From a virus (taxonomy: Duplodnaviria; Heunggongvirae; Uroviricota; Caudoviricetes): a stretch of 64,000 nt of DNA. The number at the start of each line of letters is the position of its first letter. Within the stretch, counting starts at the first letter, position 1. The notes beneath the pieces were generated by a model. That model did no database searches and had not been told where the DNA came from. It saw nothing but the letters and a program-made list of their open reading frames with translations. The stretch is from IMG/VR virus record IMGVR_UViG_3300021431_000083; one strand, 5' to 3'. This document shows, piece after piece, positions 1 through 64,000 of the stretch. Made by a program: the position numbers and the translations under genes.

Positions 1-167
1 CAGGCTTAACCTTGCGCTCACGCGGCTTGGACTTGGCCTTCTCCGCACGATCCTTCAGGAACTCAACTGCGTCAGTTACGTCAAACTCGATCTCAGGCTC
101 AGCACCCTCCAGGATGGCGATGGTAGCCGCAAACTTCTCAGCGATGGTGATCTTCTTCTCGGTCATA
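1..167 (-). CDS. hypothetical acidic protein; 5' part only, gene continues past the window start. N-terminus MTEKKITIAEKFAATIAILEGAEPEIEF...
   Basis: ATG at 165-167 (read on minus) preceded by an AAGGAG-like RBS. No stop through the window edge. About 58% GC with GC3-rich codons, unlike the rest of the window. Confidence 0.5.
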
Positions 168-289
168 ACAATCTCCTTGTCTGCTCTTACGAGCGGTCTC
201 GTTTTGGAAATGAAATTTCTTTTTCACTTCCTGGGAGGACGTCCCACAAAGGGGTTCCTTTCTTATCTCTCCCTTTTCCTTACATATAT

Positions 290-319
290 ATTATATCATA
301 TTTTTCTTTCAGCCGTCAA
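290..319 (-). promoter_or_regulatory. consensus sigma70-type promoter module: TTGACG, 18-nt spacer, TATAAT, then ATATATGTAAG
   Basis: Read on the minus strand. Confidence 0.5.
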
Positions 320-396
320 GTTTTATTTTTAAGCTTCTGAAAGAAAACTGATATGTAAGAATTTGAGTTATTTTCTTCTCTCTTTCTTACAAATAT

Positions 397-426
397 ATTA
401 TAGCATAAATATTGGGCAGCTGGCAA
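397..426 (-). promoter_or_regulatory. consensus promoter module (TTGCCA, 18-nt spacer, TATAAT)
   Basis: Same motif family, in tandem with the previous one. Confidence 0.45.
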
Positions 427-761
427 CTAATTTTTTATTCCAAGAGAGTTGAAAATAAAAATCGTGTGCGGGACTCGTGCGGTGCAGACGTTAAAAAATT
501 TTTAGGACTCGATGTCGGAAATTACTTGACAGCAGCTGTTAATATGTGCGCACCCAAGTCCCTTGGTGTGAGTAGTTCAATTTAAGAAATCTTATTATTT
601 CCTTGACTTTTCTTTGTTTTCATAGGCCATTAAACACACATTAATGCAATGCCGCACAAACTCCGCAATAGTCATACTTTTTTGTTCAGCAAATTTATCT
701 AATCGTTTTTTCATAGTTGGAGTAACCGCAACATTAAGTTGAATACTTTTTCTTTCAGGCA

Positions 762-1382
762 TTATACCTCTCCTTGTTCATTATAATCAACTAATACACA
801 ATTATCATTAAAACTAAAAGCTATTAATTCATATCGACAACCTCTTTTAATTTCATTATGATATTTAATACGAATATAATTTCTATTTTCTAAAAATTCA
901 AGGATCGCTCCTATTTTATCCATAGTAAATCTTGTATATTCCCAATTCAATTCTTCAATGATTTTTCTTTTACTAAACATAAAATTAGTATACAAATTAT
1001 GATACTGACGAGATTTAATTTTATACTTTAAATAACAATATACTTGAATAATTTCTATATCAACTTTATTTTCTGCAAAATGCCAAGCTATATCATTATG
1101 GACAGATACAAAACGTTTATGACATACAAAATTTTCATTAGGAATATATCCGCATCCTTCATGAATTAACATTCCTTCATGAAGTAAAGCAATAATATTT
1201 TTATCTGTTAATTCTACGTTAAAATCATCTTTATAAATTTTAATTAATTCATATTTTTTAAATGAAATTTTTTCATCTCTTTCTAAAATCTCATTCAATA
1301 ATCCTATATAAAACATTTGTTGAAAATTAAAACCATTATATGAATCATTATCCATATAAACTAAACATTCGTTCTTTCTCAT
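762..1382 (-). CDS. hypothetical protein (206 aa)
   Basis: Intact ORF in the track. TAA stop. Same strand and operon-like packing as its neighbours. Confidence 0.6.
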   Translation of the reverse strand: MRKNECLVYMDNDSYNGFNFQQMFYIGLLNEILERDEKISFKKYELIKIYKDDFNVELTDKNIIALLHEGMLIHEGCGYIPNENFVCHKRFVSVHNDIAWHFAENKVDIEIIQVYCYLKYKIKSRQYHNLYTNFMFSKRKIIEELNWEYTRFTMDKIGAILEFLENRNYIRIKYHNEIKRGCRYELIAFSFNDNCVLVDYNEQGEV

Positions 1383-1385
1383 TAT

Positions 1386-1973
1386 TTACTCCTTCACATA
1401 GATAACCTTTGGATGATCATCTATGTTATCGCCATCCATTTTAATATATCCTCTGTCAACAAGCATTTCTACACCATGCCGCAATCGTGGGATGGTTTTT
1501 GAACTTGAACTAGAATATTTACCTTCATTAACAATATTTATTAAATACAAATAATAACGATTTTTAAAACAAGTAAAACCATTTCTTAATATAATAAAAT
1601 CATATAAAGCATAAGGCTTATCTTTATTATTTTCTCCAAAATCTATTAAGGCAAGTTCTAAGCTTGTTGCTCTAGTAATTAAACAATATTTACCTTCTAC
1701 TTTTGGAAATACATACTTATCATTTTGTTTTACTATAATGCCAGTATCATACATTAATTGTAAACTACTTTTCACTGTTGATACTTTCTTTTTAAGCATT
1801 TTAGCAATGTTACTTTGACTTCCGCAATGTTTAATATCAACATATTCACATTCATTTCCTACATCGTAAGAGGCTAATCCTTTCAGATACATATATACAT
1901 CTAAACCTTGAAGATTATTTCCAAATACTCTTCTTTCACATGGAATGGCGGTACTATATTCTTTACCAACCAT
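1386..1973 (-). CDS. hypothetical protein (195 aa); possible DNA-binding or initiator protein next to the iteron array
   Basis: Intact ORF, TAA stop. Its upstream intergenic region carries 21-bp-spaced direct repeats. Confidence 0.55.
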   Translation of the reverse strand: MVGKEYSTAIPCERRVFGNNLQGLDVYMYLKGLASYDVGNECEYVDIKHCGSQSNIAKMLKKKVSTVKSSLQLMYDTGIIVKQNDKYVFPKVEGKYCLITRATSLELALIDFGENNKDKPYALYDFIILRNGFTCFKNRYYLYLINIVNEGKYSSSSSKTIPRLRHGVEMLVDRGYIKMDGDNIDDHPKVIYVKE

Positions 1974-2013
1974 AACTATTCTCCTTTTAAATTTTCTATG
2001 CAGAAAATTTAAA

Positions 2014-2066
2014 CTATATAAAAACTATATAAAGACTATATAAAAGCTATATAAAGACTATATACT
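2014..2066. repeat. five CTATATAAA-like direct repeats at about 11-bp spacing (AT-rich element)
   Basis: Seen directly: ctatataaa, ctatataaag, ctatataaaag, ctatataaag, ctatatac. Confidence 0.6.
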
Positions 2067-2080
2067 ATATATGTTACTCC

Positions 2081-2196
2081 AATTTCGTCCATTTTATACT
2101 CCAATTTCGTCCGCCAAGCAGTTAATTTCGTCCGTTGAGCAGTTAATTTCGTCCATTTGCTAGTAGAATTCGTCCGTTTACTAGTTAATTTCGTCC
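2081..2196. repeat. iteron array: six AATTTCGTCC direct repeats at 20-22 bp spacing. One copy is degenerate (AATTCGTCC).
   Basis: Repeat starts at 2081, 2103, 2124, 2145, 2167 and 2187. The extended unit is nnCAGTTAATTTCGTCC. The last copy overlaps the 3' end of the RHH gene. Confidence 0.7.
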
Positions 2197-2334
2197 ATAT
2201 CTAACAGATAAAATATATCTTAATAGCTCACTTTGACTCATATCTTTTTCTTTTGCCTCTTTAACCAACGCATCTTTTAAAAAACGTGGCACTCTTGCGG
2301 CAATACGTATTTCATCTTTTTTATTTTCCATCAT
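2185..2334 (-). CDS. ribbon-helix-helix (CopG/Arc/ParG-like) DNA-binding protein, 49 aa (MMENKKDEIRIAARVPRFLKDALVKEAKEKDMSQSELLRYILSVRYGRN)
   Basis: Not in the ORF track because it is under 60 aa. Strong RBS GGAGG 7 nt upstream. Typical RHH beta-strand plus two helices. TAA stop. Confidence 0.6.
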   Translation of the reverse strand: MMENKKDEIRIAARVPRFLKDALVKEAKEKDMSQSELLRYILSVRYGRN

Positions 2335-2474
2335 ACCTCCTTTTTCCCATTTGGGAAACAAAAATTGAATAAATAAAAATAGGGCTATAAAAGCCCTATT
2401 TAACTTTCTATTATATATAATTTTAAGCCTAGATTCCTAACTCAATTTTGTTAAATAACTATAAAAAATTTTAA

Positions 2475-2852
2475 CTAATAATCATACATAGTACAAATAT
2501 GATATCCATAATCACTAATATCAGTATCCCAATCAGTAAAGAACTTTACAGCTTTACTAATATCTTTAGCCCGAGTCTTAACCTCCTCCATGTTTTCGAG
2601 ACTTAATTCATCCCCAGACTCACCTAGAAAGATACCGAAAATAACCCTATCAGAATACCATAACTGATCATCTTCAACAAACACATATTGACCATATTTA
2701 TGATGTTCCATAGCCCACTCAATAGGATGAATATCCTCATTATCAACAAGCACTGTGCGGCCGTCCCTGTCACGGTAAGAATCTACTTGCGGCATCTGCG
2801 TAATATCATCAGCTGTGGCCGCATACCCATAAATCAAAGCTCCCCACGCCAT
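2475..2852 (-). CDS. hypothetical protein (125 aa)
   Basis: Intact ORF, TAG stop. Confidence 0.5.
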   Translation of the reverse strand: MAWGALIYGYAATADDITQMPQVDSYRDRDGRTVLVDNEDIHPIEWAMEHHKYGQYVFVEDDQLWYSDRVIFGIFLGESGDELSLENMEEVKTRAKDISKAVKFFTDWDTDISDYGYHICTMYDY

Positions 2853-2854
2853 AA

Positions 2855-3049
2855 TTAATCCTCTTCCCTTACATAGAACTTAGCAATTTCATTATCACTT
2901 TCATTCTTACAAACAATATAAGTAAAACCAGGATTCAAAATTGCACTCTCTGCCGCACTCTTTAAAGCATCTATCTTTCTGGGTGTAGACATTCGTATAG
3001 AGAGCATTTCACCAAACATCCCTCGCAGCACAAAATAAATATCTTCCAT
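2855..3049 (-). CDS. hypothetical protein (64 aa)
   Basis: Intact ORF, TAA stop. Confidence 0.45.
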   Translation of the reverse strand: MEDIYFVLRGMFGEMLSIRMSTPRKIDALKSAAESAILNPGFTYIVCKNESDNEIAKFYVREED

Positions 3050-3067
3050 TTCTTTCTTTCTCTTGGA

Positions 3068-3337
3068 CTACCAACTAACTCTATATATCTTTCTACCATT
3101 CGTAGCTAACATTTTAAATGGTTTAACTTTATAACCAAGCTGAACGAGTTTTGCAATTACTTCTTGCTCTACAATAAAATCTCCACACTCAGCTCCGCAA
3201 AAATTCATACCATATCGTCCATGCTCAATTGCTATTAAAATATATCTAAATAAAGTATCAAGCACCATTGAAACTTGTTTATCTAAATCAATTCTAACCT
3301 TAGTAGTTTGTTGATTAGCTTCTGCCGCAGTCAACAT
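3068..3337 (-). CDS. small protein, paralog 1 of a 5-member tandem family (N-term M-x-T/S-A-A-E/Q/D-A, central LGYKV, C-terminal W)
   Basis: Intact ORF. Ends TGG-TAG, where the TAG sits inside the RBS TAGGAGAG of the next cistron. Confidence 0.6.
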   Translation of the reverse strand: MLTAAEANQQTTKVRIDLDKQVSMVLDTLFRYILIAIEHGRYGMNFCGAECGDFIVEQEVIAKLVQLGYKVKPFKMLATNGRKIYRVSW

Positions 3338-3347
3338 ATTAATTTAC

Positions 3348-3599
3348 CTACCAATTAATTACATATATAGGGCAACCATGCTTCTGAAATTCTTGCTTAA
3401 CCACTTCATACCCTAAATTTTTAAATTCTTGTACCATAAAATCTTCTAGTTCTAAATGTTCAACAATAAAAAGTAAATAATCTTTACCTTTTAAAGCTTG
3501 CTCTTTAATCCAAGGAGATAACTTTTCAACATTTTCTTTAGCTTTTGCTCTACTAACAGAATCATCAGTAATTTTACGAGCTTCTGCGGCACTTATCAT
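3348..3599 (-). CDS. small protein, paralog 2 of the tandem family
   Basis: Same architecture: MISAAEARKI... NLGYEV ...W, then TAG. Confidence 0.6.
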   Translation of the reverse strand: MISAAEARKITDDSVSRAKAKENVEKLSPWIKEQALKGKDYLLFIVEHLELEDFMVQEFKNLGYEVVKQEFQKHGCPIYVINW

Positions 3600-3608
3600 A
3601 TTACTCTC

Positions 3609-3869
3609 CTACCATTGAATATAGCAAATATTATCTTTCCAAAAATCAAAACTAACTTTATAACCAAGATCTCTTAATACATGAACTATGGGCATACGAG
3701 TATCAAAAGGATAATTAGAAAGATCAAGATCATATTTACAATAACCTTTATTAGCGTCTGTTTCAATACTAATAAGAATACCCTTCACGTATGATTTTAC
3801 TCGTACTTCATCTTTATTTTTCTTACTAGCTTCCTGAGAAATTTTATGAGCTTGTGCGGCAGTTAACAT
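3609..3869 (-). CDS. small protein, paralog 3 of the tandem family
   Basis: MLTAAQAHKI... DLGYKV ...W, then TAG. Confidence 0.6.
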   Translation of the reverse strand: MLTAAQAHKISQEASKKNKDEVRVKSYVKGILISIETDANKGYCKYDLDLSNYPFDTRMPIVHVLRDLGYKVSFDFWKDNICYIQW

Positions 3870-3878
3870 TAAATTCTC

Positions 3879-4157
3879 CTACCAACTAACAACATACAAG
3901 TTTGGATTCAATGAAAGATTATAAAAAAATCCTCGCTTTTTAACGTTATAACCAAGATTTTCTAGTTTACAAATCACTAATTCACGAACCTCTTTCGGAC
4001 AATAATCAAGATCAATAGAACGTTCATGAAAACCAGCATTAGCATCGCTTCGTATTCCATAAAGAATACCATCAGCCATTCTTTTTGCATATTTTTCAAA
4101 ATAATCTTGTTCTCCAACATTTTGAGAAATTCTATGAGCATCCGCCGCAGTAAACAT
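3879..4157 (-). CDS. small protein, paralog 4 of the tandem family
   Basis: MFTAADAHRI... NLGYNV ...W, then TAG. Confidence 0.6.
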   Translation of the reverse strand: MFTAADAHRISQNVGEQDYFEKYAKRMADGILYGIRSDANAGFHERSIDLDYCPKEVRELVICKLENLGYNVKKRGFFYNLSLNPNLYVVSW

Positions 4158-4166
4158 TAAACTCTC

Positions 4167-4430
4167 CTACCAGCTAATAATATAAATACTATTACTAAAC
4201 CAAGTATACGGTCGAACCTTATAACCGAGGTCCTCTAGTTTATGAATAATGGGTATACGAATCTTTTTAGGATAATCTCTAAGATCAAGAGTATGCTGAC
4301 AATATCCGCAACCAGCATCTTTTCGTACTCCAACAAGAATACCTTCTACACAACGTTTTGTGTGCTTTTCAATTTCATCTACTTCACCAGCATTTTGAGA
4401 AATTTCACGAGCTTCTTTAGCAGTCAGCAT
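4167..4430 (-). CDS. small protein, paralog 5 of the tandem family. Start taken at the internal Met (MLTAKEAREI) that follows an RBS.
   Basis: The track ORF is 4167..4454. GGAAAGGA RBS lies ahead of the ATG at 4430. DLGYKV ...W, then TAG. Confidence 0.55.
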   Translation of the reverse strand: MLTAKEAREISQNAGEVDEIEKHTKRCVEGILVGVRKDAGCGYCQHTLDLRDYPKKIRIPIIHKLEDLGYKVRPYTWFSNSIYIISW

Positions 4431-4458
4431 AATACAATTCCTTTCCCTTAACAATTAT

Positions 4459-4488
4459 ATTATACCATAAATATTGTTCATTAGTCAA
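4459..4488 (-). promoter_or_regulatory. consensus promoter module (TTGACT, 18-nt spacer, TATAAT)
   Basis: Upstream of the five-paralog operon. Confidence 0.5.
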
Positions 4489-4499
4489 TAAAAATTTTA

Positions 4500-4826
4500 T
4501 TAACTTTTTATACTATAATCACAACAACATTGCCGCATTTGTTTATTCAAATAATCTGTAGCACTCTCTTTTGAAGCATTCAATTTACAAATATCAAGAA
4601 CTGTAGTATAATTAGAACCATCTCCATAAATTTCGTTCCAATTATTTACAGCAGTGGTAATTAACATATCGGACACTCGACCGCAATCACATTCAACTTG
4701 CCAAGCATTATTATAATGCCAAATTTTAGGATATTCTCCGCACTTCTTACATTTACTTGGAGTCGCAATTATTTCAGAAAAAATAAAACCATATATAAAA
4801 CCAGAATCAAAATATTGATTATTCAT
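4500..4826 (-). CDS. Cys-rich putative zinc-binding protein (CKKCGEYP ... CDCGR)
   Basis: The track ORF is 4500..4874. The start is probably the ATG that overlaps the upstream TAA (TAATG). Confidence 0.45.
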   Translation of the reverse strand: MNNQYFDSGFIYGFIFSEIIATPSKCKKCGEYPKIWHYNNAWQVECDCGRVSDMLITTAVNNWNEIYGDGSNYTTVLDICKLNASKESATDYLNKQMRQCCCDYSIKS

Positions 4827-5152
4827 TATTTCACATCCATAAATTCTTGCGGCGTAGGGCATAACATGATACACAAAGGCTTCTCAAATAATCTATGATA
4901 CTTAAGCCGCACATCACCATTATGACTATAATGCTTACTAATCCAAGTACGATCTTTAAAGACTATTCTAAATTCATCTTTAAGTTTATCAATGTCCCAA
5001 GGAACCTGTTCCGCACGTGCCCAAAAATCATTAACATGTAAACCTAATCCACCAACAAGAATAAAGTCTACATCTTCTACACTCTTACCTTCCTCTTGGA
5101 TTTTGCGGCACAGAGCCTCTGCCAGTGATACATACACTTTACCATTAGTCAT
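4826..5152 (-). CDS. hypothetical protein (108 aa)
   Basis: Intact ORF, TAA stop. Confidence 0.5.
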   Translation of the reverse strand: MTNGKVYVSLAEALCRKIQEEGKSVEDVDFILVGGLGLHVNDFWARAEQVPWDIDKLKDEFRIVFKDRTWISKHYSHNGDVRLKYHRLFEKPLCIMLCPTPQEFMDVK

Positions 5153-5417
5153 TAAGATTTACCTTTGCTTGACAAAAACTACCAATAAGACAAAGAGCAA
5201 GCCAAACACCAGTCGCAAATGCCCATGACCATTCAAAAGCAAATGCGGTTCCTGCCCAAAGCAAACTAATCCAATAGACAACCAAACAAGTAAGTCCCCA
5301 ACTAACAGCAAGTGCGGCCAGTATAATAAAAATCATTAAAAATACAATACCAATTGTACTTTGAATGCCAGTAATTCTACTCCAACGACTCATAATTAAT
5401 CCTTCCAAATCAAACAA
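5145..5417 (-). CDS. small integral membrane protein (2-3 predicted TM helices)
   Basis: Long hydrophobic stretches: IVFLMIFIILAALAVSWGLTCLVVYWISLLWAGTAFAF... Confidence 0.5.
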   Translation of the reverse strand: MFDLEGLIMSRWSRITGIQSTIGIVFLMIFIILAALAVSWGLTCLVVYWISLLWAGTAFAFEWSWAFATGVWLALCLIGSFCQAKVNLND

Positions 5418-5614
5418 GTAAGTTTTCCATCTTCAATATCAATATCGCTTACCCAATAGTTACCATATTTAGCGAGATTACGAATATTAAAATCAATGGA
5501 CGTAAATTCACCAGTATCTTCATAAACTTTAGACTTGTCCCATAAAACAATTTTTATATGATCTTGCGGCTCTAGCCATGTCGTCGCATTAATTAATTCT
5601 ACTAAAGTAATCAT
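5396..5614 (-). CDS. hypothetical protein (72 aa)
   Basis: Intact ORF, TAA stop. Confidence 0.45.
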   Translation of the reverse strand: MITLVELINATTWLEPQDHIKIVLWDKSKVYEDTGEFTSIDFNIRNLAKYGNYWVSDIDIEDGKLTCLIWKD

Positions 5615-5826
5615 TATACATCTAATACCTTTCTAATATTATCATCATGATCAATCCATCCACTATCCCAGCCTTCATTATATCCAACTAAATATCCTAG
5701 TTTATAGGCTTCGTCTAAATAAGAGCTGAGACTATTCAACTTTTTAATATCAGGACGATCAGCATTTATTCCTAATTCTCGATATAACCATTGTTTAGCT
5801 ACTTCAAACGCATCATATCCTACCAT
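5614..5826 (-). CDS. hypothetical protein (70 aa)
   Basis: Intact ORF, TAA stop. Confidence 0.45.
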   Translation of the reverse strand: MVGYDAFEVAKQWLYRELGINADRPDIKKLNSLSSYLDEAYKLGYLVGYNEGWDSGWIDHDDNIRKVLDV

Positions 5827-5999
5827 TGCAGCTCCGTTAAATTTTCTTCTAAACCTTTATCATATCCATAACTGCGGCCAGCTTCATAAACTTCCATAAG
5901 CACAACCGCAAGATCATCTACAAGTTCATTAAGAACCATATCATCGTAATCAACACCCGTGCGGTTTTCTAACCAAGTTCTAGCAATATCTTCAAACAT
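5820..5999 (-). CDS. hypothetical protein (59 aa). Its end overlaps the next start as ATGGTAG.
   Basis: Hand translation MFEDIARTWLENRTGVDYDDMVL... ending LQW then TAG. Confidence 0.4.
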   Translation of the reverse strand: MFEDIARTWLENRTGVDYDDMVLNELVDDLAVVLMEVYEAGRSYGYDKGLEENLTELQW

Positions 6000-6076
6000 T
6001 TCTTACCTTTCGCTGAACAAAGAATTTAAAAAGATACTAACAAGAATACTCACTATCATTGATGTTACTATAACCT

Positions 6077-6583
6077 CTACCAATTCTGAACCACCCTCAA
6101 ACTTCCTCCGCACTTGCCGCACCCATAAAAATCAGGGTGTTTAACAACTTTACCAGCTCGGTTATAATGTACCTCATTGCCGCACTCATCACATTTAACT
6201 GTATATTTAAAAATTTTATCATCACTTACAGTACGTTCAACTTTAGTCCGCGGTCGATCTGTACTACAACCTATCTTGCGGCACATAGCTTTAAAAACTT
6301 CATCATGACCATGAGGCTCACCAGTTTCAGTTAATACGGCCCAGTGTGCAAACTCATGAAGAATGGTTTGCCGCACACTCTCATCTGTCGAAGTTTCAAG
6401 AAACTGCCGACTAAATTCAATCTTTTCAGGCTCGTAAGAATCAAATGCTGCAGGTACAGCAATAACCCTTCCAAGAGTACGAGTAAGTCTGCCATTAATC
6501 TTAACAGGTGTATCAAAAACTAAATCGACACTTGCCGCAAGCTCCCGCATATAACTTTCTATCTCTTGGATTGTCCAGGTCAT
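6077..6583 (-). CDS. SprT-like zinc metallopeptidase domain protein with a C-terminal zinc ribbon
   Basis: HExxH motif (ILHEFAHWAV), then CDECGN ... CGKCGG. TAG stop. Confidence 0.55.
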   Translation of the reverse strand: MTWTIQEIESYMRELAASVDLVFDTPVKINGRLTRTLGRVIAVPAAFDSYEPEKIEFSRQFLETSTDESVRQTILHEFAHWAVLTETGEPHGHDEVFKAMCRKIGCSTDRPRTKVERTVSDDKIFKYTVKCDECGNEVHYNRAGKVVKHPDFYGCGKCGGSLRVVQNW

Positions 6584-6598
6584 ATTTATCTCCCTTCT

Positions 6599-6796
6599 CT
6601 ATCCAAACTTAATAATAAAACCTTGCGGCACTCGCTTAATCTTACCATATGGTTTACATAGTTTAATGATACGTCGTCTATTCTTAAAACCTTTTATTGC
6701 AATTTCTTTCCAATCAAATGCTTTCTCCCTAATGCCGCATTCACAAGCAATTCGCATACTTTCAATAATATCATTCATAGTACTATATTGAATCAT
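6599..6796 (-). CDS. hypothetical protein (65 aa)
   Basis: Intact ORF. Confidence 0.4.
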   Translation of the reverse strand: MIQYSTMNDIIESMRIACECGIREKAFDWKEIAIKGFKNRRRIIKLCKPYGKIKRVPQGFIIKFG

Positions 6797-7002
6797 TAGT
6801 CTACCTTTCTAACAGAGCTTTGCGGCATGTGCTTAACTAAAGTATTACGTTCTTTTATATAAATATCATAATATGGCTCTGAATTATCGAAAAAATATCC
6901 AAACTTATCAATAATTTCGATAGTTCCAGTATAATCTTTACCATCGAGAGAAAAAGAAACCTTGTCACCATAATTATAAAGTACATCTTTAACTTTAGAC
7001 AT
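6796..7002 (-). CDS. hypothetical protein (68 aa)
   Basis: Intact ORF, followed by a consensus promoter upstream. Confidence 0.45.
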   Translation of the reverse strand: MSKVKDVLYNYGDKVSFSLDGKDYTGTIEIIDKFGYFFDNSEPYYDIYIKERNTLVKHMPQSSVRKVD

Positions 7003-7029
7003 AATATATTCCTTTCTTTCTATAAATAT

Positions 7030-7059
7030 ATTATATCATATTTATTGTGCGGCTGTCAA
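7030..7059 (-). promoter_or_regulatory. consensus promoter module (TTGACA-GCCGCA, 18-nt spacer, TATAAT-ATATTTATA)
   Basis: Best match to the consensus. Confidence 0.55.
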
Positions 7060-7069
7060 TAAATAAAAA

Positions 7070-7105
7070 AAAAGACCTGTCATATAATAGACAGGTCTTG
7101 TCTTT
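7070..7105. terminator. rho-independent terminator hairpin (AGACCTGTC ... GACAGGTCT) with flanking A/T runs
   Basis: Perfect 9-bp inverted repeat. It lies between the promoter at 7030-7059 and the end of the gene at 7106. Confidence 0.6.
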
Positions 7106-7609
7106 TTATTCTTTAGGAGGTATAGGGCTTATAGGGCTAGGAGAAACAAAAGGAAAATTAATATCTCCACAAGTAAAATTCACATTACCATCAGAAGAAA
7201 TAAAAAACGTTGTGTTTGCAGTAGAATTAGAGCATGATATACCATCAGTATCACTAGAATAAGAATCTAGATAAAAAACATCGAGAAGAACACCTTCTCC
7301 ATTTTCTCACTCAGCAATCTGCTCTACTGATGGCTGAGGATCAAGGTTTGGATCGACTTCAATTTTATTTATTGTTCTTACAACGACGGGGATACGTTTA
7401 CCAGCTTCTGCGTACTCTCAGAGACGATTGAGCTCATTACCATCAAATCAATCTTCATCATAAAGATCTAGATATGTTTGTATTGTGTTACCACTATATA
7501 TTCGAGAACCACTAGAATCTCGAAAATTAAATGAATGTGTACCTACATTATATAAATTATTATTAGATTGACTAGGATCAAAAGCTAAATAATTTTCAGT
7601 TAGTAACAT
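7106..7609 (-). CDS. hypothetical protein, 167 aa, needs code 4 (three in-frame TGA)
   Basis: Hand translation MLLTENYLAFDPSQSNNNLYNVG ... EQIAEW(TGA)ENGEG ... PIPPKE, TAA stop. Start overlaps the upstream stop (TAATG). Confidence 0.5.
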
Positions 7610-8784
7610 TATGACGCCTCTTTCTCTTGATTGTCAATAATATATTTGTTAACCATAGTAAACCTTAATGGCACTACTTCATTTTCTGCTTCAAGTGCGG
7701 CGATACGATCTAACAAACTAGCAATAGTATGCTCAGTGTTGTTTACATTAACAGTTAGGTCACCAGCTAATCACTCATTACCTTGTCAATCTAAAGTACG
7801 GGCATTAGAATATACCGAAGGAGTACCATTACCAATAATTTCTGCATATTTATTATTAGTGTCTCTTAAATTATACTTACCACTAACATGTTGATAATTA
7901 CCATTAGCTATTGTATAATAACCTTCAGCATGACTTGCTTGTCCGTCTGCTGTAGTGCCTACACCTTCAGTATGACTACTTGGACCATTGGCAATAGTGC
8001 CTGTACCTTCAGCGTGACTATAATTACCATTGGCTGTACTTGTCTGTCAAATTATTTTATTATCAAGATCATATATTTCTTCGCCGCCACCTTCAGCGTG
8101 TGAACTTATTCCATTAGCGATAGTACCTTCACCTTCAGCATGAGAATAAATACCATTAGCTATAGTATTGCTACCTTCAGCATGTGAAAAATTACCATTG
8201 GTTATTGCATAATTACCTTCAGCATGAGAAAAAACACCATTAGCTGTTGTAGTATTACCTTCAGCATGAGAAAAACTATTGTTAGCTTTAGTGGCATTAC
8301 CTTCAGCATGAGAAATATAACCATAAGCCATAGTGCCATTACCTTCGGCATGAGAAAAAGTACCATTGGCTACAGTATTGCTACCTTCAGCATGAGAGCC
8401 GGTTCCGTTGGCTTTAGTATAATGACCTTCAGAATGTGAACCTATATTATTAACTTCAGTATAATAACCTTCAGCATGTGAGCCTGTTCCATCGGCTTTA
8501 GTATTATAACCTTCAGCATGTGAAGAAACACCATCAACTATAGTATTGAAACCTTCAGCATGTGAGTTATTACCATTAGCAGTAGCATAAGGGGTCTGTA
8601 CAGAATAATCACCTGTTCCTCAGTCATAAGGGAGAACTGCATCATCCTGTGATACTCATCTGTTTATACCATTTTCTTCTTCAGATATTTCTTTCACAAG
8701 CGGCATCTTAACATTAGCTCCTCCGCCAGAGCCACCACCATAATTTTTATTTTTAATCATAGAGAGTGTTGCTAAATCCATCAT
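7609..8784 (-). CDS. tail-fibre or receptor-binding-like protein with 13-residue SHAEG repeats, 391 aa, needs code 4
   Basis: N-term MMDLATLSMIKNKNYGGGSGGG. Repeated xSHAEGxxTxAxG units. C-terminal GDLTVN region. Several in-frame TGA, including the one at 8047 that splits the track ORF. TAA stop. Confidence 0.55.
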
Positions 8785-9810
8785 TTATGCTCCCTTTCTC
8801 TTGGCATTTTTCTTTTTCTTTTTCTTTTTTGAAAACGAATTCAGCCAATCTTCAATTGTAATTGATTCCATTGGCATTCCTTCCATTACGGATCTTTGCC
8901 GCACGCCATTACTAATTAACATTTTCTCTTGTTCTGAAACGGCTTGCCATTGATGTTTATGTTTGCGGTAATATTCAGAAAAACGTTTTTCTACTGCTTG
9001 ACGATAATTAAGATGAGTCTTATCTAACCATTCTTTTTTATTCATTGTATAATATGCATCAAATATCATAAAACATGTATAGAATTTAGCTTTATCTGAC
9101 ATATTCCTACGCTCAAATTCATCAACTAATGCATCATTACTATCAAGCATGTTATTATATGTTTTTAAAATATAGTCTGGATCATGCCGACATACAGATG
9201 CATCGCGCCACTTCCAAAGATAAAAAGCGTGCGGGCAGTACTTAGCTCTATTTTCTTTTGCACAATTCTGAGCTAAGATATTAAAATAACTATCTTCATG
9301 AATAGTTAAATTATCATTAAATCTGATATTATTATTTATTAAATATTCCCTATTATGAATTTTACCATGAACAAATGTACTATCCATATCATGATTAATA
9401 TATAATGGTTCTTTAGTTTCAGGATTACGAGTTTCTTCAATAAATTTACTCGTCATAGTATCAAAACCACCATTATTTATTTCATTAAAGATAATATGTA
9501 ATCCGCAGACATGACAGAACATATCATCAGCATCACAGAACATGACATATTCAGCAGTTGCGGCGTTCAACGCAGCGTTGCGGGTATGTGAAACGCCGCC
9601 CTTTTCGGCATGTACGTGGACAATCTCGAATTTGTAATGCTGCGCCCACTCTTCAACGGGTAAAGGCGTGGCATCTTCGCCGTCATAGGCGATAATCACG
9701 CCAAAATCGTCAAAGTTCACCGCTTGCTGAATCTGCAACGAATCGAGCAATGGCGTTATCTCTTCGGGCTGTTCTTGGTAATGAGGGATTAGTAATTGTA
9801 ACTTTTTCAA
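8785..9810 (-). CDS. family-2 (GT-A) glycosyltransferase
   Basis: DXD motif FCDADDMF. The first ~80 codons (about 9560-9810) are roughly 50% GC, against about 30% elsewhere. Confidence 0.6.
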   Translation of the reverse strand: MKKLQLLIPHYQEQPEEITPLLDSLQIQQAVNFDDFGVIIAYDGEDATPLPVEEWAQHYKFEIVHVHAEKGGVSHTRNAALNAATAEYVMFCDADDMFCHVCGLHIIFNEINNGGFDTMTSKFIEETRNPETKEPLYINHDMDSTFVHGKIHNREYLINNNIRFNDNLTIHEDSYFNILAQNCAKENRAKYCPHAFYLWKWRDASVCRHDPDYILKTYNNMLDSNDALVDEFERRNMSDKAKFYTCFMIFDAYYTMNKKEWLDKTHLNYRQAVEKRFSEYYRKHKHQWQAVSEQEKMLISNGVRQRSVMEGMPMESITIEDWLNSFSKKKKKKKNAKRKGA

Positions 9811-9902
9811 TATAATTCCTTAATCGTGGACGATATGAAACTAGCCATGACTAGTGCTAATGGCTAATCATGGCTAGTTCGGTTGGTGGGTTTTAGTAAT
9901 GG

Positions 9903-11126
9903 CTAAACGCTTACAATGTTAGAACTGTAAAAACTCCAATAATTAGCGCTAACAAATGCATTATACAAGCTAGCAGGAACCATAATTTTGCAACTGCTAT
10001 TTGCATATTCTAAGAATCTATTAGATGCGATTGGAACACTTGAAACGTTACGTAAATCAATTATGGACAAAGCATAACAATAATTAAACGCCCCACTAAA
10101 AATATGTGCTAATTTATCCAATTTTATTGATTTTAACTGTGTGCATTCACTAAAGCAGAATAACCCAATTGTTTCAACATTTGGACAGTTGATAGTTGTC
10201 AAAGATGCGCATTGTTGAAAGGCGCCTATACTAAGAGTTGTTGCCTTTTCAAATGATGCATTTTCTAAAATAGAACATCTAAAAAATGCTTGATTATTTA
10301 CGATTGTCGCATTATTCAATACAATACTTTTAACAATCATTGATACAAAAGCATTACTAGCAATGAAAGAAACTGTATCATCTGATACAAGCGATATTTC
10401 TAATCCTTCTGCAATACTTTTTACTTCAATACCGTTAAACGCAACATTCACACTCGCACTCTCAAACGCCCTAACATCATAAACACCGTTGGCTGTGATT
10501 TCGCTAGTACCGCTAACTCGTACATAGTCTGATGGAATATCGCCACCAGTAACCATTACGCTTGCACTCTCAAACGCCCTAACATCATAAACACCGTTGG
10601 CAGTGATTTCGCTAGTGCCTAATGGTTGAATGTAGGTGCTTGGAATTGGGCTAACAATCACGCTACCTATATTAATTGTTCCGTTTTGTGCTACTACTTG
10701 TTGTTCACTTGTTGGTGTCCAAGTCCTACCAGTTGTTCTGCCTAATGGCAGCGTATTTGAGTGAACAGAAAAATCAACATAGCCTGATGGTTGCCGCATT
10801 ATCGCTGTTACTACATTGCCATTTAAAGACATGCTAATATTAGCCAACGGATTCGTTGGAATGCTCATCTGTGCCGATTTAGTACCGCCTGCGACATAAC
10901 CCGCTTGCTGTTCGGCTGTTGCAATCACAGTAGCGCCGCTAAACGCAATACTCGGCGTTGCCTGACTCACACTGGGCATTATACCAGCAATTTTTTCACC
11001 ATTAACATAAGCAGTTGTACCTTCTAATATATCTGCTGCGGTTGCTGTGGCATCTGTAGTATCTATACCACCACCTCCACCGCCTTTCTTTATACATTTT
11101 AATCATGCGAGAGTAGCAATATTCAT
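9903..11126 (-). CDS. leucine-rich-repeat (BspA/LRR_5-like) putative receptor-binding protein, 407 aa, needs code 4 (TGA at codon 8)
   Basis: N-term MNIATLAW(TGA)LKCIKKGGGGGG. Two internal repeats of about 40 aa (TSEITANGVYDVRAFESASV). C-terminal I..SV..IG..AF..C LRR units. Confidence 0.55.
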
Positions 11127-11535
11127 ATAAGCTCCTATCTCAAAAAATTTTACACTATATAATATATAAAATTTATTGTTTTAAAATAATTGTAATTTGA
11201 TATGTTTATATAATCAAAATCCTTACCACCCAAAAGTAGTAAGGATAAATACATAACCCTGGCAGAGCGATAATATACCAGGTTGCTTAGTTTTCGGGGA
11301 TAAGCATATACCACCAGTTCACGCTTTATCGCTGGACGGAATTATTTCGCAGTTCGTAATGCAAAGAGATAATTCAATCTTTAGTAAGTTAGATGTTATA
11401 AAACGGAGAAACTTACCAAAACTCCGGGAGAAGAGGTACATACATTTTAGCATAATCCAAGATACACCGCGTGGAGGTATGTATGTCTAGTATCTCATGC
11501 GGGGCAAGTACCCGCAAGTCTTGCCCCTTCCAATA

Positions 11536-12165
11536 TTACTCATGAACAATATAATGAACAATCTTCTTATTATCAGTAAGAGTAGGCTTAATCATATCAC
11601 CCATATAAAATTTAAGAATATGATTGTTATTCTTACCTCCTATTAGAAGATGATATTCACTACCATCCCAATAATCATTCTCTTGCGGCCAATAGGCAAT
11701 GAAAATTGGAGCTTTACCTTCTTTAAAGTCTTGCTTACTAAATGGAGAACAGCCATTATAACTATAATCATTCTCAGCTTCAAGAATAACCGCATCAAAA
11801 TCAAAATAAATATCAATTACTTTATCAACATATTTATCATATACTCGACCTGCATTATGCTCATAAGGCTGATCATCCCAGTCATCGCCCCAAATATCAT
11901 TGTATTTATCTTGGTCACAACAATACAGCCGCACAACATTGCCCTTAGTTTCCCAGTCACAAATTACGAAATTTTCTATGTTCATATCATATCTTTCCTC
12001 TTGGGTAGAAAAATAAAAATCTGCATACCCCTTTAAGACGCGATCATTAACAGAAGGATTATCATTAATATAATCTATCAACTCGTTTATGTTTTTAAAA
12101 TGCGTAATATGCAATGCATCATTATAAGTATCTTCTAAAGTAATCATTAATAGCTCATCTCGCAA
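11536..12165 (-). CDS. hypothetical protein (209 aa)
   Basis: Intact ORF, TAA stop. Confidence 0.55.
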   Translation of the reverse strand: MRDELLMITLEDTYNDALHITHFKNINELIDYINDNPSVNDRVLKGYADFYFSTQEERYDMNIENFVICDWETKGNVVRLYCCDQDKYNDIWGDDWDDQPYEHNAGRVYDKYVDKVIDIYFDFDAVILEAENDYSYNGCSPFSKQDFKEGKAPIFIAYWPQENDYWDGSEYHLLIGGKNNNHILKFYMGDMIKPTLTDNKKIVHYIVHE

Positions 12166-12674
12166 ACAATGGTTATTTCACCAGGAGCAGGACAATAAAT
12201 ACCATAAGCGTACAAATAAATATCTACTTGCTTCATAAAGTCTTTCAAAGCATTCCGCACAGGTGGCTCAGACATATCATCACTATCAGGCTTACCTAAT
12301 TCATTGTAATTATGCTCTTCCATAGCTATCCAATCTTTATGAGCACAAGCATCACCCTGCGCCCATCCACGCAGTTCAAGGTAGTCATAATACGTACCTT
12401 CATCTACGTTATAAGACCACCCATCACTACCATCGAACCAGTCAGGATGCTCTTCTTTAAGAATATCTACATACCACTCAGGAAGGCCACGACGAGCACC
12501 AATATCCTCAAAGTTATAACCATGACGATTATAACCAAGAAGAAGTTGATTCAGCATTCCATCACGGCTGGGAAAGAGATCATAAAGCTCTTTACCATCT
12601 TTATCATAAAAAGCCAGCTTTTCATACTTGTCATTACATTTACGATATATACTATAAATACCATCAAACCCCAT
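12147..12674 (-). CDS. hypothetical protein (175 aa)
   Basis: Intact ORF, TAA stop. Confidence 0.55.
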   Translation of the reverse strand: MGFDGIYSIYRKCNDKYEKLAFYDKDGKELYDLFPSRDGMLNQLLLGYNRHGYNFEDIGARRGLPEWYVDILKEEHPDWFDGSDGWSYNVDEGTYYDYLELRGWAQGDACAHKDWIAMEEHNYNELGKPDSDDMSEPPVRNALKDFMKQVDIYLYAYGIYCPAPGEITIVCEMSY

Positions 12675-12702
12675 GATAATCTCCTTTCCCTTTTCTATAT
12701 TT

Positions 12703-12740
12703 ATATTATAACATATTTATATGATATTTGTCAATTAAAT
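12703..12740 (-). promoter_or_regulatory. consensus promoter module (approximate)
   Basis: tatattataacatatttatatgatatttgtcaa. Confidence 0.45.
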
Positions 12741-12932
12741 TTATGCTTCACCCACATAGATTTGACTATAATCTGAACCATAATATACATCAAAATAATC
12801 ATTAAAATTTACGTTGTAAGCTACAGGATACAATGTCTTAGACATTTTCTCAATAGCTTGTGCGGGCGATGTGGCACAATGGTGACCTAAAAATTGCTCA
12901 TTTTGATAAATCTTATACTTCTTACCACTCAT
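12741..12932 (-). CDS. hypothetical protein (63 aa)
   Basis: Intact ORF. Confidence 0.4.
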   Translation of the reverse strand: MSGKKYKIYQNEQFLGHHCATSPAQAIEKMSKTLYPVAYNVNFNDYFDVYYGSDYSQIYVGEA

Positions 12933-12942
12933 TTATTCTCCT

Positions 12943-13905
12943 TTATCTTCCCATACTTTCAGGAAATTTTTTCCAACTAATTAAATTTTCAAGTTCCTCA
13001 ATCTTTTTGCGAGCTTGTATCAATTCAAGTTCAAGACTATTTGTTGTTATACCAGACTTTCCTTCAATTAATTCTTTGGTAAGACTACGGCTGATTAAAT
13101 CATAAAGAGTTTTATCCAAGAGAGAATCCATTGAAGGATCATTCTCATTAGGACAATCTTTGCGGAAATCATCAGCTATTTTAACAATGCTTTCCATTAA
13201 TTCATCTGCTTTAATTTCCGCTTGTTCTTTAGATAATCCCCATCCATTCCGTTTACACTCCAAGAGAGAATCACGAATATTGCTATTTTTAAGATAAATA
13301 CAATCTTTATAAGGTCTACCTTCGATATACCACTTAATAAAATAATTAATGCGGGCTAGGTGTGATAACTGCTTTGGGTCATATCCAAATTTTTCAATCC
13401 AGGGCATGCGGCTTGGGTATTCATGGCACAAAGCATGTCGTTTCTCACTCGCCATACCTTTCATACAAGAAACTGCGGCATAAGGATTAATCCTTGCCAA
13501 CTCTTCCGCATTCGCCCGCAACCTATTCCAAAGATCATAATACTTATTGTTTACAATAAAATAATCAGTAAATAGAATCTCAACAAAATTAATATTTGAC
13601 TTGCGGAAAATCTTAAAGTACTCCCGCACATCCTTACAATCAACATGCTCTTGGTTATCTGGCATTTCAAGAGTATGGCTAATTGGTTTGTGGTTAAGTA
13701 CAATATCTTCTAACGAAGGAATAACTAATACTTTAGAATCAATATCAGACTCCGCATCAGCCATATTGTAATTTTGACTCCCCTGTAAACAAATAACAAA
13801 CCAATCTTTGTTATAAGTAGTTATATAATGAAAAAGATGTTCATGCAAACGTTTATTAATGTCAATATCATTTAAATATGGCATTACTATCTCCTTTAAA
13901 AGCAC
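12943..13905 (-). CDS. pol-beta-superfamily nucleotidyltransferase-like protein
   Basis: G-S-x(11)-D-x-D signature: GSQNYNMADAESDIDSKV. TAA stop. Confidence 0.45.
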   Translation of the reverse strand: MLLKEIVMPYLNDIDINKRLHEHLFHYITTYNKDWFVICLQGSQNYNMADAESDIDSKVLVIPSLEDIVLNHKPISHTLEMPDNQEHVDCKDVREYFKIFRKSNINFVEILFTDYFIVNNKYYDLWNRLRANAEELARINPYAAVSCMKGMASEKRHALCHEYPSRMPWIEKFGYDPKQLSHLARINYFIKWYIEGRPYKDCIYLKNSNIRDSLLECKRNGWGLSKEQAEIKADELMESIVKIADDFRKDCPNENDPSMDSLLDKTLYDLISRSLTKELIEGKSGITTNSLELELIQARKKIEELENLISWKKFPESMGR

Positions 13906-14078
13906 TCATCAAAGAATACATATAATCCATAAAAAAGTGCTATAATTATAATAATATCCAGTATTATTCCAACAATTATAAGAAAAATAACATTCGTTAA
14001 TATGGCATAGGTAAATAAAGGAATTAGTATAAAAGTTATAATAGTACAAATTAATGCTTTTATATTAATTTCACTCAT
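13896..14078 (-). CDS. small hydrophobic membrane protein (60 aa)
   Basis: Almost entirely hydrophobic: ICTIITFILIPLFTYAILTNVIFLIIVGIILDIIIIIALFYGLYVFF. Confidence 0.45.
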   Translation of the reverse strand: MSEINIKALICTIITFILIPLFTYAILTNVIFLIIVGIILDIIIIIALFYGLYVFFDECF

Positions 14079-14421
14079 TCTTAATAATCCTCTATATTAT
14101 CGACAATTACATAACCAGACTCTTGTGCGGCGAATTCTTGAGTAATCTCTTCAACCTCTTCAAGTATTTGCTCTTCAGTCATTCCTTCTTCAATTTCAAA
14201 ATCGCCGATTGCACCATAAGCACCAAATTCAACAAAACAATGTGCCATTCTTTAAACCTTTCTACGAATGAAAGACACGAAAATAACTAACCTCTCCTGT
14301 GATAAATTGCGTAGTTAACATATCAACTGTCTCATATAAATCTTTTTCTTGAACTTCTATATAATCTCCGACATCATTCTTTATAAATTCAATTATAATC
14401 ATTATATTCCCTTTCTCTTAT

Positions 14422-14458
14422 AAATATATTATAGCATAAAAATAAAACGCCCGTCAAG
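14422..14458 (-). promoter_or_regulatory. consensus promoter module (approximate)
   Basis: taaatatattatagcataaaaataaaacgcccgtcaa. Confidence 0.45.
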
Positions 14459-14486
14459 GAATAATCCTTAACGAGCGTATTAATAA

Positions 14487-15437
14487 TTATTTAGTAGTAT
14501 TAACCATTGGCGTTGAATTCTCTGGAACAACTACAAGGTTTCCCTGTGCACCAATTTCTTTAAGAGCATCAATATAATGTTGCTGAATAACCTTATCACT
14601 TAGAGAATCATTAAGAATCTTATTAGCATCAGCTTCACCTTGCGCTTGAACTACCTTAGTTTGTGCTTCAACTTCAGCAACAGACTTTTTATTTTCAGCT
14701 GTTTGCTTATCAATTTCAGCTTGCTGTGCCTTAGTATAACTTTCATTGATATTGTCAGGATATTCTACGTGCTGAACATTTACCTGTTCAATAACTAAAC
14801 CATAGGGCTTCCATTTCTTTTCAAGAGCTTTCCAAATAGCATTCACGAACTCTTCACGTGCGGTTAGAATCGTAATTGTATCAAACTGACCTGCGACTTG
14901 GCGTGGAACCGCACGAATATCAACCGCACAAATAGCCTTTACAAAGTTTTCTTGAGTTCCATAATTTACATATAAATCTTCTGCCGCTTCTGGATCAAGT
15001 GAATAGTTAACTTGAACATCTACAACAGCTCTTGCACCACCACGATCATTTACGATAATACCAGAGCCATTTGCGGAACCACCTTCAAATTGCTCTTCTT
15101 CTGTTTCACCCATGAAAGAAAGAATGTTATTACGAATATCATAACGGGTAATTTCTTGCCAAGGAGCTTTAACACCGAAACCAGCTTCACTATCATGTCC
15201 AGCTAGCTGACCGCCCCAATTACGAAGAACAACAACCTCTCCAACAGATTGTGTATAAATACAAGAACCAAAAATAAGAACAACACCAAGAATAATTGGA
15301 ATTAAGCTATACATCTTGGGCGGTGTAATTTGTCTTGTTCTTGTTTCTCCATAAAGTTCATAAGTTTCTGTTTTACCAAATAAGACCGCACAAACAATAC
15401 CTGCGATTAGAATAATAATACCAAAAATTGCTAGCAT
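14487..15437 (-). CDS. SPFH/band-7 (HflK/C, stomatin, prohibitin-like) membrane protein
   Basis: N-terminal TM helix, SPFH core, then a coiled-coil tail (QQAEIDKQTAENKKSVAEVEAQTKVVQAQGEADANKIL). Confidence 0.6.
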   Translation of the reverse strand: MLAIFGIIILIAGIVCAVLFGKTETYELYGETRTRQITPPKMYSLIPIILGVVLIFGSCIYTQSVGEVVVLRNWGGQLAGHDSEAGFGVKAPWQEITRYDIRNNILSFMGETEEEQFEGGSANGSGIIVNDRGGARAVVDVQVNYSLDPEAAEDLYVNYGTQENFVKAICAVDIRAVPRQVAGQFDTITILTAREEFVNAIWKALEKKWKPYGLVIEQVNVQHVEYPDNINESYTKAQQAEIDKQTAENKKSVAEVEAQTKVVQAQGEADANKILNDSLSDKVIQQHYIDALKEIGAQGNLVVVPENSTPMVNTTK

Positions 15438-15665
15438 ACAACTCCTATGACTCTGCTATGACCTCAACCCAATCAGACTTACTTAACCAAACATATCTAA
15501 AATGATATTCTCCATCAATGAATACAAGCCAAAAGCCATCTTTATTTTTAAGTACTTTTCCATGTTTACACGTACCAGCCATTACTTGTAAAAAAGAAGA
15601 AGTATCATTTAATGTGTCTAATTTAGGCTCTTTAACAATACGATGATTTTTACTCCAAGTAACTT

Positions 15666-16601
15666 TTACGAAGTCGCCGTCTTTGTATCCTCGTTCATCA
15701 GAAACATTAGTGGTAAAAAATTCTGAACACTGTTTCCATTCTGGCCATTCATTAACATAGCCATAAGCATCATCTGCATAGAGGGAGAAGAGGATGATAG
15801 ACCACCAAGACCAGGATTCTCCTTGTTCATTAGCATAAGAACTAAAGGGAGTGCATCATTACTCTTACCATCATTATTTCCCAAAAGAAGGAAAGGTAGC
15901 ATATTTCCAAACGGATTATCTTCGTTTGCGGTCGATGCTGTAAAATCTACAAGACTTACAATCTTAGTAATAAAATCAAAACCAAAAATTGACTTTGTAG
16001 GAAGAATTTTCTTAATCTCACCATCTGTTACATCAATAACAGAAATAGTCTTTCCTCTTGCCTTTGTAACAAACATAACATGACGATTATGGATAATTGC
16101 ATCACCTTCAGCTACGTCTTTAATAGCAACAGGCATCATATAAACAAAATTGTCACAACCAAAATTAATTAAATCAACATTAACAATTTCGTTGTTTTCT
16201 TTATCATAAGACACCCATTCACCATTACTATTCTGCACCGCAATACCAAGATGTGAAATCTTAGCACGATCGCCGCACGGACCAAAATTAAAATTCTTCA
16301 TAATATTCATTTTTTTATTCTCTTTCTCTTGGTTTTCTTTTAATTCATGAATAAATCTAATGTCATCTGAAGTTATCTCTTCTCCATCCAGAACAAGTTT
16401 ATTAGAAGTTGAACAAATATTGGGTTTTAAATTAATATTGTTTCCACTAATACTAAATCCATTTCCTTTAATTCCATCTTTATCAATAGTAATTTTAGGA
16501 TTAGAAGATGTTGTAGTTGTAACTGATGGATTATAATTTCAATTTGCAGTAATATTGTCCCAATAATAATTTGTAGTATCTGTAGTATAATTACTTATCA
16601 T
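15666..16601 (-). CDS. hypothetical protein, 311 aa, needs code 4 (one in-frame TGA near 16549)
   Basis: ATG at 16601 with AGGAGGA RBS. Hand translation MISNYTTDTTNYYWDNITANW(TGA)NYNPS... runs in frame into the track ORF 15666..16310. Confidence 0.5.
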
Positions 16602-16702
16602 CTATCCTCCTTTCTTACAAGTATATTATAATATATAAAATATACCCTGTCAAATAAAAAAATAGGGCAACTATAAAAATATAGCTGCCCTGTTATATTC
16701 TC

Positions 16703-16796
16703 TGCGGAAGATGCAAGATTTGAACTTGCACTAGAATTCTCGTCCTAGGCTACGCATTAGCAGTGCGACACTTTACCATTCAGTCAATCTTCCATA
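16703..16796 (-). tRNA. tRNA-Ser(GCU), type II with a long variable arm
   Basis: Acceptor GGAAGAT/ATCTTCC. Anticodon loop CTGCTAA. T-arm GCAAG-TTCAAAT-CTTGC. Confidence 0.6.
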
Positions 16797-17100
16797 GAAA
16801 ATATCGCGGGTGGCGCCTTTACGCACTTTATCAGGACTCGCAACCTGCCGCTGGAAAACCCGCTTCTTTTGGTTCACCGGAGAAGCTCTTTGCCTATGAT
16901 TACAAACCGGTTTATAATATTCTCGGAGGGTCTACCATTTACACCCTAACTCGCTTACCGAGTTCGCATGAGCTTCAGCATTCAATTAGATCTGTCACCA
17001 TCTTTATGGCGCTTTCTTTATACCACTTATCATGTGGCTGCGGTGACTAGTACGCATTTAGGAAAAGAAAGCATAAGAAAACCCTCCTACTCAGTAATTA

Positions 17101-17175
17101 TATAGTCTGGAGTCGAACCAGTGTCTCTCTGGGCATAACCATAAGCGCTCTACCGTTAAGCTATCTCTATAACAC
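17101..17175 (-). ncRNA. tRNA-like element (D-arm GCTTAACGGTAGAGC, T-loop TTCGACT). No canonical acceptor or anticodon pairing found by hand.
   Basis: Partial cloverleaf only. May be a pseudo-tRNA, a split tRNA, or part of a larger structured RNA. Confidence 0.3.
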
Positions 17176-17400
17176 CTTTCGTTCGCTACTTACCCCGTCG
17201 GACTTTCGCTACACACCTAGGTTTTATTAATGTGTCTGCAGGTGTATTAGACACTCCAGCAGCTTTTTACGTCTTCACTTTATTTGGACAGCTACCTTCC
17301 GCAGTAGTATGGCGACATGACTTTCGTTGAAGAGGACTGCCGCAAGCGAACATTATACACCAATGATTTTTATCTTCCTGGTTCCATCACCCTTCACAGA

Positions 17401-17470
17401 CAGCCAGATTGGACTCGAACCAATACCCTAGCCCTTGCGGGCCGATGCTGACCAATTACACCACCAGCTA
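17401..17470 (-). ncRNA. tRNA-like element: acceptor with G-U pairs, T-arm ATTGG-TTCGAGT-CCAAT, but a GCCC-GCAA-GGGC GNRA hairpin where the anticodon arm should be
   Basis: 70 nt. Not a standard tRNA. Confidence 0.3.
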
Positions 17471-17871
17471 TCTCCAGTTTACTTTCACCTGTGCTATGAA
17501 TGTTTTTAGAGCGCCATTATTTCTATAGCGGAGGCCAGTGGTACAAACATCATAACCATATCTTCCCGCTTGATAGTTTAGTTTGAAAGGACTATCAACC
17601 TTATGTGAGAATGGAAAACCCATCTCTTTCGCACTTCGTTTTAGAAAACGAATAATTAAACATTCTTACCTTCGACTTAGGTTTACTCGGTACGTGCCTT
17701 CTCGTTGTATCCCGACCAATTCCTGTGGTAGCTACTCCACACTCACGTTTTTCGCTATGGGTACCTCTTCCCCACCCGCGTCTAGGCCGTCTCTCTGAGC
17801 AGTTTCTGCAGTCATACTCTCAGTTGATATTGGCGAGAATGTTTAACTTTCCCTTTTCTTTATATATATAT

Positions 17872-17912
17872 TATAACATATTTTTTATTCAGTTGTCAAG
17901 TTTTATTTTAAG
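17872..17912 (-). promoter_or_regulatory. consensus promoter module (approximate). It points into the noncoding island and tRNA-Ser.
   Basis: atatattataacatattttttattcagttgtcaa. Confidence 0.45.
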
Positions 17913-17992
17913 GCTTGGTTATTTTTCCCTTTAAACTAACCGCCCTTCTACAGGACAGTGACTGATTCGAACAATCATCTCCCTTACCTTAT

Positions 17993-18030
17993 ATATATAT
18001 TATAGCATAAAAATTGAACAATCGTCAACA
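17993..18030 (-). promoter_or_regulatory. consensus promoter module (approximate), in tandem with the previous one
   Basis: atatattatagcataaaaattgaacaatcgtcaa. Confidence 0.45.
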
Positions 18031-18113
18031 AATATTTTTAAACAAGTCTTGCCGCGCTTAAACGATCAGCCCACAAGAGGACCGAGCCTGAGTCGAACAG
18101 GCATTTGTTTATA

Positions 18114-18740
18114 TTACCAAGCTACATAATAATCAGTAATACCTTCATTACAACCACTATCAGATACAATACAAGTACCTTTACTACCTTCAAAAGTAGT
18201 ACCTTGCGGCATATCACTAGCCGCAACTACATAATATCCTTCGTCAGTACGATAGAATCCTTCATCATCTACTGTCCATTGGTCAGTATCTTGATGATAA
18301 AGAACATTAGATGAATAATATGTTTCTGTGCGGCCATCATAATAGTTAACGCCAGACTCTTGAGTTAAACCAGTACCATCACTATATTCTTGACCTTGAG
18401 TAACAACATCAGCAGGTTCTTCTTGAATAGTATCAACAGACTCTTCTTGAACATCAATATCAACAGATTCTTCTTGAATAGGCTCTGTTGATATTTCTTG
18501 AACGGGGTCTGCCGCAACTTCTGATACTGTTGTTTCTACTTTTGGAACACTATATTTTTTAGCTTTCTCCAAGAGATCAACCATATCTTTATTTGTTACT
18601 GTTCGCGGTTCAGCAATATCTTCTATATTTGAAAACTCAATTTTAGCTTTCTCTTGGACAATCTTTTGCGGTGAAGAGACACAGCCAATGTTGAACACAC
18701 ATAACACAATCAAACTTATAATGATGATTCGTTGCTTCAT
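18114..18740 (-). CDS. putative lipoprotein (signal peptide plus lipobox NIGC)
   Basis: N-term MKQRIIIISLIVLCVFNIGCVSSP. Acidic low-complexity central region. Confidence 0.55.
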   Translation of the reverse strand: MKQRIIIISLIVLCVFNIGCVSSPQKIVQEKAKIEFSNIEDIAEPRTVTNKDMVDLLEKAKKYSVPKVETTVSEVAADPVQEISTEPIQEESVDIDVQEESVDTIQEEPADVVTQGQEYSDGTGLTQESGVNYYDGRTETYYSSNVLYHQDTDQWTVDDEGFYRTDEGYYVVAASDMPQGTTFEGSKGTCIVSDSGCNEGITDYYVAW

Positions 18741-18897
18741 TTATACCTCGTTTTTATGATTGTAATAAAAATCAATTATTTTACGAATAAAACTATATAT
18801 TGTTGTATCTTGACTTCGTACATCTTCTGATATTTTATCCATTTGATCTTGTCTTATTCAAAGTTCAATTGGAATATATTCATCTTCTCTTGACACT

Positions 18898-19083
18898 TTA
18901 AAATTTACCTCCACCAGAACTTCTAAATCCATTCGTTGTATTAATTTGAATTATAGCCCCGCAAAAAGGACAGTAGGCTTCTTTAAGAATATCACCATGT
19001 CAATAAACAGTTCTATAATCTTCAGGTGCGGCCATGAAAGACTTGCCGCATTTATAACAATTAAAAATAGTATTTTTATTCAT
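18898..19083 (-). CDS. small zinc-ribbon protein (CxxC ... CxxC), 61 aa, needs code 4 (one TGA)
   Basis: MNKNTIFNCYKCGKSF ... YW(TGA)HGD ... CPFCGAII... AGGTGA RBS. Confidence 0.45.
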
Positions 19084-19312
19084 TATTATCACCTGTAGAA
19101 TCTGTTTCTATGACCGGTTCTGAAGATTCTACCACTTGTTTTTCTGGGCCATATACCATTTTATGACATGTCGGGCATGTATATGAGTTCTTATCAGAAA
19201 AAGGATTATTAGAAATTAATTCTACTTCAGTTACAGCAAACTCACATCCACAATAATCACAGTTAAATATATACTCTACGTTTGGAATAGTACCTTCTTT
19301 AATAATTCTCAT
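19076..19312 (-). CDS. small zinc-ribbon protein (CDYCGCEF ... CPTCHK)
   Basis: Intact ORF, TAA stop. Confidence 0.5.
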   Translation of the reverse strand: MRIIKEGTIPNVEYIFNCDYCGCEFAVTEVELISNNPFSDKNSYTCPTCHKMVYGPEKQVVESSEPVIETDSTGDNNE

Positions 19313-19491
19313 TATCGAATCTCCTGACCAGTTTCTTTATTAATAATAGCATATGTTTCTACTCTTCTAAATTGATTGCACACAGGGCAAACGGCTGAAC
19401 GAGGATTCTCTGATTCAAAAATTATATCGCAATTTTTACAAAGCATTTTGTATTTATAAGGACTTTCTTTCTTTTTGAAAAAATTAAACAT
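19312..19491 (-). CDS. small zinc-ribbon protein (CKNCD ... CPVCNQ), 59 aa
   Basis: Hand translation MFNFFKKKESPYKYKMLCKNCDIIFESENPRSAVCPVCNQF... Start and stop overlaps of the TAATG type on both sides. Confidence 0.4.
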   Translation of the reverse strand: MFNFFKKKESPYKYKMLCKNCDIIFESENPRSAVCPVCNQFRRVETYAIINKETGQEIR

Positions 19492-19679
19492 TAGTGTTTC
19501 TTTCTATGATTAAATCGAATAATAAAGTAAACTGCAGCGCCAATGATTAAAATACCATCAATAATATACAGCACAATAACACCAATCCCTCCTGTTGAAG
19601 GAAGTTCTGCAGCGTATGCGGTGATAGGAATGATCATTAAACACATCACTGTTAATAAAATAGTTCAAAATTTCTTCAT
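19491..19679 (-). CDS. 62-aa secreted mini-protein made of a signal peptide plus an LPXTG-type sorting signal (LPSTG, hydrophobic span, RFNHRKKH tail). Needs code 4 (TGA at codon 5).
   Basis: MKKFW(TGA)TILLTVMCLMIIPITAYAAELPSTGGIGVIVLYIIDGILIIGAAVYFIIRFNHRKKH. AAGGAG RBS. Confidence 0.45.
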
Positions 19680-19783
19680 AATCTCTCCTTCCTGCAATAA
19701 TATTTTCTCTATTATATATAAAATTATATCACAAATGATTATAATTTTTTGTTATTTGGCAGAATTGATTATAAAAGAAAGAA

Positions 19784-20284
19784 TTATGCCCATTTCGTAG
19801 TATCATAAACATAACTCATTAAACCTGATTGATCGGTATGATCTTTTGAAACAAGTAAGTAACCATCCCAAGGAGCTTGTTGTGCAACATTTTCATATGG
19901 TGTTGGTGTATTATTATAAATAATAAGTTCGCCTTCAACATCTTCTGTTGTATTTCTAACATCAACAGGACAAAACATTGCACGAAAACGAGTACCTACA
20001 TTTTTTCCAAGACTGATAAAATATCTATGCCCGCTTTGAATTTTATAAATATCGGTATAAGTATTTGATAAGTCTTGATATACCCACTGAGAATTATTCT
20101 CGATGTAGCCACCTTTGTAATCACGTTCAACTGGAAAAAGTGCCATTGTTGTATTTATACCAATTACTTTTTCTCCATTAGCGCCATATGCGGTAACACC
20201 CTTCAACATTTGTTCTTCTGAAACTGTAGCATCTGTTAAATCAACGAGTACTTGATCTCCATAATAAACTTTATTTACTTTCAT
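19784..20284 (-). CDS. hypothetical protein (166 aa)
   Basis: Intact ORF. Confidence 0.5.
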   Translation of the reverse strand: MKVNKVYYGDQVLVDLTDATVSEEQMLKGVTAYGANGEKVIGINTTMALFPVERDYKGGYIENNSQWVYQDLSNTYTDIYKIQSGHRYFISLGKNVGTRFRAMFCPVDVRNTTEDVEGELIIYNNTPTPYENVAQQAPWDGYLLVSKDHTDQSGLMSYVYDTTKWA

Positions 20285-20288
20285 GATA

Positions 20289-20582
20289 TTATCCTATCTT
20301 AATGGTAATGCCGCCAGCTTCATTAAAGGTCTTTTGATAAGGAATACCTTCTACAATAACTCTGGATAAATAGTTATATTCTTTATCTGGGGTAACCGTT
20401 TGTTTTAAGATAGACGATGTTATTGTTTTAATTTGTGTTTTAATAGAATCTGAAGGTACACTAATTAATTCTTTATTAACTAAACCTAAATTACCCTCTA
20501 AATTTTGTAGTCGTGTTATTGAACCATTTAAAGACTTGGCATCATTAAGATAACCAGTTAAATTAATTTTATTTAAACTCAT
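20289..20582 (-). CDS. hypothetical protein (97 aa)
   Basis: Intact ORF. Confidence 0.45.
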   Translation of the reverse strand: MSLNKINLTGYLNDAKSLNGSITRLQNLEGNLGLVNKELISVPSDSIKTQIKTITSSILKQTVTPDKEYNYLSRVIVEGIPYQKTFNEAGGITIKIG

Positions 20583-20583
20583 T

Positions 20584-20931
20584 TTAATTTACCTCTGGAG
20601 TTAATGTGAATATACCAGAAATGAAAGTATCCACAGTACCATCTTCTTTTGTAAGTTCAATTTCATAAACATATCGTCCAAAAGCAAGATTCTTTGTTTC
20701 TGCGGATTCTAGTCTTAAAATAAGAGTATCATTCGGAATCATCTTTAAAATTAATGGTTCTTTATCGAGATACCGTTCTCTTTTACTGTCCATAGTATTG
20801 TGCTTTAAAGCAAAATAGATTATATCCCCAGAATCAGGAATATAATCACTACCATCTTGTTTAATATTTACTTGTACAATTAAAGTGTCTCCACGAGTAA
20901 GACTAATATTATTATTTTCAATAGTGTACAT
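20584..20931 (-). CDS. hypothetical protein. Start moved to the internal Met (MYTIENNN) to avoid overlap with tRNA-Arg.
   Basis: The track ORF 20584..20961 overlaps the tRNA. Confidence 0.4.
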   Translation of the reverse strand: MYTIENNNISLTRGDTLIVQVNIKQDGSDYIPDSGDIIYFALKHNTMDSKRERYLDKEPLILKMIPNDTLILRLESAETKNLAFGRYVYEIELTKEDGTVDTFISGIFTLTPEVN

Positions 20932-20950
20932 TTTACCTACCTTAATTGAC

Positions 20951-21027
20951 TGGCACCGCATATAGGACTTGAACCTATAACAAAGTAGTTTAGAAGACTA
21001 CGGCTCTTCCTCTTGAGCTAATGCGGC
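20951..21027 (-). tRNA. tRNA-Arg(UCU)
   Basis: Acceptor GCCGCAT/ATGCGGT. D-arm GCTC-AAGAGGAA-GAGC. Anticodon arm GTAGT-CTTCTAA-ACTAC. CCA encoded. Confidence 0.65.
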
Positions 21028-21036
21028 TTATTATAT

Positions 21037-21113
21037 GGCACCCGCAGTCCGAATCGAACAGACGCCTTCTTGATTTGGAGTCAAGCTATACTTCCAATTA
21101 TACGACACGGATG
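21037..21113 (-). tRNA. tRNA-Trp(CCA). The 5' side is irregular and the acceptor needs three G-U pairs.
   Basis: Anticodon arm CTTGA-CTCCAAA-TCAAG. T-arm GTCTG-TTCGATT-CGGAC. CCA encoded. Confidence 0.5.
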
Positions 21114-21121
21114 TTTATTGT

Positions 21122-21197
21122 TTGGTACCGAGCATGGGCCACGATCCCACATCTCCGACATTAAGAGTGTCGCGCTTTGCCAATTAAGCTAACTCGG
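21122..21197 (-). tRNA. tRNA-Lys(CUU)
   Basis: Acceptor ACCGAGT/GCTCGGT. Anticodon arm CGACA-CTCTTAA-TGTCG. Unusual T-loop ATCGTGG. Confidence 0.55.
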
Positions 21198-21200
21198 TAT

Positions 21201-21464
21201 TGGTTGCCTGGACGGGATTTGAACCCGCAACTAATGGATTACATACCACTACTATTTTCATAGCCATTTCGTTTGTGGTCTGGACTTTATCTTCACCATA
21301 TTTTAAAACTTAGGCGGCTCGTGTAAAGTCTCTACACACGGTTTCCCTTGCTCGGTATTACCATTTTACAGGTTTCACCGACTTAGCGAGCTTATTCACT
21401 TATAAGTTTCCTTATAAGGCTTCCAATCGAAAGTCCACTACGCTTCCGTTGCGTCACCAGGCAA
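21201..21464 (-). tRNA. split tRNA gene, probably tRNA-Lys(UUU). 5' exon about 21432-21464, 3' exon about 21201-21241, separated by an intron-like insertion of about 190 nt in the anticodon loop.
   Basis: 5' half: TGCCTGG-TG-ACGC-AACGGAA-GCGT-A-GTGGA-CTTT. 3' half: TAA-TCCAT-TAGTT-GCGGG-TTCAAAT-CCCGT-CCAGGCA-A-CCA. Acceptor and anticodon stems pair only across the insertion. Confidence 0.5.
21242..21431 (-). other. putative group I intron in a tRNA anticodon loop
   Basis: The 5' exon ends in U and the insertion ends in G before the 3' exon. It contains AAGATAAAGTCC, close to the group I P7/S element AAGATATAGTCC, plus GGGAAACC and GACTTTA elements. Confidence 0.45.
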
Positions 21465-21950
21465 TATCTTATCAAAATCATAATCTTTAAAAAATTTTAT
21501 CCCTGAAGTTTGTCCATTTTTAGTTGGTTCAATCCTTAAAGAAATAGTTTGACAACTACCAATATCTTTAATTGGTACTAGAGCAATTATATCTCTATTT
21601 TGATTATAAAATACAAAATAATCTACATCTTTTTCATAAGTATCTAAAGACTTATTTGTAGTATGATTTTTAGAACTTCTACAATAGCATCTAATACTTC
21701 CATTAGCTTCTTCATTTGCGGTTTTTACTTGGATACGATTTAGTTTACCACCAAATTCAGCAATCATATCATAACGTTCATTGTCTCCTCAAGGAAGAGC
21801 TACTGGAATATTACGACGTTGAAATTCAAATAACGCTTTAGCTTCAGAAATATTACCTTTAGTTTTACTATTCATAATTACCACACTTTCTCCACACTCA
21901 CTAATAACCGACCAAACAGGTGGTGTGGATTCACTTTTCAATAAGCTCAT
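21438..21950 (-). CDS. PD-(D/E)XK nuclease-like protein, 170 aa, needs code 4 (one TGA). Its 3' end overlaps the tRNA 5' exon.
   Basis: Motif ALPW(TGA)GDNERYDMIAEFGGKLNRIQVK (D ... E-x-K). Lies between tRNA-Asn and the split tRNA. Confidence 0.45.
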
Positions 21951-21982
21951 GACTTCTTATCTATTTTGGTCGGATATTTAAC

Positions 21983-22058
21983 ATGGCTCCCAGTACTGGA
22001 TTCGAACCAGTATAACGACATTAACAGTGTCGCGTCCTGCCGTTGAACGAACCGGGAA
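21983..22058 (-). tRNA. tRNA-Asn(GUU)
   Basis: Acceptor TCCCGGT/ACTGGGA. D-arm GTTC-AACGGCA-GGAC. Anticodon arm CGACA-CTGTTAA-TGTCG. T-arm ACTGG-TTCGAAT-CCAGT. CCA encoded. Confidence 0.65.
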
Positions 22059-22098
22059 TAAAACTAAAGTCTTTCTGGACTTTATTAAACAAGCATAT

Positions 22099-22183
22099 AG
22101 CTACCCTGTGTCGCGGGGGTCGGATTCGAACCGACGTTGATGCCGACTTATGAGGACGGTGAGTAACCACTACTCCACCCCGC
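22099..22183 (-). tRNA. tRNA-Met or Ile2 (anticodon CAU)
   Basis: Acceptor CGCGGGG/CCCCGCG. Anticodon loop CTCATAA. T-arm GTCGG-TTCGAAT-CCGAC. Slightly long variable region. Confidence 0.5.
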
Positions 22184-22194
22184 GTCACGAGGTG

Positions 22195-22407
22195 CTAATC
22201 ATCATCATAATTAAAATAATCTTCTGGATGCAATAAATAATCTATATATTCACTTGCTTCTTCATATGTATCAAAACTACCTATAACTCGAAATCTTGGA
22301 GAATATATGTCATGAATACTGCGGACAGTATAACAGCCACAATAAAAACCATTAATTTGTTCATCACAAACAATATATTCTTTAAGCATGTTATTTCCTT
22401 TTAACAT
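22195..22407 (-). CDS. hypothetical protein (70 aa)
   Basis: Intact ORF with a consensus promoter upstream at about 22405-22448. Confidence 0.45.
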   Translation of the reverse strand: MLKGNNMLKEYIVCDEQINGFYCGCYTVRSIHDIYSPRFRVIGSFDTYEEASEYIDYLLHPEDYFNYDDD

Positions 22408-22409
22408 TT

Positions 22410-22445
22410 ATATTATATCATATTAGCTTAACAATAGTCAAGTTA
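22410..22445 (-). promoter_or_regulatory. consensus promoter module (TTGACT, 18-nt spacer, TATAAT)
   Basis: Read on the minus strand. Confidence 0.5.
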
Positions 22446-22449
22446 ATTT

Positions 22450-22812
22450 TTATTCATTATAAGTATAAGTTACTTTTTCAGGAATCCATAAATATGGCCA
22501 TCCAATAAAATCGTCTAAAGTAACAACAATAAAGAAATCTTTTCCAACTTCTTTACACAATTGCGGTAAAATTACACTATGCATGTAATGATAATGTTCA
22601 CTTTTTTCTTCTTCACTCATATTAAAAAAATTACTGTCTATATCATATTCAAAATAATCTTCGTCATAGTATTTTCCGCCATGCCATGCTTTAAAACGCA
22701 TATATGGAATTTTAACAGTAACTAACATAATTCTCCTTTGGTCGCGGAGGGTGCTAAATATATTGCCATTTATATCCATAAGCAGTTTTTCTTTTTCCTC
22801 TACACACTCCAC
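22450..22812 (-). CDS. hypothetical protein (120 aa); start uncertain because it overlaps the next gene
   Basis: Intact ORF. Confidence 0.4.
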   Translation of the reverse strand: MECVEEKEKLLMDINGNIFSTLRDQRRIMLVTVKIPYMRFKAWHGGKYYDEDYFEYDIDSNFFNMSEEEKSEHYHYMHSVILPQLCKEVGKDFFIVVTLDDFIGWPYLWIPEKVTYTYNE

Positions 22813-23365
22813 TTATATGAGAACTACTATCAGGTTTATTAATAAATCTCGCAGCTTCTCTCGTAGATTTAAAAGTTTTTATAATCTCATTTGTTTTTAT
22901 ATCAATCATCGCAACAGCTTTCTGCTGCTGTTCTTGAACAGAAGGAATCAGAACATTAAATTCTTTACAAGCAGTTCTAACAGTATTTTTAGAACAATTA
23001 AAATAATCTTGGACCTTTTTTGAGTTTTTTAATTCTTTCATTTTATTTGCTATAGCTTCATAATCATAATAGCGTCTACTATCTCCACCTAAAGTAGCGT
23101 TATATCCATTATTATAAGTATCTAATTTTTGAATCCAATATTGTTCACGTTCATTTAGATCTTTTTCATCACATTCTTCTAATTTATTAATAATGAAATT
23201 ATCTACTCCATATTTATTTAAAGCTCTACAAATCGGTCTAGTTTGATTTTGTTTATATTTAGCATCATGTTGATGCATCTGCCATCTGCGATGAATAGAT
23301 TGACAAGTTTGTCCCACATACTGTTTTTTATTTATTTTATTCGTTATAACATAAATAAAACCCAT
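22754..23365 (-). CDS. GIY-YIG homing endonuclease (I-TevI-like)
   Basis: N-term GFIYVITNKINKKQYVGQT (GIY ... YVG). Basic C-terminal DNA-binding region. Sits directly beside the tRNA cluster. Confidence 0.6.
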   Translation of the reverse strand: MGFIYVITNKINKKQYVGQTCQSIHRRWQMHQHDAKYKQNQTRPICRALNKYGVDNFIINKLEECDEKDLNEREQYWIQKLDTYNNGYNATLGGDSRRYYDYEAIANKMKELKNSKKVQDYFNCSKNTVRTACKEFNVLIPSVQEQQQKAVAMIDIKTNEIIKTFKSTREAARFINKPDSSSHISGVCRGKRKTAYGYKWQYI

Positions 23366-23423
23366 CTCTTCTCCAAATTCTTATTATAACAAAAGTATCA
23401 TCACTTTTGGAGGTAGTGTCTAT

Positions 23424-23499
23424 GGTATCAGCAGCGGGCTACGATCCCGCGTTTCTACCTTGAAAGGGTAGTGTCCTAGTCCAACTAGACGATGCCGAC
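23424..23499 (-). tRNA. tRNA-Glu(UUC)
   Basis: Acceptor GTCGGCA/TGCTGAT with G-U pairs. Anticodon arm CTACC-CTTTCAA-GGTAG. T-arm GCGGG-ATCGTAG-CCCGC. CCA encoded. Confidence 0.55.
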
Positions 23500-23502
23500 A
23501 TT

Positions 23503-23575
23503 GGTCGCTATGGAAGGTAACGCTCCTCCGTCTTGGCGTTATCAGCACCCTGCTCTACTTTTGAGCTACATAGCG
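23503..23575 (-). tRNA. tRNA-Ile(GAU)
   Basis: Acceptor CGCTATG/CATAGCG. D-arm GCTC-AAAAGTA-GAGC. Anticodon loop CTGATAA. Unusual T-loop AGCGTTA. Confidence 0.5.
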
Positions 23576-23576
23576 T

Positions 23577-23651
23577 TGGCTTCCTCTTCAGGACTCGAAC
23601 CTAAACTAAGGGCACCAAAAACCCTTGTGCTACCAATTACACCAAGAGGAA
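23577..23651 (-). tRNA. tRNA-Gln(UUG)
   Basis: Acceptor TTCCTCT/AGAGGAA. Anticodon arm AGGGT-TTTTGGT-GCCCT. T-arm TTAGG-TTCGAGT-CCTGA. Confidence 0.55.
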
Positions 23652-23708
23652 ATATCAGATATTAGTATTAACCATTACGAACCACGTGGAGGTTTCTGAT
23701 TCTCGTAA

Positions 23709-23794
23709 CTACGGATGGTGGGACTCGAACCCACAAACCTTGCGGCAACGGATTTTGAGTCCGTCGTGTTTGCCAATTTCACCACACCCGCACT
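23709..23794 (-). tRNA. tRNA-Leu(CAA), type II
   Basis: Acceptor GCGGGTG/CATCCGT. Anticodon arm ACGGA-CTCAAAA-TCCGT. Long variable arm. T-arm GTGGG-TTCGAGT-CCCAC. Confidence 0.55.
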
Positions 23795-23988
23795 TAAGAT
23801 TCAATTAATTTAAATTGAGTTGTATAATAAGTACCGCAATGGTCACATTGACCACTACCATACTTTAATTCAAAAGAAGCACCACACTTAGGACAAGTTA
23901 TAGGATATACTTCTACAATTTCACATTTAAGAGCATATGTTTTACCACCAAAAGAAATTTTACTTATATATCCATCAACTTGTTCCAT
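23794..23988 (-). CDS. small zinc-ribbon protein (CPKCG ... CDHCG). Start moved to the internal Met (MEQVDGY) to avoid the tRNA.
   Basis: The track ORF 23794..24045 runs into tRNA-Met. Confidence 0.4.
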   Translation of the reverse strand: MEQVDGYISKISFGGKTYALKCEIVEVYPITCPKCGASFELKYGSGQCDHCGTYYTTQFKLIES

Positions 23989-24011
23989 ATGTAATCCTTT
24001 ATATAGTGAGA

Positions 24012-24086
24012 TGGTGCGGGAGACAGGAGTTGAACCTGCTTCCAATCGATTATGAGTCGAGTGCTCTACCGTTGAGCTTCTCCCGC
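24012..24086 (-). tRNA. tRNA-Met (CAU), second copy; possibly the initiator or elongator partner of the first
   Basis: Acceptor GCGGGAG/CTCCCGC. D-arm GCTC-AACGGTA-GAGC. Anticodon loop CTCATAA. T-arm CAGG-TTCAACT-CCTG. Confidence 0.55.
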
Positions 24087-24087
24087 A

Positions 24088-24175
24088 TGGTCCCGCGTCT
24101 AGGTAACGCTCCTAGCCAGCATTAAAGCAACAGTTTTACAGACTGCCCCGTGTCTTTAACGGAATACCGCGGGAT
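24088..24175 (-). tRNA. tRNA-Tyr(GUA), type II
   Basis: Anticodon arm GCAGT-CTGTAAA-ACTGT. 14-nt variable arm. T-arm CTAGG-AGCGTTA-CCTAG. CCA encoded. Confidence 0.45.
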
Positions 24176-24176
24176 A

Positions 24177-24251
24177 TGGCCAGGCGTACGGGAATCGAAC
24201 CCGTGATAATGGTTAGACAGACCATTGTGATAACCGCTTCACTAACGCCCG
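24177..24251 (-). tRNA. tRNA-Asp(GUC)
   Basis: Acceptor CGGGCGT/ACGCCTG. D-arm GTGA-AGCGGTTA-TCAC. Anticodon arm ATGGT-CTGTCTA-ACCAT. T-arm ACGGG-TTCGATT-CCCGT. Confidence 0.65.
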
Positions 24252-24253
24252 AC

Positions 24254-24329
24254 TGGAGCTGGCGACAGGAATCGAACCCGCAACCTAGTGATTACAAATC
24301 ACTTGCGCTACCTATTGCGCCACGCCAGC
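24254..24329 (-). tRNA. tRNA-Thr(UGU)
   Basis: Acceptor GCTGGCG/CGCCAGC. D-arm GCGC-AATAGGTA-GCGC. Anticodon arm AGTGA-TTTGTAA-TCACT. T-arm GCGGG-TTCGATT-CCTGT. Confidence 0.65.
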
Positions 24330-25619
24330 AAAATAAAAGCGTTGGGTAAGGTGTAACGCGACCACCGCATGTAAAATTATTTTATGTCTAATCGACATGC
24401 TCGCAAAGACAGTAGGATTGCTCCTTTTGGAAGATATATCTATTATGGCTGATATGACTTTAAATATATATAAATATATCCTCCAAAAGAAGATACTTTC
24501 ATAGGAACCACCCTCATCGTAGAGAAAGTATAAACTACAGAAGGTTCTAACGCTCTTAACCTACAAGCGATCTTTACTTTACGCATAGACTTGCGGCAAG
24601 ATCATTACCCTATCCTGCATGGGATGTACTTGATTTCGTTCAAACACATAAAGACGGAAATCATTTTGGTTCAGGTGATTTCAAAACCAGAAAACCACAA
24701 TTTTATTTTATAGTCTAATTGGTTCATACTAGACTGGCATTAAGTACGCCTAAGAAAACATTTTATAAATGTTCTCTAAGGCATAAACTGTTTATCAGTT
24801 ATTTCAGCCCTTTAAGCTACACTAGAGAGTATGTTAGGCTACTCTCTTTTTATATACCCTGCCTAACCAGAGACGCCGTTTTATTTAATGACGCGAACGG
24901 ACTAGGAACTTGGTAATCACCTTACGGTATCCGCCATTTTCCATACCACTTAATTTCTTAAGGGCTATTACGTCAATTCCTTCAAACAGAATAGTTGAAG
25001 ATATACATGCCAGCCTTCGCTGTACCGCATCTATTTACTGGATATTCGATCACGCAGGAGATAAGGCTGAGTATGTCGGAGCGACCGTCATACTTCTTAC
25101 CCCAGCCGTTAAGGCCATCTCTACTGTAGGAGTGATTACCTACAACTTTCACACGTCATTCAGCATTAATATATTCTCCTAAATATTCATTGATATAAGG
25201 AGCTGCTTTGTGCTACTCGAACCTTGCTCTTGTCTTATTCTTTCTGTTACCAGAAAGTCAACAGCTCAATCTCCTTATTGGTATTTCCAGCTTTCTCTTA
25301 TTCAGCACCACCTGTTAATAAGTGTTCTGGATTCTTCCCCACTGGGGCGTCTATTGCGGAGACGACAATTTGCAAGTATCTTTCCTTAGCAAATAGACTA
25401 AGCGCATTCTTCATTTTGTTGGTAGTTCCTACCTTCTAAAGCAAACCTCACGATTCACCTTAAAGCCACACAGCCAAGTATCCCAGACTGTATAAACTCA
25501 TTGAGAAGAACCCTCAGCACGTTGACACCGCTCTGCACTGAGTTGCACCTAAATCTTCAACTATTCTGTTTTCAAAGTTCTTAGGTTAAGAAACCTAATA
25601 TTAACTCTCTCAACCTTAT

Positions 25620-25662
25620 ATATTTATTATATCATATTTTCTTTTCAATTGTCAAGAAAAAT
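25620..25662 (-). promoter_or_regulatory. consensus promoter module, 1 of 3 in tandem, pointing into the 24.3-25.6 kb noncoding island and the tRNA cluster
   Basis: tatttattatatcatattttcttttcaattgtcaa. Confidence 0.45.
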
Positions 25663-25797
25663 TTTTAAACTAGTTTTTTAGTAATTTTATTCACGTGTTA
25701 TTACATTGAACTACTAGCAAACCGTTTTTAGCACGAGGACCACTCCGTGTTTTTTAGATGGTGTACGTCTTCCCTGGCCTGTTCCCATCATATCTTA

Positions 25798-25842
25798 TAT
25801 ATATATTATATCATATTTATAAAACCATTGTCAATAAAAATT
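25798..25842 (-). promoter_or_regulatory. consensus promoter module, 2 of 3 in tandem
   Basis: atatattatatcatatttataaaaccattgtcaa. Confidence 0.45.
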
Positions 25843-25925
25843 TTTAACAGCTGAAAGATTTTAAATCTTTCTTATTTTATATAAAAACTGAAAAACTTTT
25901 TTTATCCCCTTTTGATAAATATATT

Positions 25926-25962
25926 ATATCATATTTTCTTTGCGGCCGTCAATAAAAACTTT
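25926..25962 (-). promoter_or_regulatory. consensus promoter module, 3 of 3 in tandem
   Basis: atatattatatcatattttctttgcggccgtcaa. Confidence 0.45.
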
Positions 25963-25971
25963 TAGTTACAT

Positions 25972-26544
25972 TCATTCAAATTCAAATTTACATTGTATAT
26001 AATACCATTTAATATCCTCAATAATGGCATCTATATTTACAGGACAACAATCATGAGCATCAACCGCAACGTTATAAGATTGCCATCCTCTATCCATAAA
26101 CTCATATCTATTTTGAGAATGAGTATGACCATGAAGATTCCAAACACGAGCTCTTAAAGGCTTATCATAATCATCATAATTTGCGGTTAACGTAGGATAA
26201 TGCGATAAAAGAAAATGCCATTTCTTATATTTAAGCATTCCAGAATATCCAAAACCTTCAACTAAACTAGGTAAATCCCAATACAATTGTTTTCTAACAT
26301 CACTATCATGATTGCCCCAAAAGACATGTAGCTTGCCATTGAGCCGCCGCAAACAATTTAAACCATGTTCATTATCACCAAGCATCTGATCACCCAAGAG
26401 AAAGAGATCATCATCAGGCCGCACAATACTATTAAATCTTTCAATGATTGCTTCATCATGCTTTTGGATATTAGAAAATCCTCGCGGCTTATAGATAAAA
26501 TCTCTGTCATGACCGAAGTGTAAATCTGAACAAACATATAACAT
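25972..26544 (-). CDS. calcineurin-like metallophosphoesterase
   Basis: Motifs DLHFGHD, GDQMLGD, GNHD, GHTH. Confidence 0.6.
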   Translation of the reverse strand: MLYVCSDLHFGHDRDFIYKPRGFSNIQKHDEAIIERFNSIVRPDDDLFLLGDQMLGDNEHGLNCLRRLNGKLHVFWGNHDSDVRKQLYWDLPSLVEGFGYSGMLKYKKWHFLLSHYPTLTANYDDYDKPLRARVWNLHGHTHSQNRYEFMDRGWQSYNVAVDAHDCCPVNIDAIIEDIKWYYIQCKFEFE

Positions 26545-27039
26545 TTAATCTACCCTCCAGACATAATCAAAACCTTCGCTATCCTCAACAGGCTGATATG
26601 CTTCAATCATGCGGTTCATAGCATCAGCAGGGACGACTCTATCACGTTTCTTATTACGATAAACAGCATCCAACATTGATGTATTCATCTGAACCGCAAT
26701 AAATTTACAATCTAAATCTTTAAGGTGATTGCGGCATTTGCGACGAGATTTCTTGGTCAGATGTGTTGCATCAAGAATTACATCACTACCATTTTTGATA
26801 GCTTCACGAGCACGCTCATAAAAAATATCAAAAACAACACCATTAAGAGATTGATTACTGGCATCACCGCAAAGCTCTTCACGAATATCATCAGAAGAGA
26901 TATAGACTCGACTGCGCCAAGGATGATCCATCAATACGTTCTTACAAAAATAACTCTTTCCGCTGCCAGGCACGCCGCACATAATGTATACAACAGGCTT
27001 ACGCAGTTGACGACGAATACCCTCATCACATTGAGTCAT
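26545..27039 (-). CDS. P-loop kinase (polynucleotide or nucleotide kinase-like)
   Basis: Walker A GVPGSGKS. Adjacent to a phosphoesterase and a ligase. Confidence 0.55.
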   Translation of the reverse strand: MTQCDEGIRRQLRKPVVYIMCGVPGSGKSYFCKNVLMDHPWRSRVYISSDDIREELCGDASNQSLNGVVFDIFYERAREAIKNGSDVILDATHLTKKSRRKCRNHLKDLDCKFIAVQMNTSMLDAVYRNKKRDRVVPADAMNRMIEAYQPVEDSEGFDYVWRVD

Positions 27040-27061
27040 ATATCTCTCCTTTCTTTCAACA

Positions 27062-27098
27062 ATAATATTATAACATAATTATATTATAGCTGTCAACT
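27062..27098 (-). promoter_or_regulatory. consensus promoter module (approximate)
   Basis: aatattataacataattatattatagctgtcaa. Confidence 0.4.
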
Positions 27099-28362
27099 AA
27101 GAGTTCATAACTTGCGTTAATTCGATATAATCAATCATATCTCCGTACTTAACACCACGGAAATAATCAACCTTCTGGCCTAAGAATTTAGCACGTACTG
27201 CTCCTTGATACCGCTTAGGCACAACTTTATCAACAGCAATCATAAAAGTCTTGCGATCATCAGTATAATCTACGAAATCACGAGTAAGATTATACCACTT
27301 CATAACACGTTCATCGAACATTTGTACGTACTTATAAACATTATCAGCCTTTTCCTTAGCTTGCGGTTGATATGCAACAGGAATCTTTGAATAAAAATCA
27401 TCCCAACGACCTTCACGAATAGCTGCAATTATAGCGTTGGGAGAAACCATCTTACAAAGAGCATGGTGGAGCATAACATAATCATTATACTTGAGCTTAT
27501 ACTTCTGTCCGTCTACATCAATAACATATCCCTCACCCTCATTAGCCTTACGACCATCATTAAGGGCATCCTGATAAGCTTCTTCAAAAGTCATATCAAA
27601 AATTTTAACATGCGGCACATCATACTTTTCTGCGACTTCTACAACATCCTTATAAGGTAGTTCTACACCATCCTCTACTCGTCGCATTCCAAGTAAATGC
27701 AAACCGAACATTTGTTCGTTATATTGTACAACATGAACATCATCAGGGAAAATACCTTCAAAAATGAAAGTATAATCTCGATAATCCTTTACCATCTGTA
27801 CAGCATTATTATGACTAAACATCCAATGATAATAATTAGCAAGACGATAAGACATATTGGTATCAAGAGCTTGTGACCCAGACATTACCAAATCATTCTT
27901 ATACCAACGAGCACTACAAAGAGAACCGTCAAGCTTATCAGTAATTTCTACTCGGGCCGCATTCTCTATCTTCTCTTGGACTATAGGAAGCTGAGTCTCT
28001 TCTCGCTCATTAATATTAAAGAATTTGCGGAATGGAGTAAGAATAAGACAATCATTAAGTACATCAATTACAACTGAACGACACTCACGATAAAAACCAT
28101 CATAAGCATCCCAGTCAATATCAAGATCATTATACTTAATAAGTAGCATACCCATGCTTTCATTGAGAAGCAAGGGTTCAATCATCTTAGAATAATAATG
28201 ACGCTTAGGATGACCATGATTTCCGAGAGTCCATACCCAATAGGAAAGACAATTAGTAAAGGAATCATCGCGGCCATACTGCCACAAAGCATCCTTGCCG
28301 CACACCTTAACAAATTCATTCTTTACTTCAGTGAAAAAATCTAAAGGTTGATTCCAAGACAT
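27097..28362 (-). CDS. ATP-dependent RNA ligase (Rnl1-like)
   Basis: Motif I KLDGS (T4 Rnl1 has KEDGS). Motif IV EGYVI. Motif V KLK. Confidence 0.55.
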   Translation of the reverse strand: MSWNQPLDFFTEVKNEFVKVCGKDALWQYGRDDSFTNCLSYWVWTLGNHGHPKRHYYSKMIEPLLLNESMGMLLIKYNDLDIDWDAYDGFYRECRSVVIDVLNDCLILTPFRKFFNINEREETQLPIVQEKIENAARVEITDKLDGSLCSARWYKNDLVMSGSQALDTNMSYRLANYYHWMFSHNNAVQMVKDYRDYTFIFEGIFPDDVHVVQYNEQMFGLHLLGMRRVEDGVELPYKDVVEVAEKYDVPHVKIFDMTFEEAYQDALNDGRKANEGEGYVIDVDGQKYKLKYNDYVMLHHALCKMVSPNAIIAAIREGRWDDFYSKIPVAYQPQAKEKADNVYKYVQMFDERVMKWYNLTRDFVDYTDDRKTFMIAVDKVVPKRYQGAVRAKFLGQKVDYFRGVKYGDMIDYIELTQVMNS

Positions 28363-28371
28363 ATTTACCTC

Positions 28372-28868
28372 TTATTCATTAAGTTTCTTTAAACCGTCTG
28401 AAGCATCATACCCTGATGAATCAGCTAATTTAACTTTTCCTTGATAATGATATTGCGGCTTCTGCGGACGTGTATTATATCTCCACCATTCTGAACCATC
28501 ATATTCCGCACGAGACAGCCATGATCCATCATTAAAACAAATGACTAAATCTACTGCAACTTCTTCACTACCATATCCACAATAGTAATTAGTATCTTTC
28601 GCGGCTTCTTTGAATTGTTCAGTGCTAATATAGAAATCATGTCCACCAATCCAAGAAACATCCTCCCAAGTTTTATTATGATAAAATAAAACATGTTCGG
28701 TCTCTTCAAGAAGATTAATCTCGCTCACAGTTTCTCCAATCAGTCTTATATTTTTCTTTGCGGCTATACTTATTTTTTCCATGTGCACCATGTCCGCACA
28801 TCCAACCATTATAGTGCGGTTTTTGTGCATTCCAAATAATTTTAGGATCAATAGTAATAGACCCATGA
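28372..28868 (-). CDS. hypothetical protein. The real start is probably internal: the N-terminal LFLCYNIFI of the track ORF is a translated promoter.
   Basis: The track ORF is 28372..28941. Confidence 0.4.
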
Positions 28869-28904
28869 TACTTCTTTTTGGACATACTATCTCCCCTTTC
28901 CTTA

Positions 28905-28942
28905 TAAATATATTATAACATAAAAATAAGGTAGCTGACAAG
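28905..28942 (-). promoter_or_regulatory. consensus promoter module (TTGTCA, 18-nt spacer, TATAAT)
   Basis: Read on the minus strand. Confidence 0.45.
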
Positions 28943-28967
28943 AGCTACCTTATAACAAGTATAATAA

Positions 28968-29297
28968 TTATTTAAGTGATTTTCCGCACATAGGACAAAA
29001 CTGAATTTCAGTTTTACCTACACCATCAGGAGTACCAAACCGCAGATATCCCTTTGGATCAACATAAATAAATATATCTTTATCATAATAAAGATCAACG
29101 CCATCTTTATTGCCGCAATAAGGACAATCTAACTCTTCTAAAACTGGAATGTCCCAACAAATATCTCGCTTTAATACACTAGGTTTTGGTGTCCATTTAT
29201 AAAGATTTTCTACATATACAGGAGTTTCTTTACGTTCCAAAGTAAGACGGTCCATTACATCCACCATATCTTTCATGTCCTTTCTCGTCGTATACAT
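28968..29297 (-). CDS. zinc-ribbon protein (CPYCGN ... CPMCG)
   Basis: Intact ORF. Confidence 0.45.
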   Translation of the reverse strand: MYTTRKDMKDMVDVMDRLTLERKETPVYVENLYKWTPKPSVLKRDICWDIPVLEELDCPYCGNKDGVDLYYDKDIFIYVDPKGYLRFGTPDGVGKTEIQFCPMCGKSLK

Positions 29298-29417
29298 GCC
29301 ATCGCATCCAGCTACGTTTATTTAATTTACACCATTTTTTAGCAGTATCCAAATCAAAAAACCATGACACATAATGATAACAAAGATCATCATCATATAC
29401 TACTTTATAAATATTCA

Positions 29418-30344
29418 TTACATCAACCCTAGAAACTTGCGGCCTTCTGCTTTAATCAAGCCATTAAGTGCGGCAAAGTCGATTTGAGGATTCTTAGCAC
29501 GTTTACAAAAATCTACAATATTCTCCTCAAGAGTATCCTTCCAAAGTAAATTAAGAAACATACCAATAAATTTGCCATTACCAGGAACATACTCTTCACC
29601 GCAAGCCAGGGCAGTTTTAGCCTTAGCTTTCTCAAGCTCAGATTGAGTCAGATAGCGATTAATGAAATCTTGTTCAACTTCGCCAGCCTGAACAATTCTC
29701 TTTACTCTTGGAGTGTCAGGTCTAAAATCTTCCCGTACATATTTTGCTACAGCATAGCGTCCATAGCAATTTACATAATTGTCTCTACGAATCACAACAC
29801 CCTCTCCAAGAGTATCAGTTCCTTCAAGAAGAAAAGTATTCTCATTCGCAACCTTGATAATATCTTCAAGTGTAGGATTAGTTAACGTGGCAAGAAGTTT
29901 TACACGATAATGAAGTAGATCATACATAATAAGTGCAGCTTCAAGCTCATCCCAGGTTAGATATTTTTCAGTTTCACGATTGTAAATATCAAAAATCCAA
30001 AGTTTATTTGCAGCTTGTTCAGTATACTTTTTTATTGCACCAACTTTTCCTACTGACCATTCTCCATAAATAATCCAATTAGGATTAGCTTGACATGCTT
30101 TAACAAGCAATTGAGCTTCTAATCTTTTAGATTCCATCCAAGCGGCAAAACCAGCATTGTCATTCTCAATAGAAATTTCACGTTTGCGGCTACCATAACG
30201 CATACGACCATCTTCATCTGCCCATACACAACTATTACAACCATCAAGCTTGGCCGTGATTTTTACTTCACCATTTAAAATATTATCAACTTCTGTTTTT
30301 CCTAAACGTTCAACGTGAAGGTAAGGTCTAAAACAATTGGTCAT
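29418..30344 (-). CDS. ATP-dependent polynucleotide ligase (second nucleotidyltransferase-family ligase)
   Basis: Motif I KLDGC. Motif IV EGVVIRR. 308 aa. Confidence 0.5.
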   Translation of the reverse strand: MTNCFRPYLHVERLGKTEVDNILNGEVKITAKLDGCNSCVWADEDGRMRYGSRKREISIENDNAGFAAWMESKRLEAQLLVKACQANPNWIIYGEWSVGKVGAIKKYTEQAANKLWIFDIYNRETEKYLTWDELEAALIMYDLLHYRVKLLATLTNPTLEDIIKVANENTFLLEGTDTLGEGVVIRRDNYVNCYGRYAVAKYVREDFRPDTPRVKRIVQAGEVEQDFINRYLTQSELEKAKAKTALACGEEYVPGNGKFIGMFLNLLWKDTLEENIVDFCKRAKNPQIDFAALNGLIKAEGRKFLGLM

Positions 30345-30540
30345 TGCAACTCCTTAGAAGAGATCGTCATAGGCGTCCATCATTTCAACATACTGCTCTT
30401 CATAATCCCTATCATCAATCCAATCATTTTCATTTATGTCCCAGGGTTCTGCGGTGGCCATATTTGAAAACAAATCAGATTCAAAATCATAGATATGATC
30501 ATCGCCGCATACGTAATCTTCACAATCCATTACATTCTCC

Positions 30541-30876
30541 TTATGCTACTCGCTCACAATAACGATTACAAAAAGTATCAGGGCCAAAATCAAATTCATC
30601 CCATGCCGTACCAGGAATATTAGGGTCAATCTTCCATACTTCAAACCTAATAAAATCATCCATAACTTGCTCATATACATCTGCGGGATCAAGTGGCAAT
30701 TCTCTTTCAGTCTCCTGAATAATTAAATCTGCATATCTGTCGATACTTTGCCGCAAAGAGAGCTTTTTAGCTTTATCTACAGCTTCGTTATGAGTAACAT
30801 CATAAATAATTTCGTATTCATAATCTGGGACAACATCAATCCCACAATAGCCGCAAATTATATAATCATTCTTTTC
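30541..30876 (-). CDS. hypothetical Cys-containing protein. Start at the internal Met (MEKNDYIICGYCG).
   Basis: The N-terminal part of the track ORF is promoter-derived. Confidence 0.4.
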   Translation of the reverse strand, partial: EKNDYIICGYCGIDVVPDYEYEIIYDVTHNEAVDKAKKLSLRQSIDRYADLIIQETERELPLDPADVYEQVMDDFIRFEVWKIDPNIPGTAWDEFDFGPDTFCNRYCERVA

Positions 30877-30894
30877 CATACTTCTCCTTCCTCT

Positions 30895-30935
30895 TATAAA
30901 TATATTATAGCATAAAAATAATGCGACTGGCAAGA
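30895..30935 (-). promoter_or_regulatory. consensus promoter module (approximate)
   Basis: aatatattatagcataaaaataatgcgactggcaa. Confidence 0.45.
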
Positions 30936-31011
30936 AAAATCTTACTACAGCCGCACAGGATATTATTTTACATATATGTAATATTATAGATTTTATTACG
31001 AATAAGTAATA

Positions 31012-31752
31012 TTACCAAGAGAGAGTATGTTTAGGAATTAGTTGTTTAGGATGATCTGGATGATTCTTGTTATAAAGCCGCACACTTGCTTCATAATCTA
31101 TCTTGCCAGTCTTGCGGTCATATACTGCATCTTCCTTCTTTTGAGTAATAAGCATGTGCCGCACATAAGGTTCTTCAAGAAACTTAAAGCTTGGCTTTTC
31201 AAGTTTACCGAGTAAATTCATTACTCTCTTGGAAGAAGCAAGCTGATAATTAAGCATATGGACATTCACATTAAAATGCTGTTCACTATCAAGACGTTCA
31301 CAGTGAAGGTGGCCATGAACATTTAAAGTTCCTGCGGGACAAGGCCACACAGGTTCATGAGAAATTATAATTCTAGGATGAATATAAACTGGCATGGTAT
31401 AAACTTTATCAAATACCCTTTGAAATCTATCGAGTTCAGATCGAGCATCATGATTTCCCATTACAAAATGACATTCAATGCCATATTCCCATCTTAACTT
31501 ACGGATTACCCACAGATGATCAATATTACCAAAATCACCTAAATGAAATAAGATTGCTCCATAGTGTTTTTCTGCCCAAGAAAAAAGTAAATTATCAATT
31601 GTATCATCATGCTCTTTAATAGTTTTGAACTGTGTACGTTCAAAAAAAATTACACCACGTTGTTCTCCTTGTTTATTTTGATTTATATGATTATAATGAG
31701 TATCGGATATAAACCAAGTATTAGAAATATCATTAATCATACTTACCACCAA
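31012..31752 (-). CDS. calcineurin-like metallophosphoesterase (second copy)
   Basis: Motifs DTHYNH, GDFGN, GNHD, GHLH. Confidence 0.55.
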   Translation of the reverse strand: MVVSMINDISNTWFISDTHYNHINQNKQGEQRGVIFFERTQFKTIKEHDDTIDNLLFSWAEKHYGAILFHLGDFGNIDHLWVIRKLRWEYGIECHFVMGNHDARSELDRFQRVFDKVYTMPVYIHPRIIISHEPVWPCPAGTLNVHGHLHCERLDSEQHFNVNVHMLNYQLASSKRVMNLLGKLEKPSFKFLEEPYVRHMLITQKKEDAVYDRKTGKIDYEASVRLYNKNHPDHPKQLIPKHTLSW

Positions 31753-32192
31753 AGATAGAAAATTATTTCGCCCAAATATTTTAATGCTTTTTCAACTTGC
31801 TTTTGAGCCGCAATCTCTTCACCAGTAGCCCAAGTATCAATATCATTAATACAAATAAGCCATCGTTCAAAACTATCCATAATATAAACAACAGCTTCTA
31901 ACTCAGTTAATTCCATACCATCAATATTGAATTTATAATACTCAAGATCAATGGTGCCATAACTAGCTTCAAGATACATATTAAGCCAAGTATAAAGTTG
32001 TTCAATTATCCAAGAGTCAAGATTATAAGTTACTCTATCATCATATCCACCACACTTGCGGCGTTGTGTAAAATCCCGTACCCACCGCATAGGGTGAAAA
32101 CCCATATGTTTCCAGTTAATACCATAACTGTGAATATCAGGATTGATTTTTTCAAGATATATATTACGTTGTCTCATTAGCATTTCTCCCAC
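31743..32192 (-). CDS. hypothetical protein (149 aa)
   Basis: Intact ORF. Confidence 0.45.
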   Translation of the reverse strand: MGEMLMRQRNIYLEKINPDIHSYGINWKHMGFHPMRWVRDFTQRRKCGGYDDRVTYNLDSWIIEQLYTWLNMYLEASYGTIDLEYYKFNIDGMELTELEAVVYIMDSFERWLICINDIDTWATGEEIAAQKQVEKALKYLGEIIFYLWW

Positions 32193-32455
32193 AATTCATA
32201 ATGAGCACATTCTAACATAGTGTTATGAATAGTTTCATCATAATCATAGCCATTCGCGGCCATATGCTCAGCGTAATGTTTAATTTCATTCATATAAGGG
32301 TCAAGAAGAGTAAAAGCAAATTCAAGTGCTTGAGCATGAGCATCTGTCTGTGTCGTTGCATGAATTATTTTATATTGACATTTGCTATTGGAACCGTCCC
32401 AATTCTCATATGCCCTGACCAAAAACTCTCTCACATATACATATCCCTCTGCCAT
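32177..32455 (-). CDS. hypothetical protein (92 aa)
   Basis: Intact ORF. Confidence 0.45.
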   Translation of the reverse strand: MAEGYVYVREFLVRAYENWDGSNSKCQYKIIHATTQTDAHAQALEFAFTLLDPYMNEIKHYAEHMAANGYDYDETIHNTMLECAHYELWEKC

Positions 32456-32479
32456 AATATATATATCCTTTCTTCTTTG

Positions 32480-32516
32480 ATAAATATATTATAGCATAAA
32501 AATAGTGCGGCTGTCC
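32480..32516 (-). promoter_or_regulatory. consensus promoter module (TGGACA, 18-nt spacer, TATAAT)
   Basis: Read on the minus strand. Confidence 0.45.
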
Positions 32517-32867
32517 AGTAAAATCTTAGGACAACCGCACTTGACATCACCAGAGCCGCAGTAGTGAAGAGGGCTTTTATTATTAATGACCAATAAGCTG
32601 CTGGTCTACTCTGCGGAGTAATAAGGTTTTGACTCTGAAGAACCTCTTTCATTCTAACTTCCTTAGTTCAGAGCATGCAGTAAAGCGCCCTCGTTTTTCC
32701 ACACAATGCCATGTGCTGATCATTCTCTAACTAAGTTCCGTATCGCGCTCCAATAAAAGTATTTTCTTAAAGTACAGACGGCATCATCTGTACTTGCAGC
32801 CTGACCAGGGCAGACCATCACCTTTTGGCTTCTTAATGAATAATATTCATAATACGGTCTAGGTCTT

Positions 32868-32904
32868 TATAAATATATTATAACAAATAATTTATTTATT
32901 GTCT
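32868..32904 (-). promoter_or_regulatory. consensus promoter module (weak -35)
   Basis: aatatattataacaaataatttatttattgtcta. Confidence 0.35.
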
Positions 32905-32915
32905 ATTAAAATTTA

Positions 32916-33146
32916 TTACTTATCATAATATTCTTTATACCAATCTTTATAAGCAAAACCGCAAGCATTGCCCATCCACACAGCGCCAAGAATACCAGTT
33001 AATCCAAGAGCAACAGCAATTGGGATTCCAACGTAAGGAATTTTACTGGTAGCAGACACTAAGAATCCTGTCCATGCAGTTTCTCCTATAACAGATGCCG
33101 CACTGAGTCCTGTAATTGCAGAGAACTCTTTCCACTTCTTCTCCAT
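32916..33146 (-). CDS. small two-TM membrane protein (holin-like?)
   Basis: Two hydrophobic helices. Charged C-terminal tail KDWYKEYYDK. Confidence 0.4.
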   Translation of the reverse strand: MEKKWKEFSAITGLSAASVIGETAWTGFLVSATSKIPYVGIPIAVALGLTGILGAVWMGNACGFAYKDWYKEYYDK

Positions 33147-33148
33147 TA

Positions 33149-33583
33149 CTAAAAAATCCTTTCAGATGCAAAACCATCATTTGTTGAATAAAGAATATTT
33201 CGTATACCCTTATCTCGCAAAGCTTTCATACAACCAGCACAAGGTCTTGCCAATCCCATGTGTAGTTTCTTACCATTACAAATGCGGAAAATATATACCT
33301 TAACCTTACTCCAATCAATAGATTCTTGTATGGGATAAGGTATAGATTTCAATGCTGCAATTTCCGCATGAACACTATGTTTTATAGGTTGCTTGCTGCA
33401 CTTATTAAATTTACGTTCTTTATTATATTTTTTTTGAAGTGGATCTGTCTTATCAGAATTAGCACCACGGCCAATAATACGACCTTTATAAACAATAATG
33501 CATCCAAGATGAAAACGTGCAAAATCACTGTGCAATGCTTCTTGACGAGCCAATTCAAAAAACCTATAATCTTTCTTATTCAT
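33149..33583 (-). CDS. dCMP/cytidine deaminase family zinc-dependent deaminase
   Basis: HAE ... PCAGC zinc-binding signature. Confidence 0.6.
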   Translation of the reverse strand: MNKKDYRFFELARQEALHSDFARFHLGCIIVYKGRIIGRGANSDKTDPLQKKYNKERKFNKCSKQPIKHSVHAEIAALKSIPYPIQESIDWSKVKVYIFRICNGKKLHMGLARPCAGCMKALRDKGIRNILYSTNDGFASERIF

Positions 33584-33605
33584 AGTTCCCTTTCTCTCTA
33601 TAAAT

Positions 33606-33642
33606 ATATTATATCATAGATTAATTGTGGCCGTCTAGTAAT
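33606..33642 (-). promoter_or_regulatory. consensus promoter module (TAGACG, spacer, TATGAT)
   Basis: aatatattatatcatagattaattgtggccgtcta. Confidence 0.4.
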
Positions 33643-33686
33643 TTTTCAAGGCAATAAAAAAATAGGGTTTATATAGATTATAAACC

Positions 33687-34256
33687 CTATAGTGTTGTAA
33701 TAATTGCATCGTCTAAAATAACCTTAGTTACTTTTGAATCGGTTTCTATTGTTTGATTATTTGTTGCAGAAAATTTCCATAATTGTTCTACATTTAGTCC
33801 ATCACACCTTGCAAAAGCATCACCAATTTTATTGCCATCTTTATCTAATAATGAAAAATTTAATTCTATACTTGTAAAGTGCTTATCAGATATATTTTTT
33901 AAAGTGCCGTCTATATTGTATATTTTACCATTTTCTTGCGGCTTAGAATTAAAATTAATTTCATAAACATCATTATCTTCATTACCTAAAGCATATAAAA
34001 CAGCTCTTGCACCATGCTCTGACATTGCACTAGAACTATGAAGTATATGAACTCTATTTACTTGATGCGGCAACATATTTGCAAACAAGTCTTGATAATT
34101 ATAAGTATTTCCAACGAATAAACCAAGAGCAAAACAGAGTAAAACGATTCCAATACACTGGGCGGTTATTTTACGCCCTCTCTTCTTTTTATCTTTATCC
34201 ATTCTTTCTCTCCTAACTTCTTTTGTAACGAATAGTATAGTTCTATCTCGCTCCAA
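33687..34256 (-). CDS. hypothetical membrane-anchored protein (189 aa)
   Basis: Basic N-terminus followed by a TM helix. Confidence 0.45.
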   Translation of the reverse strand: MERDRTILFVTKEVRRERMDKDKKKRGRKITAQCIGIVLLCFALGLFVGNTYNYQDLFANMLPHQVNRVHILHSSSAMSEHGARAVLYALGNEDNDVYEINFNSKPQENGKIYNIDGTLKNISDKHFTSIELNFSLLDKDGNKIGDAFARCDGLNVEQLWKFSATNNQTIETDSKVTKVILDDAIITTL

Positions 34257-34805
34257 GAGAAGTGATAAGTGTTATATCGTGTACTTATCAAAACACGTCC
34301 GCATTATTTCTACTAACTTAGCCCTTGCGGCAAGACTCGGTTACATTCTCAGCAACTTAGTTTAGGCCATTCCGCCAGACAAGACACTTTTATGTTTATA
34401 ACATAAGCAGGATTTGAACCTGCCCCTCCTAAACATTGCGGCATTCAATCCACTTTTACCTTGTATTCATGCCCCGCAAGGTTCGGTTTCGGGGACTTCC
34501 CCTGTTTGATATCCTTTTCAGATATGCGGAGGACCATAGGCATATACATCAACCTTAAAGCAGCTCAGTCACGCATGATGATGTTCATCAGGAAGGGATT
34601 CCAACCCTTGTGTTGGGTTTCTCACCACCAACTATAGTATATGTCCGGAGCCCAAGACTTTCGTCCCACGTGAGGCCGTCCTTATCACGTGTTGCCGCAC
34701 AAAGCGACCATTTCTGAGAACGCAATGCCACACGTTCTCGCATCTCTTTCTTCTCTTGGAAGATGAGTAAAAATAAAGTATCTTTATTTTCTATTAATAG
34801 TATAA

Positions 34806-34842
34806 TATAAATAAAGGCGGTTGTCAATAAAATTTTTAACAG
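34806..34842 (-). promoter_or_regulatory. consensus promoter module pointing into the 34.3-34.8 kb noncoding island
   Basis: tataatataaataaaggcggttgtcaa. Confidence 0.4.
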
Positions 34843-34855
34843 CCGCCTTGTTGTT

Positions 34856-35266
34856 CTAAAGTTTTTCTACAACTGCTGGGAAGTTGTTAATAACACAACT
34901 ACCGCTAATTGTTGTTGTTAAAACGCTGTCACAGTCACATCCGCAATTACGGACTAGTGCTTTAATTGGAAGAGCTATTGGAGTATTAAGTGCACCAGTA
35001 AGAGTAATAGAAGCTCCACGAACAGGTTTACCATCTTGGAAAAGTCTAGCTGTAATTGGGCCTGCGGCAGTAGGTGTAACAACCAATGTTTGATCTACAT
35101 CAAAATATCCAGCACCACAACATTGAATTGAACCACCTTGTGATTGAACGCATTGACCAAATCGACGAACGATTGAGCCATAAGGTACTTGTACAGGAAC
35201 ATTATTAGTAACTGTAACACTGGTACCAGTATCATTTACAGTATAAATTGCGGATTTACAAGTCAT
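34856..35266 (-). CDS. Cys-rich small protein (136 aa)
   Basis: Intact under the standard code. Motifs CCGAGY, NCGCDCDS. Confidence 0.45.
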   Translation of the reverse strand: MTCKSAIYTVNDTGTSVTVTNNVPVQVPYGSIVRRFGQCVQSQGGSIQCCGAGYFDVDQTLVVTPTAAGPITARLFQDGKPVRGASITLTGALNTPIALPIKALVRNCGCDCDSVLTTTISGSCVINNFPAVVEKL

Positions 35267-35338
35267 TTTTGTAACTTCCTTCCTTGTCTAAACTGACATA
35301 TAGGGGTAATGCTTTACATTACCCCTAAAACTATTTAA

Positions 35339-36001
35339 TTAAATATTGCCGCAGCAACCGCCATAATTGCCACAACCGCAGAAGGGATTATTGCCTGCAT
35401 TATATGCGAACATATTTGGATAACGAACAACTCCCTGCATAGCTTGGTCTAATTGTAGCTGATTAATCTGATTTTGCATATCGGCCATACGATTACCAGT
35501 AATCTGATCAGATACTCCTTGAATCTTATCACCAATTTTCTGAACTGCATCATTAACTTGCATAGCAACGTTATAATTGACACCGTCAATCGCGCGTTGG
35601 ACGCTGCAGCAGCATTCATTTTCTTTTGCAAGAAGATTTGCTTGACCAACCGCAAGACCAGCAATATCACGTTGTAGTTCCTGATATTTATCACTTAACG
35701 CACTAATAGTATCATGGAATACTTGGTTTGTAGTCTGTATGCCTTGCATTGTACCAGCATTTACAGCCGCAAGAATTTCACGCTGATTCGCCATGCTGTT
35801 TTGATTATCGAAACCACGCTGTACTTCGTTAGAAGTTGCTAGATTTTCATAACCAATAGCATTAGCAAAACCATTGTTACCAAAGCCATTATTGCCCCAG
35901 CCAAAGATTAAAGCAAAAAGAACAATGACTCACCAGCAACCACCACCCCAATCATTATCATGATTAAGAGCAGCAATATCACTTAATGTCATATCAGCCA
36001 T
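35339..36001 (-). CDS. Gly/Cys-rich protein ending CGCGNYGGCCGNI, 220 aa, needs code 4 (one TGA)
   Basis: Hand translation MADMTLSDIAALNHDNDWGGGCW(TGA)VIVLFALIFGW... joins the track ORF 35339..35794. Confidence 0.45.
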
Positions 36002-36064
36002 AAATATATCCTTCCATTCATTAACAATATTTTATATATCCACTGATTCGCGCGTTCTCAGTAG

Positions 36065-36289
36065 TTATCTTACCATATTTTTGAATGAGCTAAAATCAAA
36101 TCCTCTCTCTTGGAAGGCTTGTTCGGGAGTCTTTCCCTTCATAGAATTAGCAAAATCTCTAAATTGCGGATTTGATTGATACATTTGATTAAACAACTGT
36201 TCCGCACCGCCACCTTTTAATTGATTGATAAGGCCAAAGATACCTTGATTACCAGGTTGCGGCTGATTATCAAATAAGGGATTGGGCAT
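36065..36289 (-). CDS. hypothetical Q/N/G-rich protein (74 aa)
   Basis: Intact ORF, TAA stop. Confidence 0.45.
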   Translation of the reverse strand: MPNPLFDNQPQPGNQGIFGLINQLKGGGAEQLFNQMYQSNPQFRDFANSMKGKTPEQAFQERGFDFSSFKNMVR

Positions 36290-36290
36290 A

Positions 36291-36677
36291 TTAATTCACT
36301 AATCCTTCCAACATATTCTTTAATTCAGAAATATTATTTTGTAATCCTTCTAAATCATCTTTAGTTACGAAATTTGAAGTATCAATTTGTTCAACAACAG
36401 GTTGAACTTCAGGAGTTTTTATTTCTTCAAAAGAAAAAGTTCTTAATGGTAGTGGAAAACCACCATCATCAGTAGTTTTTAAATAAAATACAGGATTATC
36501 TGCATCAAATAAAACAACAGAAGAATCACGACCGAGAGGATATGCTTTTGCACTTTCTGGTCCTGTTACTCTAAAAATATTGTTTATAGAATTTCTATTA
36601 TTTAATTGCTGTTGTTGTTGATATGGTTGATTTCATTGTCAATTATTATTATTTGGCATTCAACCATTATATTGTCC
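36291..36677 (-). CDS. hypothetical protein, 128 aa, needs code 4 (three TGA)
   Basis: MPAGQYNGW(TGA)MPNNNNW(TGA)QW(TGA)NQPYQQQQ... TAA stop. Confidence 0.45.
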
Positions 36678-36689
36678 CGCAGGCATAGC

Positions 36690-36998
36690 TATCACCTTCT
36701 ATCCTTCTGCGTTCATAACGTATGCTTTGGCTAAAGCCATTTTGTCTATTTTAGCTTGTTCCATTTCTTCTCAAAGTTCCATTAACATTGGATCTACTTT
36801 TTCACCGAGTTTACTTTCAGCTAATTTTTTAGACATGTTATGTAATGATTGAGCATGTTCTAACTCTTGCTTAGCCATACTAACATACATTTTAGATAAT
36901 TCTGGATGTTCACGACATGAATTAGCACAGTTAGAATATTCTATTACACCATCTAACTCCTCCATAGTTTGATCATAGAGTTTCCGCATAATCTTCAT
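36690..36998 (-). CDS. hypothetical protein, 102 aa, needs code 4 (one TGA)
   Basis: The track ORF 36771..36998 ends at TGA. It continues ELW(TGA)EEMEQAKIDKMALAKAYVMNAEG to a TAG. Confidence 0.5.
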
Positions 36999-37102
36999 AG
37001 ACGTTTCTCCTTTGATTTTCTTTTTATCTTCTATTATATATAATTTTTAAAGATAATAGTTTATGCACATTCGTTAAAAAATTTTTTAACGGCATAAAAA
37101 AA

Positions 37103-37126
37103 AGAGCACTATAAAAGTGCTCTTTT
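37103..37126. terminator. rho-independent terminator hairpin (AGAGCACT ... AGTGCTCT) with T-run
   Basis: Immediately downstream of the gene ending at 37135. Confidence 0.55.
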
Positions 37127-37134
37127 AATAAATT

Positions 37135-37507
37135 TTATTCACCGTCTGTTGGAGTTTCAGTATTCTCATTATCTGTTGGAGTTTCAGGGGTCTGTTCCGC
37201 AGTTTGCTTCGCATCACGAATAGTGCGAAGAGAAGTGACGATTGAATTTATATCAGCTACAGTGACTTCAGGACTACTTGCCCATTGATCTACAGTGTTG
37301 AGTAAACGAAGACGATTGATTTCTGCAATTCGCTCTTCTGTTGAAAGCCCCATGAAAAGACCAAGTGCTGTATTAGCACCTTCCATATCTCCAAAAGAAC
37401 CATCATCTACAAGTAGACGAGCGCTATCTAAACGATCTACAAAAGTAGTCCGCATCCACTCTTCGGGGATTGAGTCTAGAAAATTATCAATGTATGTAAG
37501 TGCCATT
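37135..37507 (-). CDS. hypothetical acidic protein (start at the internal Met MALTYIDNF)
   Basis: The track ORF is 37135..37530. AAAGGA RBS ahead of the ATG at 37507. Confidence 0.45.
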
Positions 37508-37583
37508 TTAAATCCTTTCTTTAACAACATGTTGTTTTTTATCTTAAATAGGTGGTATAATTTTTATACCACCTAAATAATCA

Positions 37584-37862
37584 CTATTTTTGCGCGGCTA
37601 ATGCTTCCGCAACTTTTTGAGTAACCAATTCATCAAGAGATATTTTTTCTTCTGTTGGAAGTATCACATCTTCTTCTATTGGCTGTTCATATTTAAATTC
37701 TTTGCCATCTCAGCGATAGTCTCAAATGTCATGCTCAAAATTATGATCTGTTGCTACCACATATCAGTCATGTTCTTCAAATTGTCATTCCATTGGTTGT
37801 CCCATTGTAATGCCTAAAGATGCACGACATTTTCCTGTTTCATCTACTAAAACATAAAGCAT
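37584..37862 (-). CDS. Trp-rich small protein, 92 aa, needs code 4 (five TGA)
   Basis: MLYVLVDETGKCRASLGITMGQPMEW(TGA)QFEEHDW(TGA)YVVATDHNFEHDIW(TGA)DYRW(TGA)DGKEF... AAGGAG RBS. Confidence 0.45.
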
Positions 37863-37874
37863 TTTTTCTCCTTT

Positions 37875-40800
37875 TTAAATATTCGCATATGCTACTTGAG
37901 CAGTAATTGTAATATTGTCTTTTGAAGTAGTTCCCAAAGCTCTTCAATAACTGCGAACAGTAACATTATTAGTACCTGACACTTGATTTAAGTCAAAACC
38001 ACGTAAAACATAATAACCAGATCCAGTTCCAGAAGCAGTAACAGCCAATACGCCAACGCATTTTGTAAATCCGCTAGGAGCAGCGATTGTTGTATCAATA
38101 GCAAAAGTGTTTCCATTTGCTCTTGCAGTTCCATCTTTTACTGATGCTGTTGGTCAGTTTGATTTAAAACTAAAATCAACACCTAAGTTAGTACGTGCGG
38201 CAGCTGCGGTCGTGGCGCCTGTACCGCCACCAGTTATTGCTAATGCTGTTCCTGAGCTAGTAGTTATAGATGTATTACCACTATCAGATGCATTAAGATA
38301 AAGTGCTGCGGTTTTACCTGATACTGGATTTTGTACCGCGAAAGAACGATATACAGTAGTAGGATGCCGCACTATTTCAGAATATCCTATACGAGCATCA
38401 GATTTTTCATAGTGATACATTCCAGCTAAAACAATATTTGAATTTGGAGCTTCGCTTGTAACGGCAGCTGCAAGTGAACGTTGTGTCGTATGACCATTCC
38501 AGTCGATAGTAAGAGCATTTGAACGTAAAACATCAGAGCTAGAATTACCAATAATAACAGCACTTGTGGTATCTATTGCATTAAATCTACCAAGAACGGT
38601 CTGATACTCGCCTTCAGCCACAGTTGAACCATTTTGTGCATGGCTACCATATCCACTAGCAATGGTATTATATCCCTCTGCATGACTATAATAAGCAGCT
38701 CTAGTGCAAAACCCCTCTGCATGGCCACAATATCCATTAGCAATAGTGCTTCATCCTTCAGCATGACTATAATCACTTTGAGCTTTAGTATTATATCCTT
38801 CAGCATGACTATAGTCACTTTGAGCTTTAGTATTATATCCTTCAGCATGGGTATAATCAGCAATAGCTCCAGTATTATTACCTTCAGCATGTGAACCTTT
38901 TCCATTAGCAATAGTGTAATAACCCTCAGCGTGAGAGTAAGAACCATTGGCTGTAGTATAAAAACCCTCAGCATGTGAACATTTTTCACTAGCTGTTACA
39001 TTTATTCCTGCTCCTATTGAATACCCGCCTATCTTAAAACCAGATGCTCTTGTTCCAAATGTAAAACTCGGTGATGGCAAATCTTCATCATGAGATATTG
39101 AGATATACATTTTTCTAAAAGCAACACTAGATGTATTTTTTATTGTAAAACTATTTGTTCCATTGTAGGTAATAGTAAAAGTATAAACATCGGTATTAGT
39201 TGTAATCAGTGATATGTATTTTGTTACAGTTAGTGATGTACCTTTTTGAAAAGTTTCTTCAAATGTAGATAAATCACTTTCATGAACAGATACTACTACT
39301 TTAAAATAAAATGTATCTGCTGATGGAGAATGGTTATAAGTTTTTTGAGAATTAGCTTGAAAATTGAATATTGAAAAAGATGTTTCTATTTTTCTAGTTG
39401 TCTCTGCACCTGAGCTAGTCCCTATTTCAAATGCTACTGAATTATTAGCACCAAATAGTTTAATTGAATCATTGTCAATTTCAGCATTAGCAGAGTCTGA
39501 TTCACCAATTCTCGCTATGGTTCCAAAGCTTGCCACGCTCGTAGAACCATCTGGACCAAATATATCTAAACCGTTGGCAGTAGTTGCAGCACGCTTAGAA
39601 TTTTTTTGGTACATAGTTAAACCATTAGCATCAATTTTAGCGCCTAAACTTGATTCACCACTATTATCATAAAATAAAATTTTATCATCTTTAATTTGCA
39701 TACGACCTTGGTTCGCATCAGTGGTATTACCCATAACCACGCCATCGGTTCCATTTAATTTTAGACGAGCTTTATTGCCACCATCAAAGAATGTCGCGGC
39801 TCCACTACTAATTACTAATCTTTCTTGATTAGTTGTACCACCTTTAATTGTTATACCGCCACTGTTAATAGCGATTCTTTCTGTTTGAGACTGATCATAA
39901 AGACTTATTCCATTACCGTTAGCTCAAAGCATATATTTACCGCTACTATTATATAATAAAATATCAGTTCCAAAATGAGCAGCTTTATTAGCTTTACTAC
40001 TTACGGTAGTATAAACATCTAGACCAGATGAAGTAATTGAAGTATAAGACGTAGCATTTTGTTTAATATTAATACTAGACGAAGTAATTTGAACATGTGG
40101 ATAAACTGATATAGATGGTGTTGATCGTGCTATAACAAGACCATTAGTTGAATCAAAATGCATATAATTGGTGATAATTTGTTCAACTAATTTTGATCCA
40201 TCATATTTAAAAGTAGGATTACTGTCTGATAAATTTATTTGATATACGCCACCATTGGTATGTTTTGCACTGTGTGCTGCACCAATAAACACATAAGTTT
40301 TAGCAGTATCGTTTGGTGTTTGCGTCCATCAATTTGTTGCATCAAGGTAAAATAATCCATCAGTTTTTACAGTGCCAACCAAATATACAAATTTTCTTAA
40401 TTGTAAAGTAGAAGCACTATCTAAAGCAATACCATTAGCTGAATATCTAAAATCAAGAGTATTACGTGATTCTCATATTTCACCACTGTTAGCATCTGCC
40501 GCATAATCAGCACCAGCTGCATGATACATTACTTTACCAAGTTGTAAACCGCCAGTATAACATGTTTTTCCACTCGCTGCTACATTATTTGCTTGATTAA
40601 CTATACTTGTTCAATTGCCCGCTGAATCTTTCATGCATAAAGTATAACGTCTAATACCATTAAGACCAGCAACAACTGATGATGCATATCTATTAGCAAC
40701 TGTATCTCCTGTTGTATAATTGTCACATTTCCAATAAGTACCATCGTAAGTCAATTTAAGAACTGAATATTGTGCATAATGTGTGGTTACATTTGAATTA

Positions 40801-43800
40801 TTCAATCGAACATTTTTTGCACCAGTTGTTTTACCATCTGCTAATGTAAGATTGAGTGTTGCAGCAGAGCCTGTACCTGCGCTTGTCATATAAAAAGCAA
40901 TTTGTTTACCTGTATAAAGAGCAGAATCACGTGTAACACCGGTTCATGCATTCGTTGCAGTAGAACCATGTGTTCCTACAATATATTCAATTGCTCCAGA
41001 AAGTGCGGTATTAGCAGTGTCTTGAGCAGCTTCTACTTGTGATGTAGTTGCTGCAGTATTATTACTACCTCAAGTCATCCCACTAGCACTAACTTCAAAA
41101 TATTTAGTAGTACCAGTATATGCTCTTAAAGTAGTTGGACTAATTTCAAATCTTGATGATTTATCTTGACCAATCCTAGCAAAAGCTGTTGTTCCACTTG
41201 TTCCAACAGTAGAACCAAATAAAGCAACTTCTACAGGCGTACTGCTTGCATCAAAAACATGTAAACCAGAAGCGTCAACTGCAGTACGTTTTTTATTACT
41301 GCTATCATATATTGTAACACCAGTATCATTACGAGCAGTTACACGTCCACCAGATGGGTTACCAATAATAACTCCATTTGTTGCACCAGCTTCAAAACGT
41401 TGATTTCCACTTGCATCGTACATTCTAAGAACTTCTGATGTTAACTCTACTTTTGGATTAGCTCCTGATGCATTACTACCCCCATAGAGGATAATATTGC
41501 TAGAGTATTTAGCTTTAAGATAATTATTCTTATAAATATCTATATCTCCGTCATTGCCATTAATATTTACATATGTGTGATTTAATTTTCCAAATCTTGC
41601 CACATCTCCATTAATAGCACCAATACTAGTATTACTTGAATTATAAAAATCAATTCTACCTGATGTTAATTGAATACGCTGATTTTGAGTTGACGGATTA
41701 GCAGATGCAATTCGTAGACCATCCGTACTATCAAATGACATATAATTTGTTGCTGTAGTAGCTGCATTAGTAACATTAGTTTGAGTTTCTCTACGAGAAA
41801 CTACAAAAGTGGATGAATTTACAGGCTGCGTTGTAGTTGGAGATACTGATTGAGCCGAATCAAAAGTATAGGTTTCTGTTTTAATTGATGGTGGAATTGG
41901 AGTATTTGCTTTATATGAATAAATACCACCACCTCTACAATACATCACTAATTTATCACTATGATTTAGTTCTTCGCTAAATGTGACAGGATATAATCCA
42001 TCTGGCAATTGACCAAAATTATAAGAATCAATAAAACTACTTGAAGATGGTTTTCATCCTCATTGAGATGGATAATATGTTATATCGATGCTACAGGCTC
42101 AATGTTTACTATTATGATTCGATCAAGTAGGTGTTCCACCAGCACCATTAAATGTCATAACAACTTTAGTAGACCCACCTGATTTTGCTGGTGATAATAT
42201 TATTGGATATCAAGTATCTTGACTATAAGTAGAAGATGAAAGATCAACAATATGATCATACATTTCTTTAATATTTTCACTATGGTCTATTTCACTAAAA
42301 TGCTTAGGAGGATCAAAAAGTGTGGCACCAGTGATAGCAGCTTCACTTGATGCTTGCATATAACTAGCTAAAATAATATCTGTATTATCATTTCATGTTC
42401 AATCAGTCGCATTTGCATTACCAGCAGTTTGCGAAGAATTATAAGAGCGTGCTTTTCATTTAGCTGTAGAAGTATCTCAATAAACTCCATAAAAAACATT
42501 GTTAGAAGTACGTCTAACACAATAAGTTAATACATTGTAAGGAAAATATGTGTCAGGATTAATTCAATATCCTTTTGGAATTGTCACTTTTGAGCCATTT
42601 CAAATTACTCAACCATCACTATTCGCTGGTGCATAATTATCATCTAAACCACAGAAAAGGCATTCTCCATTATTTGATCCGACAGTTCCATTTCATGAAG
42701 TACAATTTACTTTCATACAAAGACCACCAGTTTTTGGTATCTCATTTTGTATATTAGTTAATTGTGTAGTAGTTGCAGCAATATTATTACCTCAACTTAA
42801 TCCATTTGCAGAAACTTCAAAATATTTAGTATTAGAACTATTATATGCTTGAAGACTATCACTATTCATCAAAAATCTTGATGAATTATTTTTACCAACT
42901 CTAGCTGTTACTCCAAAATTAGCTACATCACTATTATCTTTATAAATAGTCATTCCATTGCTATTAATAGCAACACGATTATTTGTTGTGGATGAAGGGT
43001 GAATTGTAATACCAGCATTGTCAATATGTGTTATATAATTACTAGCAATTTTACTAGCATCATCAATAGCGGAATCTACGTCTTCTGGTGCGGGAGATCA
43101 GTCTGTAGGTTTATTACCTTTTTCAAGTTTAGGCTGTCTTACATAGAGAATTGCCTCTGTCCCACTAGTCTTTGACCCGTTATTGTCAAAGCGTGCAATC
43201 CATATAGCAGTTTCGTTTGTGCCACTCACCCACGTATCAGGCATAGTTACTGTTCAGGTATAATATTCCCAATCAATTGTAAGGGCACTGAAGTTTTTAC
43301 TTTTTACTGTTTTTACTGCAGCATCATATAAAACCATTTCAACGCTTGAAACTTGACCATTTGTTTTCATTCATGCTGAAAACGTATATGTGGCTCCAAG
43401 TTCCAGAGGAACTGTCGTTTTGCCACTAATATATGATTCGCTAGTCGTTGTCGTTGAACGGGTATAGACGCCATCTGCGAATGTTGAATAAGATCAACCC
43501 CTTCCTGTCCCGGAATATGCAAGCAAATTTTTTCCACCAATTTCACCAGCTAAATCACCGATATTAATTTCACTTACTTTAATTTTATTAGCTGCAATAC
43601 TATTTGTTATAATATTTCCACCGTCAATAACAGTCGTATTTTCATCTAATAACACTTTAGTACATTCTACTGTACCATCTAAACGTTTACGTTGTTCACA
43701 AGTGTAAAGACATGGATATTTAGTATACCCATTAGCACTACTATTAGTACCATTAGCTAAAGGTGGAATTTTAGTAGTTCATGCATTATAAACATTTGCA

Positions 43801-46628
43801 GTTGCTTCATTTACTCATGTTGTAGGTGCCGCAAGACTATTATTCGCTGCGGTAGTACGATAATAGATTCTATGAGTTGCTACTATCTCTGTAGGAGTAA
43901 CCTGTCTAAATTTACCATCAATATATGCATACAAACTTTTTGAACTATTAAAATATAATTTATTTGTAGTAGTTGATGTATAGTCATTCGCGAGAATACC
44001 TATTGGAATATAAAAATTACCATCCTCGCTATTTGGTATTTTACAAGTTAAATAATTCGCTGAAGCACAAGTAAACGTATTTCCATTTACTTTACCGACA
44101 ACATATACTATTTTATTGGCCGCAATTTCTGGAATGTTAGCCACAGCTAATGTTGTTGCAATATTTACAGAAGGATAGTTCTCATATGCGTTAGCATATT
44201 GCGATCCACTAGTTCATGCTCCTCCAGCTCAAAGAATTGGATAGGATAAATCAAATGCTACTGATGCAGCGACTTGCTTATAACCAGCAGAAGTTCCGCA
44301 GACAATAGCTCCAGATGTAACTGCCGCAGCTGCTTTGACATAATTATTATGTAGTGTACGATCATAGTTATTTGTATTATATCAACCAGCAGTACGTCAG
44401 TTTGATCCATCAAATGTCATTTGAATAATAGAGCCTGCGGGATAGTGTGATGTTACACGAGTAGTCATAGAATATACGGGGATATTACCACCAACATTAT
44501 TGCCAGCTGAATCTTTAAGTTGTAATGATGCTCCACTACTATTGCCTGCATATGGTAATTTATAAGCAATTGTCTTACCTGCAACTAATGATGTTTCTTT
44601 AGTAATACCTGTTCAATTATTAGTTGCAGCAGTTTGAGTACCTGCAATATATTCAACACCAGCTGCTAAAGTAGCTGCTTCTGCATCTTCTGGTGCAGGA
44701 GATCAGTCAGTTGCTTTATTACCTTTTTCGAGCTTCATATTACGAATATATAATGTATAATCAGTACCAAGATTATATTTTGGGTATACACCAAAAACAG
44801 AGCCTTCTAAAGAGTTAGTTATAAAAGTAAATGAAATATGGGTTCATTTACCAATTGGGACATTAGTTGGTGTATAAATACGTTCTGAAGCGACATCTTC
44901 ATGTGTTTTATCACTAGCTGTACTTGCATTATTACTAACTCCAAAATGACCAAGAGAAGTAAAATTTAAAGGAACTGAAGTTGTATTGGTTGTAGTAGTA
45001 AGATATACTCAAGCACTATAGGTATAAACAGTATTTGCTTCAAGCATTGGAGCCAAGTGAGTATTATCATATCACAATCGTATTGAAGTATTTGCTCCAG
45101 TTGCTTTATATGCTGAATATCCGCCAACAGAATCTATCACCACTGAAACACGTGAAGCTCCGATGGTTTCTAAATTTTCTTGGCTAATAGAACTTCTTTG
45201 AAGTAAATTTCTTCCACCGATTTGAAGATTATCTAAATTAGTTTGAACTGCTGCAGCCGCACCTTTAGTGTCATAATTATTAGTTAAATAATTCCCAAGA
45301 GTAGTTGTAGTATTATCGCTATTCTTAAAAGTTGCGGTTCCATCAATTTCAATATGTTTAGCCTGAATTTTGACACTATCTGCAGATTGATTAATAAGTG
45401 AAGCAACAGTATTACCATTATAATCTGTTGTAGAAACTTTTAATGCTATGTTATCTGCATTTTGAATAATTGCAGACTCTGCACTAGATACACGTTCTTC
45501 AATATCTTCAGGAGCAGGGGTCCAGTCGGTGGCTATCGTTCCTTGCTCTAACTTGGGCAAGCAAAATTCGAATGTTCCTGAGCCTTGTCCACCTATCGTT
45601 ATATTGATAGTAGAGTAATTCTCGGCCGGTATCTCGGTTGCCAAATCGATTCTAGTCCATTCGGATGATGTGGCTCGTAATACAGGAAGATTTATATCCT
45701 TGTATTTCAATCCATTTGGAAACGTTCGATTATTGGTTAAGGTAAATCTAACAAATATTGAACTACCAGATATATCTCCATTAACCTTAACATATGCGCT
45801 GATTACAAATGTAGTGTCCTTGTTCAACGTATCAGGAATAGTTACATTTGTAACGTAAGCGGAGCCTATGCCGCAAAACACTCGACTAGAGCCTGTGTTG
45901 GTGCCTTTGTATCGAATCGAAGACGATCCGTTAAGACCTTCGGCAAACTCAAAGTACTGTTGATTACCGCTCGTTATGCCGACTAACGATAAATCAAATG
46001 ACTTGGGCCACAGATTCTTCCCGCCGATTTCTAAATTATTAAACTCAGTCTTAGTAGTATAATTTGCAGCAACTGTACTGGTAATACTGTCACTAGCAGT
46101 TTTAATAGCAGCATTTCTATCAGTGACTTCTTTACTAATAAAACCATCTACACTAGCCTTATTATAAACGTCACTACTATTAGCTTTAAGAGCAATATTT
46201 GTAGCATTCTGCTCAATAGCAGTCTTAGCAGAATATACACGCTCCATTAAATCACTATCTTGTATTCTCCAATAGGTACCGTCATATGTAAGTGCTATAG
46301 CTGCACCATCCAACCATTCTCGTGCGGCTTTAGTTAATTCATTACCATTATAATCACGAATAGTTTTAGCACCTGTATTATTAACATTTAATGTTGGTGT
46401 AACCGCAGTATTTTTACTTGTGAATTTTACTGTCACAGTTGCACCCGTATAAAGAGTTCAACCAGAATCAGCTGGAACAATTGTAGCTACTTTTGCGGCT
46501 GTGCTTGCACCCGTGCTGCATGTAGCAAATTGTCCTTTAATCTGTGACAAAGTCGCATAGTTTTGTTTAGCATAACTGTTAAAACCACCAGTTGCTTCAA
46601 AACTAATTGAACCAGTTTGTGTACTCAT
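37875..46628 (-). CDS. giant modular tail-fibre or adhesin-like protein, about 2917 aa, open only under code 4 (dozens of TGA, no TAA/TAG)
   Basis: ATG at 46628 with AAGGAG RBS. All track ORF pieces in this span share one frame and are bounded by TGA. Every inter-piece gap was checked triplet by triplet and contains no TAA/TAG. Modules: a TYDGTYW unit repeated three times, a KLEKGNKxTDWxPAPED motif three times, and a SHAEG repeat block. Confidence 0.55.
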
Positions 46629-46641
46629 TTTATCTCCTTAT

Positions 46642-49600
46642 CTATCATGTGACAGTACAATTATATGTAGCATTTAAATCTGTTACGTCTAATGTCGAAC
46701 CAGTCCCCAAAGAATCTGCACTAGTTCCTTTTGTTCATTTATATCCTGTCGGAGTAGTTATAACTCCATTAACTCTCAATGTCGCAGCTAAAGTTGCAGT
46801 TCCAGTGGCTCAATTTATAGTTGTGGGTGTGACAGTTACAATAGCTTCCGGACCAGTTGCACCAGTCTGACCAGGGTCACCCTTATCACCCTTATCACCT
46901 TTTTCTCCAACATACCTTGACCACGTATATGAATTTGCAGTGGTTGGCGCTGTAGCACTATTACCAACATATACACCAATATATGTGGTAGAGGCCGTCG
47001 GCGTTGCTGTCATGCCTGCGCCAGAAGAATTCGTACCATACCGCACATAAGTATAAGAGCTAGTACCATTAATACCAGTTTTACCACCAACTGTATAAGT
47101 AGTAGCCGTACTATTATCACTATAAGTTGTTATTGTACGTGTCCATGCATATTGTGTAGTAGTAGGTGCTTGCGGCGAGGTCTTCCATTCTCCCGTTGGA
47201 GGTGTTGTTCCACTCGTAGAAAGCTGATAAGCATATTCTGTACTTTTAACCGTAACAGAGCTGCCATTACTACCATTAGCTCCTTGTCGTGATGTTGTAT
47301 AACTTACCGCTTTAGATGAATCTGAAAATGTTGTAGTAACTTTTGTTCATAGATATGAACCTTGAGCTACGCTTGGAACAGTTGATTGTCACCCAGAATT
47401 AGGAATCGTAGTACCATTTGTAGAACTCGTATACTCTGTGACATTAGATGAAATAGTTACACTGTCACCCTTTTCTCCTCTATCACCTTTTTGACCTTGA
47501 ATTGCTAGTGTCCATGAAAATTTCTTCTCAAAGCTTTTACTATCTACTACTATTGGGATAGTAAGAACACCACTTCTAGTAGTTAATGTATTTGCCGCAC
47601 TTACTGTAAAACCAGCTGAAGTACTATTGTTGTTAGTAATAGAAGTAGTTAAACCTGTAACTTCACCACTAATAGTTCCAATAGAAACGGGAACTTGTGT
47701 AGTACCTTTATAAGCTATAATGTTACAAGTTGTACTTGAAGCAAGTGCCGCACTTGTACCAGCTGGGAAATTGTGAGATTCATTCGTTAATGTGACAGTA
47801 TAACCATCACTACCTGCCGCACCTGGAGCACCTGGCGGACCAGCTACACCTTGTCAATTTTCAACAATAGTTCATTCGGTAGCACCAGTTCCTTTATAAT
47901 ATAAATCATACTGACCATCACCATCATCAACAAGATAAGCATCAGCTTCATTTGCCGCGCTTATATTTGGTAGTTCAGATTCTAAATATACACCTGATTT
48001 AATATTTAAAATTTTACCATCTTCGCCCTGATAGCCGTCACTAATAATTGGTACTGTCTGTGTATCAATTAATGTTGTAGTACCTCCCGCAAGATATAAT
48101 TCACATTTTACAAACTTAGTGTTTGCGGGAGCTATATATTGTTTAACACTTTCATCTGAAGAACTTGTATATCGAGAAGTCCAAGTTGTTCCATCTTCTG
48201 AAATTGAAATGACAAATCTTGCAGGGTAATCCGCAAGATTTCCTGTTCCTTGACTTCTCTTGGAAGTAAAAGTTATTTTAGGAGGTATATCTGTTAAATT
48301 AGCTTTTGCTATTGCAGAAGGGTCACACAATAATTCATAAACGTAGGAAGGGTCTCCAGGATCACCCTTATCACCTTTAATTAATGACCAGTTATAATCA
48401 GAAGGATCATCACTGTCCGCAAGATCAACACTATCATATACACCCATATATTTTTTATTGGTACTATTGGATGTATCAAAGCCAGTTGCTCGTACAACTA
48501 AACTACCATTTTCTTGCGTAATGGTAATTGTATCTGCTCAAGCTATATGAATATTTTTACCATTAGCACCTGGAACACCATTAGCGCCATCTTGACCATC
48601 TGCAATTTCTAAATTTGTTTCATTTCCATCACTATCAATTAATGTTACTGTTGTAACACCATTTTGTTTAGAAGAACTTTTAACAAAAACACTTGTACCA
48701 TCTTGTCCATCAGTACCAATATAAGATTTTTGATATGTTACATCAGAACTAAAATCTGAATATTCTGTTGTAGTACGAACTCAAAGTCAACTACCTTTTT
48801 GAAGTGTTAATAAATCTTCTTCTATTGATGACTCATCAGCAGGTTCTTCATCAGTACCAGGTTCTTCTTCCTCACCAGTATCAGGTTCTTCTTCATCTTG
48901 TTCTAATTCATAAATATCATATCACTGGTCTATAGAACTCTTTCAAGCTTCATCTTCAGGAATAACATCCCCAGAATCGCTTATTGCATAAGCAATCTCA
49001 ACAGAAAGAATACCAATACCTGTTAAACCTTGCGGCCCTTGCTCACCTTGCGGACCGATTGGCCCGGGTTGACCTTCCGCACCTTGAATACAAGTATATG
49101 TATATGTTTGTCCATTAGTAGTAGTTCGCATTCAAACATATTTACCAGGTTCTCATTCAGGAGTTTCAGTTGACCATCTTTCTACATCAGAATGATCTGT
49201 GCTTGAACTACTAACGCCATATTGGATAGAAGTAATTGCAGAGCCAAGGTCATTTAAAACTTGTGATAATGTCTTTTTACTTTCTCCAATAGTAACACCT
49301 GTTAGAATATCTACTCCATCGCCGCCAATGGTGATATGACCATTGCCATCAAATACTACATAAGCATTTTCATCACCAATATAAAACGGTGAATTTCTAT
49401 CAAATTGAATGCCACCAGGACCATCTTCTGTTTCATTGTTAACTATTGACTGTTTAATTACACCATTAGGGTCTACAATAAATATACCTGGGGTATAATT
49501 TCCTGTACCAGTAGAAACCAATATCCTTCATCCAGAGATAGTAGATGCTACATAAAGGCCATCATCTGTTTGCGCAACATGAGAAGCAACATAGTTTTGA

Positions 49601-50379
49601 ATTGTCTCATCTAATTCATATCACCCTTCTTCAGAAGGATTTTCACTTCCTCATGGACTAACTTTTGACATTGTTCCGGTAGAAGAATCATAAGTATAAT
49701 AATTTTTATTAGGGTCTACTTCTGTATCTGTTGAAGCAGTTCTATGTTCTGAAAATCAATTTACTGTATCAATAACTGACTCAAGTGTTGAAAGTCCTGC
49801 AAGAGCACCATTAGCATAAGTATTAGCTCTTCTAGCATCCGTTTGTGCGGCGCTGGCGGCTTCACTTGCTAAATCTGCTTTATGGTTTGCTAGTTCAGCT
49901 GCTTCACTAGCATCCGTGGCTTTATTTCAAGCCAGCTCAGAAGCTTGTGTTGCACTATTTGCGGCAGATTCAGCTACAGCTGCACTTGCAACTGCTTCAT
50001 CTGCTTTCTGTCCTGCAACATCTGCTGAAATTGAAGCTGACACAGCTTTATCTCAAGCTGTATTGGCAGCTGCAGAAGCGCTCGCAGCTTCGTCTCACGC
50101 TTTATCTGCGGCTTGTGTAGCTGAAACAGCTTTCTCATCTGCTAATGCCGCAGCTTCTGACGCTGCCATTGCATTTGCCTGTGCCGCAAAAGCTGTTGAA
50201 TAAGCCTGACTAATTGAATTTGATAATGTCCCATCTGGGCCAGTTTCAAGTTGTATATATTCAATATCATTACTGTGGGCAATAACTGTCGCCGCAATAT
50301 TTTGAATATCGTTACGGCTAGCTATATCCGCAATTTCTTTTGTTTCATCGTTAATAGTTAGATAAGATACTGTATCCAT
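46642..50379 (-). CDS. collagen-like-repeat tail-fibre protein, about 1245 aa, needs code 4
   Basis: N-terminal Ala-rich region, then GXY triplet runs (GAEGQPGPIGPQGEQGPQGLTG, GDKGDKGDPGQTGATGPEA). All pieces share a frame. Ends W(TGA)-TAG at 46642. Confidence 0.55.
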
Positions 50380-50467
50380 CTATTCTCCTTTTGTAGCCGT
50401 TTTTATTTCTATTATATTTAATTTCTAATCATTATTTATTATTAGTTTTTGTTATTTAAAAAGAAAA

Positions 50468-50492
50468 AAGGTCTTGTATAAAACAAGACCTT
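50468..50492. terminator. rho-independent terminator hairpin (AGGTCTTGT ... ACAAGACCT) after the tape-measure gene
   Basis: Perfect inverted repeat with a T-run on the minus strand. Confidence 0.6.
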
Positions 50493-50498
50493 TAATAT

Positions 50499-53400
50499 TT
50501 AATATTTATATTTATTAGCATATTGATAAGCATTATCAGCCAGCTCTGTTAATGCACGCTCAATTTCAAGTGCGGTTGTTACACCTGGGAAATTAGCACT
50601 AACTTCAACACGTTGTTCAACATTATTATTAGAAGCATTTGAACTTATACTATTTCCAAAAGAAGGTAGCTTGTTAACATTGGACATAATGTCACGAACT
50701 ACTTCTACTGTAGAAAGCATGTTCTTAGTATCATCAGCATTAAGAACTAATTCTTTTTGATGAAGAATAGCTAATTTTCCTTTCTTTTCATCCATGCCCA
50801 TATCTGTTCATGTTCCAGTATAGCCACCAGTATCTCATTGCCCAACTTTAATTGTTAAAGGCATTCCTGGACGACTATGATTCTTTTTATATTCTTCTGC
50901 GGCTGTATAGCTTGTTGTTCTAAACACCATTCCACCGCCGAATCCATGAACTGAATAGTGCGTAGGACGATTATCATTACTGCTAGAATCATCATTACTA
51001 CTATAAATAGGAGTACTGTTAGTATAAGTAGGCTCACTATAACTGTTATCATAACTACTTCCTCCTCCTCCATCACTATATGAAGTAGTATAAACATCAT
51101 TATGATAAGTAGTATATGTAGTAGTATAATCAACAGAAACATCAATATCTGAATTTTCTGCGATGCGCTCTAATTCATCTGCCGCAAGTGATGCAGAATA
51201 CTCTATATCACCAAGGGCCTCATCCATCGCATTAGCTTTAGGAACAAATTTCTCTGCTTTTGTAATAGCATCACTTATTTTACTATTTCATCCATTCTCT
51301 CCACCAATTGCAGTTGTTGATGCTGATATTACGTTATTTAAATATCCTAAATCTTCTTTAAGACTTACAGCATCATCATCTAGTTCTTTTGTTCCTTCTG
51401 CTGTTGGTGTGAGACTATCACTCACAAAATTATCATAAGTAGTTCCTGTATTAATTAATACTTCATTATTTATACTTTCATATTCTCTTAGATAACCATC
51501 TGATCCTGTGATTTTATCAAAAGTTTCTCTAATTCCTTGATCTATATTATTAGCAGTAGTGATGCTTTCCGTTTCTGTAACTTTAAATCGATCATCAATA
51601 CTAGTTAACGCAGCTGAAATAATTCCTTCAATACTATCATCGCCTTCACTTTGTTGCATAAAAGCGCTTTTTATAGAATTACTTATTCTAGGTAACTTAT
51701 CTTTTTCAAGACTGTTTCCAATATTAGTTCAACTAGTATCAGAATCTTCTTCTGTTGTTTGAAGGAGTTCTTTCATTGTTCCTTTATCTCCGAACAACCC
51801 TTCTGCACCAGAAAGAATCTTCGTGAAAACGCCTAAAGCAGATTTTGCAAAATTCTCTCAACTTTCATCTGTGCCGCCTTCACCAGTTTGATAATCTATT
51901 AAATCTTGTTTCATTGTTCCGAGAGTATTAGAAGATAACGTTCTTATTCCTTCGTATACTTCTTCTAGTTTACCTAAATTTTCTTGTGCAATTAAATTGT
52001 CAGCTTCTATAAAATCATTGTAAAGGTTAACAGATATTCCTTTAATTTCTACAGAAGAATTATTCATATACTCTTTTAAACTTTCAAGAGTATAATTGAT
52101 TCGTTTAGCTTTTTCATCAAAACTTAATGAGGCATCCGTAGCAATTTGAACGACTATTTCTTTTGTCTTTAAAGCTGTTTGAACTGCATTATCATAAGTT
52201 TCTAAGAATATTTGCTTGGATAAATTATATGCTTCTTGTTGAGCATTTAATAATGCTTGCTGAGCTTGATTTACTGCATTTTCATCAGCACCATAAACAA
52301 AATCATAATTACCTGCGGCATTACGCTGTAACCGCATTTGACTTTTGTTGTTTTGAGCTTCTTCTAATGCAATTTGTTTCTGAAGAATTTCTAACTGTTT
52401 CTCTGCATACTGAACATCATATTTACTAATTGCCAAATTTTCTTTAGACGCATCTGTTCTAGTACGCAAATAATCTAATTGATCTTTCATATGTGCGGAA
52501 ATACGTTGCTGTACTGCAAGTCCCGCGTTTTGTGTATCATTTAATAAATTTTGATATTTTAATTGTAACTTTTGAATTTCAAAAGCACGATTATAATCAT
52601 CAAGATATTGTTCAGAATTACGAGTTGCTATCTCTCATTGTTGAGCAATTCATTCAGCATCTTGTCCACCAAAGAAACCATTAACCATCTCATCTACTTG
52701 AGATCTTACTTGTGCTTCAAGTTTTGATGCAATATCTTGAAGCAAACTAGTCTCTGTATCAATTTGTTCTTGTTGAAGTTTAGCGACTTCATTACGAGCA
52801 TCACGTAATTCTTTACGTTGCTCTGTAGACAGTTTTTTATCGCTACTTTCAAGTTTTTCAAGTTCTCTAACAGTAATTTGTTTAGCTTCAAGCGCTTCCC
52901 CAATTGTTGCCATTTTACTCATATTGGTGTTAATTTTTTGATTATAAAGCTTAATTTGAGCACCATAATCATCACCAAATAATAATTTAACTTGATTTAA
53001 TCGAGTATCAAGAATATCTTCAATTCTATCATATGCTTCAAGCCTATTGTCAACAAGTTCGTCCATCTTTGCAGAAGCTTCACTGATAGTATCTAATAAA
53101 GAATCATAATACCCAATTATATCATTAAGAGAATCAACAACTTTGTCTGTAGCTTCACGGAGATTTTCTCTAGCAGCTTGTTGACTAAGTTTTTCTTCAT
53201 CAGCGGTTTTTCCATCTTTTCCGCTCTTATCAAAAACATCTTCGGCATCTTTAATACGTTTATCTAGATTCTTTATTTCAGCATCAATTACAGATATAGA
53301 ATTTTTATTAAGTGTCGAAGAAAGTAAATTAGATAATCCTTCAGAATAGAATCGTCTATCATTATCAAAGTGACTATATCCACTACCGCCTTCTCTTCAA

Positions 53401-56400
53401 TTACGGGCCATTCTGTTAAATTCACGCTGGCTATCCATCGCTTCAACAACTTGATCAATACCCTCTTGGATACTATCAACTATTTCATCTGCGGCATCTT
53501 GAATTTTCTCATTATACTCTTGAATTTGACTTTGACTATCTTCAATAGTTTTAAGAGAAGATTCATAGTCTGATACTGCTTTCATAAAATCATCATGATC
53601 TTTTTGAGCCAACTCAATATTTTTTTTGTATCAAGTAGTATCTTCTACACCATTACGAACTGCTGCATTATATCTTTCTATTTCATCATTTACTTTTTGA
53701 GTTAAAGCAGCTTCAATATTTTTTCCATTTTCAATGTTACCTTTGGAATCAAATTTAACACTACCAAAACCAGCACGACCCGCAAAACCATTAAGGGTTA
53801 AATTACCATTTTCATCATACGTATGTGTTTGTTGATTTTTTACATGCTTCTTTGCTAAACTAACTTCTTTTTCAAGTAATTTGATATATCCTTTATATTC
53901 ACTCTGCATTTTCTTTAAATTAGAAATACGACTTTTACCAAACAGTCTATCTTCTAATTTTGTTAATTTTTCCATCGCTGCAGATGCACGATCTAAATCA
54001 TTGGTTATATCAGTTAAATAATCTCACTCATTTTTTTGTTTATCTTCTGGATCAATTGTTTTTTGCTTAGGAGTACTATTATTTTTTGGAGAAGAAGATT
54101 TTCCACCAGAAGGTTTTGGATTACTGCTATAACCACCAGTATAAGAAGGATTACGTGCAGCTGTATTTGCAGTTTGAACACCTGAACCAGTATAATGTGT
54201 ACCCTGAAGATATGGAATCCTTGTTGTTGTTTCTACTGGTACCATATGTGGAATCATTCTAATTTTTGGAATAGACGGTGCTTGACTTCCATCTGGCATC
54301 GGTCCAACCTGGTCAACCCAATCTACAGCAACCTCATATTCTACTGCATCAACGGTGCCTTTCCCTTCAGCATATTGAATTTTAGCATCCATTCCAATAG
54401 AAGAAAGAATGTTTGAAGCCTGTTCCGCAGATATTTGACTATCTGCAAGCATCATATTTAATTTTTGAATAAAGGGTTTATCATCGAGATCTGTTGTAAT
54501 TGTAATAGTTCCAGCATTAATTTCTGCTTGTAATTGATTTAATTCATTTAACAATTGTGAACGTACAGCATCAACATCTTCCCCCTTTTTTAATTGAATA
54601 GAAAGATTTTGAATAATATCTTGTGCTGCTGCAATACGTAAATCATCAATGGCAGACATATCACCTTCAGCCATACGTTGAGCATATGCTAAAGCATCTC
54701 CACTTTCAATAAACGTATCACTTAACGTACCAGCATCAATATTCAGAACTTCAGATAATCCTTTATCTAAGTCGTCTAAAGCTTCATATCACTCTGTGGT
54801 ACCTTTAAGAGCATCATTAGTAAGAATTTCAGATATGTCACCAATTTTATTGCGTAAAGTCACAACGCCATTACTCATACGAAGAATTGCGGCAGTAGTA
54901 TCTCTTGCGGCATCATCTAAATCTTCAATTTCAAGATTTATTTTTGAGATTTCTTCTGCTTCTTCTTCTGTAACTTTACCGTCTTCCTTTTTAACAGCAA
55001 TTAAATCTTCAAGACGTTCTTTTTCTTTTTGATAATATCCGCCTTCTTCTTCATAAGAGTTACGAGACATACGATTAAAGGCACCTTCAGACATACCACT
55101 GTCATTAAGGAAGTCTTTGAAATCCTCTTCATTAGAAGAAATATCTATGCGATTGGTAAAAGTATTACCATTAATATTAGTAGTTAAGTCTTCTGCTGCA
55201 GATGTAAGTAATTTAACAGATTCCGCAAATCCTTCAATATTAATCGTGCCATTTTCAATAGCTTTAGAAAAATCTTCTACAGAATTTATATTTAGAGATT
55301 TAAGTTGTTCTTGTAACGATATATCACTATTATAAGCATCAAAAGCAGCATTTTCATCGGCAATAGCTTTTTGATAGGCTTCTAAAATATCTGTTTTACC
55401 AGCTAATATTTCTTGAGTATAAGCTTGAATTCAAGCCCTAGCTTCTTCTTCACCTAAAAATGATAAATATTTTTTTATATCTTCATTTGATTGAAGTTCA
55501 TCAATAACTTCTTGATAATTTTTAACATTATTAAATAATCCACTATCTTTAAAAATATTTGCAGTATTTTCTGCAATCCCTTTATAAACTTCTACTTGTT
55601 TTTCTTCATTTTCAGTCAGTGTATTTTGTGTAACATATGCTTGTTTAGTTTTTATTAATTCTTCAAGAGCAGCTTTTTCTTCAATATATCCATCTTTAGT
55701 ATTATCTAAAAGTGCAAGTTGTTCTCTAGCAACGGCGATCTCTTTTTCAGCTGTTTCAATTGCACTTTTTTTAGTTTCTATCCTTTGGTCACCAGAGATA
55801 GAAGATCCTTCTCCAATGATATAGCCATTATCTCCAACAACAGGGCTACTCAAAGTAGAGTTTTCAGCATTCAAATCTCTAGATTGTTGACGTAATAGAG
55901 CTGTATTATATTCTCTTTGATTAAGTGAAGCCTGTTGAATTTTTTCATTTAACTCATCATATCGACCAGCATTGGCTAAAGCTTCTGCGCCTTCAATTTT
56001 TAAAGCTTCTGCTAATTCTAAAGATTTATTTTTTAAATCTTCTGAAGCTGCGCCAGTTCGTTTATAATTATCATAAACCTCGTCATAAGCAGATTTAGTT
56101 TCATTTAATTTTTGAACAATTTGATTAGAAGTATTAATCTGCTCTTCTAACTGTTGTTTCCTTTTTTCTTCTGCTTCTGCATATTGATTAACAGCAATAG
56201 TAGCCGCAGTTAATGCAGCACCTATTCCTAGAATGGCTCAACCGATAGGACCAGCCATTGCTGCAACTCTTGATTGTTCAATGCCCAATCGTCTAAGAGC
56301 TGCTGTCAATGCCTCAGTAGCAGCTGTTCTTAAACCAGTTTTAATAATTTGACTGGTTGTAACTTTTCCAGTAGCTTCTTCAATGGCAAGATTCGCTGTT

Positions 56401-59072
56401 TTAGTAGCAATTCCTTTTGCCATTGTTTCAGAATATCCTGCTTCTATTAATGCAGCAGTCATTTTTTCTTTATTTAATTTACCTTGCTCTATACTTTCAA
56501 CAGCAATTTTTTTAACAGTATCGCTCCGCAAAGATATGTTTAAAGCTTGTTTATCAGCTCATAACTCTTCAACAACTATTGCCGCAGCTTGTTGTACTTT
56601 TCAAGCTTCTCAAGCTTTATTAAGTTCTCTAACAGCATTTACACCTTGCATAATACCAGGTACTAACATTGTAATACCCATTAAGCCATTTAAGGCAATA
56701 GCATCAATTTTTTCTTTTAGAGAAGCACTTTCATCCCCAAGTGTTTTAAATGTTTCACCTATCATTGAAACACCAAATGCAATTGATGTTAAACTAGATA
56801 AACCTCTAATGATATTATTAATATTAGCTTCAAGATTAACGGTACTAACGGTTGCTTCCACCATCTTTTCACCAATTTTTAAATTATTAGAAGCAACCCC
56901 AAGTTTTTCAATTAAAGATTCTAATTCAGCAATATTAATTCCAAGACCAGAAGCTTCTCGCCGCATTTCTTGTAAACGAGTAATCATTTTTTCATCTACA
57001 CCAGCGCCAGTTGCAATTTTATTTGCATAATTAGCCACTTCTTTTGAAATTTCTGTGTATATCTTTAATTTTTTACTAAGCTCATTTTTAACTTTTTCTT
57101 CTAATTGGAGGGATTTTTCAATTTCTTCAGTAGAAGCTTTGCCTGCTTTAGCTTTCTCTTCTATTAATTTTATTTCTTCAGCATATTCAGTAACTTGCTG
57201 TTGAATTGCAAATTTTTCTTCAACGGCTTTTGCTCCAATTTGTTTAAAGAAAAGTTCTTGTTCTTTTAAAATACCTGTTTTTTGTTCTTCAAGTTCAACA
57301 ATTTGTTGAGACAAATCTCTTATTTTTTCTTGAGTCTTAACAGATAATTGGTCGTAATTATCTGCAACACTAGCAACAAGTTTACCAGCTACGGATTTTT
57401 GTCCTTGAGCTTGACCATAAGTTTGATCATAATTACTTAAACCAACAAGACTAGCAGTAGTTTGTAACTGATTTGCATTTCTACTATTAGCTACAATAGT
57501 TCCAATAGAAGTGGCCATATTTGTAACAGTGCCAGCAATTTGTGTACTAAAAGTACGAAGCATTAATGCACTTATTGCAGGTAAAACACCATTTAGTCCA
57601 CCCATTGCTTCAACTAAATCATTTAAACCATTAACTAAATGAGTAACATCTTCAATAACAGGTTCAACAGCATCTTGATTAAATAATGTAGACATTACTT
57701 GTTCGCCAGCAGCTTGTAAAGTATTAAGCCTACCTTCAATACTCTCCATATATATATCATTCATCTGATTCATCATACCTTCAGAACCAGCTCCGGTAGC
57801 ATTTAAAGCTTTTTGATAATATTCTGGATTATTCATTAATGCGGCGAAACGGTTATATTGGAATTTACCAGCAACTTTTTCACCAACCGCAATTTTCATA
57901 GTATCAGATAAACTAGACCAAACTTCTTGAGTTTCTTGAAGAATTTGGTCCATTCCTTTAAACTGACCTGTAGCATCAAGTACATCTACACCAATTGACT
58001 TTAAAGCATTAGCGTATTGACCATAATCAACGCCATCTTCAGCTGAACCACCAGCTTTAATATCAGCAAAACGTTGATAAATGGTTTTTAGACCATTACC
58101 GATTTCTTCAGCACTTTGACGTGTAACAGATTCAATCGTAGCAATTGAAGCTAAAAATGAATCTTGACTAGCACCGACCGCTTGCGCAACAGATGCGGCA
58201 CGCTGTGATGCGGTCATCAATTCATTAACATTAGATGCTGTATTATTAGCAACATTTGCAACTTTATCCATTGCTGCAGCCGTTTGTTCAAAATCAAGTT
58301 GAAAAGCATTACGGAAAGCAGTAATTTGATCTGAAGTAGTTGCAGTATCTTGTTCTGATACATTCGCTAATTTAATTGATAAATCTGCATATTGCTTAGA
58401 CTCTCTCTCAGAGAAACCTTCTTGAACGAATACTTTAACAGCATTTGTATAGTCAGTAGTGGTTGAACCTAAAGCTTGTGCTGCACTATTCGCATATTGA
58501 GCTAGTTCCCGCATGTCCTCTTTAGATGAGTTAGTAACCATTTGAATCTGAGTTAATGATTCATCTAAATCTTTCATATATGAAACGGCACCTTGAACAC
58601 TACTCATCATCTCTTGGAAAATACTTGCAGTAATACCCCAACGAACAGTATTTCCAAAAGTATTAGCTATTTTAGATAATGTAGTATTTACATTTAAAGC
58701 ACCCTTATTCATTGATAGAAGAGCATTTGACAAATTTGAAATTGCCATAGTACCACGAGTACCCATTTGCTCTCAATCTTTAACTATCATTTGTAAAGAT
58801 GTATGTTCTTTTTGTAATGATGCGTTTAACTTACTAAGATCAATTGTACCAATTTTAGGATTGAATGCTGCAGCAATAGCAGTTTGTAATTGATTAACTT
58901 TTTGAATAGATTTTTCTATTTTAGCATCATCAAAACCTAGTTGACTAAATCCGCTCTTATCAAACTTTAATGACTGTTTTAATTTAGTTAATTCATTTTG
59001 TAATTTAATAATGCCTGACGTATCAACATCTGTTACAATATTATACTCTACAACATTACTATATTTTGCCAT
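50499..59072 (-). CDS. tail tape measure protein (TP901-family-like core), about 2857 aa under code 4
   Basis: The 56610..58766 segment has the typical tape-measure composition. All 13 track pieces share one frame and every boundary checked is TGA. Strong AAGGAGG RBS at the 59072 start. TAA stop at 50499. Confidence 0.55.
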
Positions 59073-59258
59073 AGACTAAACCACCTCCTTATATACTCGA
59101 TATTGACGTTCTTTATGATTATCTTCTATCCTTTTCAAGAACATCCACTCCTTTATCTCTTATACGTATAACAAATAAAATAGGAATTCCAGGTGTAAAT
59201 TACACCTATAATATTTAAAAATTATCATATGTATATTACTGTTTTTTGAAATAAAAAA

Positions 59259-59279
59259 AAGGAGTCTATAAAGACTCCT
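59259..59279. terminator. terminator-like hairpin (GGAGTCT ... AGACTCC) with an A/T run
   Basis: Directly after the 60-aa gene ending at 59278. Confidence 0.45.
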
Positions 59280-59460
59280 AATTCTTTGGCTTTACATTTG
59301 ATATGTCAACATTTAATTCGTTTGCAAGATATTCAATCTGTGCTTTTAATAAATCTATATCTTTACGACATTTTTCATCAACGATTCTTCTAGTATCTCC
59401 ATTTAGAGTAAGATATGATACTGTTTCCATTTCCATTTTAAGCTCCTTTTTCTCCATCAA
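59278..59460 (-). CDS. small protein whose N-terminus (METVSYLTLNGDT) resembles the N-terminus of the collagen-like fibre (MDTVSYLTINDET)
   Basis: Intact ORF, TAG stop. Confidence 0.45.
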   Translation of the reverse strand: MMEKKELKMEMETVSYLTLNGDTRRIVDEKCRKDIDLLKAQIEYLANELNVDISNVKPKN

Positions 59461-59727
59461 TTAAACTATCTATTCTAGTATTGGCACGTTTAGCTTCAGC
59501 TTCTGCGGAAACAGCTATTGTTCGCACATCCTGTAAATCACGACTAAAAGATCTTATATCAATTTTAACTTCCTTAATGTCATTAGACATAAAATCAAGT
59601 TTTGTTTTTATCTCTGACTCAGATGCTTTTTGCTGACTTGCATCTGTTCTAGTATTTCTTAATCACCCCGCGGCACCAACTAAACAACCAATAATAGCTA
59701 TCATTATAGAAATTGTATTTATATCCA
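59438..59727 (-). pseudogene. paralog of 59852..60148 (N-terminal TM plus coiled coil), with an apparent 1-nt frameshift after codon 9
   Basis: ATG GAT ATA AAT ACA ATT TCT ATA ATG TAG. The paralog-like continuation VAIIGCLVGAAGW(TGA)LRN... lies in the -1 frame and aligns without gaps to MDMATVSILIVIVGCVIGLAEW. Confidence 0.4.
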
Positions 59728-59819
59728 TACCTCTCCTTTTTAAAGCTATTATTTAACCATCTATATTATTTGATTTTCAAAAACTATAAATTATTATAAT
59801 TTGTTATTTTAAAACAAAA

Positions 59820-59846
59820 TAGGGCAAGTATTTTTATACTTGCCCA
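59820..59846. terminator. rho-independent terminator hairpin (GGGCAAGTA ... TACTTGCCC)
   Basis: After the gene ending at 59852. Confidence 0.5.
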
Positions 59847-59851
59847 TATAA

Positions 59852-60148
59852 TTATTTCTTGATAGTTGGTGGAACTGGTTCTTGAATTTTTAATTTTTCT
59901 TGAATTAAAGAAATAATTTTTTCATTAACAATTTTTTCTTCAATGGCCTTTTGGACAATGACTTTAGTTAATTCTTCATCATTCTTTAACTCATCCAACT
60001 GTTCTTCAAGATGTTCTATCTTAGTCTCAAGAGTACGAATTTGTGCGGCCATTGTCCCCGCATCATTTTTTATCATCCTTACCCATTCAGCTAAGCCAAT
60101 TACACATCCAACTATTACTATAAGAATACTAACTGTAGCCATATCCAT
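59852..60148 (-). CDS. small membrane protein with N-terminal TM helix and coiled coil (98 aa)
   Basis: Intact ORF, TAA stop. Confidence 0.5.
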   Translation of the reverse strand: MDMATVSILIVIVGCVIGLAEWVRMIKNDAGTMAAQIRTLETKIEHLEEQLDELKNDEELTKVIVQKAIEEKIVNEKIISLIQEKLKIQEPVPPTIKK

Positions 60149-60158
60149 AAGAACCTCC

Positions 60159-63100
60159 TTAGATTCTTTCCATTGCTTTAGACATACTTACTGACATAGC
60201 ACTTCCAACTCCAAGAGGAATAGAAATAGATTTAACCACATAATCACCAAATGTATTTGTACTATGGTCATTTAAAGTAACTCTAACATTTGGTTCTAAA
60301 TAAAAGCATGGAATTGCGGTTATACTAACGATATTCTGATAAGAAGTGTGTTGTTGTAAATCATATCTAATTTGTTCATAAGCAGATTGTTTAAAACTAC
60401 CAGTTGCAAAATTATTACAGTACATATCTGTTACTTGGATAATATCTTCCGCAATGTTTTTTAAATCCGTAAATACTTGATTTTTTTCTTGCGGATTTAA
60501 ACCACTAATATTAACAAAAGCATAGTCAGGAATTTTAGGAGCAAAAATACAGTTAACACCATCACTGACAGTAACATTTGTGCGGCGCCCTATATTCTTT
60601 ACACTATATTCACCTCAAGTGGGAGAAGAACTATCAATCATATCAAAGAAATAATAATAGTGATCATTTTCATAGTTATACAAGAAATTCATAATTTCTC
60701 CTATTTTACCATTTTTAAATGATGCTTTACTACTATCATTACTTTGTTCTTCACCAATATTAGCAGTTTCTCTCTCTTTACCGTCAATAGTTTTATTCGT
60801 AAACTTATATTTATTACTATCAATTAAAACGCCTGTACTACCAACAAAATAATTAATATAATCAATGCTTGTTGAAACTAATTGATTATTTTTAAAATCA
60901 AATGTAGAAGGTCAATTAAGTTTTAATTCTTGATAATAAGGGCCTGGGTCGGTTCCATTCTCTTCAGCCCGCAACCCCATTAAAAATAATTCTGTTCGTC
61001 AATTTGTAGGAACGTAGGTGTTTAACTTATTAGTGTCTGTAACATCAATATAAGGTAAATCTTTCTGTTGTGCATAATTAATATAATCTTGTTTATATCA
61101 AGAAGAATTACAATTCATTGAAGGATAATATGTTTGATTTAAATCAGATACTTTATCGTCTCAATTAATAAGTGAATAATCAATAAAAGTCATCGGTCCG
61201 AATCCATCTGGATAATAAGTTTTACTATTATCCTTTTCACTAGTATGATAATATTGATATCATTCTAATTCATTTCATCCATAATTATTCTCAGTATTAT
61301 CTGTATTATAATATCAGAAAGATGTTGACCGAATATTAATTGTCACATCTACTGGATAATATGTATCTGGAGCAACTAAACCGCCAGCACCGAATGCTGT
61401 CAATGCTGAATATAATAAATTCAATCTTTTATTACATATATCTCTTTGAGACATATAGTTATTAATTAAGTTTTGAATTGCAGTTTTTTTACTAATTAAA
61501 TCTGAAGTTGAACCACCACTTCTTTCAATAAAAGCAATCTCAGCATCATATTCATTTGTTATTTGAGTATATTGTTCAATTAATATATCTAACTGTCTTT
61601 GTTTAATCTGTAATGGATCTAAATATTTTAAACATTGACTCTTTCTTGCGGCCCTCAATGCTTCTTCATAATTTGATGATACAGATACCCCTTCTCAAAG
61701 TTTCTTAATAGATATATCAATAACAGGCCAATAATTCTCATCTTTCTTAGGTAAACTATCTTCATCACTTATATTTGAAAATAATAATTGCAATAGCCGC
61801 AACAATCCACCTACTCTTGGGATAATAGGATCATTGCTATCTTTGTTATCAGAATATGAAGTGTATAAATCTTGATAATATACAAGAGTAGAAGATGAAG
61901 CCTCTTTAGTCATACTATATCTTCTTAATTGTCTCGCCAATGTAAAAATAATATCTCTATATCGTTCTTTATATGTTGAATTATCTGTATAACCCATATA
62001 TCTTTCCAAAAGAGCAAATAAGTAGTTTTTATTATCATCATTATTTGTTTTATTTGAATTAAGAACGAAAGTTCTTTCTTCAGTAATAAGATTATTTTCA
62101 TTCTCAACAAAATTATTATAATGATATTCAAAATCATCCATACCTTTTAATGATTTCTTGAACGTATATGTTTGCGGTTCATCAAATAATCCATATATCT
62201 TACCGCTTTCACCAAACTCTGGAAGTGTTCAAACATATTCACCTTTATTAAGTTTAGGGTCAACTATTATAGGTTTAGTTATTGTAGTATCTTTATTTAC
62301 TGGATCAGTATATATTAATACATTATCATACCCTTCTACGGTAATCGTAGGTTTACTATCAATCACTAAATGATATCTACAAGGACGTTTAACACCACTT
62401 ACATCAATTGTACCTTCAACAATAAAATCATTTTTAATATTCTCATAAGAAGGTGTATTTGTAATACTAATTAAATTTATATTATCATCAAAAGTATAAA
62501 CACTTTTTCCTTGTGTTGATTCATATAAATAATCTATATCTTTTGTTTCTTCAATTTTTTCTCATATATCACTAGATTGAGCATTGTTTAAATAATTTTT
62601 AATTTCTTGAAAATGAAACTTCCCTTGCTCGTCATAAAAGTATTCATAATTACCTAATCAATCTCGCAGCTTGTCTAGAACATCTGTAACTTTACTTCCA
62701 GCATTAAAAGTAAGTTCTTGGTCATAAACAAAATCTTCATACATATAACCTATATTTTGATTAGTTCTATATTCTTTTGCACCAATGACTTCTCCATTAT
62801 AATTAACAGGAGTGTGCGCAGTTTGCTTTTCATCTAAATCAGAAGTAAGACAAACATCATAAGATATTTTATTTGTCTTAGTATCAATAATAGGGTAAAT
62901 TCATAAAGACTCTTCTCCCATTCATCTAATAATTCTTTTAGCTTTACGAGGAATATCATCAATAATAATATTAGATAAATCTTCATTTCCAAAATGATTA
63001 ACAGTTTCCATAATAATATCATAAATTAATGCTTTATTGGTATGAGCAACACCATTAACCATCGTTGTTACTGTATCAAATCTAACAGTCGCGGGAAGTG

Positions 63101-63551
63101 TTCCTCCAATAGTTCCATCTAATTGTGCCATTTTATCTTTAAATTGAAGATTAATACTCGCGGCACCAGTTGCAGAAGCAGAAATAGCAAAACTGGTTAT
63201 AAAGAATACACCTTGCGGGAATCAGATAATTTTTTCACCAGGATATTCATCTGTTTCATTAGTTATACCTAATTCAAGATATATTTTTTTTGATATAGAG
63301 TAATTGCTTTTTATACTTTCAGGGTCATATTTAAAAGCATCAACCGCACAACTTAAATTACAAGTGCGGCGAACAGCGGAATCCCCATTTTTAGTGAGGG
63401 TTCCGCTGGTTATTTTTCCTTCTATACTCTCTAATGGTACTTCACTACTATATTCGAGCAATGTGATTTTAACTCATTGTTCTCGAACACGAAGAGTATC
63501 AATTTTACTAAGGAAATTTGTATCATTAGAGTATGGATATTGTTTTTTCAT
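60159..63551 (-). CDS. large virion structural protein, about 1130 aa, needs code 4. Putative tail or baseplate component.
   Basis: ATG at 63551 with GGAGGA RBS. The six track ORF pieces share one frame. TAA stop at 60159. Confidence 0.5.
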
Positions 63552-63571
63552 TTTTCCTCCTTAGTAAAATT

Positions 63572-64000
63572 TTATTTTTCTCTTTCGTCAACAATATCAA
63601 ATAATCCAAAAGAAGCAATGGAATTTATGTCTTTTCCATTACCTATTTCATACATTGTTGCACTAAAATTATAAAGTCTGCGGCCAAGCACCGTGTCTGG
63701 GGTCATAGTAACACCATCTAGCATAACTATCATATTGCCTTCTGTCATTGACCTAAACAACTTAGGCTTACCATTATTTAATCAATCTTCAACCGCATCA
63801 CGATATTCACGCTCATAAAGTCAATCATTATTAGGTTTAATACTTTGACATTCTGCAGTATGTGGTAATATTGCCGCAGGATTGTATCTATAATTATAAT
63901 ATTCTTCACCAAAAATTTCTTGTTTTGGTAAAAATAATTCACCACTATCTTCTGTTGATATACGGCCAGAAATACTATAAGTATGATATTTTAATTTGGC
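63572..64000 (-). CDS. structural protein, 3' part only, needs code 4. It starts beyond the window edge.
   Basis: The track ORF 63572..63760 is preceded by an in-frame TGA. The frame stays open to position 64000. TAA stop. Confidence 0.45.

Follow-up and report, generated by a model that had tools for sequence, protein, structure and literature searches.

The window analysed here, a 64,000-nucleotide stretch of DNA from a virus of the Caudoviricetes (IMG/VR record IMGVR_UViG_3300021431_000083), comes from an uncultured phage of about 140 kb that is met repeatedly, its lineage recurring in many assemblies of rumen type. Nine contigs, eight of which measure 50-200 kb, carry its phosphoesterase without change. 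A tape-measure gene in the window and related contigs in IMG/VR are signs of a phage.

Within this window, on the minus strand between 24330 and 25620, lies an island of about 1.3 kb in which a plausible coding sequence is absent under genetic codes 11, 4 and 15. Minus-strand open reading frames that begin with a start codon are there no longer than 56 amino acids. Counted from stop to stop, the longest minus-strand frame has 82 amino acids under code 11 (24315-24560, entering the adjacent tRNA-Thr gene by 15 nt), 84 under code 4 (24961-25212) and 121 under code 15, the last running into the tRNAs. An earlier note on this DNA had claimed that the island holds no minus-strand gene, and had named in advance a code-4 coding sequence as the finding that would overturn its reading; the short frames bear out the claim, and the search for such a code-4 sequence came back negative. 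The same note gave a GC content of 40-45%. This holds for the upstream half of the island (24991-25566, 42.5%) but not for the downstream half (24330-24990, 36.5%) or for the island as a whole (38.8%). For comparison, the window has 34.5% and the promoter stretch 25.1%.

The neighbours on either side concern RNA. Upstream, on the same strand, is a cassette of the RNA-repair type (25972..30344) that comprises a 308-amino-acid ORF (29418-30344) whose orthologues are annotated as PF09414 RNA ligase, an RNA ligase like Rnl1 of phage T4 (27097-28362), an AAA_33 kinase (26545-27039) and a metallophosphoesterase (25972-26544). Downstream, again on the minus strand, a tRNA array begins one base after the island with tRNA-Thr(UGU) (24254-24329), followed by tRNA-Asp(GUC) (24177-24251), a Tyr(GUA)-like element of 90 nt (24087-24176) and tRNA-Met(CAU) (24012-24086). 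The tRNA cluster announced earlier at this place is therefore real for Thr, Asp and Met, all three confirmed; its "Tyr" was not called by ARAGORN, nor by Rfam's tRNA model with the threshold relaxed to E<=10, yet its fold is a cloverleaf with GUA in the anticodon loop, and it is conserved among the relatives. A homing endonuclease lies inside the tRNA array.

Between the phosphoesterase and the island stand three promoters on the minus strand, stacked within 330 nt. The distal promoter, P3 (25923..25952), reads TTGACG-18-TATAAT and matches 11 of the 12 consensus positions; the middle promoter, P2 (25805..25834), and the proximal promoter, P1 (25626..25655), read TTGACA-18-TATAAT and match all 12. 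All three have an 18-nt spacer and the TG of an extended -10 element, and they lie in the three ranges that the earlier note gave and are aimed, as it had it, at the 1.3-kb stretch. A stricter motif, TTGAC-N16-TGNTATAAT, is present in 12 copies in the window against 0.01 expected by chance, every one of them on the minus strand and below 27.1 kb. This motif is the early promoter consensus of the phage, of the sigma-70 type. From the position of the -10 element, transcription from P1 would start at about 25619.

What these promoters face is, in its upstream half, a ROOL RNA. When the whole window was compared with Rfam 15, model RF03087 matched over positions 1-574 of 574, untruncated, to the 576 nt at 24991..25566 on the minus strand, with a score of 334.5 bits against a gathering score of 99.1 and an E value of 2.4e-76. 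The membership of the upstream half in the ROOL family is secure. The context is that of the family as well: a phage, with an array of 13 tRNAs that starts 661 nt downstream of ROOL. The Rfam scan had been proposed as a check together with three options for the island, namely a pre-tRNA operon leader, a long noncoding RNA, and a degenerate intron or ribozyme. Here, the second was the correct choice: the island is a strongly promoted noncoding RNA gene, half of it belonging to a described family. The intron or ribozyme finds no support, with no Rfam family of either kind matched at permissive thresholds; the leader is taken up below.

ROOL was described in 2017 as an ornate RNA of about 581 nt from rumen metagenomes, often near tRNAs and in prophages (Weinberg et al., PMC5737381). 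In vitro it assembles into a hollow homo-octamer, seen by cryo-EM as a cage about 28 nm wide whose internal linker is disordered (Kretsch et al. 2025, PMC12286853), and hexameric or octameric cages are known from cryo-EM of other members (PMC12286853, PMC12990946). A 2026 review places ROOL often within tRNA arrays and lists its function as unknown (PMC12990946). One bacterial ROOL is reported to be very abundant, and the strength of the promoters in the window is in keeping with this.

Evolutionary comparison was possible with 13 related metagenomic loci, referred to by L numbers. Two are IMG/VR contigs reached through the neighbouring RNA ligase and phosphoesterase, seven are metagenomic contigs reached through phosphoesterase homologues of 60-69% identity, and four were found by scanning DNA for a pattern in module B, a part of the island described below. 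That scan returned only the two known loci from viral contigs and the four additional ones, of the same lineage, from metagenomes; bacterial and archaeal genomes gave no copy of the pattern, and no prophage or host was identified in this way. Against 50,697 deposited phage genomes, BLAST in its near and distant modes found no match to the island. ROOL is complete in 12 of the 13 relatives, the exception being L053, a fragment that carries only the ROOL 3' end.

The gene order around ROOL is shared. In the relatives it runs PF09414 RNA ligase, DUF6440, several small ORFs, Rnl1-like ligase, AAA_33 kinase and metallophosphoesterase, after which come the promoters and then ROOL. The cassette lies upstream of ROOL in every relative whose sequence extends that far, in a survey of the nine relatives reached through the neighbouring proteins, although in L046 the kinase was not called. 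Around 30 unrelated ROOL loci, tblastn searches of short flanks with the cassette proteins found nothing, and no paper in the literature searched ties ROOL to RNA ligases. The cassette beside ROOL is thus a matter of conserved synteny within the lineage rather than of a family-wide association, and it may be plain synteny.

The promoters are part of what is conserved. Tandem copies lie between the phosphoesterase stop codon and ROOL in nine of the ten relatives checked, L050 having one. Most relatives have two, about 122-133 nt apart; three each are found in the window and in L048. Orthologues of P3 occur in nearly all relatives (L001, L002, L046-L052), and this distal promoter together with the first transcribed bases, TATAATATATTTATCAAAAGGGGATAA, is orthologous across the lineage. 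It is followed in most relatives by a GGGGAUAA/UUAUCCCC hairpin whose 3' half has been lost from the window. P2 occupies in the window the position of the ROOL-proximal promoter of the relatives, and is followed by a window-specific insertion of about 179 nt that carries another promoter copy, P1. Given the conserved tandem arrangement of the relatives and this insertion, the stack of three promoters is a local elaboration.

Between the predicted start and ROOL lies a 5' leader of about 46 nt (25574..25619, minus strand), whose 5' end, AAGGUUGAGAGAGUUAAU, is conserved and which includes a hairpin, UUAGGUUUCUUAACCUAA; at this position relatives have extra hairpins inserted. Two pairings of the leader were considered and rejected. 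One was a helix between leader and trailer beyond the extended closing helix of ROOL; the other would have joined the conserved leader sequence GAGAGAGU to the ACUCUCU strand of module B. Both fail on L048, L049 and L056, whose variants are not compensatory.

The ROOL fold itself was examined on 13 sequences of the lineage, aligned with MAFFT, to which the 155 pairs of the Rfam structure were carried over from the window sequence. In this alignment, 39 pairs change on both sides, versus 5-17 in controls in which the partners were slid by 1-3 columns, and 76.3% of cells are paired, versus 38-48% in the slid controls. The pairing is no higher than this mainly because the closing helix of ROOL (also called P1, and distinct from the promoter of that name) is in a different register from the model; a few helices differ as well. 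Here, that helix is 7 bp longer on each side, AAACAGA 25573-25567 pairing with UCUGUUU 24990-24984, and thus exceeds its counterpart in the ROOL model. It also covaries, with several compensating changes along it in L048.

The approximately 660 nt that remain between ROOL and tRNA-Thr (24330-24990) form a modular and structured segment, here termed the 3' extension, that is conserved in the 13 related loci; the conservation of the island in relatives, which the earlier note had wished to see checked, includes this half. In Rfam, the extension has no family at E<=10, the only matches being chance, miRNA-like ones on one long AU-rich hairpin, and permissive scans of the longer extensions of L048 and L001 likewise gave chance matches to miRNA hairpins only. 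It is more stable than its shuffles (z = -4.6). Among the window, L001 and L002, the aligned blocks of the extension have 85-93% DNA identity, whereas the neighbouring phosphoesterases on the same contigs have just 63-77% protein identity.

Across ten relatives, the extension is a mosaic of modules, designated A to F from the ROOL side, with large insertions and deletions. Module E is missing from L049, modules D and E from L047, and modules C to F from L050 and L051; a hairpin module is duplicated in L002, L049 and L048. An extension that is modular and partly dispensable weakens, of course, the idea of one integrated domain. Its length ranges in the lineage from 170 nt (module A/B) to about 1150 nt (L048), and the ROOL model does not include it. 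No trace of it was found beside 30 unrelated IMG/VR ROOL loci with blastn or an nhmmer profile, which makes it specific to the lineage rather than a piece of the family that had been missed. At those loci, which are without the extension, the nearest tRNAs are usually 5-270 nt away.

Module A/B (24819..24990, minus strand), next to ROOL, has a core that is common to every relative, including L050 and L051. It contains a UGACG/CGUCA stem and an inserted domain (24967-24904) of a type that the window shares with L046, L050, L052, L053 and L055. On its 3' side lies an H-type pseudoknot, PK-B, in which the S2 stem of a hairpin is formed by AGAGAGU 24847-24841 with ACUCUCU 24830-24824, and the S1 helix by GUUAGGC 24867-24861 with the loop of that hairpin, GCCUAAC 24839-24833. 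In each of the 14 sequences both helices pair completely, with compensatory changes: S1 appears as AUUAGGC/GCCUAAU in L052, and S2 as GAGGGC/GCCCUC, GAGAAU/AUUCUC, GAGGAU/AUCCUC and AGAGAUAU/AUAUCUCU. Apart from one free position, a 22-base pattern in module B is the same in all 14 loci of the lineage (the 13 relatives and the window), the ROOL domains of which differ by up to 21%. In L050 and L051, ROOL with module A/B is followed by a protein gene, not by tRNAs, and L051 has a canonical terminator 15 nt downstream of module A/B. Thus, the RNA is a unit of its own.

Beyond module A/B, module C (24693..24818, minus strand) has three hairpins, AACUG/CAGUU, a long UAUGCCUUAGAG.. hairpin and AGUCUAGU/AUUAGACU, and then AUAAAAUAAAAU; compensatory changes occur at columns 387/393, 411/427 and 453/470 of the alignment designated A2. 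Next comes a second H-type pseudoknot, PK-D1 (24657..24692, minus strand), both helices of which covary. Its S1 helix, UUCUGG 24692-24687 with CCUGAA 24675-24670, is 85% paired with two covarying pairs; its S2 helix, GAAAU 24682-24678 with AUUUC 24661-24657, is 100% paired, and four of its five pairs covary. Modules D and E (24421..24656, minus strand) consist of conserved blocks and hairpins, among them a 72-nt hairpin (24492-24421) with a conserved loop UCAUAUCAGCCAUAA, a variable apex and a base that is 98.5% paired. A possible long-range helix between UUGCCGC in module D and GCGGUGG near the 3' end is 98% paired, its changes being one-sided only.

One hairpin loop of the extension carries AGCGUUA, the heptamer of the odd T-loops of tRNA-Ile and of the Tyr-like element. 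Across the window, AGCGTTA shows no enrichment (5 copies versus 6.8 expected).

The conserved RNA ends with module F (24330..24420, minus strand), a hairpin followed by a U tract. In the hairpin, GCGUU 24359-24355 pairs with AACGC 24343-24339 in 100% of cases, and three of the five pairs covary; the U tract (24338-24330) touches the first base of tRNA-Thr. By itself the hairpin is weak (-5.2 kcal/mol, z = +0.5, a 5-bp stem with an 11-nt loop) and was not called by the terminator scan, which makes it uncertain whether it serves as a 3' end or a stabiliser. From ROOL to tRNA-Thr, the scan called no other terminator-like site on the minus strand either. With no such site, and no room for a promoter in front of tRNA-Thr, the promoters of ROOL probably serve the tRNAs too. 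Two matches inside the extension at nine of 12 promoter positions (24502..24473 and 24406..24379) were considered as a promoter serving the tRNAs and rejected, since neither is conserved as a promoter in relatives.

The distal part of the extension was put through a comparison of the same kind as ROOL. On an alignment of seven sequences, from which the helices were themselves partly derived, the seven named helices (41 pairs) have 96.7% of cells paired versus 45-57% in slid controls, and 12 pairs change on both sides versus 0-5. All of the covariation, in ROOL and extension alike, comes from one narrow lineage of 13 loci, several of them nearly identical, and therefore reflects few independent events.

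How the extension is to be understood depends on whether it works as part of the ROOL RNA. It might instead be a set of separate small stable RNAs or processing elements, cut from a common precursor of ROOL and tRNAs, after the manner of the extra stable RNAs in the tRNA gene cluster of phage T4. That would suit the different subsets of modules in different relatives, the duplicated hairpin module, the local nature of most of the supported helices, and the finding of modules C to F solely where a tRNA array or its remnant follows. For module A/B it suits far less well, since this module is joined to ROOL in all of the relatives and stands before a terminator in L051. One candidate long-range helix, moreover, ties module D to module F, and no known sRNA family matches. 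These observations leave separate small RNAs as a possible but rather unlikely account of the 660 nt.

It is harder still to see in the extension the decayed material of a tRNA array, pseudo-tRNAs and scars of mobile elements that are transcribed as a functionless spacer. In favour of such debris, the extension stands in front of a tRNA array with a homing endonuclease inside it; large indels do separate the relatives, and the AGCGUUA loop recalls the T-loops of tRNA-Ile and the Tyr-like element. Decay, however, does not preserve helices and two pseudoknots through compensatory changes, nor does it hold a 22-base pattern identical in 14 of 14 loci while ROOL differs by up to 21%, nor keep DNA identity above what the divergence of the neighbouring proteins would lead one to expect. 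Further, neither ARAGORN nor Rfam at E<=10 matched a tRNA or pseudo-tRNA anywhere in 24330-24990. Decay is an improbable origin for what is now observed.

The island could, in principle, be no more than the 5' leader of a tRNA operon, a place for loading RNA polymerase in which the ROOL match is incidental. This was the operon-leader option of the earlier note, and part of it stands: tRNA-Thr follows the island by one base, with neither a called terminator nor room for a promoter in between. A match of 334 bits over the full 574-position model cannot, however, be incidental, and in L050 and L051 the promoters, ROOL and module A/B persist upstream of protein genes, not of tRNAs. Together with the L051 terminator, these facts refute the strong form of a pure tRNA leader, and anything weaker in which ROOL plays no part is very improbable. 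A minus-strand protein in a non-standard code is scarcely conceivable, even for a phage whose late genes appear to use TGA as a sense codon (with TGA as sense, minus-strand open frames of at least 100 codons cover 80% of the window instead of 62%, and frames of 1100-2900 codons open at 37.8-63.6 kb), since the longest code-4 frame of the island lies mostly within ROOL, indels between relatives are not multiples of three, and substitutions track base pairing and not codon positions.

The reading preferred here, to which a probability of roughly 0.8 can be given, is that a phage gene occupies the island and encodes a ROOL RNA that carries, at its 3' end, a structured extension peculiar to the lineage. 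In this gene, two to three tandem consensus promoters of the early, sigma-70 type would drive a transcript made of the leader of about 46 nt, the 576-nt ROOL and about 660 nt of pseudoknot-rich modules, with its end at the covarying hairpin and U tract. Transcription, starting at about 25619 and at the promoters upstream, would read on into the tRNA array. A cut by RNase P at the 5' end of tRNA-Thr would then free an RNA of about 1.25 kb, ROOL plus tail, whose 3' end the terminal hairpin might shield. By analogy with other ROOL RNAs seen in cryo-EM, the ROOL domain would assemble by itself into a homo-octameric cage, and the tail, if still attached, would project radially outward in eight copies.

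The last expectation comes from engineered molecules. In the portion of PMC12515178 that summarises Ling et al., Nature 2025, fusions to the 3' end of ROOL, including a tRNA precursor, leave assembly undisturbed and are displayed radially; a natural tail at that end is therefore expected to point outward, if attached. As in those fusions, a folded RNA stands directly at the ROOL 3' end. Unlike them, the arrangement here is natural, conserved and far longer.

As for what such an RNA does, the ligase, kinase and phosphoesterase cassette together with the tRNA array suggests a role in managing phage tRNA or translation early in infection. That the cage or its tail acts in tRNA supply or protection is a reasonable guess. 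A bolder proposal, and a doubtful one, is that the extension represents a new class of ornate RNA domain that remains joined to ROOL, the cage serving as a platform for tRNAs or a recruiter of repair enzymes. If this were true, the cage would show on its outside eight copies of the extension and, before processing, the nascent tRNA array, and would concentrate or shield phage tRNAs; alternatively, it would recruit the neighbouring RNA ligase, kinase and phosphoesterase against host defences that cleave tRNA.

Other large or abundant RNAs invite comparison. GOLLD is a large RNA cage of phages and prophages that is found near tRNAs, sometimes with tRNAs embedded in a linker. The island resembles it as a large, ornate phage RNA with conserved and variable modules and a physical linkage to tRNAs. 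In sequence and fold, however, the two are unrelated: the window has no GOLLD match at the gathering threshold, 24300-25020 has none at E<=10, and the first noncoding island of the window has none at permissive thresholds. The tRNA gene cluster of phage T4 includes extra stable RNAs of about 140 nt that are co-transcribed with the tRNAs and released by processing, and rRNA operons place tandem strong promoters, P1 and P2, before highly expressed stable RNAs. With both of these the island has a similar layout only; there is no sequence relation, and the T4 RNAs are not like ROOL. It is the ROOL family that the island truly resembles, in its full-length match to the model, its size of about 576 nt, its covarying multi-junction fold, and its noncoding, phage-borne and tRNA-adjacent character.

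Thus, the known part of the island is a member of the ROOL family in its typical context, which largely explains the island. Three conserved elements are new: the pseudoknot-rich 3' extension, the tandem promoters and the RNA-repair neighbourhood. Very few natural cages consist of RNA alone; ROOL is among them. In this lineage, a cage-forming domain has been fused by nature, at its 3' end, to a long, conserved and pseudoknotted RNA and a tRNA array, and the fusion lies under unusually strong tandem promoters, beside genes for RNA repair. For the question of what ROOL cages do, such a lineage is a useful natural system. It opens to experiment the questions of what the tail binds, whether the tail is retained on the cage, and whether the maturation or protection of the tRNAs depends on it.

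The genes directly upstream of ROOL, the large phage RNA (RF03087), form a conserved cassette of the RNA-repair type (25972-30344, minus strand). Its members are a PF09414 RNA ligase, a DUF6440 protein, several small open reading frames, a ligase resembling T4 Rnl1, an AAA_33 kinase of the polynucleotide-kinase-like kind, and a metallophosphoesterase. The same gene order is found in ten related metagenomic contigs (L001, L002, L044 and L046-L052). Such a cassette was not found beside unrelated ROOL loci.

A more distant phage, L006, has a phosphoesterase that is 49% identical, and no ROOL. Here, the position equivalent to that of ROOL, upstream of the L006 tRNA array, is occupied by a stretch of about 2.4 kb (10528-12962) that lacks frames of 70 or more amino acids on the plus strand.

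Downstream of the distal promoter, the one farthest upstream of ROOL, most relatives carry a conserved hairpin, GGGGAUAA...UUAUCCCC, followed by a run of U. It occupies columns 104-175 of an alignment (A7) in L001, L002, L047, L049, L051 and L052. This hairpin and its U run could attenuate or terminate transcripts that start at the distal promoter. In the window, the 3' half of this hairpin is lost, and a small, different hairpin lies at approximately 25877-25859.

In several tRNAs of this phage lineage, the T-loop reads AGCGUUA rather than the canonical UUCRANU. In the window, these are the elements at 23505-23575 and 24087-24176 (minus strand); in the relatives, they lie at 10885 and 12165 in L054, 14782 and 14856 in L001, 8401 and 9535 in L049, and 9568 in L048. 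The carriers include Ile-GAU, an element resembling Tyr-GUA, and one further tRNA in L001. The T-stems of these tRNAs covary, and GG is absent from the D-loop of both window elements. ARAGORN missed both window elements, and the Tyr-like one (24087-24176) has no match in Rfam at all. These tRNAs may have a non-canonical elbow.

The tRNA array has an inserted homing-endonuclease gene with GIY-YIG and NUMOD1 domains (22754-23365, minus strand), which is consistent with the mosaic make-up of the array among the relatives. Between tRNA-Met and tRNA-Leu lies an open reading frame of 83 amino acids (23794-24045, minus strand), without a match in Pfam, whose CxxC...CxxC spacing (CPKC, CDHC) is like that of a small zinc ribbon.

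In the late genes, reading TGA as a sense codon opens frames of 2920, 1245, 2858 and 1133 codons (37878-63560, minus strand), which hold 39, 21, 17 and 16 in-frame TGAs, respectively. With this reading, the share of the minus strand covered by frames of 100 codons or more goes up from 62% to 80%. In the long frames between 14 and 31 kb, there is no more than one in-frame TGA each, but certain frames further upstream contain as many as five (for example, 7612-8784). These results suggest a code-4-like recoding of TGA in the late genes. Within the window, no tRNA was detected whose anticodon is UCA.

The first noncoding island (16794-18113, minus strand) includes two tandem consensus promoters, at 18028..17999 and 17899..17870 on the same strand. 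The roughly 1.1 kb that follows them matches no Rfam family (E<=1). Inside the island are two tRNA-like elements. One, at 17400-17470, has a tetraloop hairpin (GGCCC-GCAA-GGGCU) in place of the anticodon arm, and is assigned a two-nucleotide "anticodon" by ARAGORN; the second (17099-17170) has a score of 27 bits. The island appears to be another large, unclassified noncoding RNA under strong promoters, and the tRNA-like parts embedded in it recall GOLLD.

Follow-up and report, generated by a model that had tools for sequence, protein, structure and literature searches.

A probable new family of large structured noncoding RNA, with an optional tRNA-like module, in TGA-recoded ruminant-gut phages

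A stretch of about 530 nt without open reading frames, running from about 34792 to 34262 on the minus strand of DNA from a Caudoviricetes phage (IMG/VR record IMGVR_UViG_3300021431_000083), raises the question of what, if anything, it encodes. The window analysed here is the whole 64,000-nt stretch, part of a 140,682-base phage record; positions are those of the window unless given as genome positions. An earlier note, written from the letters of this DNA alone, proposed a split or intron-containing tRNA or a small RNA at this site, and named it as a candidate location for the missing tRNA that decodes UGA. The GC content of the island (0.45–0.49) exceeds that of its surroundings (about 0.30–0.36), and since the neighbouring genes all lie on the minus strand, the island is read on that strand.

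Along this strand, the unit consists of a terminator/promoter module, the RNA of about 530 nt and the next gene. The gene upstream (34856-35266, minus strand) encodes a 136-aa cysteine-rich protein, P0001, and ends in a terminator-type hairpin whose loop contains, in its 3' part, the -35 hexamer of the promoter of the RNA (Table 1). The terminator stem covaries across relatives, and TTGAC is unchanged. The promoter module that had been suspected at about 34806-34842 is borne out by a sigma-70-like site matching at 11 of 12 positions; at the equivalent position in relatives, the match reaches 12/12 (L016, L025). Transcription of the RNA would start at about 34793-34791. The downstream gene (protein P0002) has its ATG at 34202, preceded by a good ribosome-binding site. 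No strong intrinsic terminator lies 3' of the RNA in the window; the hairpin with a C/U-rich tail found there is a weak one, so that some read-through into the next gene is possible. In the relative L016, a 12/12 promoter precedes the RNA, and behind the RNA come an intrinsic terminator (11-bp stem and T-run) and then a new 11/12 promoter. This arrangement, together with the identity of the downstream gene, which varies among relatives, speaks against a dedicated leader. P0001 has 51 homologues in gut metagenomes, of near-constant length (mostly 131–138 aa, a few up to 176), and the RNA gene, where present, always directly follows the P0001 gene. No Pfam domain was found in P0001 or P0002; PF18573 is recorded for three distant P0001 homologues. 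No relatives of P0002 were found among viral contigs.

Relatives of the island were sought in two ways, via the upstream Cys-rich protein and via DNA pattern scans. Twelve further loci have the island at the equivalent site, directly after the Cys-rich gene, which gives a family of 13 loci with about seven distinct sequence types; the family is narrow, and the covariation described below is therefore drawn from few independent lineages. The runs that hold the stretch are all labelled gut metagenome, and the named hosts are sheep, cattle or goat. Five loci with relatives of the Cys-rich gene (L010, L011, L012, L018 and L023) have neither such a gap nor the RNA. The RNA core is 77–97% identical among relatives, compared with 67–87% for the DNA and 59–86% for the protein of the adjacent gene; in L013, the core is 96% identical and the protein 60%. 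A covariance model of the core matches all 13 loci, once per genome, with 162–225 bits, and finds nothing in ten other loci hit by the patterns. BLAST of the island and the surrounding 10 kb against 50,697 GenBank phage records gave no match. The pattern scan of viral contigs returned three known relatives and otherwise chance hits only, that of metagenomes three near-duplicates, and that of genome contigs a single chance hit in a Rikenellaceae MAG, which the model scores at 9 bits; these scans showed no copy of the RNA in a host or prophage. So far, all known members of the family come from a small clade of large ruminant-gut phages with recoded TGA.

Table 1. Features of the RNA gene and its promoter region, listed from 5' to 3' on the minus strand.
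Feature	Position	Strand	Basis or remark
Terminator-type hairpin of the Cys-rich gene, AAGGCGG ... CCGCCUU	34814-34849	-	read from sequence
Sigma-70-type promoter, TTGACA + 17-nt spacer + TATACT, 11/12	34799-34827	-	scored match
Promoter hexamer TTGACA	34827-34822	-	
Promoter hexamer TATACT	34804-34799	-	
H0, 5' A/U hairpin AAAAUAAAG-AUA-CUUUAUUUU	34770-34790	-	optional
H1 and H2	34716-34767	-	H1 34767-34744, H2 34738-34716; both covary
Conserved 188-nt core domain	34525-34712	-	RNAalifold and model-fitted alignment
H3	34708-34694	-	
H4	34691-34667	-	conserved loop UAAGGA..GCC
H5	34665-34656	-	variable hairpin
Closing helix of the core	34653-34649 with 34535-34531	-	
Second core helix	34643-34637 with 34547-34541	-	7 modelled pairs; relatives have up to 8
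H7	34632-34612	-	loop UGGUGAGAAAC; in enclosed junction
H8	34609-34593	-	in enclosed junction
H9	34590-34576	-	in enclosed junction
Linker domain, variant A (contains invariant CCGC)	34458-34529	-	compensatory changes by eye
Linker A hairpin AUAUC-UGAAAAG-GAUAU	34525-34509	-	
Linker A hairpin GGGG-AAGU-CCCC	34503-34492	-	kept in every homologue
Linker A hairpin ACCUUG...CAAGGU	34482-34458	-	loop includes CGGGG
tRNA-like module, 96 nt	34361-34456	-	optional; present in 8 loci
D-arm-like hairpin GUGG-8 nt-CCGC	34453-34438	-	
Canonical T-arm GCAGG-UUCAAAU-CCUGC	34423-34407	-	
Closed 7-bp 'acceptor-like' hairpin UUAUGUU-AUA-AACAUAA	34406-34390	-	adjoins T-arm without spacer
Small hairpin GGC-GGAAUG-GCC	34376-34365	-	in module
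3' hairpin domain, UGCUGA/UUAGUA helix and inner hairpin	34305-34360	-	
Hairpin GUCUU-GCCGCA-AGGGC	34336-34321	-	in 3' hairpin domain
Invariant single strand GUAGAAAUA	34313-34305	-	
3'-terminal domain	34262-34297	-	
3'-terminal hairpin GAUAAGU-(12-nt loop ACACGAUAUAAC)-ACUUAUC	34289-34264	-	stem covaries

The comparison of relatives supports a conserved fold. For 11 core sequences, RNAalifold predicts 46 pairs, 22 of which show compensatory double changes. In the alignment of the core fitted to the covariance model, 99.4% of cells are in standard pairs against 87.3% in shuffles, and 23 of the 46 pairs have changed on both sides against a shuffle mean of 12.9, a count reached by none of 500 shuffles; both figures come from an alignment fitted to the model itself. 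When the partners were slid by 1–3 columns as a control, at most five core pairs had changed on both sides. Upstream of the core, the changes in H1 and H2 turn UCUUC/GAAGA into UCUAC/GUAGA and GAGAACG/CGUUCUC into GAGAUUG/CAAUCUC; L024 lacks both hairpins, and H0 was not seen in L013, L017, L024 and L025. Three single-stranded segments of the core, GUGACUGA, AAGGUUGAUG and UAUGG, are invariant, and insertions occur in H3 (L024) and in H5 (L017, L022, L024, L025). L025, the most divergent relative, has about 100–130 extra bases between its 12/12 promoter and H1 (L025:2945-3045), with a possible 35-codon ORF (MFKKRMPRK...) and a second -10-like TATAAT. The GC-richness of the island, its conservation in 12 other loci and the strong covariation put it far beyond chance.

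Several longer-range contacts were considered for this fold and rejected. The invariant UAUGG would suit a GAAA tetraloop with its 11-nt receptor, but the strand facing it does not read CCUAAG, and relatives do not retain the GAAA loop. By eye, a helix that would close the RNA by pairing its 5' end with GUAGAAAUA, the invariant single strand of the 3' hairpin domain, fits some sequences and fails in others, and the same holds for a kissing interaction of the H2 loop (UGCGGCA) with the loop GCCGCA. The pentamers TGCGG/CCGCA occur five times within about 400 nt (34294-34700, minus strand), in H3, the linker, the module, the loop of the 3' hairpin and the tail. UGCGGCA and UGCCGCA are mutually complementary; no consistent long-range pairing was found between the copies.

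The 3' half of the RNA, about 280 nt, is built from modular, swappable parts. The linker is present as variant A in the window and as a variant B, of different sequence and similar layout, in L005, L003, L013, L016 and L024. The compensatory changes seen by eye convert AUAUC/GAUAU into AUAAC/GUUAU, and CCUUG/CAAGG into CUCUG/CAGAG or GGGUCUG/CAGACCC. Within this domain, the earlier note had drawn a hairpin from CCCCG and CGGGG. Both strings exist (34495-34491 and 34476-34472), but covariation favours the ACCUUG/CAAGGU stem and GGGG-AAGU-CCCC is universally kept, so that, judged by eye, they could pair at most as an alternative or in a pseudoknot. In the 3' hairpin domain, GUCUU/AGGGC is replaced (again by eye) by GUCCU/AGGGC, AUCCU/AGGGU or CGAUCC/GGGUCG, and some relatives have an optional extra hairpin before the tail. 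The terminal stem GAUAAGU/ACUUAUC becomes AAUAGGU/ACCUAUU or GACAGGU/ACCUGUC. An invariant CGUG (34297-34294), four bases upstream of the terminal hairpin, is complementary to CACG (34281-34278) in the loop of the terminal hairpin; these two invariant tetramers, neither of which varies, suggest an H-type pseudoknot that would serve as the 3' end or as a weak terminator.

The part of the RNA that resembles a tRNA lies in this modular half. The module is present in eight loci and missing from L003, L004, L021, L017 and L025, which keep the rest of the RNA. Its T-arm, reported earlier at about 34402-34420, is real, with the position corrected as in Table 1: it has a 5-bp stem, a 7-nt loop that conforms to UUCRANY and a G-C closing pair (G53-C61), and it is invariant among the family's own sequences, that is, the eight loci with the module. 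The adjoining 7-bp stem is far more variable, with versions UUAUGUU/AACAUAA, UUAUGCU/AGCAUAA, UUCGUAC/GUACGAA and CUGUGC/GUACAG; six of its seven pairs have changed on both sides, a count that takes in one weak, unrelated row. The loop that closes this stem has 3–4 nt in most relatives and 11 nt in L022. Taken together, T-arm and 7-bp helix are the acceptor/T 'top half' of a tRNA with a closed acceptor end. The invariant CCGC of the module can pair with the upstream GUGG, giving the D-arm-like hairpin, or with a downstream GCGG, and the single changes fit both. The module model has no other match in the genome. The sequence GGTTCAAATCC occurs twice in the 140-kb genome, its second copy within a real tRNA. 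Since five relatives do without the module, it cannot account for what the core does.

The island has no credible ORF under table 11, only short overlapping ones. If TGA is read as tryptophan (table 4), a 118-aa ORF with four TGA codons appears at 34313-34669 on the minus strand; it is not open in the relatives, in each of which the longest frame differs in frame and length, and the longest open frame on the RNA strand of L003 has at most 55 codons (TGA = Trp). The insertions in relatives sit at hairpin tips. The earlier statement that there is no ORF here thus stands, in that none is conserved in relatives under table 4 or 11. Because the 118-codon ORF is not conserved, gene callers set to code 4 could mis-annotate the RNA as a protein on such phages. 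Contig annotation already calls a 163-aa ORF on the strand opposite the RNA (L025:2998-3489).

Six RNA-seq libraries contain part of the stretch, and four of them, from three studies, were mapped on 33500-35500. RNA-library contigs cover 34301-34757, including contigs that start and end within the island: one of 414 nt (34328-34741), one of 432 nt (34325-34757) and a set of 260 + 198 nt. H0 and the final hairpin (34262-34300) are without RNA contigs. Neither of the two source-sample libraries has any contig on the flanks 33500-34300 and 34773-35440; the other two show sparse short pieces on the flanks, including 34998-35226 and 35089-35267 on the Cys-rich gene. Metatranscriptome contigs show neither strand, exact ends nor abundance, yet carry-over of DNA would not centre so strongly on the island, and the pattern argues for an abundant or stable RNA from it. 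The proposed check for a transcript and a structure therefore came out positive on both counts, with contigs that cover the island and a structure that covaries. Of the suggestion of a small RNA, the structured RNA remains, backed by covariation and by the RNA contigs, and the smallness does not, the unit being about 530 nt long. Further upstream, the stretch 35443-35500 is also covered in all four runs, by contigs most of which continue into unrelated sequence; it is an expressed late gene or else a conserved motif that other organisms share.

A scan of the window with the 4227 families of Rfam gave no match on the island at the gathering threshold. Relaxing the limit to E up to 10 gave only hits at chance level there, to models of unrelated sRNAs and snoRNAs, and neither GOLLD nor ROOL matched. 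The family is thus uncatalogued in Rfam; fragments of it may stand unnamed in a large catalogue of phage structured-RNA candidates (10,006 csRNA; PMC10690425). The window also has, at 16797-18110, another ORF-free island, which shows no similarity to the new RNA by BLAST or with either covariance model; on this comparison the two RNAs are independent families.

Among the known classes, ROOL offers the closest setting. A full-length ROOL (RF03087) lies in the window at 24991-25566, 9 kb downstream of the new RNA, and ROOL is found 8–9 kb downstream of it in two IMG/VR relatives (L037, L038) as well, so that the two RNA genes travel together. The terminator/promoter module recurs ahead of ROOL (25791-25851 compared with 34797-34843, both minus strand; 77% identity over 59 nt), each time as an A/T tract, TTGACA within a hairpin and then TATAAT or TATACT, and has the look of a cassette for repeated use that would 'stop late, start strong'. 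Like the new RNA, ROOL is about 0.5 kb long, ornate and multi-junctional, and is found in rumen or gut phages, with its own strong promoter in a tRNA-rich phage. ROOL is also abundant. The new RNA differs from ROOL in that it shares no sequence or covariance-model similarity with it, has another helix layout and is not adjacent to the tRNA array. With ROOL and GOLLD alike, it has in common that it is phage-encoded and large, with a covariation-supported structure and no coding capacity. ROOL and GOLLD form RNA-only nanocages and are often near tRNA islands, and GOLLD linkers sometimes hold tRNAs (10.1101/2024.12.08.627333). GOLLD has one conserved and one variable, modular part; so does the new RNA, with the tRNA-like module in its variable 3' half. 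In contrast to GOLLD, the new RNA has its conserved part in the 5' half, embeds a closed tRNA mimic instead of a real tRNA and is much smaller, at about 530 nt, than many GOLLD RNAs (over 800 nt).

The order of elements in the module recalls the YrlA-type Y RNAs of bacteria and phages, in which the T-arm is followed by an acceptor stem-loop and then the D-arm; in the Mycobacterium smegmatis member, it is the 7-bp acceptor stem that makes the RNA an RNase P substrate (PMC4201824). The YrlA tRNA-like domain and the module share a topology, a T-arm and then a closed acceptor-like stem-loop within a larger RNA. Unlike in YrlA, the partner of the D-arm is uncertain and the module makes up only a fifth of a much larger RNA. 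The YrlA model has no match on the island, and no match to Ro60/TROVE (PF05731) was found in the 140-kb phage record, in a search to which control genomes respond. A Ro60-binding motif was considered, as GACGAAAG in H5 fits GNCGAA(N)G, and dismissed, since that hairpin is replaced in relatives.

That the island is a stand-alone, expressed gene for a structured noncoding RNA of a new family we regard as very probable. The canonical T-arm and the 7-bp stem beside it could be those of a tRNA that is split, permuted or interrupted by an intron, and that might be the UGA decoder. ARAGORN, however, finds no tRNA in 34257-34855, and the Rfam tRNA model (RF00005) gives nothing on the island, whether at the gathering threshold or with E up to 10. 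Neither an open acceptor stem with a 3' end for CCA nor an anticodon arm can be drawn at the module, the closed 7-bp stem leaving no room for CCA ends, and five relatives keep the RNA without it. Run on the whole record, ARAGORN places a UCA-anticodon tRNA at genome 18170-18266, about 30 kb ahead of the start of the window; a 'missing UGA reader' thus needs no gene at the island, and the tRNA reading as a whole is scarcely credible. ARAGORN lists 13 tRNAs in the window, none at the island, and Rfam, at the gathering threshold, 14. One Rfam match (23505-23575, minus strand; 48.6 bits) is absent from the ARAGORN list, and the tRNA island accordingly has at least one gene beyond the ARAGORN count. 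A ribozyme, either a reduced RNase P-like RNA or a self-cleaving one, is suggested by GACGAAAGUCUUGGGCUCC, which we take to resemble conserved region I of bacterial RNase P RNA, and by the downstream GAGAAACCCAAC, which could mimic the other P4 strand. It is nevertheless very unlikely: GAC-GAAA-GUC is a variable hairpin, replaced by unrelated ones in L017, L022, L024 and L025, CCAAC pairs by covariation with GUUGG in H7 and not with UUGGG, and even with E up to 10 no model of RNase P gives a match. Covariation rules out the RNase P-like reading of GAAAGUC..GGGCUCC. The location at a boundary between gene blocks and the five TGCGG/CCGCA pentamers would also suit an element that acts as DNA, such as an origin or a packaging site, or a decaying remnant with no RNA function. 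Set against this are compensatory changes that maintain RNA pairs, including G-U, island-specific RNA contigs, conservation above that of the neighbouring gene and a cumulative GC skew that makes no turn at the island, and we consider such an element highly improbable.

Two further explanations, the main rivals, accept the RNA and differ in what it would do. As a cis-acting leader of the early operon, it would remain bound to its own polymerase, or respond to a signal, and so govern read-through into the early genes downstream, by processive antitermination, as do the put RNAs of phage HK022, or as a large riboswitch-like leader. The strong promoter that opens the early block would transcribe the RNA first; nothing but a weak hairpin parts it from the next gene in the window, and the terminator directly 3' of it in L016 is one that an antitermination RNA could override. 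A leader is nonetheless unlikely, because the downstream gene is not constant among relatives, as an association with one gene family would demand, the terminator of L016 is followed by a separate 11/12 promoter, the source-sample libraries have RNA contigs on the island and none on the downstream gene, and a modular, swappable 3' half of about 280 nt does not look like an expression platform. Known antitermination RNAs are, besides, far smaller than about 530 nt. The other explanation is an RNA-only particle, a symmetric multimer (cage or ring) that would assemble by itself and have the tRNA-like module as cargo or decoration. It draws on the ROOL-like setting, with the same kind of phage and promoter module, on the large, ornate RNA with its invariant loops, and on the nanocages of ROOL and GOLLD, including the tRNAs at times found in GOLLD linkers (10.1101/2024.12.08.627333). 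The new RNA has, however, no sequence or model similarity to either class, no conserved self-complementary loop was found and the palindrome CUAUAG in the junction is lost in L025; such a particle seems unlikely, and it would be a special case of an RNA that acts in trans as a scaffold.

As an explanation of the whole, we therefore favour, as probable, a self-contained minus-strand gene for a stable, structured noncoding RNA of about 530 nt, of a family outside Rfam. Under this explanation, the host RNA polymerase would start at the near-consensus sigma-70 promoter, which is merged with the terminator that ends the last late gene; the RNA is in this way the first product of the standard-code (early) block. 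The transcript would fold into the strictly conserved 188-nt core, with its long closing stem around a multi-helix junction with invariant loops and single strands, followed by the modular 3' half and the conserved 3' tail. By analogy with phage ROOL and GOLLD, for which the same is assumed, the folded RNA might then serve as a scaffold or decoy in trans, a role that we put forward tentatively, as one possibility. The module, where present, would display a tRNA 'top half' to proteins that recognise such a shape; candidate readers are RNase P, T-loop modifying enzymes and tRNA-directed defence nucleases.

For the question from which this analysis started, the matter is closed: the UGA reader is not at the island. 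Large, elaborately folded RNAs without an assigned function are rare, and ROOL and GOLLD are the two known phage classes; a further, unrelated class would matter because it shares its phages and its type of promoter with them, has clear support from covariation and metatranscriptomes, and occurs in natural variants with and without the tRNA-shaped module. These variants offer a comparison for the role of tRNA-like parts, and the 188-nt core is a compact new object for structural work. More speculatively still, the RNA could represent a class of large ornate phage RNA independent of ROOL and GOLLD, the third of its kind, and belong to a toolkit that tRNA-rich, code-switching phages might deploy at the start of infection, in which the core would self-assemble or bind a host machine and the tRNA-mimic module would divert tRNA enzymes or tRNA-directed defences.

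Follow-up and report, generated by a model that had tools for sequence, protein, structure and literature searches.

Results

Long Frames Held Open by TGA in a Rumen Phage

The window, a stretch of 64,000 nucleotides of phage DNA, matches a 140,415-bp sheep-rumen scaffold (scaffold_115) at 100% identity; the intervals 1-11382, 9784-30284, and 59141-64000 each show 100% identity with loci of scaffold_115 or of matching contigs. Judged by its sequence, it represents a 64-kb portion of an SPbeta-like siphovirus genome of ~140.4-140.9 kb from the sheep rumen, with SPbeta-type head and tail families in conserved order (precomputed Pfam matches). Its features are listed in Table 1.

With TAA and TAG as the only stops, four long ORFs were called on the minus strand between 35.3 and 64 kb, containing in total 93 in-frame TGAs. 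Code 11 splits these genes of 8754, 3738, 8574, and 3393 nt into 40, 22, 18, and 17 pieces, respectively. Reading TGA as sense had been noted to merge the pieces into single ORFs, and this is borne out: not one TAA or TAG is in frame across their 8149 codons, while the two alternative frames on that strand contain 22-207 of TAA and of TAG per gene. A comparison of code tables, proposed with the original prediction, gave the same picture, as the open-frame coverage of 35339-64000 (frames ≥450 nt) rises from 0.49 under code 11 to 0.92 with TGA as sense, compared with 0.51 in a control with TAG as sense. Searches against protein families, also proposed there, returned full-length matches for the tape measure and tail fibre that span the TGAs: the database gene calls for the same phage contain an intact 2857-aa product with PF10145 PhageMin_Tail, and PHROG tail-fibre families match the product of 46642-50379 over stretches covering many TGA sites. 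The frame at 60159-63551 is open only with TGA as sense. The TGAs could alternatively be real stops, the genes being degraded, misassembled, or in fact many short ones. This explanation accounts for the code-11 ORF map and nothing further, and we give it almost no credence, as the same sequence is found in independent assemblies and the TGA positions are conserved in orthologues 59% identical, in addition to the lack of TAA and TAG and the family matches across TGAs.

Table 1. Features of the window, with numbers of TGA and TGG codons
Feature	Position	Strand	TGA/TGG	Remarks
TGA-free block, ~20 small genes	595..7002	-		Includes SprT-like protein and five tandem paralogues (3068-4430)
167-aa gene	7106..7609	-	3/0	Intact gene call on scaffold_115
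391-aa fibre-like protein	7609..8784	-	5/0	SHAEG/YadA-head repeats; intact gene call on scaffold_115
BspA-type LRR protein, 407 aa	9903..11126	-	1/2	
ORF	15666-16601		1 TGA	
tRNA cluster	16704..24329	-		14 tRNAs (ARAGORN, Rfam)
tRNA-Trp(CCA)	21036-21112			Within tRNA cluster
PD-(D/E)XK endonuclease	21438..21950	-	1 TGA	Inside tRNA cluster; TGA at codon 54; PF11645 match (E = 6.5e-29) spans TGA
Near TGA-free block	25966..34202	-		Metallophosphatases, PNK-like kinase, Rnl1- and Rnl2-type RNA ligases, dCMP deaminase; Trp as TGG
Six small genes downstream of fibres	35339..37862	-		Two of six TGA-free
Small gene	35339-36001	-	1/3	
Small gene	36291-36686	-	3/0	
Small gene	36699-36998	-	1/0	
Small gene	37584-37862	-	4/0	
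Giant fibre, 2917 aa	37875..46628	-	39/11	8754 nt; repeated TDWxPAPED and YDGTYW modules
Collagen-like tail fibre/host-specificity protein, 1245 aa	46642..50379	-	21/7	3738 nt
Tape measure protein, 2857 aa	50499..59072	-	17/3	8574 nt
Small protein, 96 aa	59438..59728	-	1/0	Precomputed LPP match
Virion (tail/baseplate-region) protein, 1130 aa	60159..63551	-	16/1	3393 nt; phrog_32343 match

Evidence for Reading TGA as Tryptophan

By the codon columns of orthologues, GH25 structures, lysin homologues, and internal repeats, TGA encodes Trp and not Gly, as originally predicted. Within the giant fibre, the Trp of TDWxPAPED is encoded by TGG at 45522-45524 and by TGA at 44703-44705 and 43098-43100, that of YDGTYW by TGG at 46269-46271 and 40731-40733, and that of FDGSNW by TGA at 44397-44399, exactly the codon assignments proposed earlier for these motifs. 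Among orthologues of the 1130-aa protein, which are 59-97% identical, the TGA columns are kept as TGA or TGG, and among close relatives a given column may freely have either codon. TGA/TGG fills each of the 20 Trp-codon columns, with TAT/TAC, AGA, and TTA as the only alternatives; GGN, TCN, AGY, and TGY were not found at the TGA columns of these orthologues.

The GH25 endolysin of the same genome (13 TGA/3 TGG) gives a further alignment, in which a TGA falls on the W of the 'YP(L/V)WIA.Y' motif in PDB 4kru and 5a6s. When the lysin was compared with 45 homologues, six of seven TGA columns were rich in W (45/45, 44/45, 40/45, 22, 20, and 17), against a background W frequency of 3.4%. One lysin TGA falls on a Gly-dominated column and counts against the Trp reading. 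We rejected code 25 (TGA as Gly), as Gly dominates only that one of the seven lysin columns and not one of the 20 from the 1130-aa protein.

TGA Use Follows Gene Function

The contrast noted earlier between the regions of the window is real: the per-gene tabulation gave a TGA:TGG ratio of 103:28 in 35339-64000 and 26:133 in 1-35338 (P = 1.5e-27, Fisher test). In tail, fibre, and lysis genes ~79% of Trp is encoded by TGA; elsewhere in the window the share is ~16%, concentrated in a handful of genes. TGA use tracks gene function, virion and lysis, and not position. The outlying gene pair at 7106-8784 is fully recoded, and the YadA-head/SHAEG repeats of 7609-8784 resemble the C terminus of the giant fibre. 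Elsewhere TGA is near-absent from genes for nucleotide metabolism, RNA repair, and replication and from small accessory genes, and other parts of the genome agree with this (TGA/TGG: NrdD 0/5, dUTPase 0/1, DnaE C terminus 0/2, glycosyltransferase 0/5).

The claim that early genes avoid TGA entirely stood in part: of the 61 ORFs in 1-35.3 kb, 46 lack TGA, whereas the 7106-8784 pair and a few other genes with one TGA break the rule. Avoidance outside the virion and lysis genes is strong, not total. It may extend to termination: no TGA terminator was found in the left part except for the ambiguous 25966-26544, where a TGA lies two codons ahead of TAA, although these ORFs were defined by TAA/TAG stops only. 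The label "early" for the genes at 0.7-34 kb is itself a guess, since the left-part genes are co-oriented with the tail genes and lie downstream of them.

A UGA-Reading tRNA Ahead of the Lysis Genes

None of the tRNAs within the 64-kb window has a UCA anticodon (ARAGORN). Two tRNA-like elements with defective anticodon arms lie at 17099-17170 and 17400-17470. The UGA-decoding tRNA that the phage had been predicted to supply is present in the same genome, 30.5 kb outside the window: a 97-nt tRNA(UCA) (positions 10758-10854 of locus L029, ~89,244-89,340 of scaffold_115) sits directly upstream of a holin-like gene and the GH25 endolysin. Flanking promoter-like and terminator-like sites make it a predicted cassette of its own, with a promoter resembling a strong housekeeping promoter. 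The suppressor tRNA also has a leader ORF.

In the predicted fold (the form seen in L029 and L018), the acceptor stem is 8 bp long, the T stem 4 bp, and the anticodon stem 6 bp; the D arm has a 5-bp stem and 7-nt loop, and there is a long variable arm, together with A1-U72 as the first pair, the discriminator G73, and an encoded CCA end. The acceptor branch is readable as 8/4 or 7/5. Compensatory stem changes occur among the tRNA(UCA) variants; the acceptor stem is the same in every copy seen, and the 8/4 split is therefore without covariation support. Copies of two forms (form A in L018 and form B in L020) fell below the gathering score of the Rfam tRNA model. In relatives, either the extra arm carries a replica of the CCA anticodon loop as its own loop, or the gene is interrupted by a group I intron.

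The suppressor looks like a tRNA-Trp with a long extra arm and is the more unusual part of the system. We take the combination of A1-U72, G73, and an anticodon arm of xCGGU-CUUCAAA-ACCGx to be tRNA-Trp-like (cf. E. coli and B. subtilis tRNA-Trp). The long variable arm and G73 are taken as seryl-tRNA synthetase determinants (Mukai et al., PMC5389517), so that charging with Trp is not self-evident. A residue other than Trp, whether Gly (code 25), selenocysteine, or Ser via an allo-tRNA-like 8/4 tRNA, would fit the ARAGORN label 'SeC', the Gly column of the lysin, and the 8-bp acceptor stem, 6-bp anticodon stem, long variable arm, and G73 as found in tRNA-Sec and allo-tRNA-Ser. It is nevertheless exceedingly unlikely given the codons at the orthologue columns, the TGA at an invariant Trp of GH25 enzymes and at TGG of internal repeats, and the presumably tRNA-Trp-like A1-U72, G73, and anticodon arm; moreover, 103 TGAs in 28 kb would be incompatible with SECIS-dependent Sec insertion. 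Selenocysteine decoding was rejected, the 103 TGAs lying at Trp columns and the tRNA having an 8/4 or 7/5 branch with A1-U72 in contrast to the 8/5 and G1-C72 of tRNA-Sec.

Discussion

A Proposed Code Switch

We consider it highly probable that UGA is read as Trp in the virion and lysis genes of this phage and that UGA most likely signals a stop in its host; the core of the original interpretation, recoding in structural genes with a phage tRNA, is supported. We infer host termination at TGA from the TGA-free gene set, the peptidoglycan-degrading GH25 lysin, and the standard-code relatives. As relatives at ~50% protein identity write Trp solely as TGG in the structural genes concerned, the recoding is derived. 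In the model, the host TrpRS would charge tRNA(UCA) with Trp; until the tRNA accumulates, the host RF2 would truncate all TGA-containing proteins, so that virion and especially lysis proteins could be made only after the code switch. Genes required before the switch would be kept clear of TGA in either role, sense or stop. No RF1/release factor or TrpRS gene was seen in the ~110 kb examined of the ~140-kb genome.

A host that itself uses code 4, the phage simply following it, is very unlikely. TGA as Trp is the Mycoplasma/Spiroplasma-type code, and MAG bins with distant relatives of the phage are labelled Bacilli or Erysipelotrichaceae, the GTDB class also containing mollicutes. However, code 4 would not require the TGG-only usage of the 46 left-part ORFs (133 TGG), the same genes follow the standard code in relatives, a tRNA(UCA) is encoded by the phage itself, and the endolysin is a GH25 muramidase, implying a host with peptidoglycan. 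With TGA lacking from some gene classes, and given that tRNA and muramidase, we rejected a phage of a natively code-4 host.

A more serious, though still rather doubtful, alternative accepts TGA as Trp via the phage tRNA and sees the skewed distribution as a neutral by-product, not a regulatory switch: AT mutation pressure (34% GC) would drift TGG to TGA wherever the suppressor is present, and genes expressed before it would be purged. The free exchange of TGA and TGG at shared columns among close relatives and the absence of in-frame TGA from these structural genes in standard-code relatives agree with this, as does the almost complete disappearance of TGA stops from standard-code relatives, noted by Borges et al. 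(10.1101/2021.08.26.457843). Single TGAs in several nonstructural genes also fit drift and count against the switch model, and the housekeeping-type promoter suggests that tRNA(UCA) may be made early, which would weaken a strict "late switch." Against neutrality stand the extreme gene-specific bias (lysin 13/3, 1130-aa protein 16/1, the two outlying fibre-like genes 8/0), the tRNA cassette directly upstream of the lysis genes, and the preferential recoding of lysis-linked families in the published statistics (Borges et al., 10.1101/2021.08.26.457843). The regulated switch remains our preferred reading.

Comparison with Known Systems

Phage recoding of TGA to Trp is already published and not new here (Borges et al., bioRxiv 10.1101/2021.08.26.457843). 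That work describes TGA-recoded gut phages including the ~127-154 kb 'Agate' clade (Borges et al. 2021/2022). Like them, our phage reads TGA as Trp in its structural and lysis genes and keeps its replication genes in standard code; further common traits are recoded modules dispersed over the genome, a TGA-containing endonuclease gene, a heavily recoded lysis cassette with an adjoining recoded tail gene, a suppressor tRNA(UCA), and almost no TGA stops. Accessory code-change genes (RF1, TrpRS) are optional, with no more than two Jade genomes known to have them. Size, habitat, and recoding pattern agree with 'Agate' (ruminant and other animal guts, predicted Firmicutes hosts), a likeness that concerns these three traits, whereas membership is defined there by large-terminase phylogeny. 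The text consulted makes no mention of SPbeta-type structural genes, the odd architecture of the suppressor, or a leader ORF.

The TAG-recoded crAss-like and Lak phages (code 15) similarly combine late-gene stop reassignment, a standard-code host, and a phage suppressor tRNA, but their codon is TAG, read as Gln, and they are podovirus-like crAss phages and Lak megaphages of Bacteroidota hosts. TAG recoding in crAss-like phages has reportedly been validated by metaproteomics. The Bacillus phage SPbeta, with a genome of ~135-140 kb and thus similar in size, shares with our phage the precomputed Pfam families YonD_N, YonB, YomW, YomV_2nd (weak), YomU_Tube, and PhageMin_Tail, a very long tape measure, a DnaE-type polymerase, and NrdD/NrdG; unlike our phage, it uses the standard code throughout. 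Identity is too low for megablast, which gave no match in the phage collection.

Among tRNAs, 8/4 types have been described in phages and in Clostridia of the bovine rumen (Mukai et al. 2017, PMC5389517), and tRNA(UCA) resembles these allo-tRNAs in the 12-bp acceptor branch with its predicted 8/4 split, the long variable arm, and G73. It differs in the A1-U72 first pair, in the D arm (5 bp with a 7-nt loop as opposed to a long stem and tetraloop), and in that its codon stands for Trp, whereas allo-tRNAs accept Ser, as predicted or shown (PMC5389517). A tRNA-Trp with C34U reads UGA and is still charged with Trp, according to the E. coli case cited by Borges et al. (10.1101/2021.08.26.457843). 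The anticodon UCA is common to that opal suppressor, the Mycoplasma tRNA-Trp(UCA), and our tRNA; the former two are ordinary class I tRNAs, whereas the tRNA of this phage family has an added hairpin in the variable region.

Structural Genes Are Open Only With TGA as Sense

Every long gene of the window is encoded on the minus strand. When only TAA and TAG were taken as stops, ORF calling recovered four long genes in the structural half, and their recomputed lengths agree exactly with those of the original prediction, in which this region was open only when TGA is read as tryptophan. None of the 8149 codons in the four coding frames is TAA or TAG, and the two other frames of the same strand carry dozens to hundreds of these codons in each gene. 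Under code 11, the four genes, in window order, are split into 40, 22, 18, and 17 pieces. In 35339–64000, the share covered by open frames of 450 nt or longer is 49% under code 11 and 92% with TGA as sense, the control of reading TAG as sense giving 51%. The predicted synonymy within internal repeats was reproduced to the base: the tryptophan of TDWxPAPED is TGG at 45522–45524 and TGA at 44703–44705 and 43098–43100, and that of YDGTYW is TGG at 46269–46271 and 40731–40733, the variant FDGSNW having TGA at 44397–44399. For annotation, code 11 makes the structural half unreadable, with about 97 fragments in place of four genes, and code 4 is needed for related rumen contigs too.

Features discussed in the text, in window positions unless a locus is named (L029, scaffold_115 locus outside the window; L043 and L045, relatives)
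Feature	Location	Strand	Details
Five tandem paralogues	3068–4430	-	83–92 aa
Recoded gene	7106–7609		TGA/TGG 3/0
Recoded repeat gene	7609–8784		TGA/TGG 5/0
BspA-type LRR protein	9903–11126		1 TGA
ORF	15666–16601		1 TGA
tRNA-like element	17099–17170	-	15-nt irregular insert
tRNA-like element	17400–17470	-	GCAA-tetraloop-capped stem in place of anticodon arm
tRNA-Trp(CCA)	21036–21112
PD-(D/E)XK endonuclease, tRNA cluster	21438–21950	-	1 TGA, inside Pfam domain
GIY-YIG endonuclease, tRNA cluster	22754–23365	-	not recoded
ROOL RNA, full length	24991–25566	-	Rfam RF03087
Metallophosphoesterase ORF	25966–26544	-	ends ...TGA ATG TAA
RNA-repair genes	25966–31740		PNK-like kinase, Rnl1, Rnl2, phosphoesterases
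ORF	37875–46628	-	8754 nt; TGA/TGG 39/11
ORF	46642–50379	-	3738 nt; TGA/TGG 21/7
ORF	50499–59072	-	8574 nt; TGA/TGG 17/3
ORF (1130-aa protein)	60159–63551	-	3393 nt; TGA/TGG 16/1
Suppressor cassette	L029 10531–10925
tRNA(UCA)	L029 10758–10854		97 nt
GH25 endolysin	L029 11429–13102		TGA/TGG 13/3
Intron-split tRNA(UCA)	L043 10756–11064; L045 1287–1707		introns 214 and 326 nt

Genome and Relatives

Exact-protein look-ups placed genes of the window on ENA scaffold SHIW14-1_SAMN02144230-S010 scaffold_115 (140,415 bp), as well as on further assemblies from sheep rumen; we take the SRR8735xx/AUXO01 data to be those of Shi et al. 2014, hence the attribution to sheep rumen. Positions 1–11382 and 59141–64000 are 100% identical to scaffold_115 loci, and 9784–30284 to a JGI contig. 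As the window runs across the scaffold ends, the genome is circular or circularly permuted and about 140.4–140.9 kb long. The database gene calls on scaffold_115 already read TGA as sense and include an intact tape measure (2857 aa, PF10145). Precomputed Pfam matches to YonD_N, YonB, YomW, YomV, and YomU_Tube, together with a DnaE-type polymerase and NrdD/NrdG, mark the phage as an SPbeta-like siphovirus. Its replication and nucleotide genes are TGA-poor, with TGA/TGG counts of 0/5 in NrdD, 0/1 in the dUTPase, and 0/2 in the DnaE C-terminus. We saw no release-factor or TrpRS gene in the roughly 110 kb of the genome that was read, all but about 98,987–129,408 of scaffold_115 (~30 kb), a stretch that may still encode them.

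Megablast of 20 kb gave no match in the deposited-phage collection, and searching for homologues of the DnaE C-terminus yielded fragments on short contigs only. Distant relatives, with a YonB-like protein at about 50% identity, sit in MAG bins labelled Bacilli or Erysipelotrichaceae. Their versions of these structural genes write Trp as TGG throughout and have no in-frame TGA, which makes recoding a trait derived within this sublineage. Three standard-code relatives (L046, L047, and L050) are found on 113–117 kb MAG contigs labelled "uncultured Bacilli"; these contigs probably represent complete phage genomes that ended up in bacterial MAG bins. The host of the present phage is probably a Firmicute. 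Recoded phages thereby gain an SPbeta-like member, whose standard-code relatives at about 50% protein identity can help in studying the onset of the code change.

Amino Acid Inserted at TGA

We aligned the 1130-aa protein codon by codon with orthologues at 97, 64, 59, and 59% identity. At 20 of 20 Trp-codon columns the codons are TGA or TGG, the two being swapped at six; the other partners at these columns are TAT/TAC, AGA, and TTA only, and never GGN, TCN, or TGY. In the GH25 endolysin of the same genome, one TGA aligns with the tryptophan of the "YP(L/V)WIA.Y" motif in the solved structures 4kru and 5a6s. Of the catalytic domain's seven TGA columns, six are Trp-rich, with tryptophan in 45, 44, 40, 22, 20, and 17 of 45 homologues, in comparison with a background Trp frequency of 3.4%; the column of the TGA at codon 383 is Gly in 34 of 45. 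The orthologue codons and the GH25 columns thus indicate that TGA stands for tryptophan, as had been predicted, and lend no support to code 25 (Gly), selenocysteine, or serine. A native code-4 host and pseudogenes were both weighed as readings of the TGA codons and both rejected.

TGA in the Left Half

The TGA:TGG ratio is 26:133 in 1–35338 vs. 103:28 in 35339–64000 (Fisher p = 1.5e-27). The expectation that early genes avoid TGA entirely was nevertheless wrong, as two adjoining genes between 7 and 9 kb are fully recoded; the second of these shares its SHAEG/YadA-head-type repeats with the giant-fibre C-terminus. Among the 61 minus-strand ORFs of the left half 46 are TGA-free, a count that says nothing independent on TGA stops, as these ORFs are bounded by TAA or TAG by construction. 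TGA use therefore tracks function, with virion-type proteins and an endonuclease as its carriers, more than position. The sole candidate in the window for TGA as a terminator is the metallophosphoesterase ORF, where TGA stands two codons ahead of TAA; its end is ambiguous and can be read as Trp-Met-stop or as a stop.

The label "early" for the left-half genes is only a guess. They share the orientation of the tail genes and lie downstream of them. Besides 14 tRNAs and many small proteins, they encode RNA ligases of the Rnl1 and Rnl2 types, a PNK-like kinase, phosphoesterases, a dCMP deaminase, homing-type endonucleases, and an SPFH protein. The PD-(D/E)XK and GIY-YIG endonucleases are interspersed among the tRNA genes, an arrangement like that of homing endonucleases, and only the former is recoded. 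The ROOL RNA (334.5 bits vs. a gathering score of 99.1) is flanked by the tRNA cluster and the RNA-repair genes. The five tandem paralogues, every one terminated by TAG, have a common N-terminal motif M(L/I/F)(T/S)AA(E/Q/D)A and a C-terminus ending in (V/I)(S/N/Q)W.

The Suppressor Cassette

Within the window we found no tRNA with anticodon UCA, the only Trp tRNA being tRNA-Trp(CCA). The latter was considered as a Hirsh-type UGA reader and dropped, its D arm being non-canonical and the numbering unreliable. Two tRNA-like elements with good acceptor, D, and T arms adjoin tRNA-Ser in an ORF-free 1.5-kb stretch; both were rejected as UCA decoders, having no usable anticodon loop, and they could be pseudo-tRNAs or decoys.

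The phage-supplied UGA-decoding tRNA foreseen in the original prediction was traced via related contigs, where a tRNA(UCA) lies directly downstream of a conserved 166-aa gene. The same gene precedes the tRNA(UCA) on scaffold_115, about 30.5 kb past window position 1. The tRNA belongs to a self-contained cassette comprising, in order, a sigma-70-like promoter, a ribosome-binding site, an ORF of 56–57 codons, the tRNA, and a terminator made up of a 14-bp hairpin and a T-run. The promoter-like site reads TTGACG-17-TAAAAT with a TG extension, and relatives have a perfect TTGACA-17-TATAAT; such matches occur at chance frequency in this AT-rich DNA, and their weight comes solely from conservation in relatives. 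The leader ORF contains one invariant in-frame TGA and ends 0–3 nt 5' of the tRNA, an arrangement that hints at control of, or feedback on, suppressor supply. The cassette is kept at the protein level in relatives with all three tRNA forms. The genes directly downstream are a holin-like one with two TMs, which has 1 TGA, and that of the lysin, which has 13. An exact-pattern search with the sequence 3' of the tRNA found two relatives only.

In its predicted fold, this tRNA(UCA) has acceptor, T, and anticodon stems of 8, 4, and 6 bp, respectively, together with a long variable arm; it carries A1–U72, G73, and an encoded CCA. Close relatives have a canonical 7/5 tRNA(UCA) in the syntenic slot, and more distant ones a 7/5 form in which a group I intron (for L045, an Rfam Intron_gpI match of 41.8 bits, E = 1.4e-7) interrupts the anticodon loop after U34. 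Anticodon-stem and variable-stem differences among the variants are fully compensatory, so selection acts on the gene as a tRNA. The suppressor scored below the gathering score of the Rfam tRNA model in the two relatives tested, and ARAGORN called no tRNA at the intron-split sites of L043 and L045; such misses may be one reason why suppressors go undetected in recoded phages. We take A1–U72, G73, and the anticodon arm to be tRNA-Trp-like. A long variable arm and G73 are taken to be SerRS determinants, and 8/4 tRNAs are known in phages and rumen Clostridia (PMC5389517). The codon evidence indicates Trp.

A Wider Pattern Among UCA tRNAs

The variable-arm loop of the 7/5 forms, (C/G)UCCAAA, equals the anticodon-loop sequence of tRNA-Trp. 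A first IMG/VR scan, which required a UCA loop, TCCAAA, and a T loop, returned 70 stretches, 61 of them called as tRNA(UCA), 49 of these being unique. Most have the bacterial tRNA-Trp acceptor stem AGGGGC.../...GCCCCU-G-CCA, and TCCAAA forms the loop of a covarying 4–7 bp hairpin. A second scan with no condition on the variable arm gave at least 73 unique ARAGORN-called tRNAs and at least 82 unique pattern matches. Among the called tRNAs listed, 39 have a UCCA-containing long arm (UCCAAA in 31, of which 25 have A1), 16 have a long arm with other loops (G1 in 15, true tRNA-Sec-like), and 17 are of ordinary class I type. Also among the matches listed, median open-frame coverage of the DNA flanking Trp-like long-arm tRNAs rises from 0.40 to 0.61 with TGA as sense, and that flanking Sec-like tRNAs shows no comparable gain (0.76 to 0.82).

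Dozens of Trp-like phage tRNA(UCA) with the variable-arm hairpin are seen in the IMG/VR loci L051–L183 (e.g., L069 766–861, L071, and L073). In its 7-nt loop, NUCCAAN, the hairpin reproduces the native CCA anticodon loop, the stems covary, and these tRNAs (AGGGGC, A1–U72, G73) separate cleanly from the G1-type Sec-like UCA tRNAs. The hairpin could act as a decoy anticodon arm, through which host TrpRS would go on charging a tRNA that in fact has UCA as its anticodon. Judged from sequence, it is possible, if rather doubtful, that tRNA-Trp look-alikes (C34U) with a decoy arm mimicking the CCA loop make up a widespread and apparently undescribed class of phage opal suppressors. We found no long-variable-arm or intron-split Trp opal suppressor of phages in the literature, the coverage of which was incomplete, and novelty is not proven. 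The CCA-loop mimic is a concrete hypothesis that can be tested in vitro.

Relation to Published Recoded Phages

TGA-to-Trp recoding is known from several clades of gut phages with standard-code Firmicutes or Bacteroidetes hosts, and suppressor tRNAs were detected in only about 35% of code-4 genomes (Borges et al., bioRxiv 10.1101/2021.08.26.457843). The suppressor found here speaks to this gap of few detectable suppressors and to charging by host synthetases. The recoding itself is a clear, correct example of the published phenomenon and no new kind of system. As in those phages, structural and lysis genes use TGA and replication genes do not, recoded modules are dispersed along the genome, an intron endonuclease is recoded, recoding is favoured beside the lysis cassette, and TGA stops are nearly absent from standard-code relatives. 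The arrangement of the cassette has a parallel in the "code-change operon upstream of the lysis cassette" of Jade phages. Agate phages measure 127–154 kb and come from cattle, pig, and tortoise (bioRxiv 10.1101/2021.08.26.457843); the present genome agrees well with these, membership being a matter of the terminase tree.

Follow-up and report, generated by a model that had tools for sequence, protein, structure and literature searches.

A giant tape measure gene and two modular fibre genes in a tailed phage whose late genes appear to read TGA as tryptophan

Large siphoviruses of Firmicutes with tape measure proteins of about 3000 aa, resembling the phage analysed here, are already represented by two related Bacillus phages, vB_BanS-Tsamsa and vB_BanS-Thrax2. 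For Tsamsa, a 3123-aa tape measure and a tail of 440 nm have been reported, while in Thrax2 a 3031-aa annotated tape measure is found near a 1672-aa tail fibre gene and aligns with ours at the PhageMin_Tail region and the C-terminus. Both nevertheless differ by their ~26% identity in the shared domain, their standard code, their canonical order (tape measure, then distal tail protein and tail endopeptidase genes) and the absence of an annotated 2900-aa fibre. As for the Enterococcus phages VRE9_4, EF1 and H1 (~134-142 kb), their genome size is similar to that of our phage, and VRE9_4 possesses a 2673-aa tape measure collinear with ours at both its N- and C-termini as well as, downstream of its tail genes, a 2572-aa protein of PHROG 33923, a family also matched by our 1245-aa fibre; however, identity is ~27%, the code is standard and three 'tail protein' genes separate the tape measure from the giant gene. 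SPbeta-like phages also resemble ours, among them uncultured human-gut relatives of ~145 kb such as L009, in which the tail-module genes YonB, YomW, YomV and YomU lie upstream of the tape measure gene. L009 has a 2798-aa tape measure (28% identical over 57% of ours) and homologues of our 608-aa and 1130-aa proteins, but it uses the standard code, and these two genes follow its tape measure gene, whereas in our lineage they precede it. Finally, a precedent for TGA recoding confined to late genes is provided, in the available part of the text, by Borges et al. (bioRxiv 10.1101/2021.08.26.457843), whose gut phage clades (Agate, Jade and others) are described as decoding TGA as Trp in the genes for structure and lysis and keeping the standard code in replication genes, with more than one late-gene module and low GC, as in our phage, and with standard-code Firmicutes as hosts. 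Giant tape measure or fibre genes are not discussed in that available part.

The 64-kb stretch analysed here, referred to as the window, would belong to a tailed phage of ~141 kb from a Firmicutes-type (SPbeta-like) large siphovirus group. The window is without a terminase. All three giant ORFs are located on its minus strand, uninterrupted, exactly where the initial annotation had placed them by fusing shorter pieces under code 4. The tape measure gene (50499..59072; 2857 aa) has an AAGGAGG ribosome-binding site upstream, a TAA stop codon, 17 in-frame TGA and 3 TGG; fibre gene 1 (46642..50379; 1245 aa) has 21 TGA and 7 TGG and ends ...TGA TAG; fibre gene 2 (37875..46628; 2917 aa), with 39 TGA and 11 TGG, starts behind its own ribosome-binding site, AAGGAGATAAAATG, 13 nt past the stop of the 1245-aa gene. 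None of the three contains an in-frame TAA or TAG, while the off-frame density of these two codons on the minus strand is ~3-6% per codon, so that, by our own arithmetic, ~2900 stop-free codons would arise by chance with a probability of ~0.94^2900 = 1e-78. With the standard code (code 11), the longest ORF of the window is 720 aa. An intrinsic-terminator-like hairpin with a T run is found immediately past the tape measure stop codon (50467..50493, minus strand), and another one upstream of the tape measure gene (59260..59279, minus strand), past a conserved ORF located just before that gene. This small ORF had been described as a separate 60-aa gene (59278..59460) duplicating the N-terminus of the collagen-like fibre; it is real, but is best read as 52 aa (59278..59436, minus strand), in agreement with public gene calls. 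Its first ~40 residues are like those of the 1245-aa protein (41% identity over 39 aa), and the relative L008 has an equivalent arrangement, its 54-aa ORF sharing 51% identity with the N-terminus of its own fibre. A fourth large recoded late gene is found further upstream (60159..63551, minus strand; 1130 aa, 16 TGA, 1 TGG); it probably codes for a tail-tip or baseplate protein, and its homologue follows the tape measure gene in the standard-code L009.

The tape measure label given to the 2857-aa protein is correct, as judged from a PF10145 match at aa 196-402 (100.4 bits vs. a cut-off of 33.2; E 1.6e-28), matches to PHROG tape measure families 4211, 34405 and 14917, and the ends shared with the cultured VRE9_4 protein. 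Helix formers are abundant in its composition, and an AF2 model of aa 946-1213 is ~85% helical; the AF2 models used in this work have a mean pLDDT of only 61-65, one of them being built from a relative's sequence and not from the window's. The gene context is non-canonical, no chaperone pair being found upstream of the tape measure gene. The best 120 homologues, a set biased towards long, full-length matches, range from 2698 to 3071 aa (median 2788, sd 63) at identities down to 26-30%, and many of them lie on contigs of ~120-154 kb; the closest cultured proteins belong to phages with Bacillus, Enterococcus or Lactococcus hosts, and a 100% identical protein (P0121) is already held in public collections. 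The initial view that such sizes are unusual was thus overstated, given these lengths, the cultured precedents of 2673 and 3031 aa (annotated) and 3123 aa (reported for Tsamsa), and fibre homologues of up to 4455 aa. By the Tsamsa precedent, a tail of roughly 400 nm is plausible.

The 1245- and 2917-aa proteins are hypervariable modular fibres. In the 1245-aa protein, whose exact sequence is also present in public collections, the multiple GXY runs noted at first could be counted as ten G-X-Y runs of 3-8 triplets each, with a sub-threshold Pfam Collagen score (19.9 bits vs. a cut-off of 27.2). Its N-terminal part is Ala-rich and probably forms a coiled coil, repeated beta modules of ~60-120 aa are present, and matches were obtained to PHROG tail fibre and host-specificity families 6468, 19556, 10693 and 4242. 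The labels 'fibre' and 'collagen-like fibre' are reasonable for the two proteins, on the strength of remote matches to PHROG families, CBM-like modules and adhesin-head-type repeats, the Pfam CBM, Collagen and YadA_head matches all being under the curated cut-offs.

Concerning the 2917-aa protein, its internal repeats are real, although their module size, their SHAEG period and their supposed N-terminal type had to be revised. The motif T[YF]DG..W is found at aa 114, 738 and 1960 and closes three copies of a small beta domain (module A): aa ~27-121 (46266..46550), ending TYDGTYW with W as TGG; aa ~650-775 (44304..44681), ending TFDGSNW with W as TGA; and aa ~1867-1991 (40656..41030), again ending TYDGTYW with TGG, all on the minus strand. 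Three copies had indeed been announced, but as modules of roughly 70 aa all ending TYDGTYW, whereas they measure ~110-125 aa and the middle one ends differently; as the module is also internal in homologues, it is not specifically N-terminal. Self-comparison matched aa 10-120 to 1844-1966 (E 6e-12) and 661-773 to 1883-1991 (E 4e-18), and in the AF2 model of a relative's N-terminus (P0001) residues 61-120 have a block-mean pLDDT of ~79-88. The three KLEKGNKxTDWxPAPED copies were found as KLE.G....DW.PAPED at aa 359, 632 and 1167, each at the end of a CBM-like module (module B, minus strand). Copy 1 (45504..46046; aa ~195-375) ends KLEQGTIATDWTPAPED with W as TGG and has a weak CBM_4_9 match (E 0.093); copy 2 (44685..45221; aa ~470-648) ends KLEKGNKATDWSPAPED with W as TGA and matches Laminin_G_3 (E 3e-5) and CBM_4_9 (E 2.2e-4), both just under the Pfam cut-offs; copy 3 (43080..43541; aa ~1030-1183) ends KLEKGNKPTDWSPAPED, W again being TGA, and matches CBM_4_9 at E 2.1e-5 (25.3 bits vs. 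a cut-off of 25.9). With Foldseek, a relative's model of module B matched BppA of the lactococcal phage Tuc2009 and the CBM4, CBM16 and CBM22 folds.

Near the C-terminus, a SHAEG repeat block of trimeric autotransporter adhesin head type occupies aa 2551-2666 (38631..38978, minus strand), with eight HAEG copies and one HAQN copy between aa 2552 and 2666. Its period is 14 residues, with a single spacing of 13, and not 13 as initially proposed; the proposed sharing with a separate fibre/adhesin gene (7609..8784, minus strand; 391 aa, 5 TGA, 0 TGG), which carries 14 SHAEG repeats and sits in a second recoded late module, holds (41-51% identity, E 1e-31). The block also matches the Fusobacterium nucleatum CbpF head by comparison with PDB sequences (E 4.3e-4), Pfam YadA_head (E 0.024) and PHROG 25468. 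The likeness to BppA, CBMs and CbpF/YadA-type heads is to single domains of small proteins, whereas here the modules are strung in one 2917-aa chain.

Such repetition raises the question of whether the 2917-aa ORF is a recent in-frame fusion of fibre genes, with shorter functional products made through internal starts or proteolysis, an explanation that we regard as improbable. The recurrence of the N-terminal module at aa ~650 and ~1867 and the threefold CBM module agree with it; moreover, the Tsamsa tape measure protein was seen as two bands, an indication that large tail proteins can be processed, and PF13884, an auto-cleaving chaperone domain, is present in some homologues, although a Pfam search of the 2917-aa protein itself gave no match to it. 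However, 695 homologues were found, the best 120 being 1615-4455 aa long, and 4664 cluster representatives carry the cassette, the longest protein reaching 5508 aa; hundreds of homologues between 1600 and 5500 aa, standard-code ones included, have it internally, in as many as 21 matched stretches each, which makes the repetition a family trait and not a recent accident.

The reading of TGA as tryptophan in the giant late genes, on which the initial gene models depended, is correct: the alternation of TGG and TGA, the residues aligned to TGA and the ORFs of relatives all agree. Within the internal repeats, conserved Trp positions are encoded by either codon, and when homologues are aligned, Trp is the residue most often placed opposite TGA (895/3730, vs. 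160 for Gly). Late genes contain 114 TGA and 29 TGG, TGA thus representing 80% of their Trp codons, whereas early genes contain 3 TGA and 84 TGG. With TGA counted as Trp, the share of Trp codons is 1.4% in late genes (143/9926) and 1.8% in early genes (87/4768); without it, the late share falls to 0.3%. An alternative code used by the host as a whole, without any late switch by the phage (either the code 4 of Mollicutes or the code 25 of Absconditabacteria/Gracilibacteria, where TGA = Gly), is even less probable than the fusion. It would fit with the ~79 kb examined (the window plus 15 kb of flanking sequence, of a genome of ~141 kb), where neither a tRNA with a UCA anticodon nor any phage-encoded suppressor tRNA, TrpRS or release factor was found, and with some code-25 phages of code-25 hosts reported in the available part of Borges et al. 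(bioRxiv 10.1101/2021.08.26.457843); according to the same part, a suppressor tRNA is detectable in only 35% of code-4 genomes. A host-wide code, however, would not yield the split between early and late genes, code 25 is opposed by the alignment of TGA with Trp over Gly, the phage carries a tRNA-Trp(CCA), the only tRNA-Trp found in these ~79 kb, and its relatives are SPbeta-like, with the nearest cultured tape measures in Bacillus, Enterococcus and Lactococcus phages.

Tryptophan decoding of TGA is further supported by the relatives, sampled from gut or bioreactors. The recoded relative L002 (70-80% nucleotide identity with the window) has retained a 2857-aa tape measure together with fibres of 810 and 2974 aa, the three genes containing 20, 14 and 33 TGA, respectively, and no TAA or TAG; at 45-68% amino-acid identity, all three frames are open with TGA at different positions, including 14 TGA/TGG swaps. 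In the 2917-aa protein, conservation between the two phages covers the N-terminal ~140 aa, the remainder being less than 40% identical. Equally large single genes are found in standard-code relatives, with a 4107-aa tape measure and a 3360-aa fibre (62 TGG, 0 TGA) in L001 and the 2798-aa tape measure of L009, which supports both the giant gene models and TGA as Trp. That TGA would be a genuine stop and the region a series of short genes or a decaying, pseudogenised structural module, the giant ORFs being artefacts, is effectively refuted and extremely improbable: the 720-aa ceiling under code 11, the lack of a TGA suppressor tRNA in the window and flanks and the public gene calls that split some genes (the 718-aa fragment P0242; the 391-aa gene, fragmented in L011) are outweighed by ~7000 codons without TAA or TAG, where chance gives one per 15-30 codons, by the frames held open in L002, by the alignment of TGA with Trp, by the giant genes of standard-code relatives and by the match of both ends of the 2857-aa ORF to those of a cultured phage's tape measure.

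Taken as a whole, a phage in which tryptophan decoding of TGA is limited to the late genes, with a ruler and two modular fibres, is in our view very probably the right explanation. The mostly alpha-helical tape measure would act as the ruler, its length setting the tail at roughly 400-430 nm. Two consecutive fibre/adhesin proteins, each separately initiated and probably trimeric, would be mosaics of shuffled cassettes, in which a small beta domain is combined with a coiled coil, three copies of a CBM-type sugar-binding module, short linkers of collagen type, repeats rich in beta structure and, near the C-terminus, the adhesin-head-type 14-residue block. At several sites they may bind glycans of the host surface, and they would diversify through gain, loss and exchange of cassettes, the N-termini being kept for attachment. 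As early genes are almost free of TGA and the first TGA of each giant gene lies within ~100 codons of its start, full-length giants could be made only after TGA decoding begins, whichever agent would be responsible in a presumably standard-code host; these products would thus be restricted to late infection, and cleavage or internal starts are possible. Since the phage itself, its relatives and cultured phages whose genes are just as long were already known, the locus is a good example of such giant late genes and not a new type.

The window is AT-rich (34.5% GC) and nearly all its genes lie on the minus strand. With TGA taken as a sense codon, four giant open reading frames (ORFs) were called on that strand, none of them containing an in-frame TAA or TAG: an ORF of 1130 aa (63551..60159) with 16 in-frame TGA codons, the tape measure ORF of 2857 aa (59072..50499) with 17, the ORF of fibre 1, of 1245 aa (50379..46642), with 21, and that of fibre 2, of 2917 aa (46628..37875), with 39. 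Under the standard code, the longest ORF in the whole window is 720 aa. Since TAA and TAG together make up about 3-6% of the codons in the remaining minus-strand frames, a frame open over some 2900 codons by chance is out of the question. The coordinates and sizes of the giant genes in the initial annotation, which left their minus-strand orientation unstated, were correct. Plus-strand antisense ORFs of 208-313 aa also occur inside the giant genes; the minus-strand genes there are well supported.

Four independent lines of sequence evidence, namely internal repeats, homologue alignment, a recoded relative and standard-code relatives, argue that TGA is a Trp codon in these genes. Within the 2917-aa protein, the invariant Trp of the KLE.G....DW.PAPED motif is encoded by TGG in copy 1 and by TGA in copies 2 and 3, and the Trp codons of the T[YF]DG..W motif read TGG, TGA and TGG across its three copies. 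When the best 120 homologues were aligned to this protein, with X at each TGA, Trp was the commonest partner (895 of the 3730 aligned residues) and Gly accounted for 160, so the reading of TGA as Gly (code 25) was rejected. The recoded relative L002 (70-80% nucleotide identity) carries the same three genes, of 2857, 810 and 2974 aa, likewise open, with 20, 14 and 33 TGA codons; 26 TGA positions are common to the two phages, and 14 further positions are TGA in one and TGG in the other. As for the standard-code relatives, which are more distant, they encode single genes of equal or greater size: the L001 tape measure reaches 4107 aa and its fibre 3360 aa (62 TGG, no TGA), and the L009 tape measure 2798 aa. 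The recoding proposed earlier was thus borne out by the alignment of TGA to Trp in homologues and in paralogous repeats. At the end of the 1245-aa gene (46642..46647, minus strand), the sequence reads TGA TAG, which would place the stop one codon earlier before the switch in code and one Trp later after it.

TGA is confined mainly to the structural, late genes, and the early and replication genes are in the standard code. The late genes (about 34300..63551 and 7106..8784) contain 114 TGA vs. 29 TGG codons, while the genes between these two blocks (nucleotide metabolism, RNA repair and others) contain 3 TGA vs. 84 TGG. All but one of the 25 early-region ORFs end in TAA or TAG. With TGA counted as Trp, the Trp content of the late genes is a normal 1.4%, vs. 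1.8% for the early genes. A host reading TGA as sense throughout would also leave the late frames open, but the sharp partition of TGA and TGG between late and early genes argues against it, and an alternative-code host was rejected. The same early/late split is described by Borges et al. (bioRxiv 10.1101/2021.08.26.457843) for TGA-recoded gut phages of standard-code Firmicutes.

The second recoded late module (7106..8784, minus strand) encodes a 391-aa SHAEG-repeat protein with 5 TGA and a 167-aa protein with 3 TGA, and has no TGG. Both genes are fragmented in the public gene call of one related or flanking locus (L011) and whole in that of another (L010). They adjoin a glycosyltransferase (PF00535) and an LRR_5 protein (8785..11126, minus strand), both of which use TGG. 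The TGA-free genes, all on the minus strand, include those of an SPFH/Band 7 membrane protein (14490..15437) and a dCMP/cytidine deaminase (33152..33583), together with an RNA-repair-type set (25975..31740) that has no in-frame TGA and consists of two RNA ligases (29421..30344 and 27100..28362), an AAA_33 kinase-like protein (26548..27039) and two metallophosphoesterases (25975..26544 and 31015..31740). Between this set and the tRNA array sits a full-length ROOL RNA (24991..25566, minus strand; Rfam RF03087, 334 bits, model positions 1-574 of 574).

Concerning the decoding of TGA, an array of 13 tRNAs was found at 20951..24329 (minus strand), plus a tRNA-Ser at 16704..16793. One of the tRNAs (23505..23575) was missed by ARAGORN, and its anticodon, GAT (Ile), was read from the sequence; a GIY-YIG/NUMOD1 homing-endonuclease-like gene (22757..23365, minus strand) lies within the array. 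Despite the use of TGA as Trp in the late genes, the set includes a tRNA-Trp(CCA) and no UCA suppressor. None was found among the 14-15 tRNAs of the window or in 15 kb of flanks, nor in six related or flanking loci, and neither RF1 nor TrpRS was seen in the window or those flanks, which together cover about 79 kb of a genome of about 141 kb. A tRNA-like element at 17399..17470 (minus strand; Rfam tRNA 31.2 bits; 'tRNA-???' in ARAGORN) was rejected as a suppressor, as its sequence reads as a 5-bp anticodon-arm stem capped by a 4-nt GCAA loop, with no usable anticodon. TGA decoding may dispense with a conventional UCA suppressor tRNA, relying for example on the phage's tRNA-Trp(CCA) or on an unrecognised RNA. 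According to Borges et al. (bioRxiv 10.1101/2021.08.26.457843), suppressor tRNAs were detected in only 35% of code-4 genomes.

By its sequence matches, the 2857-aa protein is a tape measure protein, as the initial annotation had it; by composition and a partial structure model it is long and predominantly alpha-helical, and it shows no large enzymatic insert. PF10145 (PhageMin_Tail), the only Pfam domain returned by the Pfam scan, covers aa 196-402 at 100.4 bits (cut-off 33.2), and PHROG tape measure families 4211, 34405 and 14917, with profiles themselves 2249-2675 positions long, match at E-values of 1.6e-65 to 2e-40. The N-terminal domain and the last ~110 residues are collinear with the two termini of the tape measure (2673 aa) of Enterococcus phage VRE9_4, and both also align with the tape measures of a human-gut relative and of Bacillus phage Thrax2; the protein is therefore one continuous chain, not a chance fusion. 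Most 100-aa windows contain 40-60% helix-forming residues and 2-10% Pro plus Gly; a linker at about aa 1600-1700 and the final ~350 residues depart from this. For aa 946-1213, an AF2 model of moderate confidence (pLDDT 64.6) shows about 85% helix, the longest helices reaching 65 residues.

A protein identical to the 2857-aa one has been deposited publicly, on at least ten contigs whose lengths reach 141,063 bp; one of them is 100% identical to window positions 40499..64000. The best 120 of 894 tape measure homologues range from 2698 to 3071 aa (median 2788, sd 63) at 26-100% identity, often on contigs of roughly 120-154 kb, and the L002 tape measure has exactly 2857 aa despite only 45% identity. 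These figures are suggestive of a constrained tape measure length among the relatives, although not from a fair sample, because the ranking of the best 120 favours long matches. Tail length is expected to scale with tape measure length, at about 0.14-0.15 nm per residue, the value of 0.15 nm coming from phage lambda; a lambda-type ratio would give a tail of about 430 nm here. Scaled from phage Tsamsa, in which a 3123-aa tape measure accompanies a measured tail of 440 nm, the predicted length is about 400 nm.

Between the tape measure gene and the start of the 1245-aa gene, about 120 nt further on, lies a strong terminator-like hairpin. The product of the 1245-aa gene has an N-terminal part rich in Ala, repeated beta modules and ten G-X-Y runs; the runs are short, at only 3-8 triplets each, and Pfam PF01391 (collagen) reaches 19.9 bits vs. 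a cut-off of 27.2. Its identification as a fibre holds on homology to annotated PHROG families, 6468, 19556, 3904 and 4242 (tail fibre/host specificity) and 10693 (host range and adsorption), with E-values of 2e-29 to 1e-9. Compared with its 810-aa counterpart in L002, it has extra modules in the C-terminal third. The PDB sequence search returned no match to the whole protein; an identical protein has already been deposited publicly.

The 2917-aa gene begins 13 nt beyond the 1245-aa stop, in another frame and behind a ribosome-binding site of its own; on these grounds, a fusion of the two genes by read-through was rejected. As whole-protein self-BLAST of the 2917-aa fibre gave no off-diagonal matches, tiled queries were used for self-comparison. 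They delineated a beta module of about 110-125 aa in three copies (aa ~27-121, ~650-775 and ~1867-1991), repeated coiled-coil linkers, three modules of about 180 aa each terminating in KLEKGNKATDWSPAPED, repeated beta-rich segments (aa 1199-1295, 1763-1870 and 2332-2390, with aa 1627-1849 resembling 2153-2405), a block of 14-residue SHAEG repeats (aa 2551-2666) and a C-terminal domain of about 250 aa without a match. Of the module described initially as N-terminal-type, the three copies were recovered, but not the N-terminal specificity: it is a general cassette part, found internally as well in many homologues. The SHAEG block, also noted initially, is indeed common to this protein and to the separate 391-aa gene (8784..7609) by repeat comparison.

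None of the three KLEKGNK modules scanned matched CBM_4_9 above the Pfam gathering score, the best reaching 25.3 bits vs. 25.9 (E 2.1e-5) and the other copies E-values of 2.2e-4 and 0.093; Laminin_G_3 reached 24.7 bits vs. a cut-off of 27.6. The structure model used was an AF2 model (pLDDT 61) of aa 1-342 of P0001, the L002 fibre protein, which is 54% identical to the first 400 aa of the window protein. At that confidence it matches the Tuc2009 baseplate protein BppA (E 1.9e-5) and CBM4-2, CBM16 and CBM22 (E 1e-3 to 1e-2), with target-normalised TM-scores of 0.3-0.48. The SHAEG block, with its repeat period of 14, matches the head repeats of CbpF, a trimeric adhesin, across 101 residues (E 4.3e-4) in the PDB sequence search, in which the whole 2917-aa protein had no match and only the C-terminal 418 aa gave one; Pfam YadA_head reaches 15.4 bits on the block (E 0.024; cut-off 25). 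A literature search for the WTPAPED/WSPAPED motif found no papers.

Among the 695 homologues of the 2917-aa protein, the best 120 vary from 1615 to 4455 aa (sd 732). The cassette formed by the beta module, a coiled coil and the CBM-like module occurs in 4664 cluster representatives, with up to 21 matched stretches per protein and proteins of up to 5508 aa, and modules of both window fibres are found inside the single 3360-aa gene of L001. The N-terminal ~140 residues are conserved relative to L002, at 80% nucleotide identity, against 37% identity for the protein as a whole; this combination of a conserved anchor and a variable distal part is usual for fibres. The fibres would be long, probably trimeric, multivalent glycan-binding structures evolving by cassette shuffling.

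Upstream of the tape measure gene are four genes, those of the 1130-aa protein and of two proteins of about 97 aa and a 52-aa ORF, and the two fibre genes follow it directly. This is not the canonical site for such a gene, which normally comes after those for the tail tube and the frameshifted chaperones and ahead of those for the distal tail protein and the tail tip. Gene order was compared over window 60159..63551 (minus strand), L006 3675..8914 and L009 24357..28397. In L009, a standard-code phage from the human gut, the homologues of a 608-aa protein and of the 1130-aa protein lie downstream of the tape measure, whereas they lie upstream in the window lineage, which has thus undergone a rearrangement of its tail module. 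Further recoded late genes extend upstream of the window's high end. One of them (L006 1..2441), of 2622 aa in the public gene call, has 13 TGA and 1 TGG in its last 812 codons, and sits upstream of the genes for the 401-, 608- and 1130-aa proteins; its product has no family match.

The two ~97-aa proteins (59438..60148, minus strand) are paralogues, each with a hydrophobic N-terminal segment and a coiled coil, that have LPP matches and weak Rz-like spanin matches; their genes occupy the site expected for the tail chaperone genes. A terminator-like hairpin (59845..59822) comes after the first, and directly after the second comes the 52-aa ORF (59278..59436, minus strand), which carries a hairpin of its own (59279..59260) and lies directly upstream of the tape measure. 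In this ORF the N-terminal ~40 residues of the 1245-aa fibre recur at 41% identity, so that the stand-alone copy of the fibre N-terminus reported initially was retained, at 52 aa instead of 60. The copy is conserved, because the same relationship is seen in the relative L008, whose counterpart (9619..9783, 54 aa) shows 51% identity to the N-terminus of that phage's own fibre. In PHROG scans, neither the small neighbouring genes nor those lying beyond the window on its upstream side received a functional name. The tape measure and fibre block may form a separately terminated unit placed after, rather than before, the tail-tip genes, and the conserved ~52-aa protein, to judge from its resemblance to the fibre N-terminal attachment motif, might serve as a fibre-docking placeholder or regulator. 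That these features add up to a tail module reorganised to follow an assembly logic of its own, comprising a separately terminated tape measure/fibre block after the tail-tip genes, a 52-aa docking placeholder or regulator and TGA decoding without a UCA tRNA, seems to us rather improbable.

There are precedents for every element: late-gene TGA-to-Trp recoding (Borges et al.), tape measures of about 3000 aa with tails of ~440 nm (Tsamsa), giant modular fibres, of which databases contain hundreds of homologues, and CBM and adhesin-head modules in phage receptor-binding proteins. The 3031-aa tape measure of the cultured Bacillus phage Thrax2 is a precedent for the 2857 aa found here, and VRE9_4 also encodes a 2572-aa protein, a precedent for giant fibres. 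Megablast of the 21 kb region against GenBank phages gave no match, and the IMG/VR related-locus search with the tape measure as query returned five pattern matches, none of them confirmed. With the identical 2857- and 1245-aa proteins previously deposited, the window phage is an uncultured relative of already known systems. As recoding, giant tape measures and giant fibres each have a precedent, the system is interesting rather than novel and opens no new question; the leads are the missing decoding agent, the conserved 52-aa copy of the fibre N-terminus and the rearranged tail module.

As a whole, annotating recoded phages under the standard code breaks up their largest, most host-relevant genes, in this case reducing 7000 tail-gene codons to pieces of at most 720 aa, and TGG/TGA alternation in internal repeats alone can settle the meaning of a recoded codon. 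The relatives form a widespread clade of large (about 120-154 kb) Firmicutes-type phages, in which tape measures of about 2700-3070 aa, implying tails of about 400 nm, stand against fibres of about 1600 to more than 4400 aa, whose size would vary through cassette shuffling. This contrast between tape measure and fibre lengths is useful for host-range prediction and phage engineering.
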